From the NCBI GenBank assembly GCA_976551045.1, contig CDPCPM010000010.1, positions 23,932,001 through 23,996,000 on the forward strand: DNA of 64,000 nt, written 5' to 3'. The notes below the pieces were generated by a model, which was not told the origin of the DNA, searched no databases, and worked only from the letters and a program-made list of their open reading frames with translations. The position numbers and the translations under genes were made by a program. Of the stretch, positions 1 to 64,000 are shown piece after piece. The number at the start of each line of letters is the position of its first letter. The first letter of the stretch is position 1. The stretch comes from Glaucostegus cemiculus. Its lineage: Eukaryota.

Positions 1-184
1 TATAGCCCTTTGTTTCTTATAATGTGGCACGCCAGCCCCTTTCCACCATTTACAACTGGAGCATCTGGGTGGTTCACATACTGCTGACGTGGTTATGTTT
101 AAGGTAACTGCTAGAGGTTTCATAGATGTGACGGCAGCTCGACCTGTAACACATCAGGGCTATTGCTTCCCTTCCAACAGAAAT

Positions 185-1320
185 GTAGAGCTGTGGATGT
201 TGCTTACATAGATTTTGACAAGGTGTTTGAAAAGGTTCCTCATAGAGACTCATCCAGAAGATTAAGATGTGTGGGATCCAGTGACTTGGCTGTTTGGATT
301 CAGAATTGGGTTGCCCATGGAAGACAGAGGGTGGTGGTCATTGGGACTTATTCTGGCTGAAGGTCTGAGACTAGTGGTGCTCTGAAGGTATCTGTACTGA
401 GACCTCTGCTGTTTTTGAGATATATGAATGCATACACACATACATAAACATACATACTGTACATACACACATATATGATATGAAGATTGGTGGTGTTATG
501 GATAGCGTAGATAATTGCCAAAGGATACAATGGGATATAGATTAGTTGCAGATATGGGCAGAGAAATGGCAGATGGAGTTTAACCCAGTCAAATTTGAGG
601 CATTGCATCTTGGGAGATCAAATGTAACAGGACGAGACCCGTAACAGTGTTGAAGTACAGAGGGATCTTGGGGTGAGTCCATAGCTACCTGAAAGTGGCT
701 GTACAGGTTGGTACAGTGGTAAAGGCAGTTTATAGCATGCTTGCCTTTATTTGTCAAGGTACTGAGTTCAAGAGTCGGGAAGTTATGTTTCAGCTTTATA
801 AAACTCTGGTTAGGCCGCATCTGGAGTATTGCAGTTCGCCACATTATAGGAAGAATGCTGAGGCTCTGGAGAGGATACAGAACAGGTTTACCAGAATGCT
901 GCCTGGATTAGAGGGCAGTTTCTTCTGGAGTGCCAGAAGCTGAAAGGAAACCTAATAGAAGTTTATAAAATTATGTAGATAGAGTAGACAGTTGGTATCT
1001 TTTTTTCCCAGCGTCAATGTCTAATACTAGAAGGCATGCATTTAAGGTGAGAGGGGGCAAGTTCAAAGGAGATGTGCGGGGCAAGTTTTTTGTTTTAAAA
1101 ACAGAGTGGTGAGTGCCGGGAATACACTGCCAGGGATGGTAGTAGAGGCAAATGCAATAGAGGCATTTAAGAGGCTCTTAGGGACATGAATGTGCAAAGA
1201 ATGGAGAAAAATGGGCATTATGTTGGCAGAAGGTTTTAGTTTAGTTAGGTGTTTAATTAGTTCAGCACGACACTGTGGGCCAAAAGGCTTGATCCTGTGC
1301 TGTACTGTTCTATGTTCTAG
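185..1320 (+). mobile_element. CR1/HER1-type LINE, 5'-truncated and decayed
   Basis: AVDVAYIDFDKVFEKVPH, QLYKTLVRPHLEYC and LERIQNRFTRMLPGL; 3' tail gggccaaaaggc...gtgctgtactgttctatgttcta; frameshifts and a TA/CA microsatellite at about 420-480. Confidence 0.9.
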
Positions 1321-2577
1321 AAAGCCTGTTTTGGAAATGTACTTTAAAAGGACATGCAAGACAATGCTATCACCTACGTACTATGACTCTGAGCCATATT
1401 TGCGTAAATGGATTCAGGTCACTTGAAATGCAAAGTAATGCGTGTTTAATTTTAAGGCTGCACCAACTCAGAGACTACATAACAAAGTCATCCAATCGAA
1501 ATATCCCATTATGCAAGCTCTGCCTGAGTAATTAACCTCAAGCAGCACTTCTAGTGCCACTATCCATTAAAACAATGAGCAAAATAAAGCCTGGATATTT
1601 TGAGATGTTTAAAAAAAAACCACATATTTCAGATACAGGGGAAGAGTAGATAGTGCCAACAACAAAAGAACTGCAGCATTTTATGACAACTGCCATTAAT
1701 TCTGTGCTTATCAGTAAGTCTTCAACTTGTATTCCTTTCTTATTATATCAAAGATATACTGTAGCTGCAATAAAATGTTGATGCAGACTTGAATTGATCC
1801 TACAGTCATCAGATTGTTCCAAATCTCTTATCTACTCCCTACTTCATTTTGTGCAGTAGTTACAGAAACAAATTTAGGGTTACATAAAAGATTGCAACTT
1901 ATCTGTGAACAACTGAACTTGAGTGTGCTGTAAGTTCAGTGAAAATCTGAAATTTTTAAATTAACAGTCCCATGGGAATTCCATACCATGAGGAGCAAAT
2001 GGTCATGGTTTATACAGTAACACTTGTCTGACCTTACAAGTTATGAATGTGGTGGGTAGAACCTGCAATTGACCTCTTCTTCAATTTTCTATACAAAGGC
2101 AACTTGGATCAATTTATAATGGAACAACTTGCTTCATAACCAGCTTGTAGCTGTGTGCTACCTATTACTCCAATGACTATGCAAAATACTGTGGTTTGTC
2201 ATTTCTACATCCCTGAACTTTCACTCTCCCATGACTAACCTCATGTAGCTCAGTGGAGTAATACAGACCATATAGCACCAGCTCATCTGTTGAGTTCCAA
2301 CTATCATTGGCCAGGAAAGTGGTCTGATAGCAAAAAAACAAGTAGTTCATGGGAAGAGTGAGTGTGGCTGTTAGTTCAGTCAGATTTGGAAAAGAGATGT
2401 CTGACAGAGGAGAACTTGCTCATTAGCATAACATATGATGTACATGTCACAGAATATGAATTATAGGTATAGGACAGCCATGATGAAGCTTTAGTAATCA
2501 ATGACCATAGCAGCAACAAGTAGCTATTTTAAAGGTAATGTACAGTTAGCCATTGAGAGCTAGTTAAACCAGCTTAC

Positions 2578-2768
2578 TTTTTTCTATCTTTGTCTTTCTT
2601 GACTGGCTGCTGTCCTGTAGCCTGGAAACTTTGCCCCTGCAGCGTCTGGGCTGCCATTCTCCGTCGGTTGAATGCATTCATCTCTTCTTCCAATTCTCGT
2701 CGCTTCTCCTCCAGTTTTTTCTTCTCTTCCTGGTGTGTTTTCTTCAATTGATCAAACTGATCATGAAG
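2578..2768 (-). CDS. SEPTIN8: Septin-8 exon 9 (191 nt; coiled coil and basic tail)
   Basis: tttgtgttacag| acceptor and AA|GTAAGC donor; encodes [63 protein letters not shown]. Reading through the donor gives AAG TAA (stop at 2574-2576). Confidence 0.95.
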
Positions 2769-3317
2769 CTGTAACACAAAGCCAAGTGCACTGAGGCAAA
2801 CAAAAACTTAAATATCCATTTTTTTTCTTATAGGAAAGATGGTAATTATATTTATAACAACCCTCGTCCTTCCAGTATCACAGATACTGTCTGATTCTCC
2901 ACAGTATCAGAGTGCAAAAATTCTAAATTTATTATCTTCAGTTTACACATGGGTACTCTAAGAACTTTGTTCAAATTTTAATTCTTGATGCTCCCTTCAA
3001 CACATGCTTTCCCCGTTACAAAGGAAATTGATGCATTAAGCTTTGCTATGAAACAGTCAGGTAAGGTCATTCACGCAAAATGTTTGATGCTTACTTTTAA
3101 ATATTTATCTTTTTTGCCTTATTACATAATAGAACAGTGTGCTGGGGATCTGAATCTTTAATTCTAGAACGTTCTGTACTTATAAATTCAGATCTGAAAT
3201 TCCATTACGTACAGAAGTATTAATACAAAGTAAGATATTCTTTTTCTTCTTTTTGATATCACTTTGTGTGGACTATCAATAAGGAAGTTGAAGGGAATTG
3301 TGGTAAAAATAACAACA

Positions 3318-3515
3318 GAAAAAATTCTGCAAAGACTCAGCAGCTTGGACAGCACTTGCGGTGGGAGAAACTTTACTTTTCAGGTAAATGACCTTTCATC
3401 AGAACTGATTAAGGATCTTCAACCTGAAACATTAGCTCTGTTTCTCTTTTCACAAATGCTGCCTGACCAACATTTTATTTTCAGATTTCCAGCAGCCACA
3501 GGTATTTTTGTTTGA
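3318..3515. repeat. Fold-back Penelope-pLTR-derived repeat with two opposed hammerhead-like cores
   Basis: The minus strand has CTGATGAAAGGTCATTTACCTGAAA. The plus strand has CTGATTAAGGATCTTCAACCTGAAACATT, followed by tgctgcctgacc...tcagatttccagca. Confidence 0.7.
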
Positions 3516-3754
3516 TTTTCAATAGTGGTAAGAATGTCTTTAGGAAATACGATTAAATGTTTCTAGTCGTTCTTCAGTGAAACTAAATGAGTGCAGCATT
3601 AAGAAATGAATACATTGCACTACCAGTGACTGATACACGAGCACCCATTTAGCTGTAGTCACCAAAGGGTAGTTTCTAGCCCACAGAACTTATGGATTCA
3701 GCAAGGCAGTCGATAAAACTTGACCAATTTCCACTTCCTAGAAAAATGGCTCAC

Positions 3755-3887
3755 CTCCTTTTCCTTCTCTTTCAGATCTGTCTCAGTTTCTTTAACTCTC
3801 ATGACAAACATTTGCCTCATTTCCTCCTCTTTTTTCTGCAGTTCACTCATAAATTCATTCCTCTTGGCTTCATAGGTTTCCTGCAGG
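3755..3887 (-). CDS. SEPTIN8: Septin-8 exon 8 (133 nt; coiled coil)
   Basis: ttctgtgtttag| acceptor and GAG|GTGAGC donor; encodes [44 protein letters not shown]. Confidence 0.96.
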
Positions 3888-5289
3888 CTAAACACAGAAC
3901 AAGGTATTTCAAATTATTGATCAACAGCTAAATCAGTCTTCAGCAAATCGTATAGATCAGTTAAAAATACACTTAATTGAGAACCAGTTTAATTGTGGCA
4001 GATGCATAGTTAAGCTGTCTTTATTTTATCCCATCAGCTCATCTCAGCTTCAAAGACCACTATTCAACAACTAACGTAACCATTTCTATTCATCATGTTA
4101 TCCGTTTGTGTGACGTGCATGAAATAAATTTTCAATTTTTATTGTATTCCCAAGACCTCCAGCCAAAGTAAATTTGTGCAGAATGGAAAACATTTTTTCC
4201 ATGCTTGGGCTAAATTTGAAATCTGACCCCACAAGAGAAATGACCACAGGTTATGCTATTCACAACTTAGTTTTCAAATCATCAAGCCATGATCAAGTTT
4301 CTAGACACCACCTTCTCAATATATTAGAAATTAAACAGTGATAAAAGAATAAGGCAATATCCCAGCCTTGTTCAATCTGAAAAGCCATGCACAATTAAGC
4401 ACATACTTAGACAAAGAAATTTCTAAGATTTTCCAGCACCAACAAATTTTCAAATTTCCATAAACTTGCAACATTAAAATCCAGGTAACATTAGCTTTGT
4501 CTACCTTCCCAGCTGTCCACTAAACAATAGGTTTGAAGATTGGCTGCTAAGTTACTTCTACACCTTTACTAGCATAGTTACTGAAAAGTGTACAAGGCAT
4601 CCTGAGGAACTACCTTGTATTTCTACAGGGAAACAACCTGTACCCCTCAAGCAGAATGGCCAAGATTGTCCACATATTATGTCCACAAATGTATCTACAT
4701 CACATCTCAGCACTAGTAGGTAGTAAAATCAATATGAACGCTACTACCCCTCAGCCCAAGTTGACAGTCAAAAAGATGATAATGAAATCCATCAAAGCCT
4801 GTAAATTTCATATTGGAAATGATTATCTTCACAAATTCCAAAGCTTAGCCCACAGTGTTCAATATTCACATTTATATTTGTCTGGACTTAGTATCTCCAA
4901 TCCTTATGCAAAATGCTTCACAACTCTAGTTTATTAAATCGTTGAGCCTGGTCTTACCACAGTGAAGTATCAGGGGATGTGTTGGGGCTGCTGCAATAAC
5001 TGGAATTCACCAAAGAACTGAAATCTATGAGAACAATCATGCCAGGTGATTAAAATAAAAGAATCTGACTAGGTTTCCAAATCTGAATAGGTGCAATACC
5101 TTTGTCTTGCTAAATAAAAAGGAAATTCTGTTCAGATGTGCAGGAAACTAAGTAAACACAACTTCAAGGATCACTAACCACAGCCATTTGAAGATTGAAT
5201 TCTTCCAGTAAGTTGTACCTAGATTTAGATCTGAGCAGTTTCTTTGTACATTTAAAACCCCTTGCTAGTTTTGCCTTCAGATTTAAAAA

Positions 5290-5500
5290 AAAGAAGAGTT
5301 TGGGAAAGCACAAATACGTTAATAGCAAACTGTGTTTTACCATTTTGATAGTCTTTTTTGATGGAGTTGATGAGGGTAGTGCAGTCAGTGTAGTGTACAT
5401 GAGCTTCTAGAATACATTTTGATAAAATACTGCATAAGAGGGTTATCAGCAAAGTTAAAGCACATGGAATAAAAAGGGACATTGAGAATAGACTTGGACT
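5290..5500 (+). mobile_element. Short CR1 RT fragment
   Basis: FFDGVDEGSAVSVVYMSF...KVKAHGIK resembles the CR1 RT segment VDEGxAVDVVYMDF. Confidence 0.65.
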
Positions 5501-5504
5501 ATCT

Positions 5505-6818
5505 CTTGCACCTTTCTCTCCTCCTTCAATCTTTCCATCTCCATCTCAGGAGACTCCTTATCCACCAACATCTTCTACAAACCCACTGACCCCCCACAGC
5601 TACCTCGATTACAGCTCCTCCCAACCTGTCTCTTGCAAGAACTCTATCCCTTTTTCTCAATTTTTCAGCCTCATCTGCTCCCATGATGAGGCTTTTTACT
5701 CCAGGACATCCGAGGTGTGCAACTTCTTTACCAACAGTGGCTTCCCCCCTACCGTGGTCAACAGAGTTAGCACCTGCCTCTCTGCCATTGCCTGCACATC
5801 TGCTCTCACCCCTACCCCTCCCAGATCCAACATGGACAGGGTCCCACTTGTCCTCACATTTCATCCTACCAGCCTACGTATCCAACACATCATTCTCTGC
5901 CATCTCCAATGGGACCCCACCACCAAGCACATCATCTCCTCCCCACCCCTTTCTGCCTTTAGCAGGGACTGCTCTCTCCACAACTCCCTAGTTCACTCCT
6001 CCCTCCCTACCCATCCTGCTCCCACCCAGGGGACTTTCCACTGCCCCCGCCATAGGTGCCGCACCTGCCCCAACACCACCTCCATCCAGGGACCCAAACA
6101 GTCCTTTCAGGTGAGACAGATTCACCTGCACCTCCCTTAATATCGTCTACTGCATTCGGTGCTCCAAGTGTGGCCTCCTCTACATTGGCAAGACCAAATA
6201 CAGACTAGGCGACTGTTTCACAGAACACCTGTGCTCCGTCCGTAACTGCGATCTGCATCTCACTTCAACTCCCTCTCCATCACAGATATGTCAGTCCTTT
6301 GCCGCCTCCACTACCAGGAGAAGTCCAAGTGCAAACTGGAGGAACAGCACCTCATTTTCTGTCTTGGAACCTTGCAGCTTAATGCCATTAATACTGAATT
6401 CTCCCACTTTAAGTAATCCCCACATCACCACCCCCACAAAATGCCCCTTCTTTACTTCACTTACTGAGTTTCTCTTTCTTTTTTCTACCCTTTTCTCCTC
6501 CTTACCTTTGACCATTCCCCCAGTGGATCTGCTCTCCCCTCCTCCCCCACACCTGCCTATCACTATCTCTTACCTGTATCTACTTATCACAACCTTGTGC
6601 CCACCTGCCTCCTCTCTTTTGTCCACCTATCACTGATCTGCTTTTCTCTCCTTTCTATTGGGCTTCCCCTTTTCCTATCTTTAGTCCTGAAGAAGGGTCC
6701 TGACCCGAAACATTGACCGCCTGCTTTTCTCCCCAGATGTTGCCTGGCCTGCTGAGTTCCTCCAGCATCACCATATTTTTCATCTAGATTCCAGCATCTG
6801 CTGTCCTTTATTTCTCCT
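5505..6818 (+). mobile_element. Penelope-like element, 3' portion (RT C-terminus, GIY-YIG endonuclease, pLTR)
   Basis: TNIFYKPTD.HSYLDY and RVPLVLTFHP, then NIVYCIRCSKCGLLYIGKT..RLGDCFTEH and EEQHLIFCLGTLQ...N.EF (GIY-YIG). Stop at 6414-6416, followed by a pyrimidine-rich UTR and a hammerhead motif. Frameshifted. Confidence 0.9.
6683..6718 (+). ncRNA. Minimal hammerhead-ribozyme motif in the Penelope pLTR (likely decayed)
   Basis: gtc-CTGAAGA-a-gggtc-ct-gaccc-GAAAC-att-gac: conserved core, stem II and a short stem I. The expected ACGT palindrome reads ACAT. Confidence 0.65.
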
Positions 6819-7066
6819 GTAATCCACTCAAATTCAAGAAATGAAAATCAACTGCAGCATATATTTAAAAGTCATCAAGGCATCATCAAGGACTCTACAT
6901 TTGTTCAAATCTCCTGTTTATTCAGCATGGGATAGGTTACTTTTTGCACTTATGAAGAGTTTCTGCTGACCTCCAGTCCTGTTCAATAAATATATAACTT
7001 TCACCATACAGAATTAAATTTATGATTTTATAATTTTTCTTCAAATATTGAAGGAGATTTTCTGAC

Positions 7067-7235
7067 CTGAATGGCTTGCTGTCAGGATCCGTGTCCTTGA
7101 ATCCCATCTCCTCCAGTTTGCATCGCCGATATAACTCGTAGTGCCTTGTATGTGTCTGCTCCCTCAGGTCCTCCATATTAACACGAATCAGCATTTCACG
7201 CAGCTTCACAAAGTCACAATGATTTTCATTTTCAA
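7067..7235 (-). CDS. SEPTIN8: Septin-8 exon 7 (169 nt)
   Basis: gttcttttaacag| acceptor and AG|GTCAGA donor; encodes [55 protein letters not shown](S). Confidence 0.96.
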
Positions 7236-7695
7236 CTGTTAAAAGAACAAATATATTTAAATATTCCTCCATGTGTATCTAGTTTAATTATTTGCTAAGG
7301 AAGCTAATATTAAGGAATAAAATATCTTGCATCCCCATTTACCATCCAGTAGACAAAACAACTTAATACACACGATGACCCATTGGATGAAGACATCCAA
7401 TTGTTCTACTGAACAAGCAAATCATTTACACTTAAATTATACTCATTACAGAATCTAACAAAAATGGAAAGAATATTTGACAGGATTTCACAACAGAAAT
7501 GCAAACAGTGCATGTTCCCTTAAATATTGATGGCAAAGCTCCATTTTCTAAAAATATAAAGAGACTAGCATATAATAATAACTGTACCAACATTAACTTC
7601 CCTTCAAGTGTCCCTTACTGCTCTTTTCTGAGAACTGCATCATGAATACCTTACAAAAAGCAACTTTGCATCAATTTTATGAAACTTCCACCTAC

Positions 7696-7792
7696 CCTGA
7701 ACAACACCCCATGGGTACTGCCGAGCTTTCACCAGTTTATTCCCCACTTTCACCTCTTCCATACTGCCAACAACTGCAAACGGGATATGAGC
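7696..7792 (-). CDS. SEPTIN8: Septin-8 exon 6 (97 nt)
   Basis: ttcttcctttag| acceptor and CAGG|GTAGGT donor; encodes [32 protein letters not shown](V). Confidence 0.96.
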
Positions 7793-8376
7793 CTAAAGGA
7801 AGAAAATGCAGATCTGTATATAACAAAGCATCAAGCCCTTCCCTCCCCCCCAATGCTGTTGTCTCTCAAAATATCTTGAATTCATTAACTAATTTCTTTA
7901 AGGAATGGTAGGTGATGTGATGGACAGTTTTGATAGGAAAGTATTCTGACATGATCAACAATGTGCAAAGTTTTAATTACAACTGAAAATTTGTTTTCAT
8001 GTTGCTGAGCTATAAAGGAAATGATTCTGCAACTTTACAGTTGAATTTATAGCAACAGATGATTTAATTTGCTTTTACACTCATTTGCAACTGCTGGCTT
8101 CTTAATGAACAGGTGGCATTTCTGCTTCTGCAGCCTTTGGACAACAGGACAAATACTGAACAACTTCAGATTTTATGGTGCGAGCTTAAATAAGACCAGT
8201 AAACATTTACTTAAAACTCCTTCAGAATCATCACAGAGAGAATTTGAGAGCAAAAAAAAAATTAAAATGACATTCTGCTCATGCAATACATGCTCCTGCA
8301 TGTCTCATCTTTCAGCAAAGAGAAAACAATGAACAGTCAAAGACAATGAGTTCCTGCAGGAGGTTCCAGTACTTAC

Positions 8377-8538
8377 ATTCATTGTTGAGTTGATCTCTGC
8401 CACTGCATCATCATCTGTTGGGAACTGGTATATCTGCACACCATTGCTGACCAGTTCACTCATTATTTTTATCTTAAATTTATGTAACTCACTTTTTGAA
8501 ATTGTATCTGCCTTGGCTACAATGGGAATAATATTTAC
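8377..8538 (-). CDS. SEPTIN8: Septin-8 exon 5 (162 nt; G4 AKAD)
   Basis: gcaattttag| acceptor and AAT|GTAAGT donor; encodes [54 protein letters not shown]. Confidence 0.96.
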
Positions 8539-9069
8539 CTAAAATTGCAAAAGAAAAATCTAGATGAGATAGTTGGAAAATCTTATTCAGTGTGATCACA
8601 CTGTAAGTGAATGAACATTGAGTATACTCACACTTATTGACATTAGCACTCTTTTCCTTTTGATAAATTTCCCTAACACATGCATTTGAAAAGATTAAAC
8701 AGCCATTACTATTGGCTGCCATATGATTAAATAAAAATTATTCTTCACATTGTCTCAGCTTGAGGCAAAGAAGTTAGAAATACAACATTTGCAATTAATG
8801 CTTTTAAAGAGCCATTTAAGATAAAACAATTACCACTTTCAAGTTATAGATAATCACTGAACAAGAGCCATGTATTCAAGATAGATAAACAGCATTATCA
8901 ACTGTCACATTAATCTCCAGGATATTGTTTATGGGAATGAAGTCACATTTCAATTTTGTGATAATAGAAGGGAACCAGCTGGGGACGGCTACCACCGAGC
9001 TGGCTTCTTGTGCACAATTCCTGGCATTCAATATACTCAGCCACTTTGGTAAACAACAGTACAGTCTAC

Positions 9070-9245
9070 AAATATTCTTTTGTTCTCTCTAACCTTCCCC
9101 TTCTATGCAACTTAAAATATGCTGATTTTTTAAATATATTTTGTCTGGATCTGATGAAAGGTCATCAACTTAAAACATTAGCTGTTTCTCCTCCCATAGA
9201 TGCTGCCTGGTACACTGAGCATTTCCAATTCTCTGTCTTCATTCT
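9070..9245 (+). repeat. Penelope-pLTR-derived repeat with decayed hammerhead core
   Basis: ctgatgaaaggtcatcaacttaaaacattagctg...agatgctgcctggtacactgagcatttcc. Confidence 0.65.
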
Positions 9246-9479
9246 GCTCGATCTTCCTGCAAACATGATCAAGACAGAAAACAATGCAGCCTCAGACCAA
9301 GCCCTCATTGCATCTACAGCAAAGTAATGCGGGAACATTAAATATAGACCAAGGAATAAATACAAATGACCTCCTTCAAAAGTATGGCTAAAGTAAAAGG
9401 GAAGGAGAGTGCAGGAGAGGTTACTGAAATCTCCAGAATAAATAATAAGATAAAGTTTAGAAAGGGATAAGAATTTAAC

Positions 9480-12400
9480 CTCTTGCAATATGGAGACAAA
9501 TTTGAGAAGGATGGTGAATACAGGACTGGGGTGTTATATCTGAATGCACACAGTATAAGAAATAAGGTAGATGAGCTTAGCGCACAGTTAGAAATTGGCA
9601 GGTACAACATTGTGGGCATCACAGAGTCGTGGTTGAAAGAAGATCACAGCTGGGAGCTAAACATCCAAGGATACATATCCTATCGAAATGGCAGGCAGGT
9701 GCGCAGAGGGGGTGGGGTGGCTCTGTTGGGAAAAAATGAAATCAAATCCTTAGCAAGAAGTGACATGGGATCAGAAGATGTAGAATCCATGTGGGTAGAG
9801 TTAAGAAACTGCAGGGGTAAAAAAAACTCTGATGGGAGTTAAATACAGGCCTCCAAATAGTAGCCAGTATGTGGGGTACAAATTACAACAGGAGATAGAA
9901 AAGGCATGTAAAAAGGGCAATGTTACAGTGGTCATGGAGGATTTCAATATGCAGGGAGATTGGGAAAAATCAGGTTGGTAATGGATTCCGAGAGGGAATT
10001 TGTAGAGTGCCCACAAGATGGTTTTTTTTTAGAGCAGCTTGTGGTCGATCCCACTAGGGAAAAAACAATTCTGGATTTGGTATTGTGCAATGAACCAGAT
10101 TTGATTAAGGAGCTTAAGATAAAGGAACCCTTAGGAGGCAGTGATCATAATATAATAGAATTCACCCTGCAGTTTGAGAGGGAAAAGCTAAAATCAGATC
10201 TCAAGATAAGGGAGCAGAAGTAGGCCATTCAGCCCTTCGAGTCTGCTCCATGAGAAGGAGAGAAAAGATAACATATCTATCCCCAATTTCCAGCCTTATC
10301 CCCATATCCCTTGATACGTTGATTAATTAGGTACCTATCCAACTCCCCTTTAAATGCCCCCACTGACTGAGCCTCCACAGCTGTATGTGGCAGAGAATTC
10401 CACAATCAGTATTACAGTTGAGTAAAGGTAACTAGGTAACTACAGAGGCAGGAGAGAGGAGCTGGCCAAATCTGACCCCAGCAAGTGGAGCAGCAATGGC
10501 AGGAGTTTCTGGAAATGATTTGGAAGATGCAGAATCAGTTCATTCCAAAGCAGCAGCATTCTAAGAAGGGAGGTTGAGGCAACCATGGCTGACAAGGGAA
10601 GTCAAAGACAGCATAAAAGCAAAAGGAGGGCATACAATATTGCAAAAATTAGTGGTGAGCTAGAGGATTGAGAAGCTTTTAAAAGCCCACAGAAGGCAAC
10701 TAAAATAGCAACAAGATGAAATATGATGGTAAGCAAGCCAATAATATAAAAGAGGATGCCAAAAGTTTTTTGTTAGATATATAAAGAATGAAAGAGAGGC
10801 AAGAGTGGATATCAGACTGCTGGAAAATGACACTGGAGAGATAGTAATGGGGAACAAAGAAATGACGGATGAACTGAATAAGAATTTTGCATCAGTCTTC
10901 ACTGTGGAAGACACCAGCAACATGCCAGAAATTCAAGAGAGTCAGGTGACAGAAGTGAGTGCAGTCACTATTACTAAGGAGAAGGTGCTTGGGAAGCTGA
11001 AAGGTCTGAAGGTAGATAAGTCACCTGGACCGGATGGACTACACCCCAGGGTTCTGAAAGAGGTAGCTGAAGAGATTGCAGAGGCATCAGTAGTGATCTT
11101 TCAAGAATCACTAGATTCGGGAATGGTTCTAGAGGACTGGACAAAAAAAAAATCACAAAACATCACTCCACTCTTTAAGAAGAGGGAGGGAGGCAAAAGA
11201 CAGGAAATTATAGGCCAGTGAGCCTGACTTCAGTGGTTGGCAAGATGTTAGGAATCCATTATTAAGGATGAGGTTTGGGAGTATTTGGAAGCACATGATA
11301 CATTTGGCCAAAGTCAGCATGGTTTTTTTAAGGGGAGATCTTGCTTGACAGATCTGTTGAAATTCTTTGAGGAAATAACAAGGCAGGATAGAGAGAGTCA
11401 GTGGATGTTGTTTACTTGAATTTTCAGAAGGCCTTTGACAAGGTGCCGCACAAGAGACTGCTAAACAAGATAGGAGTGCATGGTATTACGGGAAAGGTAC
11501 CAGCACAGATAGAAGATTGGCTGACTGACAGAAGGCAAAGAATGCAATAAAGGGGGCCTTTTCTGGTTGGCTGTCGGTGACTACTAGTGTCCCACAGGGG
11601 TTGATGTTGGGTCTGCTACTTTTCACATTATATGTCAATGATCTGGATGACAGCATTAATGGCTTTGTGGCCAAGTTTGCAGATGATACAAAGGTAAGTG
11701 GAGGTGTAGGTAGTGTTGAGGAAGCAAGGAATCTGCAGAAGGACTTGGACAGGTTGGGAGAATGGGCAAAAGGAGTGGCAGATGGAATACAGCGTGGGGA
11801 AGTGTATGGTCATGCACTTTGGTAGATGGAATAATGGGAAGCATATTCAAAAATCAGAGGTGTAAAGGGACTTGGGAGTCCTTGTACAGGATTTCCTAAA
11901 GGTTAACTTGCAGGTTGAATCGTGAGTAAGGAAATGCAATGTTAGCATTCATTTCAAGAGGACTAGAATATAAAAGCAAGGATTATAATACTGAGCAGTT
12001 TTGGGCCCCATATCTAAGGAAGGAGGTGCTGGCATTGGAGCGGGTCCAACGGAGGTTTACAAGAATGATCCCAGGAATGAAAGGGTTAATGAATGCGGAG
12101 CATTTGATGGCTTTGGGCCTATACTCACTGGAGTTTAGAAGGATGAGGGGGGATCTCATTGAAACCTACAGAATATATTGCAAAGCCTCAACAGACTGGA
12201 TGTTTCCAGTAGTGGGAGAGTCTTGGATGAGAGGGCACAGCCTCAGAATGGAAGGAAGTCCCTTTAGAACAGGGATGAGGAGGAATTTCTTTAGCTTGAG
12301 GGTGGTGAATCTGTGGAATTCATTGCCACAGACACTGTGGAGGTCAAGTCATTGGATATATTTAAAGTGGAGGTTGATAGATTCTTGATTAGTAAGGGCA

Positions 12401-12530
12401 TCAAAGGTTACAGGGAGAAGACAGGAGAATGGGGTTGAGAGGGAAAAATAAATCAGCCATGATCAAGTGGCAGAGCAGACTCAATGGGCCGACTGGCCTA
12501 ATTCTGCTCCTATGTCTTATGGTCTCTTGG
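9480..12530 (+). mobile_element. CR1 LINE ORF2 (APE endonuclease and RT), decayed, with 3' tail
   Basis: LYLNAHSIRNKVDEL..IVGITESWL, LGGSDHN, KSPGPDGLHPRVLKE, VPQGLMLG..KFADDTK and RRNFFSLRVVNLWNSLP; multiple frameshifts. Confidence 0.95.
10201..10404 (-). mobile_element. Short CR1-type 3' end inserted antisense inside the 9480-12530 CR1
   Basis: Reverse complement of a CR1 3' UTR (tgtggaattctctgccac...ctcgaagggctgaatggcctacttctgctcc). The host ORF2 resumes at atcagtattacag. Confidence 0.75.
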
Positions 12531-12744
12531 AAATTAAGCATTTTCCTTCCAATATTGTGGCTCAGAATCACAATCAGGTTTATTATCACCGACTTATATG
12601 TTGTGAAATTTGGGTTTTTTGCGGCAGCAGTTCAGTGTAAAGGCATGACGTTCTCACTTTTTCCAAGATTAACCACAAAAAGAAAATGCCAGGAAAATTT
12701 TATAACTGATTTCTTCTGAGCTCCAAATACCAACTTGACGTAAT

Positions 12745-12910
12745 AAACTAAAAATGCTTACGACACTCAGCAGGTCTAGCAGGCTTCTGCAGAAAGAGAA
12801 ATAAGGAAACAACATTAATTCTATTTCTCTTTCCAGAGATGCTGACTGACCTACTAAGTACTTCCACCATTTTCCATTTTTAATTTCAGATTTCCAGCAT
12901 CTGCAGTTCA
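12745..12910. repeat. Fold-back pLTR-derived repeat, hammerhead core deleted
   Basis: actcagcaggtctagcaggcttctg is inverted relative to cagagatgctgactgacctactaagt...tcagatttccagcatctgcag. Confidence 0.65.
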
Positions 12911-14315
12911 GTTTGATGCTACCAGAGTCAGGGGTATTTTAGAGCACTCAATATTTATCGCCACCATTACTTTAAGAGAATGTTGTTCCCATCACCTGAA
13001 ATCAAAGTGTAAGCTCACAGCTTGACACCATGACATGTCTGCTGCATTAGGCTACCACCTCCCCTCCAAAAAAGGATTTTTTTTAAGCAACATATTATTG
13101 GCCAAAAAAAAAACACACAAAAGTCCTAGTAGGTTTATAATTGTTTTGTTCTCCAATTCTCTGACTCACACATACAGGTCCCAAACATCTCAGAAAATTG
13201 CGACCATTGGTTAAAATAAAACCGCAAATTTACTTGCAAAGCATATTGCCGAGATGGTAAAAGAATTGACATCACCAGAAGTACCACTAGTTTGGTTTTC
13301 CCCAGATAGGAAAAGGAGGAAGCTAAATGATGACTTTGACATAAGGGTCATAACTTAAACTGAAATGGCTCCAAGTGCATTTTGGAATCTCCATCACTGT
13401 GAACACCACCAAAACCTGGGCAAAACTCAGATCTACAAAATCACAAATAATAACAATTGGAATTTATCCATGAACAGCATATTGATGTCACATTGACTTG
13501 GTAAAATACCTCAGTCTCCTCCAAAGCAAAACTCACAATCTGAGTCAAACAGATATGAATTCATAATCTTAAATAATAAAAATGGAATTGCGAAATGAAC
13601 ATAGAAATGTCTTACAGGATGAAGACAAGTACAACTCAGGTGGAAAGGGAAAGTCTGGATCTGTTTCACCAGTTTGCTGTACAAATTTTGACAAATATCA
13701 TTAATACAAAATCTATATGTGCTGCCACTGTCTAATCTTAGTTTCACAGGAATTGAGAGATTATTCCCTGTAATGTGATTAGAATGAGGGTGGGGGGTGG
13801 CAGGGTGTGAAGAGCAATAAATGAGAAACACAGCACTAGCCTGCAATATCACCAGTACTGGTGACGAAGTGTCAACGATGCGGAAGGGGGGTGTGACTTA
13901 CTATAATGGGGGTCATGAGTGGATGCACAAAATAAGCAATAAACAACATGATAATACAGACATACTGCACATTACCCTGTCAGTTGGATCTGGGCGAAAC
14001 TGCTAACTACCCACAAAACCTTATAAAAGTTTCCATCACAAATACAATCTGTAAACTATTTAAAGAAAACTACACATTGAAGATTTCACATCATACAACA
14101 TGATAACAAGAACCCTTTAGCCAAGGAAAAACTGATCTTTGGTACAATACTTTAAAAACAGAAAATCCCAGAAATACTCAGAAATACCCATGGAATAAGC
14201 ATTCTGGACAAATAAGCTTTCATTACAATTTGAGGTTAACTCTGTTTCTCTCTCTATAGGTACTTTATTCTCATTTTTCTTGCATTTGCAGTGTTTTGCA
14301 TTAGATTGCTGGTAC

Positions 14316-14502
14316 CTTGCTGTCCAGTTTTTTCATTGTGACTAAATCCAATGATTTAAGGCAATGGCCAGTGGGAGCGATGAAGTAAAGGCAGACATGA
14401 ATTCTTGAATCATGAAAATCATGCAGTGAACGCCTGATCTTCAGTTCTTCCTGCAGGTAATTCTCAAACTGTGCATCAATGTAGTCAACAACTGGTTTAT
14501 AG
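14316..14502 (-). CDS. SEPTIN8: Septin-8 exon 4 (187 nt)
   Basis: cttttatccttcag| acceptor and AAG|GTACCA donor; encodes [62 protein letters not shown]. Confidence 0.96.
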
Positions 14503-14806
14503 CTGAAGGATAAAAGCAGAACAATCTCTTACAATGCCCATGAATTACTTCTACTCAGAAATAAGAAAAAACATTTTGCAATCTCTATGTTTATGAAAGA
14601 TTGAATCTATGCTATTCAATCGAAGGTAATTGATCTATTGTGCAACATCCCAAATTTCTTCAAAAGTCAACACCTCAATATCTTCCATAGAATTACAGGT
14701 TGTATTAATCAGTATTCTAGTACAATACAAATATTGCTTTTAATATTTTACAACACTAAGTTGTATTCTTCTCAGTTGCATCTTTCATCATTCTTACTTG
14801 ACATAT

Positions 14807-15058
14807 TTTAAATTTAAATTTAATTTACAACGTGGTAACAGGCCCTTTCGGCCCTCCGAGTCCACGCCGCCCATTTTTAACCCCCAAATTAGCCTACCGG
14901 TATGTCTTTTAGAATGTCGGAGGAAACCGGAGCACCCGGAGGAAACCCACGCAGACACGGGAGAACGTACAAACTCCTTACAGACAGCGACGGGAATCGA
15001 ACCCCGATTGCTGGCGCTGTAACAGCGTCGCGCTAACCGCTACGCTATCGTGCCGCCC
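14807..15058 (-). mobile_element. V-SINE (HE1-like), full length, CR1-type tail
   Basis: tRNA-derived head with A box TAGCGTAGCGG and B box GGTTCGATTCC, V-domain GGAGTTTGTACGTTCTCCCGTGTCTGCGTGGGTTTCCTCCGGGTGCTCCGGTTTCCTCC, and tail gggccgaaagggcctgttaccacgttgtaaa(TTTAAA)n. Confidence 0.92.
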
Positions 15059-16189
15059 ACATCATGTAAATAAAGCTGAAGATTGTGCTGATGCATTAAT
15101 GGTTCTCAAAATCAAGGTTTATTAGTTTATAAATGAAATTTATATGAAGTTTCTTTTTTTTAAATAGTCTTCATTCTGAGAGTATTTGCTTCCAATATTC
15201 ATAATATGAAGCACAGGAGTTCAAAATGCAACTTGGGAAAAAATAATATATTCTTTATAAACCAAATTTTTGACAAGGCAGTACCAATTTTATTTAGTGC
15301 ACTGTCTGGCCACACAAGCTAGGAAAATTCCATGTTATCATTACGCTGTTATTGCTAAGCGCTGTAATCAGAGGCGCTTCAATTGATTCATCATTCTAGG
15401 TTTATGATGCTAAACACACTCACAGTTGCTCATCCCAGCCACAAAACACTGAACATCATAAGTCAAAGTCAAGTTTATTGTCATATCTACAAGTACTTGT
15501 ATGCACAGATGCAATTAAAAAGTTTACTTGCAGCAGCACAGGCGCATAGCATAAGAAGCATTCACAAGAAAAACAAATTAAACATAAATTAGGTTATGAT
15601 TAGATGGAATTAGAGTGAAATGGTGATTTAACCTAGGGTTAAATAGTTTGTTAACATTCATTGTCAAGGCTCATGTGAGTTATGATCAGGATGAACAACG
15701 TTAACAAGAGCATCTACCACAAGGAACACCTTTTGAAGGGAATGGGAAAAGATGGCAGGAAGTTACTTTTAGGAAGGCAGGGGTTGTGCAGAACAAGGAT
15801 ATTTAGAAGCTGATAGTGCTGCTGCCTCCATCAAATAACTGCAAATCAAACAATACAAGTCTGTTTCAGAGAAACACTCATCTTCAACTTTTAATAACAT
15901 AGATGAATTTTCAACATCCACTTGGTCAGTTAACTTTGAGCCCAGGGTACAAACTATTTCAATAAGAGAAGAGGGACAAAGGGAAAAAGAAAACAGGTCA
16001 ATATGGTCAGCAGAGCATGAATCACCACTGTCAAAATAAAAGGGGAGCAAATTACACACCAACTAAACTAATCAGAAGATGCCAGGGAAAAGGGAGTTTC
16101 CAAAGAGCTTAACAGAACTTGCAACTTGATATGTCAAAAACAAGGATTCCAGATTAATTGTGCATTCTTATTTGAAACAAAAACCTTAC

Positions 16190-16385
16190 CTTTCCTCTTT
16201 ATTAACTTGGTCACCAAATCCCACTGTATTAACGATAGTCAGTTTAAGATCCACATTGGTCTCCTTCAAGCAGTAACTTTGTGGCTTTAAACGTACACCT
16301 GGTTCATAGTGGGTGGCCTCATCACTTTCAAACATTGTATTGAACAACGTGTTCATTAATGTCGATTTACCTATACCCGTTTCCC
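16190..16385 (-). CDS. SEPTIN8: Septin-8 exon 3 (196 nt; P-loop and G3 region)
   Basis: ttcataccgtag| acceptor and AG|GTAAGG donor; encodes [65 protein letters not shown](S). Confidence 0.96.
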
Positions 16386-18461
16386 CTACGGTATGAAGAA
16401 AGTAAAACAGTCAGACGTTTGAAAACAATAGAATAGATTTGCTGGGTGGTAGGGTAAATGTGCGAGAAGCAGGGGAACTGGAACTAATTTTATACTGAGG
16501 TGATGAGGTCTTTCATCACAGTGCCAGCTTGACTACACTATCAATCCTTTCGTACCTGGCCATAAGCCAGCACCACACTCCCAATTGTAGATGATTCAGA
16601 TACAGAGAGACAGGGCCATGGCAAACAAGAATCACATCTCACCATACTGTGATGCAGCACATTGATATACTTAGCACTGAGCAACAGAGGCCCACTTTGT
16701 CATCAACATTCTATCTCAATGAACAGTACTGTATGATTAATGCAATACATTTTAATTCTTTAAAATCAATCTCTTATGCTTGTGGATCAAGTGACTATTT
16801 TTGGCTGGGATAAATGAATGTAATTGAAACGGATAAATTTATCACAGGGTGTAACCTTAGTCAAAAATCTGACCTTTCATTTTCAATTAAACTACAAACC
16901 ACAGATAAAGTAAAAGCAATAACACTGAGTTTTTCAGGGACGGGATGAACAATTAGCTGTGGTCCCTTGTGCGAATCAGTAACCACCAGTTAGTGCTCAA
17001 AAGTGGAAAAAAAAATGCAGGTAAAGTTGCACTAGTTGACCAAGGAACACATTCACAAGAATTTCACAACACATGATAAACTGCACTAGAAGGAAATCCC
17101 AAAGCTTCCTTCATTAATATTTTACCATGAAGCACTGTGCCAGATCAGGCTAGGAACTCCGAATACAACCACTGATTGGTTGACATTCAAGCAGTGACAC
17201 TGGGACTTCAAAAATGGAACACTGTCAGTTTGTCCTATTGCCCTGTCTCACCGAGAATTCACAGCATTATGCTCAATGGTGCGGTTTGGAGAAAATAACT
17301 TGATGCTGGATTCAAGACCTCAATGATTTCAGTATGAATTTTAAGACTGCCTTTAAAGAGTCAAAGCAGAAGTTCCTAATTTTTATTTACAATGTATTTC
17401 CTTCAATTTGTAACTGCTATATTTGTGTGTGTTTTAAATATGTTCAGTGAGCTTTTTAAAACCTTTAATAATTCTAATTTTAGAGTTATTAAAATCACTT
17501 ATTTTAGCAGTTTTTAAAATGCCTCTGAACATGCTCATCAGCTCTATAGCCAGCAACGCTGGTGTGTGGCTTTCCCAGCTGTCAAAGTTTCCAGAGTAGT
17601 TTTAGGGGATGGAGCTTCCTGTATGGAACACCCTGCCACCACATAGTCCATTGGACCAGAGTCAGTGATATTCTGGACTGGAACTTTGTGGCTTCCACAT
17701 CTGGACTGGGTAACTATGGGTGTACAGACACAGACGCCGATTATAAAAATGAAAAATACAGCCCAAGTTTAACAATTTATACTTTAAAGCTTCCCATTTT
17801 AAAACCAATTGAGGACTCCAAGCGTGTAATGAGATTATATTAACTCTGTGAAAGCAAGAACATTAATTTAAACACTCAAAACATTGAATCTAATTAAAGG
17901 CACCAGGCACAGTTTAACTCTTAATGGATAACCAAAACTGTTAAGGACAATTTACAATTACATTGCCCACACACATTCACATAAGTATATAGAATAATAT
18001 TAAAGGACAGTACCTCAAAATACATTGCATCATAAATTGCTTTTCTGCTGTTAATGGTGAAAACTGATGCTTGGCTACAATTTCATACCCACTTGTCATC
18101 CTATAGTACTTCACCCAAGTCCTCACATGCAATCAAGAGTGACAGAACACTATTAAGTTCTTATTAGTAATTAGTTATTTATTATCTGCAGTTTCATTAT
18201 GGGTCATTAGAGTATAATTAGTAACAGGGGCTCGAAGTCTGGCCAAATCTACTGTCGTGATATTGCTGACATTAATTAACTCAAACCAAACCAAGATAAC
18301 CACCCAATGCATGTTAAGCCATTCAATCAACAGACATGTCAAAACTTACATCATAACAAAAATGGAATTATTTCAACTGAATGAAATGTAATAGGCTACG
18401 GCAGTCACGAGGTACACAGGACCGCCACATACAAGAGTTTTAATGCATCAAATATACCTAC

Positions 18462-18576
18462 CCACACAAAGAATGTTGAAACAGAAGCCTTGTGATACAG
18501 ATTTGCTGACTAATTGATCAGGAAGGCTGTCAAAACCGACATGACCACTAAGGCTAAGGTTCCGCTTCTCTGCAAC
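18462..18576 (-). CDS. SEPTIN8: Septin-8 exon 2 (115 nt)
   Basis: ttctcttttaaaaccag| acceptor and G|GTAGGT donor; encodes [38 protein letters not shown](G). Confidence 0.95.
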
Positions 18577-20155
18577 CTGGTTTTAAAAGAGAAGAACATG
18601 ATACAGATCATAACATAGAACAAATAACCTTTTTTAAAAAAAATTGTGCATCCAGAGAAAAATCATCTACACTAGATGGCAAGGGATGGAAATAACTATG
18701 CACTTTTCCAGAATCAATGCCCACTACCCACCCACTCAATCCCAAGTCTTGGAGAATCCCTTGAGGGTTATCTGCTCTTTTTATTTCTTTCTTAACAATT
18801 ACATTCTCTCTACCGCGAAGCATCATTTCCATTTTGGTGCCACCACAAGAGATGAGATTTCCTATCCGTCAAGTCTGGAATAAAGATGAGCAATTACCAA
18901 CAATTCAACTAGGACAGAAAAGGTTAATAACTTCAGTTTTAAAATGTTGTGATACGTTATCAGCCATGTTACTGTTGTGTTCGTGTCAATATCTACACAG
19001 GAACAACAATTTCTTACCACAGTCTGGAGCTTATCACTATACAGTGAATCTTACTCAAGTTTCACTGGGCAGCTGGTACTAAGTACCAACGGCCATCGGA
19101 GTTTCCATTAAAAATTCATCCAAATTCCACAGAAAAGTTAACTGCTCACCCAGTGTAGAAGGAATGAGATGTAAAATTAAACACAAATGATATGTAACAA
19201 AGGTAACAGACCATGAAATTAAAAATCCAACATCATTAGAGTATCAAACAATAAAAGGATTTAAAATTGTGAACTATAGATACATCTGAATCAAACTTAT
19301 ATAATGAATGTTACATAAAATGTTATCAAATGTAAACAACATAGTAAATATGGAGGTGGATTTTTAATGAGAACAACACGTAATTCATTGCAACATTGTT
19401 TTGGTAGAAGCTTACACATAATCTGCTTTACCTTTACATGTTATAGCACTGTCCATGCCATCACTTAAGAGGACAGGCTAATTGCAAACTCACTGAAGTC
19501 CAGTATTTCCCTTTTTTGTTTTATATAATTTGGGCTGCTGGTCAACAAGACAAATTACCTGGAAACACACAAATCCTTGCAGAAACATGGCTTTAACAGT
19601 ATTGAAATTTTACAATATTATTTATAGTCATTTGTCAGAATACTCCAGGCAATAGAACTAATTAGTGCTCAAAACTAGCCAACGACATGAATTTTTAATT
19701 AATTTAAAAAGGTTCACCAAGATCATTTGAAATAGGGAATTTGTAACATCTCAAGAGGAGCATTAGCTTTAATTGTTAACTTCTAGTGAAAACTACAGCA
19801 GGTAGCAAAATGGTATTACTACATTGAAGCAAAACAAATTTGGGCAATCAACCATAGGCTGACTGAAATAGGGGTTTATAATTGTTATTGCTAGCACTTA
19901 CTTTATGCCTGCTGGTATTTTTGGATGCACTAAACATATTTGTGGCCCTTTCCTGTCAAATCAGATGGTTTACTATGTAAAATCTAGAGTCAAGACTGTC
20001 AAGTTTCCTTGGTAGCAGGCTGACAACACAGAACTGTGCCAGCTGGAAACTACCAACAGGGAAAGAGAAGCAAGCAATCTTTACTGATGTCTCTACATCC
20101 ATGACAGCAATCTGGTTAGGCCTGAGAGGATGCAGTGTGCAGCAGCATGAAGAGA

Positions 20156-20373
20156 TTTAAATTTAAATTTATTTACAACGTGGTAACGGGCCCTTTCAGC
20201 CCAACGAGTCCGTGCCACCCATTTTAAACCCCCAAATTAACCTACCCGTACGTCTTTTAGAATGTGGGAGGAAACCAGAGCACCCGGAGGAAACCCACGC
20301 AGACACGGGAGAACGTACAAACTCCTTACAGACAGCGACAGGAATCGAACCCTGATCGCTGGCGCTGTAACAG
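20156..20373 (-). mobile_element. V-SINE, same subfamily as the 14807 copy, 5'-truncated
   Basis: V-domain, B box and tail nearly identical to the 14807 copy. Confidence 0.9.
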
Positions 20374-21269
20374 CTTGGGATTTTGTTTCTAGTCCCTTTG
20401 ACAAATATCTGGAAGCTAGCTAATTTTATAATTATTGAAAGCAGCAAAATTGCTCAAGTTAAGCCTGTAGAGTTGAGCTGATGGGCTTTGCAGAGTCTGC
20501 AATATCATTGAAAAAAGTGATGTGCGTCTAAGGATCGATTTTTGATAATGATAGTCATTATGTTATTTGTTTGTAATTCTGCAAATGAATTGTACAGAAT
20601 TGATCTAGTTAATGTAAAGTAAATTGATTCTTTAGTTTGTAGTATGCATCTCAGTCTGATGAGTATATAGCAGAAAACCGAAAAATTATTTATGAACCAA
20701 AATACAAACAAGGGTCTGCGTTTGACTAGCTAGTCGTCAAGTCAGGTTACACTTGTTAACATTAGAGAGTTAAGTCACTTACAGAAATAGTTCAATCTAC
20801 TTCTCTAAATTATTCATTTATGCCCAAATGACCACCTGCTTGGTGAAAAACTGGTCACTAAAAGTGTTCAGCCTTAGATAAGGTGGCACATGTAGGCTCT
20901 GGTACCTGCAGCACAAGAATCAATTCACACTGTGTGGAGAGAGATGGTAGTAAAAGGGAAATGGCCAGGTATGAACTTAAAAGTGGCTAGAATTAAGGCA
21001 AAAAATTAGGAGACTGATATCTGAACAGTGGGACTACTAAATGATATAAAATATTTTTGAAGACTACAACAGTGATGTTCTTCCCAATCCAGTAGGTATC
21101 ATTGGCAAGCTAACCATATTCAAAACTGAATGTTGTTTTTCTTAGCATAGAAACAGCAGTTTTAATGGTGCATTGTGTACAATTTAAACAATGGTTATTT
21201 CAAGCCTAGTGACTAAAACATCACAAAAGCTTCCCTTACATAGCCTGGTACAACAGAACACAATAAATG

Positions 21270-21390
21270 AAAAGCAATGTCCTGCAGATGTTGGAAATCT
21301 GAAATAAAAACAAAAAATGCTGGAAAATAGCATCAGTGCAGAGAGAAACACAGTTAATGCTTCAGTTCAATGACCTCTCTTCAGAACAAG
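21270..21390 (-). repeat. Penelope-pLTR-derived repeat
   Basis: The minus strand reads ctgaagagaggtcattgaactgaagcattaactg...tcagatttccaacatctgcag. Confidence 0.6.
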
Positions 21391-21779
21391 GAAAAAAGTT
21401 AGAAAATCAAATATGAAAATAAAAGGGATGTCTGTGACAGGACATTGAATGTTATAAATTTTAAGAGAGCCGGGAAGCCTTGTTAATCAACTGAAATTGT
21501 AGAGGAGAAGTAGATGAATGAGGACAAAGGAGAGAAAAAGAAAACAGAAACAAAACTATGGTGGAATTTTAGTTTATACAACAGAGCATTTGCAAGAAAT
21601 TTTAAATAAATGAGGATGGTGGCTAGTTCTGACACAAAAGTAAAGGGTTGGTTATCTGAAGTTGTTGAATTCAACGTTCATTCCCAAGGCCTATATCATG
21701 TCTGGTCACCAGATATGTTACATCTCAGGGTTACACTGAGTTTCACTGGAAGACTGTGAGAGGTTAAAGAGCAAAAATA

Positions 21780-22470
21780 TTCAAATACTCTGGTTCCACT
21801 ACCTATTACGGAAGAGTTCTAAAGACCCTCAGACAAAATATTGAGCCTCATCTGTCCTTAATGAGCAGCCACTTATTGTTAAGTCAATGATCCCTAGCTC
21901 TAGATTCTCTCACAAGAGGAAACATCCTCTCCACAGTCTCCTGATCATGACCCCCTCAGGATCCTGAATGTTTCAATTAAGTCCCCTCTCACTCATCGAA
22001 ACTCCAACCAACACAAGCCTAACTTGTACAAAATTTCCTCACAACACAAGCTGCTTACTAATGTCATAAATTCTCTAAACACATTAAAATCCTTCCTTAA
22101 ATAAAGGAGGCCAATACTGTATAGAGTTCTCCAGATGTGGTCTCATTTGCACTTTATATAGTTGAAGTGTAACCTCACTACTTTTGTATTCAATTCCCCT
22201 TCAAAATGCAATAACATTCTTTTGGCTTTCCTAGTTACTTGCTATACCTGTGTACCAGCCTTTTGTAAATCATGTACTGGGACACTCAGTGTTCTCTCAA
22301 CAGTTAGATGAAAAGCTTTTTTCATTTTCCTGCCAAAATGGATAATTTCACATTTTTCTACTCCATACATCATTGTCAGATTTTTGCCCACTCACTTCAA
22401 TTATCTATATCCCACTGTGACCTCCTTGTGTCCTCTTCAAAACTTGTCTTCTTACCCATCTCTCTCATTC
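21780..22470 (-). mobile_element. Old CR1 3' fragment
   Basis: Reverse complement of CR1 C-terminal motifs (ctggagaactctatacagtattggcctcc, gagtgagaggggacttaattgaaaca); heavily diverged. Confidence 0.6.
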
Positions 22471-22474
22471 TTCA

Positions 22475-23400
22475 TTGAAAATACCGGCAGATGACACTAA
22501 GGTTGGTGGTGTTGTGGATAGTGTAGAAGGTTGCTGTAGGTTACAAAAGGACATTGACAGAATGCAGAGCTGGGCTGAGAAGTGGCAGATGGAGTTCAAC
22601 CTGGAAAAGTGTGAAATGATATACCTTGAAAGATTGAATTTGAAGGCAGATTACAAGGTTAATGGCAGGACTCTTTGCAGTGTGGAGGAAGAGAGGGATC
22701 TTGGGGTCCACATCCATAGATCCCTCAAGGCTGCCGCGCAGATCAATAGGGTTGTTAAGGAGGTGTATGGTGTGTTGGCCTTCATTAGTTGAGATATTGA
22801 GTTCAAGTGCTGCCAGGTATTGTTGCAGCTCTACAAAACTCTGGTTAGACCACACTTGGAATATTGTGTTCGGTTCTGGTCGCCTCATTATAAGGATGTG
22901 GAAATTTTAGACAAGGTTCAGAGGAGATTTACCAGGATGCTGCATGGAATGGAGAGCATGTCTTATGAGGATAGGTTGAGTGAGCTAGGGCTTTTCTCTT
23001 TGAAGCAAAGGAGGATGAGAGGTGACTTGATAGAGGTGTACAAGATGATAAGATGCATAGATCGAGTGGACAGTCAGAGACATTTTCTCCCCCAAGAGTG
23101 AAAATGGCTAACATGAAGGGGCTTAATTTTAAGGTGATTTGAGGAAGGGATAAGGGAGATGTCATAGGCAAGTTTTGTTTTTAAACACAGAGAGTGGTGG
23201 GTGTGTGGAATGCACTGCCGACACAGTATATGGAGGCAGATACATTAGGGACATTTAAGAGACTCTTAGACAGCCACATGAATGATAGAAAAATGGAGAG
23301 CTATGTGGGAGGAAAGGGACAGATAGATCTTAGAGCAGGATAAAATGTTAGCACAACATTGTGGGCTGAAGGGCCTGTACTGTGCTGTAATGTTCTATGA
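22475..23400 (+). mobile_element. CR1 LINE 3' part
   Basis: ADDTKVGGVVDS...WAEKWQMEFN and LYKTLVRPHLEYCVRFWSPHY; tail gggctgaagggcctgtactgtgctgtaatgttctatg. Confidence 0.92.
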
Positions 23401-23419
23401 AGCTTACAAAGTCCTTACG

Positions 23420-24450
23420 TGCTCAAGAAGTAGAATAGAGGGAGGACATTTTGTTTGGCTTAGGAGTCCAGAACCAGTGGTCACCTAAGGATAAGGAATG
23501 GGCCATTTAGGACTGAGATGAGAAGAGATTTCTTCATGTAAAGGGTGGTTTAGCTTTGGAATCCTCAGGAGTGCTGTGGAATCAATGAGTTCATTCAAGA
23601 TAGAGATGGATAGTTATCCGGATATTTTGGGGAAATAGAGGGATACAGGGATGGTACAGAAATATGGCACTGAGGTAGATCATTTGCCATAATTCTGATG
23701 AATGGTGAAGTAGGTGTGAAGGGCCCTATGTCACATTCATGCTCCTAGCTCTTGCGTTAGCCTTTTGAGTCACCAGCAAATTTGGCACCATTCCTTATTT
23801 GGTGCCTTCATCCAAGTCATTGACATAAATTGGAAAAAGTTGGGGTCCCAGCACCAGTTTCTGTGGCACACTATACATTACATCATGTCTACCAGAAAAA
23901 GACCCATTACTATAATTATGTAAACCTCAGTCAGTTACCCTCCCAGCTTTTGCTGCTTCAAGAAAAGTAAATCCAGCCTATCCAATCTCTGCTCATAGCT
24001 GAAAGACTCCAACTCAGGTAACATTCTGGTGAAACTGCTCACTTTCCCATGCAATCATATTATTTGGACATGTACACAAAGGTCCCACTGTTCCTCAGTA
24101 CTTCTTATGATCTTATCAGTCACTGTGTATATCCTTGCCCTATCTGTCCTCCCAAAATTTATCAGCTCACATTTCAGGATTAAATTCCATCTGCATTTGC
24201 TCTACCTACCTTACCAACAGTTCTATAGCCAAAAACTACACACCTCGCTATCCACAGCACCAGCAGCCTTCAAATATTGCCTCCAATAAATTGGTAAAAC
24301 ATAATTTTCCTTTCACAAAACCATGCAGACTTTGCCTAATTACCTTGATTTTTTTTTTAAATGCCTTGCCATGTCTCTTATTAAAGCTTCTAATATTTTC
24401 TCTTTGACATTAAGTAAGGTAAATGTCCTGTAGTTTCCCATTTTCTCTCT
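23420..24450. mobile_element. Cluster of decayed CR1 fragments on both strands
   Basis: Plus-strand tail remnant (tttaggactgagatgagaagagatttcttc) to about 23760, then minus-strand RT remnants (ggggtcccagcacc, cctttcacaaaaccatgc). Confidence 0.55.
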
Positions 24451-25825
24451 CCTTCACTTTTTCAAGAAGCCATGGCTAAGAGAGGGATAGGCCAGAGCTG
24501 GGGCGAAAACGAGAGAGAGAGGTTGGAGGTCAGTATAATCTCTTGCAAGTTTCCCAAGACAATTCTCCAGCATAATGCAGGGGATCTCACAAAGTCTAGG
24601 CTTCACTGCTGGACTCCTTGGGGTTCGAGATTTGACATTCTATAACAGCTGCTGGCCAAAAAGGGGTGCAAGCTGCACAACATGTACTCAAACGTAACCA
24701 AATATACTCAATGAACACTACACCCACACCCAAAAACCTGCTTTTGTAATTATTCAACATTGCGAGCACAGATCAAAGGACTGTCGAAAGCAGAAGATGG
24801 GATTTTTATTATGAGGAAATATAAAAATAATAGCAGACTAATGTTTTGTCAGTAACTTGTCCTTAAATCATTCTGAAATATCATTTGAAATGGTTTTCTT
24901 CCTGAACAAAATCTCCATTCTTTTAAATTCTTTAACCAAGGATGTCTTCATTTGGAGTTTTAATCAAAATGTCTGTTTATTTTGCCTGAAACAGAGCTTA
25001 ATTTTATCTGCAATAGCCCCAAGGAAATACTGCTTTACAAAAAAAATACAAATTTCTAACCACAAGGTCCAAAGGACTGTGTACAGACAGCATTACATCA
25101 GTCTTCAAATGAGCACTAGCTTCAGTCTGAACCAAGGCTCAGCTGAGAAAAATGGCGTCTACATACAATTCCTTCCCCAATTTGCAAATTCCTCTCCCAG
25201 TCACCCATCATCCGAACTTGAAAATATAATTACTAAGCTTTCATCACTGACAGGTCAAAATATTGGAGTGTGGAATTGTAACAGTTCAACAAGCTTTCAA
25301 TTTCAAGAATAAAGAAAAACAATACTAAAGCCTTCATTCATAGAACTTTTGTTTAAACAGTAAGATTTGTCTTTTGGGCCATCTAGTTTTTCGTGAAAAC
25401 TTTTCATTCAAAAACAGTGGTTATTATTCAGCATTTGGTTTACAAAACATACTTTATGCACCATAATTTAATTCAACATGGCACATATAAAAGTAACTAG
25501 TCTGTTAGCCCTTGTAGAGCTACCAAAGAATGAATACAAGACAGTGACTCTCCCAGAATGATTCTGTTGTTTTAAAAAAACCATTGCATCACCATCAGAC
25601 CACAAGTCTGCCCATGTGTCAAATCCTGTTTCAGTTTCCTCCAGATGAGTTCAATTGACCAAACTGGCAGCGGTTTAGCTTTATTCAAGCCACTTAATGA
25701 CTTTTAACTTATCCTAACAACTTACACACAATTGTTTGATGCCTGAACCCTGAAGATAAAGTTCTTACTGCTTATACCGCCATTTTAGAGGTGCACAACC
25801 ACTTTATGATTGTGTTATCAAAATG

Positions 25826-26085
25826 GAGACACAAAAGTGTGCAGATGCTAGAATCTGGAGCAACACACAAGATGCTAGAAGAACTCAGCTGGTCAGGAAG
25901 CATCTATGGAGGGAAATGGACCATCAACATTTCAGGACTGTTTTTTTCCCCCCTGGGATAGAGGTGGGATCTGGAAGCAGTAGCCCACTCCAGATGCTGG
26001 GTCCCAACCTGAACCATTGACTATCCATTTCCCTCCATAGATGCTGCCTTACCTGCTGAGTCCTCCAGCATTTGGTGTGTTGCTT
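25826..26085. repeat. Fold-back pLTR-derived palindrome
   Basis: gcaacacacaagatgctagaagaactcagctggtcaggaagcatctatggagggaaatgga is the inverted partner of tccatttccctccatagatgctgccttacctgctgagtcctccagcatttggtgtgttgc. Confidence 0.8.
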
Positions 26086-26719
26086 ATGATTTTGTTAGCA
26101 AGATTTACTACTGTATGCATGTATACTCACCTGAAGGCCACAGTTACTTTCCATCACCTTTTTTTAAAACTGATCATCAGAATGCATGCTATCAAAAGAA
26201 CTTCTGCTTCAAGGCTTCCTCTGACCTGAAGATGCCTCATTTAGGATATAGCATACTGTCCTTTTGGGTCTTAACCAGGGGCATATCAACAGACTGCATT
26301 TTACTTCAACAGTAAATTACTTGCAAGCATAAACATCAAAAAAAAGAACTCTGGCTCATTAGTGTGAAAGAAATTGTGCATTCTGATTGATCTCTTAATT
26401 GCCCATGATTTATTACCCCTTCCTGGTCTTCTCTTTACTTCAAGACTGCTTAGGCTTTTTGCTCTTCTCAATCCATGTTCAAAAATGTCTTTAACAGCCA
26501 AGATACTTCACTGCACTCTGTACACAATTCATTGGAACCTGAGAACCGGAGGTCCAAACTTGCATGCATTGAAAACTTCACTGACATTTATTATTACGCA
26601 CTTGTCTTGCATATCCACTGACTACCAATAATTAATATCACCTTGTCAAAGGTTTGAGGGTTAAACAAAAAATCATATAACCAATGTGCTGCCTATGTAT
26701 ATGGCACTTCTAATTGGTA

Positions 26720-27520
26720 TGTCACCAAAGACTCTTACAAATTCCTACAGATGTACGGTGGAGAGCATTCTCCTTGGTTGCATCACTGCCTGGTATGGAG
26801 GTTCCAATATGCAGGACTGAAAAAGGCTGAAGGTTGTAGACTCAGCCAGCTCCATTACAGGCACAAACCTCCCTGGCATTGAGGACATCTTCAAGAGGCG
26901 GTGTCTCAAGGTGGTGGCATCCATCATTAAGGGCCCTCACCACCTGGTACATGACCTCTTCACATACCACCTCCCTGATGGAAGTAACAGGACCCCAAAG
27001 ACCCACACTCAACATTTCAGAAACAGCTTCTTCCCCTCCACCATCAGATTTCTGAATGGTCCTGGAATACTACCTTGTTATTCCTCCTTTGCAATATTTA
27101 TTTCTGTAACTTATATTAATTCTTGTGTCTTTGTCTTGCATTCTACTGTTGCCACAAAACAACAAATTTCACAACATATGTCAACATGTTGATATATGTT
27201 CTCCCGTGTCTGCGTGGGTTAGAACATAGATACCTACAGCACAATTCAGGCCCTTTTGCCCATAAAGCTGTGCCGAACATGTCCCCACACTATTAGGCTT
27301 ACCCATAACCTTCTATCTTATTTACCTCCATGTACCTATCCAACAGTCCTCTGGGTTTCCTCCGGGTGCTCCAGTTTCCTCCCACATTCTGAAAGACGTA
27401 AGGCTAGGTTAATTTGGGGGTTTAAAATGGGCAGCGCGGATTCGTTGGGCCGAAAGGGCCTGTTACCACGCTGTAAATAAAATTTAAATTTAAAGCATAT
27501 AATAAACCTGATTCTGATTG
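26720..27520 (+). mobile_element. Rex1/Babar LINE 3' fragment interrupted by a V-SINE
   Basis: FYRCTVESILLGCITAWYG..., SIIKGPHH and FRNSFFPSTIRFLN. The tail aataaacctgattctgatt resumes after 27495. Confidence 0.8.
27197..27494 (+). mobile_element. V-SINE (5'-truncated) split by a 131-bp CR1 tail insertion
   Basis: The V-domain breaks at ctgcgTGGGTT (27215-27220) and resumes at TGGGTTtcctccgggtgc (27352-27357). Confidence 0.85.
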
Positions 27521-29654
27521 ATTCTAGCAGTATCTCGTCGTAATGGTACAGCAAGTATTAATATATCTCCAGTGTTCAGCTTAAACAGAAGTTCAAGTAG
27601 ACAAAATCTATTACTGAATTGTTTTATCTACTTGCAACATCAAAACTTTTTCATTCTAACATGCTTTGCAGAACTCACAGTGGAAAGTTATTTAAATAAT
27701 TGCTCCTGCAAATGAACAGATCACAAAGAAAATGTAATGAAAATCTGATTATTATAAATAACTGAAACTAGAAAGCAAAGTCAAGAAGAACTTGGCCTTT
27801 TCAAATATATATTCTGATTAAATCAAATCTTGTGAGAAAAACTTTTTTTCTTACAGCTGCAAATCTTCTAAGTACTGTTGATCTTAAACCCTTCGACATC
27901 ACAACCATTGGATAAAGATCCAATGGTCTCCACTTGTTTGCTCCAACAGGCAGAATGAAATGGAAACATTTCCTAAGGAATGGAAATTGGGCTCTTCTCC
28001 CAGAATAAAGGAAGCTTTAATGTGCATCTGGTTAAACTGTCTGTACCCAAAGTATTTGATGCCAGCACTGCAAATCTGCAAAGAGAGTGTTATTTTATTT
28101 GCCTGATTTCATTTCTAGACATGATTGCTAAACCCCTTTGCTTTCGGCAAGAGACTGAGCTTCCTGTGTTTTACATTTATTCCATACCACTGATGGCCAT
28201 TATTTCCTTCCAGATGGTTTCGGCCTTGGTTTGTTGTGAAGTATCTTTTATTGTCAGACACTAACCATGCTGTGCCCAATATAGCTATTATTATATAATC
28301 ACCAGCTGGCTGCAGAATGTTCATAATTGGCAGTCAGCAACGTGGGAAATGGTTCATAAGGGTTCCATTTCCCCATTCTAAGATTTTAAGCCTTTGTCTC
28401 TATTTCAAGCCTTTGGCTGGTGCTGTGAACACCCAAAAGTAATTGTAGATTTACAAGGTTTTAAAAAGACATTTATCACTGATGACTTGCTAAATGCAAT
28501 AATGGCAAACTCAATTATCAGGAACTAGTTAATGACTATGAAGGTGAACAGGTCTCTTTTTTTTGAGGTGCACTGTTTTGTCAAAGTCCTATTCACTAGT
28601 TCAAATGCACTGTAGATTGTTGGTACAAGACTTCTCAACCAGTACATGCCAGGGTGTAATGGAATTTTAGTCTACCCACCCTCAAACAGATCAATTTCAT
28701 TGTGACAGCTTTTAACGTTCAAAGATGATGTGGCAAGTCTCTTAAGATTTGTAGGAAAGATTAAAAATTCTATTTGTCCTCCCTTTCAGCAGAAATTATG
28801 TCAAACTTAATTTTGGAAAAGACAGCAAAGACAGAAAAGAAGCATTTAAATTAAAACAAAAAAATCTATTCGAAATACATCTGAGAAAGAGACAAATTGG
28901 CAATGTAGCATTTTGTATACTCGTCTATCCAGATGTTCCCTTGACATCAGGAATGGCCATGTTAGAAAAATGAACAATCATAATAGCAAGGTGAAAACAA
29001 TTGTACTCATGAAATTTTGCACAAGCCAACTTCACACCAAGTTCTGGCAAGTTGAATTGAGAACGCTAGCATATTGGAATCTATGAGAAACTGTAAAGAA
29101 GCAATACACTTCCATGAACATTTTCAGATTAGAGAGACTGCCATTTAAATGCCATCTATTTATCACCTCATTTACATCATAATAGGTTCACTAATTGGAG
29201 CAGGTACATGGCTGGGAGCAACTGCTGACATCAATCATTTAAGGTCAACAAATTGATTTAAAATAAAAACATTTCCAACTAGCTTGGTTGTTTCCTTCAG
29301 AACAAGAAAGAATATGCATTGCATACATCACAATACCTAAATTTACTTTTATATTGGGCTTTACAGAGCAACACAGTGAACGACAGTATTGTGGGTTCCT
29401 GTTCTACGCATGTGTGTATCTACAATAGACTTTAACAATGGAAGATATATATTGCACAGCCAGAGGGAGAAATGCACATCTTTCATTAGCCATGTTCCAT
29501 TATAAAAAGGTCTTAAAAATAAATTACATGGTTAAAAATTGAGTCTATGAATGGGAATAGAATTTTAGCCCTTTGAACCTGTTCTGCCACTGAATGAGGT
29601 GGTGGCTGATTTTTTCACTGTAACAAGTAATAAATTAGGTTATCAAATTCTATA

Positions 29655-32600
29655 ATGTGGCCATTCCCCTCACCAAAGGGTATACCTCTTGGGATACTGT
29701 TCAGGGGGATGTTCTTTCAAGGGCTAGCAATAGTAATCAGGTCTCTGGCACTGTGACTGGCTCTGAGGCTGAGGGGGAAAGGGTGCAGTCAGATAGGGCG
29801 ATAGTGATAGAGGACTCAATAGTGAGGAGGACACAGGAGATTTTGTGGCCGCAGAAGAGATGCCAGGATGGTGTATTGCCTCCCAGGTGCCAGGGTCAAG
29901 GATGTCTCTAAGCAGCTGCAGACAATTCTCAAGAGGGAGGGTGAACAGCCAGAGGGTGAACATTTTACATGTTGGTACAAACAAGGAATGAGGTCCTGCA
30001 AAATGCGTATAGGGAGTTAGGTAAGAAGTTAACGTCAAGGGTAGAGATTTCTGGGTCACTCCCAGTGGCACATACTAGATAAGTCAGAAATAGAAGGATA
30101 GGCCAGATGAAGTTGTGGATGAAGAGGAGCTGGTACAGGGGGCAGGGATGCAGGTTCTTGGACCATTGGGATCTCTTCTTGGATAGAAGTGACCTGTGTA
30201 AGAGGGACAAGTTGCACTTTACCAGAGAGGGACCAATATCCTGGCAGGGAAATCTGCTAATCCTACATGGGAGGGTTTAAACTAGATCGGCAGAGGAGTG
30301 AGACTCTGAGCAGGTCATGGTACAAAGTAGTAGCCAATGAAAGCAAGTTTAGTAAAAAGGATAGCCAGGGGCAGAGTAAAGGCAGGGAAAGGAATGCTCA
30401 GTTAAACTGCATTTATTTCAATGCACGAGGTTTAACAGGTATGGTAGATGAACTCAGTGGATTGGCTTTGGGGACTGGGACGTTATAGCCTTAGGAGGAA
30501 CACAGCTGAGAGAAGGGCAGGACTGGCAGCTCAATGTTCCAGGATACAGATGTTACAGGTGTGACAGAGGTATAGGTAACCAAGGAGGGTGTGTTGCCTT
30601 TTTTGAAAAAGGACATAACAGCATTATTTAGAGATGATATTCTTGGGGGATCATCCATTGAAGCCACATGGGTAGAACTTAGAAACAAGAAGGAAGGGTC
30701 ACTCTAATGGGGCTGTATTAAAGACCCCTCCCCCCCACAGGATCCTCATGTGGGAACATGAGGAGCAGGTGTGTGGAGAAATTGCTCATAATTGTAAGAA
30801 TAATAGGGTTGTATTAGTGGGAGATTTTAATCTCCCCAGTTTTGACTGGGCCACTCAGAGTGTTAAGAGCCTGGATGGGGTGGAATTTGTGACATGTGTC
30901 CAGGAAGGCTTCCTGAGCCAATATACAAGAGGGCCCTACTCAGGAGGGTGCAATACTGGACCTCCTTTTAGGAAACAACACAGGGCAGGTAACTGAAGTA
31001 ACAGTCAGGGTGCACTTTGGCTCCAGTGACCACAAATCTATTAGTTTTGAGATAGTAATGGAAAAGCATAGGACAGGTCCACAGCGGAGGGTCCTAAACT
31101 GGAGCAGGGCTAATTTTGGGGGAATCAGTCAGGATCTAGCAGAGGTCGATTGGGTGAGCCTGTATGAAGGGGAAGGAATGAATAGCAAGTGGGAGGCCTT
31201 TTAAGAGTGTGATTATCAACAGTCCAGGAGCAGCATGTTCCTGTTACATGAAGGATAAACCTGGCAGGTTTAGGAAACCTTGGCTGACAAGAAAGATTGA
31301 GGCTCTAGTCGAGATAAAATAGGAAGCATACTTCCAGCTTAGGAGATCAGGAACAAATAAGAATACTCTTAAGAGGGAAAGCAGCAGGGCAAAAAGAGGG
31401 TATGAGATGGATCTGACTGGTAAGATCAAGGAAAATCCCAAGAGAGTCTATAGCTACAGTATATAAAGAGTAAAAGGGTAGCCAGGGAGAGAGTAGGTTC
31501 CTAGAGATCAGCAGGGCCACCTATGTCTCAAGCCACAGGAGATGGGTTAGAGTTTTAAATGAATATTTCTCCTTGGAGTTTACTGAGGAGAAAACCATGG
31601 TTGGTCAAGAGATAAGGGAAACGAGTGGAGATGTTTTGGGAGGACATTCATATTACCAGGGAGGAGGTATTTGCAGCCTTACAGCACATTAAGGTGGATA
31701 AATTCCCCAGGGCCTGACCGAGTGCATCCTTGGACATTGAGGGAAGCTAGAGAAGAAATTGCAGAGGCTCTTGTGGGGGCTACACACTTCATCGTTAGCC
31801 ACTGGTGAAGTTCCCAAAGACTGGAAGGTGGCATATGTTGTTCCATTGTTTAAGAAGGGCAGCAAGGACAAGCCAGGGAAGTACAGGCCAGTCAGCCTGA
31901 CATCAGAGTGGGGAAGTTGCTGAAGGAATTCTGAAGGACAGGATCTACCAGCATTTGGATAGGCAGAGTCTGATTAGGAGGAGTCAGTATGGCTTTGTGC
32001 GTGGAAAGTCGTGCTTGACGAACCTTTTACAGTTTTTATTTGAAGAGGTAACCAAAAGGGTAGATGAGGGGTAGGGCAGTGGATGTTGTCTATTTAGACT
32101 TTAATCAAGGCCTTCGACAAGGTGTCACATAGTAGGCTGGTCTGGAAAATTAGGCCCCACGGAATCCAGGGAAAGCTAGCTAGGTAGATTCAAAATTGGC
32201 TCAGAGGTAATAAGCAGAAGGTGATAGTTGAAGATTGTTTCTCGAAATGGAGGCCGGTGACTAGTGGTGTGCCACAGGGGTTAGTGTTGGGACCCTTGTT
32301 ATTCATTATTTATATGAATGATTTGGACACAAATGCACAAGGCTCGATCAGTAAATTTGTGGATTACACAAAATTAGGAGGTGTTGTTGATAGTGAAGGT
32401 TATTGTAGATTACAGGAGGATCTTGATCAGATAGGGAGGTGGGCTGAGAAGTGGCAAAGGGATTTCAATACAGATAGCACAAGGGAGGGGAATGGAACTG
32501 AGGGACCTAGGAGTACAAGTGCCTAGTTCATTGAAAGCAGCATCACAGATAGACAGGGCGGTGAAAAAGGCGTTTAGCACACTGGCCTTCATCAGTCAGG

Positions 32601-33192
32601 AGTATGGGAGTTGGGACATTATGTTGTAGTTGTATATGTTGTTGGTGAGGCTGCACTTGGAGTACTGTGTATAGTTTTGGTCACCTTGTTATAGGAAAGA
32701 CATGGTTAGAGTGCAGAGTGCAGAAAAGATTTACAAGGATATTGCCAGGACTAGAAGGCCTGAGTTATGCAGAGAGGTTGGCCAGGCTAGGCCTTTATTC
32801 CTAAGAATGTAGGAGAAGGAGGGGTGAACTAATAGAAATGTTTAAAAATTATGAGAGGCATAGATAAGGTGGACGGTAACAGTCTTTTCCCCAGGGTAGG
32901 AGAGTCCAAAACTAGAGGGCATTGATTTAGGGTGAGAGGGGAAAGATTTAAAAAGGGATTTGAGGGGGAACTTTTGCCACACCGAGGGTGATTAGTATAT
33001 GGAATGAGCTGCCAGACGAAGTGGTTGAGGCAGGTATAATAGTATCATTTACAAAGCATGTGGATAGGTACATGTAGGGCTTAGAGGGATATGGGCTGTA
33101 CACAGGATATTGGGACTAGATGGGTGGGCACCATGGTCAGCATGGATTCATTGGGCTGAAGGATCTGTATCCATGCTGTGTTGCTCTATGAC
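29655..33192 (+). mobile_element. CR1 LINE with ORF1 SGNH-esterase domain and full ORF2, decayed
   Basis: ORF1 has AIVIEDSIVR, CLPGARVKDV, HVGTN and FLDHWDLF...DKLHF. ORF2 has CIYFNARGL, VLVGDFN, GSSDH and SGVPQGLVLGPLLF. The CR1 tail ends ctgtgttgctctatgact. Confidence 0.92.
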
Positions 33193-34139
33193 TAACAAAT
33201 GCAGATTTAAAATGAATAAGTGACCTAACATCAATTGCTGTTTGATGTATCAGTGTGTATGAAAGGAAGAACAAGAGACAGAGGTGCTTTGAACTTGCCA
33301 AGATTAGCGGTACCATAGCTTTACTAGAGGAGGTGAGGCAAGACAGGGCAGGGCTATGCGGTATCAAGGAGGGAGAAGTATATATAGTGTACAACAGGGA
33401 TGTGGTTTGAAATTCATCTTATGGTTAAATGGAATGACAAGGCCTTGGACAATCTGGTCTAGAGTCATTTTGTTGCCAGGACAGGGGATGGAGTGGGCAA
33501 CCAAGGTTAAGAGTTCATTGTATGGACTGAGGACCTTGAACACAAACATAAATCCATCTTCCCCCTTTAGGTTCCCCCAATACTATTACTAAATTAAGGT
33601 CTTTAGTTATTTCCTTGTGATCAATAGTATCTGCCCAGTTCGCCCAAGCTTTATAACATAACCAGAGATGGAGAAAAGCTGTTAATCTGCAGGCAAAACA
33701 CTGAAGAAAAAAAAAATCAGACCACATGTGTCCATTTTCTAAGCAGCAGGCAGTATAATGACAAATGCCATGGGCCAATCACATCCATTAAGAGTCCACT
33801 TCAATAAAGGATCAGCAGCATCAGAAAACTGATGATAGCATTATCTTAAAAAAAAGAGCCAGGCCATTTAGGATTAAAATCAAGAGGCACATTTTATTAA
33901 AAAGGATAGTGGAAATCTGTCAATTTGCTCCTTCAAAAGGGGTGTGGATTTAATGTCAAATGCAATTTTTGAAACTGAAAACAACAGATTCTTTACGGGC
34001 AAGGCACTGGGAACAAAGAAAATAGAAAATGAGGTTGTGCTAGAATGGGTCCAATGGTTAACTCAACATCATGTTTCCCACACTACATCTGTGTATTACA
34101 TTGACCTCTCAAATGATACAAGGCTACATTAAATATAAC

Positions 34140-34860
34140 CTAAGGAAATAGATGCACTGGAGGTAATCCAAAAAGATCCACCAGGCTTGTTCCTGGGATG
34201 AGAGGATTTTCCTATCAAGAGAGACCAAACAGGTTGGGTCTATATTCGATGGAGTTCAGAAAAATGAGGGATGATCCTATTGAAGTATACAAGATACTGA
34301 CGGGACAGATACACGGTAGCATAGTGGTTAGCATAATGCTTTACAGTGCCAGCGACCCAGGTCCAACTCCGGCCACTGTCTGCAAGGAGTTTGTACGTTC
34401 TCCCCGTGTCTGCGTGGGTTTCTTCGGGGTGCTCTGGTTTCCTCCCACATTCCAAAAGACGTACAGGTTAGGAAGTTGTGGGCATGCTACATTGGTGCCG
34501 GAAACATGTCAACACTTGTGAGCTGCCCCCCAAATCACTACGCAAAAAGATGCATTTCACTGTGTGTTTTGATGTACATGTGACTAATAAAGAAATCTTA
34601 TCTTACAGGATAGTGGTTGAGATGTTTTCACTAGTAGCAGAGTCTTGAATGAGGAAAAATAGTGACATGATAAATGGTTAGTCCATTAAAAACTGAGGTG
34701 CATAGAGATTTCTTCCACTACAGGGTAGTTGAGGCTGGATCATTAGAACTATTTAAAGTGGAGGTTGATAAATTTTTGAAAGATCAGGGAATTGAGGGCT
34801 ATGGGGATCTAGCAGCAGGCTTGAGAGGTCAGGTGGTCAACTCCTGCTCTTATTTTCTGG
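34140..34860 (+). mobile_element. Old CR1 3' fragment hosting a V-SINE
   Basis: MRGFSYQERPNRLGLYSMEFRKMRDDPIEVYKIL; continues after 34605. Confidence 0.75.
34310..34604 (+). mobile_element. V-SINE, second subfamily (Rex1-like tail)
   Basis: tRNA head and V-domain, then tail gcatttcactgtgtgttttgatgtacatgtgactaataaag(ATCTT)n. Confidence 0.88.
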
Positions 34861-36229
34861 TGTTCTGTCATCATTCTGCCCTAATTTTAGTCCTAGGAAT
34901 CAGATAATGCTAACCATGGGTTGTGTTCAGGTGTCACCTGCCTTTTTGTTCCATCAACCAGAGCTGGAAGGAGTAGAAGTTTTCTCCATTTAAGTATCGG
35001 GAAGAACAAGGTCATCGTCTCCTGTCCCTGTCACAAACTCCAGTCACCAGCCACAGTCATTCTCTCTGCCCCAGCATCTCACCCTTTTGTTCTATATTGC
35101 ACGCCCCAGATTTCTGATTTGTTTCCAGGACTAAGACTGCCCACTTCCACTGGAGAAAACATCACCCCTGCATTTATCCTCTCAATCCCTATTCAAATGT
35201 TGCATTTTTCAATAACACCACTCCTAATTCTTCTAAACTCTAGAAAGAGTTCAAGTCCAAACACTCAACCTCTTCCCACTGGACAAAAATCACATCCTAG
35301 TAATCGATCTGATGAACCCTTGCTGCATTCCCTCTTTTACAGGTAGAAAAGCAATGTACACACCATTCTAGCGCCCGGTGCAATAGCAGAAAGATGTCTT
35401 TACCCCTGTATTCATATCCCCTTGCAAAATACTGGCATTATTCACAGAGCCAGAGGTGTATGCAAATACAGTTATAACCAAGTATAATAGGTTCAAGTCT
35501 TCTACACTGATCATATTTCAACACTACTTCATTGCCTGCAAAGCAGTTTTTGACACAAGGCCATACAAGACGCTTCACAATCTTTTTCTCCCACCTGCCT
35601 TAATTCTTCTACTAAATATGGTCGAGTAACTGACAGGTCCAATGACTTTTCTAACTTCTGCAACCAAGTAGCTTCACAAGGTGATTACCATTTCAATAAT
35701 TCAACAGGAGAGAGAGAATTTGTTAACTATTAATAGAAGGGTGCAATTCTGCTTTTTTGCTGCAATTCTGAACCACGTCTTCAGATTTCATTTTGATCTA
35801 CATAAATTGCACACTATTTTACATTGGAAAATAAACTGCAAACCAACTGAATTGATAAATGGCAAATAAAAATCTCAATGGGTGAAATAATGTGCAATGT
35901 CAGTGTATAACAGATTAATGCGCAAATTGGGAGCAATCTGTGAATCAAATCACACTTTTCATCATTAAAGCTCTAGTTGTATGGAAAATTAAAACAAATA
36001 AGAACATGCAACATGTAATCTGAGCTAAGTAGTTTAAGACCATTGTAGAGTTCCTGCACAGAGCGCAACTACATACTTTGTATTTCTGATCATCACGTTA
36101 CAAAGAAATGCACACGCAAGAATAACCCTACACAGCCAATGACATTTTGTTGAAATGAATAAAGTTGCAGTCGGATGTAAGAATAGGCAGCTATCTTCCA
36201 CGGCACAAATGAGATAAAAGACCAATTAA

Positions 36230-36460
36230 TTTCTTTTGGTGATGCTGCTTGAGGAATGAACACTGTTCTCCAAGAAACTTGAACCAGCAGACAAACAGTC
36301 TAATCTCATTCAAAAGTTGGTCTCTGTAACAGTCTCCCTCAGAACTGCACTGAAGTACAATCCCAGACCATGTGCTCAGTTGCTTGGAGTGAGACAAATG
36401 CTCAACCTTTGACTCAGGAGTGTGAGTGCTACTTACTACTGAGCAAAGGCAGACTTCTGC
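36230..36460 (-). mobile_element. Deu-domain SINE (SacSINE1/AmnSINE-like) remnant
   Basis: ctccctcagaactgcactgaagt...atgtgctca...ggagtgagac...caaccttttgactcag...gagtgctac...ctgagc resembles the recalled antisense DeuSINE head and core. Confidence 0.6.
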
Positions 36461-36784
36461 TAACAAGGCCCATTAAAGAACAAAATGACTTAATTCAAGT
36501 CTTATGGGAAAATGAGTTCATGTTACAAAATTCAGTTGGTAGAAACTGGAGAGAGGCCAGTTAAGAGGGAAAGGGGCTGCACCTGTATTTAAAAATGCAG
36601 GTAGTTTATAATCATTAACTTATGATTATTTCTTTGAAACAAGGGTTTACAAAGATCATACAACTTATGAATACCCATGTACAGCTTGTACACGTGAACA
36701 AACATTTGGGAAAATGGTAGGATGGGTTTGCCAGCTGCTGCGAGGCCTCAAGCATCTTCTGCCATGTGGGAACTCTCTTCGCGG

Positions 36785-37170
36785 CTGATAAATTGGTTTA
36801 TTATTGTCACATGTACTGAGGTACAGTGGAAAACTTGTCTTACATACTATTCATACAGATCAATTCATTACACAGTAAAAGGCAAAACAATAAAGGAATG
36901 CTGAGTAAAGTGTTACAGTTACAGAGAAAGTGCAGTGCAGGTAGATAATAAGGTGCAAAGTCATAACTTGGACCCTTGACCTTGCAATCTACCATCTTAT
37001 CGTACTAGGGAACGGTTCTATTGTCTTATAACAGCAGGATAGAAGCGGTCCTTGAGCTGGTGGTACACGTTTTCAGGCTTTTGTATCTTCTGCATGGTGG
37101 GAGAGGGGAGCAGAGAGAATATCTGGGGTGAGTTGGGTCTTTATGCCGGCTGCTTTACTGAGGTAGCTAG
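36785..37170 (-). mobile_element. Rex1-like LINE 3' fragment
   Basis: Reverse complement of the tail tttccactgtacctcagtacatgtgacaataataaacc and of the RRYKSLK.RTTSSRT..YP segment. Confidence 0.7.
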
Positions 37171-37349
37171 ACTACATTTCCGACTTGGGATTTGTTTGAT
37201 TTACAAACACAGTTTCTCAGTGATGGAATCCTTCTGTAACCTGGGGAGGACCTGGAATTACAAATTCATGAAAGCAACCGACTGTTGGATAACAACATGG
37301 TAATACATACGAGAATATCACTACCACCACCCCACTACCTGAGCTGCCA

Positions 37350-37775
37350 TCTTGGACTCGGTCTTTACCTCTTGTTGTCTTGGTGAAGCAGCCAGCATGT
37401 GCAAAAACCCATCCACCCAGGACATCTTCTCCTCTTCCATCGGGTAGAAGATACAAGAGCCTGAAGGCACGTACCACCAGACTTAAGGACAGCTTCTACC
37501 CCACTGTAATAAGACCATTGAACAGTTCCCCTATACAATGAGATGGACTAGGACCTCACAGTCACAACAAGGTAGATCTCAGACCTTATTGTACTTCACT
37601 TTCTCTGTAACCGTGACACTTTACTGTTATTGTTTTTACCTGTACTACATCAATGAACTCTGTACTAACTCAATGTAACTACACTGTGTAATGAACTGAC
37701 CTGTACTATCGGGTTGTAAGACAAGCTTTCCACTGTACCGCAGTGCAGGTGACAATAATAAACCAATACAGACCA
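37350..37775 (+). mobile_element. Rex1-like LINE 3' fragment, inverted partner of 36785-37170
   Basis: LPSGRRYKSLKARTTRLKDSFYPTVIRPLN, then tail gtgacaataataaaccaatac. Confidence 0.78.
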
Positions 37776-40309
37776 TAAATGCAATGCCATCTGGAGTCTA
37801 GCATTTCTGATAGCGTCACTCCTGGCACTAAGGTTGCAGGTAAGGTGGCAAACTTGATGACCTCAAAACAGAGCAGGTGGATGAAGCGGGGTTATCCCTC
37901 AACATTTGTGAAGACTGTGCGGAAAAGGACTCTTAGCTATCTTGTACTTTTTCATTACCAGATACAGAACAGCAAGTGGGAGGGCGGGTGTGGTAACAGG
38001 GACTGGATACCTGGGCTAACATCCACCGCTGGGCAGAGAACACAAGATGGGCGTATCATGTGCCCCAGGACAGGATTTGGAAACTTTCTTTGGCAGCTGT
38101 GGCCACCACTATGCAAGCGACTTTTAGAATTCCTCTGCTCAACCATGTGAGGAATAATCGAGAAAAGATGCCCCAAACAAAAGTTAAAATATCACCTTTA
38201 GGATAAGCACAACCAGAAAAACCTCTTACAGAAATGATATTTGCAACTCAGAATATCCATACTCTACTAGACCCAAAAGGATAAGTTGCAGAATAGCAAA
38301 TGTTTTCCCAGAACTGGAGGTTCAACATCATCCATTCTCAGAATGGAGATGGAGACCATTGGCAATGAAGTTTGCAGCTTTAACCTCTTTTGGAAAGGAA
38401 AACTGGAAAGCAACAAGCACATGGGATGGCATTGCAATCAAGAGTCTTTGAGTCAATCGACTGACTGAGCACTGCATGGCCCCTCTGTATCCATCTGGTA
38501 ATAAGTTACCTGCCATATGCAATATGCAGCAAGACTCAGGCAAGAATGGAAAGAATCTTCCTTTGAGCTTGACAAAATTCTGACATCCATGCCCCTTCAG
38601 AGAGTCTACTATAAGAGTTGGCCAAGATGCTGATGTATGGAGTGCTACCATTGGGAAAGAAAATGAGGGCAAGACAAATTCCTATCACATTCTGCTTCTC
38701 AAGAAATGCAAACTGCATTGTCTTATGCAAACAATCTACAGACAAAAAAAAACCAACATAAAATAACTTGGAAAAAAACTCCACTGAAAACAATGGAGAA
38801 GACAAGATCTAAGAGATGTTGAAGTCACCCACGTCAAGAGAGGAACCAATAATTGTTGGACTGGCGACTGTCTGATGGGATCAGTCACGTCCATCATGGT
38901 TGCTCTAAATTGCAAACACAAACCCAGATCACACAGACAATAATGCAACATCCACAGATTTCAATTTTCAATGAAACAAGAGAACTTCCAAGCATACCTC
39001 AGTGAAAAACTGCCCACATGTACACCTGGAAACAATACAAATGCGAAAGCCAACTAGAAAACATTATAGCAGACTATCTATGAGGCACACAAAGAATAAG
39101 AGAAGATCTCATAGCAAAATTCTTTCAAGTTTTGACATGTTAACTACAGGCAGGATGTTTCCCCTGGCTGAGGAGTTGAGAACCAGATGTCACTGTCTCA
39201 GAATAAAGTGCTGTCTACCACTGAGACCAGGACACATTTCTACATCTTTAGAATGGTCTACTGTAGATGCTCAGTAATTGAATTCATTCAAAACAGGGAA
39301 TGATAGATCTCTGGATACTGAGGAATTCAAGTGATATGGGGATAATATAGGAAATAGCACCAGTAAGAAAAATCAGCTGTGATCAAGTCTTAATGGATGG
39401 ATTGCTACTTTTATTTCTAGTTCTTATATTTTTAACTCATCAGCCTTGCTATCCACCATCATCCAGACTATTTTGACGACAATGACACTTGAGATCAGTG
39501 GTCCCTTACACCAGAAAGGGAAAGCATTTGGCAAATGGCAAAGTTATCCAGTCAGAAGTAGAGCTCTTTCCATCAGCAGAAAACTGTGCCTTGGAGGATT
39601 CAAGAAATAAAAGTGATTCCTAGATGAACAAAAAAAAAATTCAATCATCAATGATGGATATGAGCTTTTATGTGAAGCAAATCCCATGTGCTAACCTCGA
39701 TAGTGCAATCCTTCTTTAAGACATTAAATCCAGAGTACATTACAAAGAGTTACAAAAGCTTCAAAATTAATAACTGTGACAAATGGCGCTATCAGCTCTA
39801 TAACTCAACATCCCGATAAGGAAACTCTCACCAAGCCATCAACATCTAAGGAAGTCCAAATAACAGTTATGCAAATAGACACTAAAACTTCAGGTCCGAC
39901 CCACAAAATAAAAAGCGCAAGAGGCCATGTGGCCTCTCACACTTGTTCTGTCATTCAATAAAATGGCTGACTTTCTACCTCAGCATCACTTTTGTGTACT
40001 AACCCCATATTGTTTAATTCCCTTAATATCCAAAAACCTATTGATTTCTGTCTTGGAAGTATTGGGCCTTCACAGACCAGGGGTAGAGAATTCCAAAGAT
40101 TCACTTGCTTCAAGATGAAGAAATTCTCCTCATCTGCCCTAAATGGCTGACCCTTTACACTGAGACTGCTGCCGCTACAGACATCCCAAACCTCTTCTCT
40201 CCAGCTACCCCGTCAAACCCAGTGAGAATCTGGTAGGTCCCTAGGGCATTCTAACCAAAATACTGAAAAGGAAGGGAGAAACACCAACTCCATGTGTGGC
40301 TTCTTAAAA

Positions 40310-41850
40310 TCTAAGATGCTACACAGAAGAAACCCCTACTAACTTGCACAATGCTAATATTCTTCCTTTTTAAAAATGACATGGTTGCCTGTGATACCAT
40401 GGCCTCTCCTCCATCCCCGGGGAAGACCAATGCCAGAATTTTACTAAACTCCCTCCTCCCCCTTGCAGGGGAAGTATTCCTTGAATCCAGTACAGCAACA
40501 GACCATACGACACGACTGGTATTAGCTATGCAGCCAGACAAAGCCAGAAAAGGTGTCAAGAGTAATCCCTGGAGCTATATCTGGCCTTCATTGATTTGAC
40601 CTTCATTGATTGAGCCTTCAGTTGTGAAATGCTGTGGTTAATCATGTCAAAATTTGTTTGTCCAAATAAATTTACCCCGTTGCAAGATTCCTCCATGATC
40701 AGGTGACTGCCTCTATCCAGTGGATTACCTTAAGAGTTGTTTGCTATCCAAACTGTTACGAAACAGGGTTGTGCACTAGCAACCACCTTCATTTTTCTGG
40801 CAGCTATGTAAACATTAATCCAAGATGTTCAACAACAGGGTATTAGACAACAATATTAGACTGATGACAACCTCTTAACCCTTTCTCACTCTGTGCAAGA
40901 ACTAAAGCATCATTGGTAACAGTACTCAAACTCCATACGCAAATGATTGTGCTGTAGTTGCACAAAGGAGCATCTACAAACTGATCTTAACTACTTCTCT
41001 GAAGCTTACTACAGCTGAGGGATAACCCCCAACATCACACTAACCTAGACCTCGTCAAATTAATCAAATCCAGCTAATAAGATCTACACTGACAGCGAGA
41101 TCAGAATGTGGTGAGCTTTGTCTGCCTTGGTGGCCATCTCGCTCAGGGGCATTGAGATTCAGCACCAAATCAGTTGTGCCAGCCTTGACTTGGACACTGT
41201 CTCACCAGGTGTTCACTAACTATAGTAGAACACACAGCATTTTTTAAGTTGACAAAGCAATGGTAATCCAGCTCTCCTCTTTAGTTGCAAGACTTGAGCG
41301 ACTTACAGACAACACTCGGGGAACCCAGAATGGCAACACTACCACTTTCTTTGAAAGATTCGCAACATAAATGGATTGTTGTCATGGTAACATCAGTACC
41401 CTCATTAGAGGCCCTGAATATCTGACATCAATTGAGGCTGAACCGACAGTAAGGTGTGTGCCTGATGTACACCCACCAAAACAATTGCTGCACACCCAAT
41501 CCACTAATGGAGAGTACAAAGGGGGTGGTGGGGTGAAGAAACACTTTAAAGATGCCCTCAAGACAAAAATCAAGAGATGAGACAATGTAATAATGATCTG
41601 GGAGACAGTGGCCCAGAGCAAGGCGATTTGGTGTAGACTTGTCTCAGAATGGAAGGATCACTAGAAGAAAATCGTCCTACCCTGGTTACAGACAAATGCT
41701 AGAAAAGGCAAATAAATGCTGCAAAGGAATCCGAGCCTAATTCTGCTGTCTAACACTACAACAATTGCCAATGTGTCTGTGGCTTAAGGATCAGACTCTC
41801 CAGTCACCCAGTGACTCATCAAAATAAAAAACCTAGACATCATCATCCAA
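40310..41850 (+). mobile_element. RTE-clade LINE, heavily decayed
   Basis: Motif remnants appear in the RTE order: GK..ARILLNSL..LAGEVFLES, LYLAFIDLT, KQGCALA, YANDCAVVA, PKQLL..., K.HFKDALK and WETVAQSKAIW. Confidence 0.72.
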
Positions 41851-42117
41851 CCCTGAAGCATCACAGCCTCTGATGAATTCCCCCTTTCAAAGCAGCAGAT
41901 CAGCAAACTACAATAACATTCAGGTTACAGCTGGATGCTAAACAGAGAACTCGAGTCCTGGAAAGATGAGCATCAGGGGAAAAGCTACTTAGATCATGTT
42001 CTTTTAATTTCTTTTGATAAATTATCAGAGAAGAGTGACAAGCAAAATATTTCAGTGTTTAAATCCAACCAACAATTCCTGGAAAAGTACTGCACAAATT
42101 TACTGTAGTCCATTGAA

Positions 42118-42134
42118 GGGGGGGGGGGGGGGGG
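42118..42134 (+). repeat. G17 homopolymer
   Basis: 17 consecutive G. Related tracts are C13 at 52726-52738 and C14A10 at 53947-53970. Confidence 0.9.
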
Positions 42135-42824
42135 ATATTAATTAACAAAGAATACTATCCTACAGTTAAGCATCAAGGGTTAAAGTTCAACTGACTCATC
42201 AATGGAACCAAAATTCTTATCTTCCATTGCCCTTGGATTTCTCTAACAAATCTTTATCAACTCATCTGAAATGGTTTCCAACAACTGCTAGCTGGCTAGA
42301 CGTTCAGCAGTTAGCTCAATACAAGCCTGTGGGAGTAATTCAGTTTGCTGCTCTTTTTAACGCATGAATATTTAATAAATTGATATTGCTTAAATTCCCT
42401 ATGTCAAGACAGACAGGTTGACATACACATTCCTATAGCACATTTTATGGCATTAAGAATTTCCAAAGCACTTCTCCAGTTTGTGAAGTACCTCAGAAGG
42501 AACATAGCAAACAAGGCAGCCAGTTTACTATAATATCCTACAATCAGGCATGTGATAATAATCAGAAAATGTGTGATAACTTCCACAATCTTCCTAAAGT
42601 ATGCAGTTAAAAAAGAAATCACTCAAAGTTTCTTCTCATCAAAAAAACCCACAAATTTCCAAAATACTGCAATGCAAGTACTGCAAAACTGCCATAACAT
42701 ACTAACAGAGATAGCCATCACAGTGCAAAGAAAATAACTGTGGACAACGCAGGCACTTTACCCAAGTCAGGTTATTTGTTCAAAGTACATTCTAGGAAAT
42801 TCAGAATATGATCTAGTGTAGAAC

Positions 42825-43085
42825 GCCAGTGCAGTTCTGAGGACAAACTGCATCTTCAAAGAAGACATTGTCACTAATACCAATGCTTCAGTCTGGAAAC
42901 AGGTGGAGTCAAATAAAAAATGTGCATCATTATTTTGAAGAGTGGAGTTCTTCCTGGTGCCCTAATAAGCCTTCAACTGGCAAAAAAAACCAGAAGTAGC
43001 CATTATCAACCTTCCTGTTCACACCAACCTCTATTGGGAATTTTGTGTGGAAAAGTTGGCAGCACATTTCCTACATCAGAAAAAG
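42825..43085 (+). mobile_element. Deu-domain SINE remnant
   Basis: ccagtgcagttctgagg...tattttgaagag.ggagttcttcctggtgccct...gggaattttgtgtggaaaagttggcagcacatttcctacat. Confidence 0.6.
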
Positions 43086-43099
43086 ACCTCAGTATAATT

Positions 43100-43880
43100 A
43101 GTACATAGGAACGTAAGAAATAAGAGCAAATGCAGGACAAATGGCCGCTTGAGCCTACTGAGCCACTTGATAGGATTGTGGCCGATCCCATCTTGACCTC
43201 AATACCACATTCCTGCTCCATGCCCATACACCCAATTTAAGTTTAGTTTAAGTGAATGTCAATCTCCATCCCGAATCCATTCAACCTTTGCCTCCATAAT
43301 TCTAAGGTAGAGAATTCCAAACATTCATGACCCACGAAGAGAAGAAATTCAACCTCAACTCCATCTTATATGGATGATCATTATATTCTATCTGCCAACT
43401 TCTTGCCCACTTATTTAGCCTATCTCTATCCCTTTGCAGGTGATTTGTGTCCTCCTCAACTTGTTAACCCATTTATCCTTGCATCATCAGCAAAGTTATA
43501 GTTAGAATACACCCAGTCCCTTTATCCACATCATTAATATAGATTACAGATAGCAACAATCCCTGTGGCACCCCATTAGTTTCTGATTGTCAATATGGAG
43601 TCAAGTCTAGTTTATTGTCATATGAACAGGTATGGTGAGGTACAATGAAAAACTTGCTTGCAGCATCTCATGCACATAGGTACAGAGTAGTATGAAAATT
43701 ACCTCTATTTCAAACTCTGTTTTTACTAGCCACTCCCTAATCCACATTGATACATTATTCCCAACTCTGTGCTCGTGTCTCGCGTACATTACCAAATGCT
43801 TTCTGCAAATCCAGATACACTACATCTACTGTTTCCCATTCATCTGCCCTGTTTATTATATTCTCAAAAAACAAGCAAAT
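43100..43880 (-). mobile_element. Decayed CR1 fragments, with a Rex1 tail at about 43590-43680
   Basis: Antisense CR1 tail (cataggaacgtaagaaataagagc...) and RT remnant caaatgctttctgcaaatccagatacactacatc. Confidence 0.6.
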
Positions 43881-44288
43881 TTATCACACTCTCTTCACAC
43901 TCTTGCCATCTGGAAGAAGGCTCCAGTGCATCCGGGCAAGGACAACTAGACTGTACAATAGCTTCTTCCCACAAGCTATTAGAACTGTGAACTCCCTCAT
44001 CCCTCCAACACTAAAGGATGCTCGGAAGGGTCTTCAACTTAAAAGGTTGCTTCTGTTTCTCTTCACACAGATTCAGTCTGACCTGCTGAGAATTCCTAGC
44101 ATCTTCTGCTTTTGTTTGATTACCAGCATTCTGTTGATCTCCTGGGGTTTGCGTTATGGCAATTTGAACACCTTGTTTCAAAACAAAAGACGCTTTGTAA
44201 TGCAATGCCCAATGTGTGCTGATTGAATAAGTAAATTTGCATGTTACTACACGAGTCTCTGGGATTTTTTTTTTAACAGGTACTTGTA

Positions 44289-44862
44289 GAATCAGAATCA
44301 GTTTTATTGTCACAACCATATACGTACATAGTATGCATAGGAGCGAGATACCGTCCTCCTCAGGTGCTCGTCCCATAAAAATAACATAACAACCAACAGA
44401 GACACACATACACACTTGGCAGAATACACAGTACAAAACATTACACATTAGAAGCTATGGAGGTTAAAATTAAATTATTACGCAGATTAAATTAAAAATG
44501 GCCGGTAAATAAATAAATAGTTATTAAAGTGAATGGGCTGGAGTCGGGCATTTAAAGTGCTGGTGCATTTCTGTGCACCTAGCATCTCTTAGTGTTAACA
44601 AAGGAAGATGGAGGGATGAGAGAGTTTGCAGTTCTGATGGCTTGCGGAAAGAAGCTATTGTTCAGCCTGGTCGTTCTTGCCCTGATACATTTAAGCCTCC
44701 TCCCTGATGGCAAAATTGTGAAGAGGTGGTGGGAGGGGTGAGAAGGGTCGGCCATTATGCTTTTGGTCTTCCTCACACAACGGTCTTTGTATATGTCTGT
44801 GAGGGATGGAAGCGAGACACCTATGATCCACTCCGCAGCCCTAACTATCTTCTGTAGGCCAA
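44289..44862 (-). mobile_element. Rex1 LINE 3' end with complete 3' UTR
   Basis: LQKIVRAAEWIIGVSLPSL...DPSHPSHHLFTILPSGRRL..RARTTRLNNSFFPQAIR and tail gtgacaataaaactgattctgattct. A short plus-strand copy of the same family lies at about 43885-44010. Confidence 0.88.
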
Positions 44863-45039
44863 CCATTCATCTCCACTTCCCATTAAAAAAATAGCAAATT
44901 ACTAGCTTTAATAACTATAGGTCCCTTTAATTAACATGCAGAAAGATCAACCTGGCTGAAAAGATAGTACAACACCTGAGTGCTTAGGAAAGGTGGTAGG
45001 AGAGAAAATGGAAAAAAGGTCCAGAAAGGATTATTCATG

Positions 45040-46000
45040 ACCTGCCGTTATGAAGGATGGGTCTGGCCACATGGCATCCCAGTCAGCTGGACACTGCCGC
45101 GCTACCTGTCCTTGGTGGAAAATTCTTCCAGACCAACACCTTTGACCACAAGTCCATCAGGCAGTGGTCAGCACAGAATGTCCTGCAGGCACTGCAGGAG
45201 AAGGACACAATGGACATGGTGGGGTGGTTCGCTGAGCAGACTGTCCAGACCAACTGGCGGAATACCTCATCGCCAGAATTCACCAACAAGCACCAAGACC
45301 TCGCTTGGCTGGCAGTGAGAGAGGCCTTCTCAGTCAGATCCCTCTGCACAGGTGGAACCTCAGTCTCAGTGTGCGCTGCCCTCGGGAGGACTGCATTGGG
45401 GATGAGACGGTTGCCCACCTCTTTGTAGACTGTAGGTTTGCAAGGAGGGTGTGGCAAAAGATGCAAGGGTCCTTGTCACAGTTCATCCCCAGCAGCTGCA
45501 TAACAGAGGATTCTCTGATCTACGGGCTGTTCCCAGCGACACACACACACAGACGGACATCAGCTGCTGCTGGAAGGTCATCAACTCTGTGAAAGACAAC
45601 CTTTGGGCTGCCCGGAACTTGTTGGTCTTCCAGCACTGTGAGACGTCTGTAGGGGAATGCTGCCAACTGGCACATTCCAAACTGCAGGAGTACATGTTGA
45701 GAGATGCACTGAAGATAGGTACAGCCAATGCAAAGGCGCGGTGGGGAAGGGCCACAGTCTAGGGTTCTGCTGCCACTGGAGAGGGAGGGGCGGGATCAGG
45801 CGAGGCCCCTCAAATGTAAATATGGGATGGGGATATCACCCCAGGGAGCCACACGAGTGGGATCGGTGCTGTGTTTTGTATATATATATATATATATATG
45901 GTAACACTAAGAATGGAACTGTATTCAAATGTAAATGTTTAAGCTGTTTTATTATTGTATATAGTTTTTATTATGAATAACGTTTATTTCGTTAAAAAAT
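45040..46000 (+). mobile_element. Tx1-clade (L1 group) LINE 3' end
   Basis: NKHQDLAWLAVR, CCHC zinc knuckle RCPREDC.GDETVAHLFVDC, LIYGLFP and WKVINSVKDNLW.ARNLLVF; (TA)n in the 3' UTR and an A-rich end. Confidence 0.85.
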
Positions 46001-48029
46001 GGGGGTTCTCCAGGAACATACAAAGTCCACCACATATAGATCAAGGTCCTATATGAAGTGGTGAGAGTTGTACAACCCAGGTTTGGCTATTAACTTATTA
46101 CTGTTATGTAACACCAAATAAAGGCTCAGTCAAGCAACATTTTCTGTGGGTCAGCTAATTTGTTGAAACTGATTTTACATTTTAGTAATGCTACAAATTT
46201 CATGCCTTAATGTATGTGCAAGTGGCTGAGAGTAATGGAGAAGGATGGGGAGGAATACAGTGTAGTGACAGAGGAAAGAGAACACAAGATATAAGAACAC
46301 TTATTAAAAAGTAATCTGAGTACAGTGAATGGCTCAACATTTTTGGTGCGTTGGTATATTTTCCTGGCCTAATTCTGTGCAGTGGACAGATTTCAGGTGC
46401 ATGCAAAATTACGGACTAAACTGTAGCACCATAGATATGACATGCCAAAATATTAAAGAGACCTCTGATATTTCCTGTTTATTTGTTCTTCCTTCCCTGT
46501 CCCTTTATCTAACCTCATGCATCCCTTCTTTTGGTTCTTATGAAAGTTAACTTTCCATATCATCGATCTTCTGTCTCTTTCTCCACAAGCACTATCCGAC
46601 CTGCCTAGAATTTTCAGCATTATTAATTTTTTGAGATTGAGCAGTGCATTTTGTTTTGGCTTTAGGGTTGTATCCCACTCCCATTTTTAGCTGCATGTTC
46701 TGCATCTTTGAATGAATTTATTTGTGCAAAATCAATTATTCATAAGGTTTTGCATTGCTGCTGTGTAAGAGTGGCAATTTTGAGCCAGTGATTCTTTGTT
46801 TATTCCAGCCTTCCTTTCTTTCCTGAATACTGGACTTGTATTTGCTACCTTTCAATCTGTGGGAACCATTCTAAAAATCAAAAGATTTTTAGTGGATACA
46901 TTGATTGTCATCTTCCATGTCCACAACCCTAGAATGTAGCTTAAATGGCAGAATAATTTCAGATAGGCATTTCTTGGAAATATTTTTTTAAATCATGCTG
47001 GGGAAAAACAGTAACACATTTATTTCACTCAATGGGAAATTCTCCTTTCAGAAGCACAAGAAATGCTTTCCCATTAAACAGCCTCCATTTTGAGGACACT
47101 AGCAGATCAGTGGTTTGGAGTGAATCGTCTGTAGTGTAGATTTTAAATACTTGCTGGTTCTACAGCCTTTCCTGCATACTCAATTCTTACTGAGAAAATT
47201 AACCACAAATAAACCTGATAAAGCCAAAGAAACTGATGTTATAATCCTTTACCGGTAGTTTCAAAAGTTGCACGACAACCCACCAGCCATGTTAGATCAC
47301 ACACGAGATAAATCTCACTTTGATCATTGGAGCATTTTTTTAAAATTTGCCACTCTTCATGGTTAAACGCATCAAAGGCCATGATAAGGGTCTACTGAAC
47401 CAAGTTAGAGAAGTTGTACTTCACAGAAGCAAGAGAAAATACACCAAACAGATCTTAAAATAAATCTTTAACAAATTCAATGCTCCATTATTGTGTCACG
47501 ATAGGAGACATTAACACATAGGGGTTAAAACTAAATTCTATTGTTTGAATTTCAAGAAGCTGGCAGCAAATGCCAAGGGAACTTGATTAATTGGTAATGT
47601 GCGGATTGGTACTGTCAGACTGGAACATCTGCCACTGACAGATTAGAAACCATAGGAGTTCTGAGAAAACTCAAGTCAAATCTAGCATGGGTTTTGTTAA
47701 CCATGTTATTTATAGCACTCATAACATTACATGAAATATTATAGTGAGACAGTCAATACACAAGCTATTGGAGTCTAAACTTTTATACATTTAATGATTA
47801 CTTCCCAATAATTACAATGGGTATCATCACACAATACCAGACCAGCACTTCACTGCAGAAATGGTCACCATCAGTCCCCATCTGCCAAATCATCATGGCT
47901 AATTGATCATTACACCTTATTAAAAATAAATGTCAAAGTACACTATAATCACTTGAGGCAGATTACTCTTTTAATTATTTCCAGGAACCATTCTACAATC
48001 ACTCTGTTCCTTTGTTTTGGCAATAACCT

Positions 48030-48590
48030 GAACATAAAAACATAAGAAATGACAGGAATATACCACCTGGCCCATCGAATCTGCTCCAACATTCAACAAG
48101 ATCATGGCTACTCTTCTCACTCAACACCACTTTCCTGCCCTCTCCCCATTTCCCTAAACTTGCAGAAATCAATCACTCTCTAAATCTAAAAGGAATATTG
48201 TCTGCTCAAAGTGTTTTATGTGCTCTTCATACTGCTAAGGACATAAAAATTAGGAGCAAATGTAGGCTTTGACCCTTCACGTCTGCTCTGCCATCCAACA
48301 CCATGGCTGATCTTCTACCTCAGTGCCATTTTTCTGCACATGTCCACATATTTTGCTCTCATCAATATCCAAAAGTCTACTGATCTGTTTTGAATGAATT
48401 CAAATAGTTAGCCTCCACAGGCTATTCTAAGTAGAATTCTAAATATTCACCACATCCATGTGAAGAAATTTCACCTCATTTCATTTCTAAATGGCCTGCC
48501 TCTTATTCTGAGATGTTGACTCCTCTACCAGAGGAAATGGCCTCCCAGCATCTATCGTATGGAGCCTTGTAAACATTTTGCAAGTTTAAA
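48030..48590 (-). mobile_element. Two tandem antisense CR1 3' tails
   Basis: acataaaaacataagaaat...ctgctccaacattcaacaagatcatggct and acataaaaattaggagc...catggctgatct. Confidence 0.6.
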
Positions 48591-48631
48591 TGAGAATGAG
48601 GAAACAAGGCGAACCATGTAAATGATGCAAC

Positions 48632-48768
48632 TTGAGAAACAAAGGACTGCAGATGCTGGAATCTAGATGAAAGACACTATGATGGCGAAGGAACTCAGCA
48701 GACCAGGTACACCAATGGAAAAAGAGTAGGCGGTCAACGTTTCGGGTCAGGACCCTTCTTCGGGACGG
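48632..48768 (-). repeat. Solo Penelope pLTR copy with hammerhead motif, same subfamily as the 6683 copy
   Basis: The minus strand reads gtc-CCGAAGA-a-gggtcctgaccc-GAAAC-GTT-gaccgcc...ctgctgagttcc...catctagattccagcatctgc, nearly matching 6683-6815. Confidence 0.8.
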
Positions 48769-48859
48769 TAAAGGACTGATAGCGAAGTGCATAGTTCTGG
48801 GTGAGGATGAAGTTAAAAAGGAAAAAAAAGACTTGTTCTTACGCACCTCTCTTAGAACA

Positions 48860-49100
48860 TTAAAAGCACATTACAACCAAGGTAGCACTTTTAAGTCGTC
48901 ATTGACATGACATAAGAAATATGGAAGCTAATTGGTACATGAGAAACTCCCAAAAGCAGCAACAGGATGATGACCTGAAAATCTGCTTTTATGTTGAAGG
49001 ATCAGTATTGACCAGAACACCAGAGTTTGCTTCATGCATGGCCCTTTTATGATTACTTTAAATTGCAAGTGAGGCCTCCTCATCGGATATTAATCCAAGG
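48860..49100 (-). mobile_element. Deu-domain SINE remnant
   Basis: aaagcacattacaaccaa...gaaatatggaagctaatt...ctcccaaaagcagcaa..gatgatgacc...gttgaagga...ttgaccagaacacc. Confidence 0.55.
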
Positions 49101-51254
49101 AGACATCCATAATAGATACAAGTAAAGAATCTTTCTCAAAGGATACATTAACTTGGGTCAAGTTGTCTCATCTACAATTATATTGTGAAAGTACAATGAA
49201 TACTGCTATTAAAAGTATACATTTTAGATTTTAAAGGAAGAATTTTAAAGTTAATTTTAATTGGTTATTTTTTTTAATAAATCCTCGATTTGGTATCATT
49301 CCCTGCTAGATGCAAGAGATAGATGCATGCTAAATTCATAGGAAGAAACAATTTAAATAGGCTCAGGAGCCATTGGATCCTGGAAACCACACAAACAGCT
49401 GGTGATGGAGACTTCCCAGCCCGTTGTGTGGTTTTCCAGAATCTAACAACTCTCAGCCATCTGAAGTTACAGCCCCCAATGTTTTTTATGAAGCATTTCC
49501 AGGATTTACAAAGATTCTCACCAGCAGTGAAAAGAAGTAAGAACTGCTTTACTCGGTGGTCTTTATGCTAATATAATCTGTATGTATATATTTTTCTTCA
49601 AAATTAAGAATGAATGTGGTACTCCACAAATTTTCCTCCCCCGATACAGTGCTGGAAGAAAGCATATACTGTTTTGTGGTATCCTACATACAAACATTGC
49701 TACCAAATTGGTGCAATAATCTTACTAGTCTATGGAAATAACAATAATTTGTCCATAACAAATGCCAATTGTGATATGGGCATAGTACAAACTGTGATGC
49801 AAAGGATATTAAGCAATTTCATTCTTAACAAAGTATGGATTTGACTATGTTGATATTTTTTTAATGACAAAATCACTCTGACTTATGCACCTATAATGTG
49901 TTATGGCATTTTTTGTTTCACACACTAATGCGACTGTCAATATTGCTAATGCACAGCATATCATTGTGGTAATCATAATCATTAAATGCTACTATCTAGA
50001 ATTCACAAGGAAAATGGAGGTAAAACTAGTTGTAATTAAAACTTTTACAGCACTTAAGTAAGAAAGGGTTGCTATCTGGAATGATTCATAAATTATAGGG
50101 CAATTCCACACTTCACACTCAAGAGAAAAGCCCCTTGAATAAAGATCACAAGCAAATGGATTAAAAAAGAACAAGACACACAAATAGCAGAGGCATCTGC
50201 AAAACATAATTCCCACCAATTGTCAAAACAAGAATCTATTAATGGCTTTTTACAGCAAGAGGCCATCTTCACAGCAGAGACTTTCATCCTCTCAGACCAA
50301 GCTTGATGTGACGCCAGACACCACAGGAAAAAAGGTCCGCATTCCAAAATATTTTACGTAAATCCTAACTGTTGACTGTTAAAGGGATTCAGAAATGTTT
50401 CCTTGTATTTTTTTTCATGCCAATTATTTATTGTGGGGTATTTTTACCACTAGAGCACAAAACATAATAAAGTAAAATCTTTGCTAATGTGAGTAAATTG
50501 GAAGATGTTGCAAAACATTTCTGCAAGACACTGGACTTGAATCCAGCAGGGTTCTACCACTGTGACAAGGCCAGAGTTCTGGGGCAAAATTTAGTTTTTT
50601 GTCAGTATCATATTGCGCTCTATTTTAAAACATCAAAAACATGCTTTAGTTGCATCTCTTTTAACCCCTCTGCCCCCAAAGCAGAATATTGTGCGTTTCA
50701 AGTAGTTTTACTTGGTAATTGGTGCCCATAAGCTTATAAATGTTTGAAGGAACAAATCAGTCTTCAGTCTTTATTCCATATCATTTAACCTGTTATCACC
50801 CTACTTGAAAAAGAAAAGAATTCCTGGAGTATGGTTCCACTGAACGACCTCTCCATTCCCTTCCACTTTCACAACCAATCTTTACGAATAGACCTCAACA
50901 CAAAAGCTGAAAGGCTAGTCATCGTGGTCAAACATAATTTTCCTCATCTAATGTGCATGAGTGGCCGAAGTCCCCAAACAGGGAACAGAAGTGATCAATC
51001 CTTCATGGATATAGAAACTGAGGTCAAATGTCTGTAACCTTGCTCCAGTGAAATGTGTTTGGATGGGAATAAAACACTGAATCTTCCCATTCTCCCTAGA
51101 TCTGAGCTAAGAAAAAATGGGTAAATGCACTACAAGGAAGTTGTTCTAGCAAATACGTCCGCTTTTAGACAAAATCTTAATAAGAAGGTGCTATTTCCTT
51201 TCCCTCATGATGGGCTGTGCAAGGGAGTACTGGGGATGCAAAAATTTCCATGAC

Positions 51255-51510
51255 ACTTGGCTAAAGAAGAGCAAGAGAGTATCCCAAGTGCCTAGACCAG
51301 CAATTTACTTCAGTAACATTGAATTAAGTATTTTGTAATTATTACATTGCTATTTGGGTGAAACTTGCTGTGCACACCAAGTCCACTCTATTCTCAACAC
51401 TTGAAAAGTAACAACTTTTCAAAAGCATTTCATTGGCTTAAAATATTTTGGGAAGCCTGAAAAAGGGATACAACAAAAAAAAATTAAATATAATGCTTGC
51501 CTTACTTTTT
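51255..51510 (+). mobile_element. Deu-domain SINE remnant with L2-like tail
   Basis: gaagagcaagagagtatccc...attacattgctatttgggtgaaacttgctgtgcac...caaaagcatttcattggc...tttggga. Confidence 0.55.
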
Positions 51511-52367
51511 TTTTTCTTTCCCTACATTTCAGTATAACTGAAGTGCAGGAAGAGAAAATTTTTTTAAATGCTGATCAAAGTATTTGAAAGCCTTAATGAA
51601 AAGTTTGCCCAAATTGCTTTCATCAATCTACTTTGAAACATCATTCAGACACTCTAATGTTTCTTAGCTTTTCAATGAAAAGAAGTTCTTTTTAACACTT
51701 TTGTCCCTCCATTCTTTTTCTGCATTGTGCTTGATCTACAATACTAAACCTATCCAATGGCTAAAATATCCAGTAATGAATCCTCAAGTCTACAACAGTT
51801 TACTTACAAGCCAACATAATATCCCAGTATACAATTCATTCCCAGGTATGTAATATTCTAAATACAACTTATATGCTGCTGAAATTGTACTTCACTATTT
51901 TTAAGTTCAAGACAGTCTTCTTCAGACAATCTCATGCCTCAAGGCACAAAAGTGCCCAGTAATTTGAGTTACAACCACTCTTCCATTGCTGGGAATCACA
52001 AAATACAGGAACAGCTTGTACTTGTATGCCATTTTTTAACTTAATAAAATGTCTGAGAATGCTTCACAAGGCACAATTTGCCAAAAATCCAAAGCCAAAA
52101 CAAGAGTCAGATAGCTTGATTACCAGTGTAGGATTATCCTGAAGGAGAGAGATGGAAAAGTTTAGGGAGGAAAAGTTGGAAAGAATCAGTTGAATGACAT
52201 GGCTGCAAGTGGAACAGGTGGTTAGATTTGGGAAAGTCATAGAAATGCAGTTTTCTGGGGAGGAGAGCGATGAAATGGAAGAAACTGCAGAACTTGGCTA
52301 GAGTAAAAACATCCAGAGAACTACAGAGAGAATTTAAAATTTAATGTGTAGAACAACTCAGCAAGAT

Positions 52368-52620
52368 TAAGACACAAGAGAGTCTGCAGATGCTGGAAAT
52401 CTGGAGCAACACAAAATGCTGGAGGAACTCAACAGGTCAGGCAGCATCTTTGGAGAGAAATGGACAGTCAGCATTTCACATCGAGCCCCTTCATCAGGAC
52501 TGGAGGTAGAAATGGGCAGTCCTGATGAAGGGTCTCGACCCGAAACCTTGACTGCCCATTTCCCTCCATAGATGCTGCCTGACCCTCTGAGTTGCTCCAA
52601 CATTTTGTGTGTTACTCCAG
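52368..52620. repeat. Fold-back pLTR palindrome with two opposed hammerhead motifs
   Basis: ctggagcaacacaaaatgctggaggaactcaacaggtcaggcagcatct pairs with agatgctgcctgaccctctgagttgctccaacattttgtgtgttactccag. Cores are at 52522-52546 (+) and about 52474-52497 (-). Confidence 0.85.
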
Positions 52621-53029
52621 CAAAATGAAGGGCAATGAGCAAGCAGATCCAAATTATCCCAATTTGTACTTAAACACCCTTAATACAGGAAAAGAGCCCA
52701 AAGTATTTCCAAAAAAATAACTTCACCCCCCCCCCCCCAACATCTTAAGCCTCATGAAAATGCATTAGGGCAGATGACAAAGTATGGTTGAAGGGTCAGT
52801 TCTGAGAAAGTACCTTAAAAATAGGAGAGAGTCCAACTCTGCCAGTTACCTAAGCCCAAAACTTGACACGAGACGAGAGTGGCACAGACCACAAACAGGC
52901 TCTTTGGCCCACTAAGCCTGTTCCAACCGTTAAATCTCCTCCCATACTAATTCAACAGTAATCCCATTCTTGCCCTGCATTCCTGTAAACTTCCCCCAGA
53001 TTCTACCAATCATTTGCTTACAAGGGGCG

Positions 53030-53170
53030 ATTTACAGTAGCAATTCTACCAAAACCCTCACATCTTTGGGATGCAAGAGGAAACCAGAGCACCCGAAGGA
53101 GACCCATGTAGTCACAGAGAGAACGGGGCAACACCAGAGTCACCTCACTGGAACAGTGAGACACTGTGGC
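53030..53170 (-). mobile_element. Old V-SINE remnant
   Basis: catctttgggatgcaagaggaaaccagagcacccgaaggagacccatgtagtcacagagagaacg is a diverged antisense V-domain. Confidence 0.7.
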
Positions 53171-54457
53171 AATATTTGCATTGTCTCCTTGCAGCAGTTT
53201 ATACGCGGCTCAAAAGTGCTATTATCAACGTCAAATTCACACCTAGTCTTCAATCTCTCTATGGTCTCAGCCCTCCGTCCCACCCAAGACATCCGAATTT
53301 GTCTGATTCTCATTTCCTCGCCATCCCCAAAAGTTACTACCCCACAGAACTCCCTCTTAAAAACCTCTGTCTGACACCCTCTAAAATGTTCCTTAACCCC
53401 TAACTCTAATATCAAGCTTTAGTCAACCTCGCCACTATTTCGTGGCCCTGCGTTACATTTGCTTGGGTGATCTACCACGAAGCGCTTTGAGCATTTAATT
53501 ATGCAAAGGGCGCTATATAAACGCAAGGCACGTCGGTTAGTTCATCACAGATCACACCCGTCTCAGACGCAGTACAGATGGCTAAGGTAATAAGAAGGTC
53601 AAAGGTGTGCTATTACCATTATTTATAGCAGCAAATTAAACTGTGGCACAAATACTAGTGCAATGACGAGGTGTTCAACTTTGAAATGGATGTTACATCC
53701 ATTCTATTTCATTCATACTGACGCAGACCCAGCCTCTACCGGATCCCTCCAGCAAGGACGTGCAACAAAACCCTTTCATTTCCTGACATTCGCAGGAGAA
53801 AAGTTTTTAAGTCGAGCAACTGACCCAACAGAGCACTTAACGTGTGTAGAAAATAAGACGAGATGCAGAGAGAGTTAATGTGCAGAACGACAGAAGCGCT
53901 TGAGAAATGCTGGAACTTTAAATACTCCTTTGCCGCAGAATTACAACCCCCCCCCCCCCCAAAAAAAAAAGAAACTGGAGGGTAAAGATCAGCCTCTGAA
54001 TGAGAGCAACCGGAAAGCGGGCACCTGCTGCGAGCAGCAGACGCAGCGCTCAACCTCCAGGTCGCTGCGTGTGAAAGCACACGGGTATCCCTGCAATGAT
54101 TACAACAGTCGAGTGAGCATTGAAATTGAAGTTAATTCACCCGAGGACTTTAGGAAAACGGGAAAGGCGCGCGGAAATACCATTAAAATATTTGATGAAT
54201 CAATCTATGCAAAAAAAATCTTATTTTTTGAGAATGAACGAGCCACTGTAACAAATTGTATCTGACACTCTATTTTTGCAACAATGTATCCGCCGGGGAG
54301 ACAACAAAGGACACCCGCCCGATGATTGACAGCTTCAAAACAAGGGGAGCAGCACCCACCACCCCGCCAATTAAACCCCTTTCCCCCCTCCCCTCAAAGC
54401 AAAAACAACTGCAGGCTGAAAGCGATGCAGACATAATACAAACGGCTCGCTACTCAC

Positions 54458-54487
54458 GGGTCGCTGTTCTGTTTCTGCCGTTTCCAT
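54458..54487 (-). CDS. SEPTIN8: Septin-8 coding exon 1 (METAETEQRP)
   Basis: gcaATGg Kozak context, 10 codons, then a CCC|GTGAGT donor in phase 0 that matches exon 2. It lies in the CpG-rich region and has the same 30-nt coding length recalled for mammalian SEPT6/SEPT8 exon 1. Confidence 0.82.
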
Positions 54488-54794
54488 TGCGTTTCCGTGT
54501 AATAAATGAACAAGAATGTGAGCTGCGAGTCTCCGCCGGCTGCCGCCTTCCCAGCTCGGTCAACATGGACACTTGCCCCCGCCCCCAAATGAAGGGGGGG
54601 GAAGGGGGGGAAGTACTCATTAAATTAAATTATAGGATCCGTACATTGTCTCCAAGCACAAGGCACCTTAATGCAATGGGTAGACTGTGGTCAATATCAC
54701 TCTTTTGTAATTGTAGCACTGTTCGACTGTTTGTTTCGTTCTCGCTGAATTCACAAGAAATTGCCGAATGCAATGGTTTCTTCCAGCGCCGCGG

Positions 54795-54815
54795 GCGGCT
54801 CTGGGATTTGTAGTC
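54795..54815 (-). promoter_or_regulatory. ZNF143(Staf)/THAP11-type promoter motif
   Basis: The minus strand reads GACTACAAATCCCAGAGCCGC, matching ACTAYRnnnCCCR / ACTACAAnTCCCAG, about 320 bp upstream of the ATG. Confidence 0.7.
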
Positions 54816-55279
54816 TATTCAGTGTGGTTTCCATCTCAGATCAATCAGTATCGGGATGATTTTTGGACTTAAGTACAAGTAAATTAACAAAGAAATATAT
54901 CAACATACACCATCAGTGAAGAAGGTGAATGAGTGAAAACTGTTCCCATGGTTTCATATAGGGTTTGCAGTTGTGGAATTAATACGAAATTTAAAATAAC
55001 TCCTATTAGGTATTGCAGTGGGATAACAAGATATTGCTCTTCCATCCAAGAAGCTGAAACTTGACCCAGACCGATATCGCTGATTTCATAACGTAAGGTC
55101 CACACGCGAAACAAGCCCGGGAAACTCAGTCTCCACAAAGATAGTGGTTAGTTATCAATGCATCACTTAAGAGCTATTCTTTTCAGAGAGTGGAATTAAG
55201 TTATTGTTGAAAGTGCAAGCATCTTGAGATATTCAGGACCAAGCTGCCCGCTGGACGGACCGCGTTCCTGTTACTGTTA

Positions 55280-55700
55280 ACCTCTATTAAGGGAAGATGG
55301 ACAGAAAACAGAAAAAATTGGGCCAATTAGCCTAACAACTGTCAGTCGGAAATTACTGGGATCTATTATTAAATGAAGTTGCAGCGGGACAATTAAGCAT
55401 ATTCAACATGGATTTATGAAAGGGAACTTCGATAAATGCATCAGAGTTCATTGAGCAGGTACTGATCAGTGTGGATAAATGAGGTGGTGGATGTGCTGTT
55501 GGGATTTCCAAAAGAACTTTGTTGAGGTGCCACGTAAAAGGTTACCATACAAGATTAGAGCTGGCAGTGTTGGGGGTAAAATATTAGCAAGGATAGAGAG
55601 CTGGCTAAACTACAGAAAGCAGAGAATTAGGACAGTGGATCATTTTCAGGTTGACAATTGTACTGATTGTTTGCCAAGGATCAGTAGTGAGGCCTCAATT
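55280..55700 (+). mobile_element. Decayed CR1 RT fragment
   Basis: DFQKNFVEVPRKRL.YKIRA.SVGGKILARIESWL.YRKQR. Confidence 0.65.
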
Positions 55701-55974
55701 TATAACTTCACAACATTTAAGAAAAGTTGTCAAGTATTTTGTTTACTGTATGGTGAGGTACAGGTAGAGTGAAAAACTTGCTTGCAGCAGCATAACAGGC
55801 AAGTAGATATCTAGATAACTAACTAAAAGGCCAACACAATGCCAGGCTGCAGACCAAGTGTTGGTAAATGTGATTAGTGCAGATGTATAGAATGGTCGGC
55901 ATGGATACAATGGGCTCATTTCTATGCGATATAACCCTATAAGCCTATAAACAATTAGAATCTGCATTAATTAT

Positions 55975-58510
55975 TTAGTAGATAGAACAGGAACAGGCCC
56001 TTCAGCCCACAATGTCTGTGCCAACCATAATCCAAGTTAAAACAATCCAATCTGCCTACACGTGATCCATATCCCTCCATTCGCTGTATTTTCACGTACT
56101 TGCCTAAATACCTCTTAAACATCACTATTGCATCTGCTTCCACCATGCCCCCAGTAGCAAGTTCCAGGCACCTACCATTCTCTGTGTGAAGAAACTTGCC
56201 TTGTGCATTTACTTTAAACTTTCCCCCTCTCACCTTAAAGCTATCCCCTCTAGTATTTGACATTTCCACCCTGGGAAAAAGACTCAGATTATCTATCCTA
56301 TCTACACCTCTCATAGTTTTCTAAATTTCTGTCAGGTCTCCCCTCAGCCTCTGCACTCTAGAAAAAACAATCAAGTTTGTCCAACCTCTCCTAGCTAATA
56401 CTCTCTAATCAAGGACCTTTCTCACCCTAATCATTCTCTCTTCTTCCCTCTCCTGAGAGAACAAACCACCAGACTCAAGGACAGCTTCTATCCCACTGTT
56501 ATCAGTCTCTAGACCTGATCTCTCATATGCTAAAAAATGAACTTGATTTCTTGATTTCCCAGTCTACCTCATTGTGGGCATTGCACTTTATTTGGCTATC
56601 TGCAATGCACTTTCTCTGCATCTGCAACACTATATTCTACATTCTTTTTTTAAATACTTTGATGTAATTATGTATGGGATGATCTGTCTGGATGGCATGC
56701 AAGACAAAAGTTTTTCACTGCATCTCTGTACGTGTGACAATAATAAACTAATACTAATACTAATCCAGGCAACATCCTCTTGAACCTCTTCTCCAAAGCC
56801 CCCACATCCTTCCTATAATGCGGTGACTAGAACTGCACACAATACTCTAAATGTGGCCTAACCAAAGTTTTATACGTCTGCAGCATGGCTTCCTGACTTT
56901 TATACTCAATGCACTGACTGATGAAGGCAAGCATACTGAACGCCTTCTTTACCACCCTATCTACTTGTGTTGCCATTTTCAGAGAGCTATGGACTTACAC
57001 CCCAAGATCCCTCTGTACGTTCATGCTGTTAAGGGTCCTGCCATTTACTGTTTAATTTCCTCTTACATTTGACCTTCCCAAGTACAACACCTCACACTTG
57101 TCTGGATTAAAACACCATTTGCAATGTCTCTACCCATATCTCCAAATATTCTATATTCTGCTGTATCCTTTGATAACCTTCTTCACTATCCACAGCTCCA
57201 CCAGTTTTACTAATCAGCCCATCTACATTTGCATCCAAATCATTTATATGTATCACAAACAACAGAGGTCCCAGCATTGAACCCTGTGGAACACCACTGG
57301 TCAGAGACCTCCAGTTGGAAACCTCCAGTCAGAGACCTCCACTCCTCCCTACTTCTCTCTTCTATGGCCAAGTCAATTTTGAATCCAATCTACCAAGTCA
57401 CCAATGAATCTCATGTGTCTTAAAATTTTGGATTAGCCTACCATGAAGGACTTTGTCAAAGTCCATGCAGACAACATCCACAGCTCTACCCTCATCTTTG
57501 TCACCTCTTCAAAAAAACTCAGTCAAATTCATAAAACATGACCTGCCCCACACAAAGCCATACTGACTGTTCCTAAGCCCCTGCTTTTCCAAATGCCAGT
57601 AAATACTATCCCTAAGAATCCTCTCCAATAGCTTCACAACCACTGATTAAACTTCACCAGCCTATAATATGCTGGATTATCCCTATTGCCCTTCTTAAAC
57701 AAAGAAACCACATCTTTAGTCCTTTGGACCTGGCCTATGGCTAGAGAGGATACAAAGATCTCCGTCAAGGCCCCAGCAACCTCCTCTCATGCCTCTCTCA
57801 ATAATCTGGGAGAGATCCCATCAGGCCCTGAGGACTTATCCACCTTGCTATTCTTCAAGAGACCCGACACCACCTCTTTCTTCATATCAACATGCCCTAG
57901 AATATTAGTGTACCCAATACTGATCTAACTGTCCTCCATGTACTTCTCCTTGGTGAATACTGATGCAAAGAGCTCATTTTGTACCTCGCCCACTTCCTCT
58001 GGCTCCAGGCATGTACTCCGTCCTTTGCCTACCCTTTTGTTTTCAATGTATGTGTAAAATACTTTGGGACTTTCCTTAATCCTACTCACCAAGGGCATTT
58101 CATGGTCCCTTTTGGCCCTTCTGGTTCCCTGTTTGAGTCCTTCCCCGCTTTCTTTATCTTTCTTAAGGACTTTGTCTGATCTCAGTTTCCTAAACCTTAG
58201 ATATGCTTCCTTTTCCTTTTTGACTAAATTTACAAGTCTCATCATCCAAAATTCCTGAACCTTGCTATCCTTGTTTTTCTTCTTCACTGGAACATTCCAG
58301 TCCCTAATTCTAATCAGCTGTCCTTTAAATAACTCCCTCATGTCAGTAATAGCTGATCCCAATCAATTGTCCCCAGCTCTTGCCTAATAACGTTGTAATT
58401 TGCCTTCTCCCAATCGGACCTTCCAAAGTCCAGGCTTATCCATATCCATAACTATCTTAAAACTTATGGAGTTGTGATCGCTCGTCCCAAAGTGCTCTCA
58501 CACTGAAACC
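55975..58510 (-). mobile_element. CR1 LINE ORF2, antisense, with a nested Rex1-like tail at about 56420-56765
   Basis: RIKESPKVFYTYIENKR..GEVQNELFASVFTKE and MRGVDRIDNLSLFPRVEMSNTRG..FKVRGGKFK, plus a CR1 tail. The insert ends tgtgacaataataaa(CTAATA)n. Confidence 0.88.
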
Positions 58511-59754
58511 CTGAAATTTAGATGAAGGAACTGTATGTGTTGTATTCAAACTACCTGACAATGCAAAGGTAGATGGGCAAACAATTTGTGAGATGGATAC
58601 AAACAGCCAGCAAATGCTTATTTGTGGATTAAATGAGTGGGTAAAAAAAGAAAGATGGAGAATGCTGTGGAGAAATATGAGGTCATCTGCATCGGTAGAA
58701 AGCAGAATAATGAGCCTGATCATGTTGATCTGGCCCACTGCCGTACTCACACTCCACCCCGCTCCCACAGCTGCATGTACCGTTTGTGGTTCCGTGGAGT
58801 CATTGACCCAGAGACCTTGATGCCGTTGTCCCTGTGCGAGACAGAGTGGGTTGCATGTGGTGACTAGGCTTCAGCTGGCGGATCCTGAGAATGACAGCCC
58901 CTGCAATGCCCTGATGACCTGTTGATAGCTGGTTGCTGACATAGCCCTTTCTGACTGCTTTTAATCAGAGACATTTAAAATCCTTTCAAATAGATTTAAA
59001 TACTTAAAAAACAAAAAAGTCATTTGAAAATCTCTAAACTATTAAAAATTAATCAAAAATATAAAAATAAACTAAAATAAAGGAAAATAAACTACTTACC
59101 TGCTTTAATTGTTAACCTAGTTATTCAGATTGGTGGGATTGTGTGATTAATGATGCCAGTCACCTGGTTCCTTAGATCAGGGCATTTACGTTTGGAAGTT
59201 AGATGTGCACAGAGGAGCAAATATCTGTTTCAGATTACTAGGGAAAATTGGCATTCGTCTGGGGTAACAAAATCAGACTGTGAAGTCAACTTCCACGAAG
59301 TATATTGCCTAGCTTGTTTATGAGCACAACTAAATACCATTATGCCTGTGAAGGTATTTACAATGAACTCTATTTTCAACAAGAGTTTAAATCTGACATC
59401 TGGACTACATGGTTATTATTAACTCGGAATTATACCGTGAAGATGCTTTTGCATTTCCTAAACAGATCTTTCAATACACACAGAAATACATTTGATTTTA
59501 TAATAGAAGCCAGCAAAGAAAACAGAAAAAAACAAAATGCTATAAAAAAGTTTATAAAGAAATATAAATTAAAGATAGAAACATGAATTTTGCCAATACT
59601 GCTGTGCCATCAGAAACAACTCATACAGTTGAAATTTGTGATGAAAGTTTCTTATTACTACATTTTTAAGCATATTGTAATATGAACCAAGAAATAGTTA
59701 ACATTTTGAAAATTATGAACATTTGAAATATTGGGTCACTATTTTTCTTATAGA

Positions 59755-59975
59755 TTACATAGAACATAGAAAATAGAATAGTACAGCACAGGAACAGGCC
59801 CTTCAGCCTAAGATGTCTGTGCCAACCATGATGCCAATTTAAACTAATTTCATCTGCCTGCACAAGGACTATATCCCTCCATTCCCAACCTGTTCATGTG
59901 CCTGTCCAAGTGCCTTTTAAACATTGCTGTCGTATCTACTTCCACCACTTCCCCTGGCAGCATGTTCCAGGCAGG
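59755..59975 (-). mobile_element. CR1 3' tail
   Basis: acatagaacatagaa...tacagcacaggaacaggcccttcagcc. Confidence 0.75.
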
Positions 59976-59999
59976 TTGTTCTATATTCAATAGAGAGGG

Positions 60000-61250
60000 A
60001 TCAACTGTGCTATGGCCAAGTTTGCTGATGGTTCAATATTGGGTAGCAAAGTGAGTTGTGACAAAAATGCAAGATGCTTCAAAGGGATATAGACAGGCTA
60101 CTTCGGTGGGATATAGCATGTCAGAATCAGAATCAGTTTTATTGTCACAACCATATACATACATAGTATGCATAGGAGCGAGATACCGTCCTCCTCAGGT
60201 GCTCGTCTCATTAAATAACAACCAACAGAGACACACAGACACACTTAACAGTCGTGAGTCAACAAGGTGAACAGGAACGGACTGAGCACACAACCCTGTG
60301 GGGAGCCAGTGCTCAGTGTGATGGTGCTTGAGGTGTTTTCACCAATTCTGACTGACTGCGGCCTGCAAGTGAGAAAATCCAGTATCCAGTTGCAGAGAGG
60401 AGTGTTAATGCCCAGAGCGCTCAACTTCCTGATCAGCTGTTGCGGGATGAAGGTATTGAAAGTGGAGCTGAAGTCGATGAATAGCAGTCGGCAGTATGAA
60501 TCCTTCTTCTCTAAGTGATATAGTGCAGAGTGCATGGCAGAGGAGACTGCATCATCGGTGGAACTGTTTACCCGATAAGCATACTGATGAGGATCCAAGG
60601 ATGGGGGGAGGATGGCTCTAATGTGCTTCATAACTAGCCTCTCAAAGCAGTTCATGACAATCGGCGTTAGAGCTATGGGACGGTAGTCATTCAGACACAT
60701 TGGAGGTGACTTCTTAGGAACAGGTATGATGGTGGCAGATTTTAGGCACTTAGGAACAACAGCCTGCTGTAGGGAGATGTTGAAGATGTCAGCCAGTACA
60801 TCTTTAAGCTGGTCCGCACATGTGGCATTTGATGTGATAAAATGTGAGATCATCCAGTTTGGAAGAAATTATAGAAAAGGGGAATAATTTTCAAATGGTT
60901 GATAATTCAAAAGATGTTGGTGTTCAGAGCTCTCTGGGAACCCTTGTACTGAAAGGCAATTTGCAGGTCCAGCAAGCAATTTAAAAAGCGAATTGTATAT
61001 TGGCCTTTATTACAAGAGTATTTAAGTACAAGAGTAAAGACATCTTGCTGCAATTATATCAGGCCCAAGTGAGACTGCAACTGGAATGTTCTGTCTAGAT
61101 CTGGTCTCCCAAACAAAGGAAGAGTGTATGTGTTATAGATGGAGTTTGGTAAAAGTCACCAGATTAACTCCTGGGGTGGATGAGAGCAAATCCCTCATTT
61201 CCTGGGAGGGGTAGGACCATACATAGAAGACAGGGTCTATATTCTCTAGA
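60000..61250 (+). mobile_element. Old CR1 RT fragment hosting a Rex1 insertion
   Basis: gccaagtttgctgatg (KFAD)...ggatatagacaggct; resumes tttgatgtgataaaatgtgag after 60823. Confidence 0.65.
60122..60818 (-). mobile_element. Rex1 LINE insertion with an internal deletion
   Basis: An uninterrupted RT stretch of about 190 aa ([57 protein letters not shown]) is joined directly to the tail also seen at 44289-44420. Confidence 0.92.
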
Positions 61251-62619
61251 GAGGCAATAGCTTTTATTTCTAATGTTCACCTCAGTCTGTTCCATGTTCC
61301 CATAATATCTTTTCTCTATCCAATGAAATCCTTAATCCTGGCTGTTGACATTATCCGGCATGCCTTTATCCTATTCTAAATTATGAAAGCGACTCATTTT
61401 CCACGCTTAGTACCTTCAATAATTTTTCATGTCATTGATAATAATTCTATGAATCATCTTGAATAAAGATCTTATGAATATATTCCAGCCAATTGCTATA
61501 ATGGGTTTAGGGATGATGCTGCCCCCTTCTGTTGTGTTGGAGTGTTATACTGATGCCGTCATATTATTTTACTGCTCACATTTGTTCTTTAGTTCTTCTG
61601 CAGACATGAAATATATGAAGAGTGTGGATGCTAACTAATGCCAGGTATCTGATTAGGAACTATTGATGTTGTGTTCCACATTAATCAGCAAGACCCTTTG
61701 GTCAAGGTGAGCCAGGATTCATATGGAATGACATGTAACATACGGGCCAGATGCATTTGGCTTAACCAATCCATACCAAAATTTATGCTCCATTCAAATC
61801 TCCTTCCACACATCCTCCTCTAACTCTGTCAGCATAGCTCTCATTCCTCATATGCTTACCTGGCTTCCAATCTATGCTATTCACCATAACAGCTAGCCTC
61901 TCCTCCTCCTCCACCCAACCAAGGAAACAAGTTCCACACTTCTCCCTGGATTTGATTTGATTGCTATTGATTTCTTGGAGTCTGTCTTACTTTGATGGCC
62001 TCCCTGCATCAAAATTACCTCTTTGTGACAATTAATGAAAACCTTAGAATGTTAAAGAAGTCTGATAAGTCATCACTCAGTTTTGCTTATTCATTCTTCA
62101 GCTTTAAGTTAGCAGTTTTCATGTTATCCTGATAATTATTTTTGCATCCTTCTAGTGCCTCTGTACTTTTTACATGTCATGGTGACCAATGTTGTACACA
62201 GTGTTCCAGGACTCTCAAATTAAGTTGCAAAACATTTAAGATAACATCCGTCTACTTTTCAATTCCATCTCTCTAGAAATAAATTAACACACTTGACCTT
62301 CCTTATTTATCATCCTGTTAAACTTGTATCTACAGTCAGTGATTAATGCTTCTATATTCTCAAATTCCTATATTCTTGCATTCCATTTAGATTTTTAATT
62401 TCCTATTAATATGTTAGCTCCTTATTTTACTTTCAAAACATACCTCACCCTTACGATGCAACAACAAAGCAGTAAGTAACACAAAAGAAACACAGGATCC
62501 TTAAATGTGCCAGCATTAACACTTCATGCAGCTGATAACGGATGAAAGTTTCTTATTACTATACTCCTATAAGCATCAGCTATTCCTAAGAAATAGTTAC
62601 AGTTACTCAGAGTTTTGAA

Positions 62620-62906
62620 AAGTGTAGCAGTTAGCATAACGCTTTACAGCACCAGTGACCCGAGTTCAAATCCAGCCACTGTATGTCAGGAGTTTGTACG
62701 TTTTCCCCGTGTCTGCGTGGGTTTCCTCCGGGTGCTCCGGTTTCCTCCCACATTCCAAAGATGTCAGGTTAGGAAGTTGTGGGCATGCTATGTTGGCACC
62801 AGAAGCCTGGCAACACTTGCAGGCTGCCCCCAGAACACTCTATGCAAAAGATGTATTTCACTGTGTGTTTCGATGTACATATGACTAATAAAGATATCTT
62901 ATCTTA
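62620..62906 (+). mobile_element. V-SINE, second subfamily (Rex1-like tail)
   Basis: Same head, V-domain and tail as 34310-34604; ends gactaataaagatatcttatcttat. Confidence 0.9.
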
Positions 62907-64000
62907 TAAATTATGAGTGCTTGAAAAATCAAGTTGTTATTTTTTTCCTCCTCTACCTGCTACTCCAATCCGGAAGGAGCCTGGCACATCAAAGTTCATC
63001 GGCTTGCCCCGGGGTTAATGGCTGAAGCAGGTGTGAACGTAAGAGAATGAGCTACAGGCACATCATACATTGTTTCCCAATGAAACCCAAGATAGAGAAC
63101 TGCTTTCTGAACTCCCTGAGCAGGTTAAGCTTCTGCTGTGAGCCCCTCTCCGGCCTCACTCAGAAGTTTGCCCAAGTAAAACATTAACTGATTCTCTCAG
63201 TTATGCTATATGGCAAGGATTATACCTATTAATGCACCCATGTCCAGAAGGAACTGGTTTGTAGAGAAGCCTTGAAGTAGAAAAAAAATGTCCTTCAACA
63301 CTTGCCATATGATTTCGGGTAGATTTCTGAAGGTTGGAATTATTATAAAGAGCCACAACTCCCAGTAGAATCGCGGCCATAGCCAGAAGAAATCAAGCCA
63401 CAACTAACAGCACGCAATGATCTCTTGGTATCCCTTGTTGTGGAGGAAAGCTTTTTCCATTGCTGTGTTCAAAAGCTACAGAACAACAGCACTGGCACCC
63501 AGTCAGCATTAACAGAAGGACATGCCTGCCTTACATACTTTTGGTGGATATCCACTGTGTGTGCTTCAACTCCATTGTCAATATAATGTCCAGTGAAAAT
63601 TGTCTCATAAATCGTTGTGTGCATTTCAGGTTAAATTTTGCTGCCAGTTTATCAGTGTAACAGTCATCTGATATTCCTCCATATGTTGTGAAATATTACT
63701 GAAATTACATGTATTACACCTCAATTATAGCAAATAGGATTGATGATGGTAGCTTTATTTTAAAAAGCAGCCATAAATAGATGTACATAAAGCTAGTGTG
63801 TATTTACAAAGTGAGAAGAAAAAGTCTATCATTATTGTAAATGACATTCCAAGATATACAAACTGCAATATCTATGAATACAAACTGATAATTGAGAAGC
63901 AACTTACATTTAAGGGTTGTCTTTATTGCAGTAAAATGCCTCAACATGCATCACAAGAGTATTGATAAACAAAATTTGACAACCAGCCACATGAGAAGAA

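Follow-up and report, generated by a model that had tools for sequence, protein, structure and literature searches.

Short Insertions of Hammerhead-Bearing Penelope Ends in Glaucostegus cemiculus: A Third Share a Common 5' Start That Probably Reflects Run-Off at the 5' End of the Element RNA

Introduction

The window analyzed here, a stretch of 64,000 nucleotides from Glaucostegus cemiculus (assembly GCA_976551045.1, contig CDPCPM010000010.1, positions 23,932,001 to 23,996,000), contains dispersed, short, non-coding repeats with hammerhead motifs, and the question is whether they form a family of their own or belong to an autonomous element. The first-pass annotation of the window proposed a non-autonomous, ribozyme-processed retroelement family mobilised by Penelope. 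Penelope-like elements (PLEs) are the closest relatives of the telomerase reverse transcriptase (RT). We conclude, with a probability of about 60%, that the elements are several old, endonuclease-positive (EN+) Penelope-like retrotransposon families, that the repeats are short insertions of their hammerhead-bearing ends, and that the third of the copies with a common start probably arose by run-off at the 5' end of the element RNA.

Results

Copies and Families of the Repeat

Profile searches with shuffle controls were used for the window, and a 1.59-Mb sample was used for counts outside it. Ten of the eleven sites listed in the first-pass annotation carried the unit at E<1e-5, the site at 14150 being borne out only weakly (E 0.018 and 0.51), and five local shuffles of the window gave no match below E 0.17. 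In a 990-kb sample, 208 real matches were obtained versus 0 after shuffling. The 1.59-Mb sample contained 307 copies, which corresponds to an estimated ~550,000 in the whole genome. The earlier figure of about ten copies in the window has to be raised, since four of the eleven sites are head-to-head inverted pairs that had been overlooked and the sites therefore hold ~15 arms (Table 1).

Both stem II types described earlier, gggtc..gaccc and aggtc..acct, exist in the sequence, but at least three families (A, B, and C) plus sub-types are present. In some old sub-types, the upstream sequence escapes the family C profiles; the window copy at 9146, for example, looks under-called. The minimal hammerhead motif and its stems are present in the profiles of all three families, and the types are nested in ORF-bearing elements, in agreement with the earlier statement that Penelope pLTR ends carry minimal hammerheads. 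The Rfam scan of the window returned no relevant family for the motif and two chance matches elsewhere in the window. As had been noticed, some copies have lost the core: CUGANGA, GAAA, and UH are kept in only three of the 12 scored arms (3407-, 6683+, and 52517+), and the core occurs together with the ACGU palindrome in none of these 12.

Table 1. Repeat copies and associated features in the window (positions of the window; strand "." for inverted pairs).
Feature	Positions	Strand	Remarks
Family C (aggtc..acct) short arm of inverted pair	3307..3407	-	5' start ~-5, core intact
Tailed arm of pair with 3307..3407	3400..3522	+	Internal deletion, start ~-5; candidate 11-nt target-site duplication (1 mismatch) around pair 3307-3522
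Broken Penelope ORF with 5' truncation, spanning the end of RT, the linker, and GIY-YIG	5492..6416	+	tblastn 59-75% to the frame of a longer copy
Family A pLTR with hammerhead and tail; contains a pyrimidine-rich stretch and, near 6652, a degenerate TATA-like box	6417..6823	+
Minimal type I hammerhead motif	6682..6719	+	Predicted cut after 6714 (sequence, fold); stem I AGTC/GACC remnant, CUGAAGA, stem II GGGTC/GACCC, GAAA
Family C (aggtc type) copy, short 3' end	9146..9244	+	Profile search; 60-100 bases upstream look pLTR-like (by eye, against longer copy L230), copy may extend further
Inverted pair lacking the hammerhead core; minus arm short, plus arm with tail	12733..12920	.	Profile search
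Possible, highly decayed inverted pair (may be a fifth)	14153..14264	.	E 0.51 and 0.018 only
Family C solo copy, tailed, start ~-9	21279..21393	-	Profile search
Family B inverted pair	25824..26093	.	Tailed minus arm 25824-25936, ~48-nt spacer, short plus arm 25985-26093; 14-nt target-site duplication (1 mismatch)
Family C solo copy, core lost	44025..44125	+	Profile search
Decayed copy	46529..46634	+	E 8.9e-6
Family A solo copy, tailed, start -4; typical fixed-start unit	48626..48767	-	Profile search
Family B inverted pair	52368..52620	.	Minus arm 52368-52505 with tail; plus arm 52517-52620 short, core intact; starts of both at -5 to -8; candidate 9-nt duplication (1 mismatch)

Linkage of the Repeats to Penelope Reading Frames

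Every sequence type tested also occurs in longer copies joined to a Penelope RT/GIY-YIG frame. This linkage was found by tblastn for families A, B, and C; the aggtc type is linked in L230 (47% identity, E 1e-11) and sub-type B3 in L107, L178, L185, and L192. Within the window, the copy at 6683 is, as previously stated, the only one joined to such a frame (tblastn). Since all types tested are ORF-linked, the repeats are the 3' ends of Penelope-like elements and not a separate family.

The RT and endonuclease matches lie in the right order, with both Pfam scores below the curated cut-offs (RVT_1, E 0.011 in L134; GIY-YIG, E 0.032 in the window frame 5492..6416). The CxxxxCxxC linker between RT and EN is visible in the translation of the window frame and is degenerate in L134. 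By this Cys-rich linker, seen by eye, the elements may be placed tentatively in the Neptune clade. Another longer copy, L130, is a partial tandem with direct pLTRs, in which 2631-3260 repeats 5692-6352 at 77%. Published EN+ PLEs (PMC8557442, PMC3846280) have RT followed by a C-terminal GIY-YIG, the order suggested here by the sub-threshold matches, and share with the copies here partial tandems with direct pLTRs, heavy 5' truncation, an adjacent inverted truncated copy, a 30-40-bp tail at one end only, and target-site duplications of ~9-18 nt. Unlike in those elements, most insertions here are 100-250 bp long, the copies number ~550,000, and a third of the 5' ends lie at one start.

A Fixed 5' Start

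Positions were counted relative to the CUGANGA box of the hammerhead. The 5' ends of 100 of the 307 copies lie within -10..+1, forming a roughly tenfold spike. Ends per base at risk amount to 4.73% in this interval (100/176 at risk; 4.48%, 58/108, for families A and B alone) and to 0.38-0.48% at +22..+60, 0.79% at -30..-11, and 0.2-0.4% further upstream. The start is a spread rather than a single base, and the pile-up coincides with the 5' boundary of hammerhead stem I; a second, broader excess is found at +2..+21 (72/248). The first-pass annotation had rightly asked whether solo copies share defined ends or have random 5' endpoints nested in the autonomous element: the types do nest in ORF-bearing elements, but the 5' ends are not random, a third of them falling at one site. 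The 3' ends fall at two.

Plain random 5' truncation would give the same picture if the pile-up were an alignment artefact of a low-complexity upstream region. The upstream pLTR is indeed pyrimidine-rich and varies between sub-families, and the copy at 9146 is probably under-called. However, when real long copies were randomly truncated, they were mis-called into -10..+1 in 0/176 and 1/188 cases. The flanks of edge copies also have the pyrimidine content of the background (0.48-0.53 versus 0.71-0.79 in long copies), only one of 63 unpaired edge copies having a pyrimidine-rich flank. For families A and B, the simulation together with the flank composition rules this artefact out, and overall we consider it extremely improbable.

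The letters around the start resemble a promoter. Families A and B have a TATA-like box ~31 nt before the A at -4, family C has an AT-rich stretch, and an initiator-like YCAGTY is present at the start itself; TATA and initiator-like motifs have also been noted in an Adineta pLTR (PMC8557442, PMC3846280). An extra G often precedes the start. It was found in 11 of the 15 unpaired edge copies with AG at -4,-3 and without a templated C at -5 (p 1e-4 versus 0.25), and in 24/47 by a hand tally, in whose pattern rows the G can stem from the partner arm. Even so, the most frequent letter at -5 remains the templated C (13/28; by hand, 45/74 rows of family B).

Stem I begins exactly at -5, the most frequent start, and the fixed end could be structural, with the RT stalling or the cDNA folding back once stem I has been copied and no RNA end at this point. 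A few pattern rows do show an inverted arm joined via stem I (~3/100, by eye), and self-priming at palindromes has been proposed (PMC3846280). However, this explanation leaves the TATA-like box at -31 and the extra G unaccounted for, and ends are not enriched at +24..+32, the point of entry of the RT into the hairpin (0.38% per base). Fold-back of the stem predicts a junction phase of 25-29, whereas the phases of the pair junctions range from -38 to +111 and only 2 of 58 lie at 25-29; inverted junctions set by the hammerhead stems are therefore ruled out as the main route. We regard a structural origin of the start as unlikely.

A splice acceptor is resembled as well, since a pyrimidine tract and CAG at -5..-3 are present in all three families. 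In this case, the short copies would derive from spliced RNA and the letters upstream of them from the end of a first exon. In D. virilis Penelope, transcription starts further upstream, by 46 nt plus a 75-nt intron, at a TATA-less promoter (PMC2377424), with the intron ending at helix I (PMC4209133). Family B edge copies are like exon ends in that 76% have G at -3 and 62% have A at -4. Against this, CAG itself is kept in many copies, and the target-site duplications of several copies end 0-6 nt before the start, so that there is no room for an exon in them. Moreover, the upstream flanks match neither the pLTR nor one another better than controls, and a captured or element-derived first exon was rejected on this ground. 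Splicing as the source of the start appears quite improbable to us.

3' Ends and Head-to-Head Pairs

The 3' ends fall at two sites ~35 nt apart. Among the 55 head-to-head pairs of the sample, 47 consist of one long (tailed) and one short arm (expected 49%, p 3e-8), and both arms belong to the same family in 52. Tail-to-tail pairs numbered 0 in the 1.59-Mb sample. Duplications of at least 10 nt flank 28 of 58 pairs, versus 5% in the control, and 13 of 69 solo edge copies, again versus 5%. A pair of a long and a short arm inside one target-site duplication is a published Penelope pattern (PMC8557442, PMC3846280).

Comparison with a Ribozyme-Processed Family

An independent, non-autonomous element of the retrozyme kind, processed by its ribozyme and copied in trans by Penelope, would agree with several of these results: both ends are defined in a third of the copies, only 26 of the 307 reach at least 300 nt upstream, target-site duplications are present, and the family is found in the RNA of a related sample. 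In addition, trans-mobilisation through pLTRs is documented (PMC3846280). However, the 5' ends do not coincide with the cleavage site, as those at +24..+32 (9/261 at risk) are at the background level. Tandem neighbours within 60 nt number four among the 307 copies of the 1.59-Mb sample against the 55 head-to-head pairs. The core is intact in 20/171 and decays like its flank (core versus downstream identity 0.93/0.95, 0.83/0.85, and 0.84/0.82).

Short copies are also no more alike than a short and a long copy are: in family A, the short-short and short-long identities are equal, and in families B and C the former does not exceed the latter. The random-only tree contained no clade of short copies (p 0.18 and 0.33), the 100-nt cores giving it limited power. 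The clustering seen in a tree with added long copies (p<0.005, B and C) was rejected, as those rows had been chosen for their similarity to a single query. On the tree, long copies are missing from one B sub-cluster (12-15 copies), although this type later proved to include long members. The ancestry is star-like and the decay neutral, and these comparisons point to no independent master lineage apart from the autonomous copies.

For the RNA data, three raw RNA-seq runs of a related sample (same-label species) were mapped at 80% and 88% likeness. The reads of the repeat family were on both strands, and 75-92% of them continued into unlike flanks, as read-through would, which also speaks against a retrozyme-like element. 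No pile-up of read starts or ends was seen in the three runs, whose fragmented libraries could hardly show one. With the types tested nested in ORF-bearing elements, the idea of a non-autonomous, ribozyme-processed family is largely refuted, and we hold it to be very improbable.

Discussion

In retroviruses, minus-strand strong-stop DNA results from internal priming near the RNA 5' end followed by run-off, which yields a short cDNA of fixed length. On balance, we favour a strong-stop-like cDNA as the commonest product here: it would be primed 100 or 135 nt from the capped end and run off at a TATA/initiator start that coincides with stem I, on one or both nicked strands. Unlike in retroviruses, the priming would be by nicked target DNA, and the dead-end copy would be integrated.

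For an RT of this kind, two internal start sites 3' of the hammerhead and extension of both nicked strands are described (PMC11167929). In a full-length element consisting of a truncated copy followed by a whole one, as in L130, these sites would also lie ~100 and 135 nt from the RNA 5' end, and the capped end would be made from the TATA/initiator promoter. Priming near this end would copy the hammerhead module only, before the RT falls off the capped end, whereas the longer copies with random truncation would stem from priming on the 3' pLTR. The asymmetric pairs would result if priming occurred twice, once on each strand and at each start site. The short copies would form with no need of ribozyme cleavage; the upstream promoter is missing from them, and they should be dead on arrival. 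The ends at +2..+21 would need resection or stalling.

The closest parallel in these respects is Poseidon_Ac of the green anole (PMC11167929), in which the RT starts at two sites beyond the hammerhead to give the tail, both strands are cut and extended, and insertion does not require ribozyme cleavage, as proposed here. Unlike the fixed start in our data, no preferred 5' end of the genomic copies is described in the accessible part of that report. We found no account in print of a fixed 5' start as a run-off product, on which supplements such as the genomic end maps of PMC11167929 may bear.

Non-LTR retrozymes (PMC7229834; bioRxiv 10.64898/2026.07.22.740005) are likewise non-coding and pLTR-related and have a type I hammerhead, but they form tandem repeats with a hammerhead per unit and circular RNAs, whereas here the copies are solo or head-to-head, their cores are mostly broken, and the cut site is not where they start. 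Solo hammerhead matches in such genomes would thus mostly be broken by-products, neither ribozyme genes nor retrozymes. The elements themselves are ordinary fossils, and their value lies in the record of how PLEs make inverted, tailed insertions. If the run-off reading is true, hundreds of thousands of copies chart where transcription starts in a vertebrate PLE, together with its two RT start sites and the geometry of its two-strand insertion. The fixed start, the long and short arms, and the one duplication around both lead to specific predictions for the existing in vitro system and for CAGE.

The minimal hammerheads of PLE pLTRs (PMC4209133) have the same motif as the copies described here. 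They are mostly single genomic copies ascribed to truncated PLEs, with some opposite-strand duals 100-700 bp apart, and their cleavage is weak and confined to dimers. Compared with that report, the present counts cover the ends of the solo copies, their pairing, and their decay, from sequence alone. The predicted dimers pair via stem II and not helix III, a result that is silent on ribozyme activity. The predicted folds contain the expected stem II and, in the case of 52517+, both stems I and II.

Distribution and origin of the repeats

The repeat, a short Penelope pLTR end with a minimal hammerhead, had been listed at 11 places in the window by the first-pass annotation. A profile search recovered ten of them at E<1e-5 and 14150 weakly; shuffled-sequence controls gave nothing comparable to the real unit matches. 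Four sites counted as single copies turned out to be head-to-head pairs. As had been stated, the RT/GIY-YIG frame (broken, 5492-6413) adjoins the 6683 copy only among the 11 sites. CUGANGA, GAAA and UH were all retained in 3 of 12 scored window arms (an arm is a solo copy or one half of a pair).

Profiles for three families (A, B and C) were made from long copies fetched by search and scanned against 159 arbitrary 10-kb stretches of the genome (1.59 Mb). Positions are numbered from the C of CUGANGA (0), with stem I at -5..-1 and +28..+32 and the predicted cut after +27. The scan gave 334 matches, of which 27 short of +60 were removed and 307 kept (B 145, C 137, A 25; median length 109 bp). The density of 193 per Mb corresponds to ~550,000 copies across the 2.85-Gb genome. 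Since at least 300 nt of upstream sequence was present in 26/307 copies, one ORF-linked site among the window's 11 is typical.

In long copies of all three families, the end of one kind of ORF precedes the hammerhead by a few hundred bases. The sequence type with stem II aggtc..acct was joined to it at 1/12 loci, and long copies of B3, a sub-type of family B, also carried it. The full-length-type copy L130 is a classic partial tandem: a truncated copy, with the tail as its last part, runs directly into the internal 5' portion of an entire element; the full-length unit thus carries a hammerhead module at both head and end. We therefore conclude, with a probability of about 0.9, that the repeats are a by-product of Penelope-like elements (PLEs). 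Pfam matches to RT and GIY-YIG were below cut-off. The Cys-rich linker may place the elements in the Neptune clade of PMC8557442. Published work already covers the element type, its motif, its tail and the inverted arm; PMC4209133 describes single genomic minimal hammerheads, ascribed there to truncated PLEs, and opposite-strand duals.

A preferred 5' start

The 5' endpoints were nested within autonomous elements but were not random: 100/307 fell at -10..+1. This is 4.73% per base at risk versus 0.2-0.8% elsewhere, except for a shoulder at +2..+21 (1.45%). The 307 copies showed no excess at the cut-site region, where the rate was background. Random truncation of 40 real long copies, either unaltered or carrying 7% extra mutation, produced no peak at -10..+1 (0/176, 1/188). 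The flanks of the edge copies, those starting at -10..+1, had background composition.

In long copies a TATA-like box precedes the A at -4 by ~31 nt, and the start reads YCAGTY, an initiator-like sequence. AG at -4,-3 was found in 28 of 66 unpaired edge copies; a templated C stood at -5 in 13 of the 28 and G in 11 of the remaining 15. A G before the start is the trace expected from copying a cap, known in other retroelements. A hand tally among the matches listed (the first 100 rows in each of two sets), which may include pair arms, gave G in 24/47 non-C rows. We consider run-off at the RNA start the somewhat likelier cause of the fixed 5' end. Its main rival is a structural stop at stem I; the commonest letter at -5 is C and stem I also ends at -5, which disfavours a single start. 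No published description of a fixed 5' start was found in the main texts searched.

3' ends and head-to-head pairs

In families A and B the 3' ends concentrated around +90..+103 and +124..+137; those of C were less sharply grouped. These two sites match the pair of internal RT start sites to which PMC11167929 attributes the tail. A second pyrimidine tract with YAG lies between them at ~+110 in all three family profiles; it may be a cryptic splice acceptor or belong to the RT start signal.

Head-to-head pairs numbered 55 and took in 110 of the 307 sampled copies, among which four tandem and no tail-to-tail neighbours were seen. Both arms came from one family in 52/55 pairs, and a long arm was combined with a short one in 47/55 (43-48 depending on threshold; expected ~49%). 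Duplications of at least 10 nt surrounded 28/58 pairs, three window pairs counted in (control 5%), indicating that each pair is one insertion. Junction phases varied widely; the pairs are thus formed anew each time, with no fixed composite element. An inverted truncated copy with the tail at one end is described in PMC8557442 and PMC3846280.

In the mechanism we infer, a capped transcript would start at the hammerhead's 5' edge. Nicked target DNA would prime RT at +100 or +135 of the leading module, and the enzyme would run off 105-140 nt later. The long ladder of copies would come from priming on the trailing pLTR, and the pairs, joined at variable microhomologies, from priming on both strands.

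Ribozyme processing and transcription

A ribozyme-processed non-autonomous family mobilised by Penelope, as proposed earlier, was not borne out: in the 1.59-Mb sample the copies are not tandem and the unit is not bounded by the cut site. The repeats decay neutrally; hammerhead cores were intact in 20/171, and the core was conserved no better than downstream sequence. Short copies were no closer to one another than to long copies. Copies clustered in a tree that included the fetched long ones, but these had been chosen by similarity; randomly sampled rows alone showed no clustering.

In RNA-seq of a related species, the family was present on both strands, mostly in reads that continued into dissimilar flanking sequence. 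Across the upstream pLTR and the internal 5' region the reads had a sense bias; no start or end pile-up was seen. Reads at L130:3632-3889 (internal 5' region of the full-length element) were strand-biased, e.g., 16 versus 90 in one run, which hints that whole elements are transcribed in the sense direction in that species.

Other features

Further features of the window, in which the repeats other than the Penelope unit resemble cartilaginous-fish repeats.
Feature	Coordinates	Remarks
Dispersed short repeat family, 80-96% alike	14807-15026, 20156-20374, 27352-27494, 34322-34530, 53065-53125, 62625-62831	resembles a vertebrate V-SINE
Broken LINE copies, endonuclease and RT frames	476-1091, 9471-12416, 22421-22792, 32242-32952, 56189-58362	CR1-like appearance
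Inverted repeats in two pairs (arms 81-85% complementary, separated by 600-800 nt), not the Penelope unit	43891-44007/44609-44725; 36792-36876/37683-37767	first pair adjoins the 44025 copy and contains LINE-like 3' sequence
93-nt repeat, 97% identity, AGAATC units at start	44288-44380, 60123-60215	beside RT frame 60245-60868; a younger LINE family
GC-richer stretch	53700-54813	191-codon open frame at 54238-54813; may be the 5' region of a host gene

Elsewhere in the genome, the same ten letters precede two copies of family B that lie 1.6 kb from each other (G000:C7:19366803, 19368382), a pattern that would fit local duplication as well as a tandem unit of larger size.
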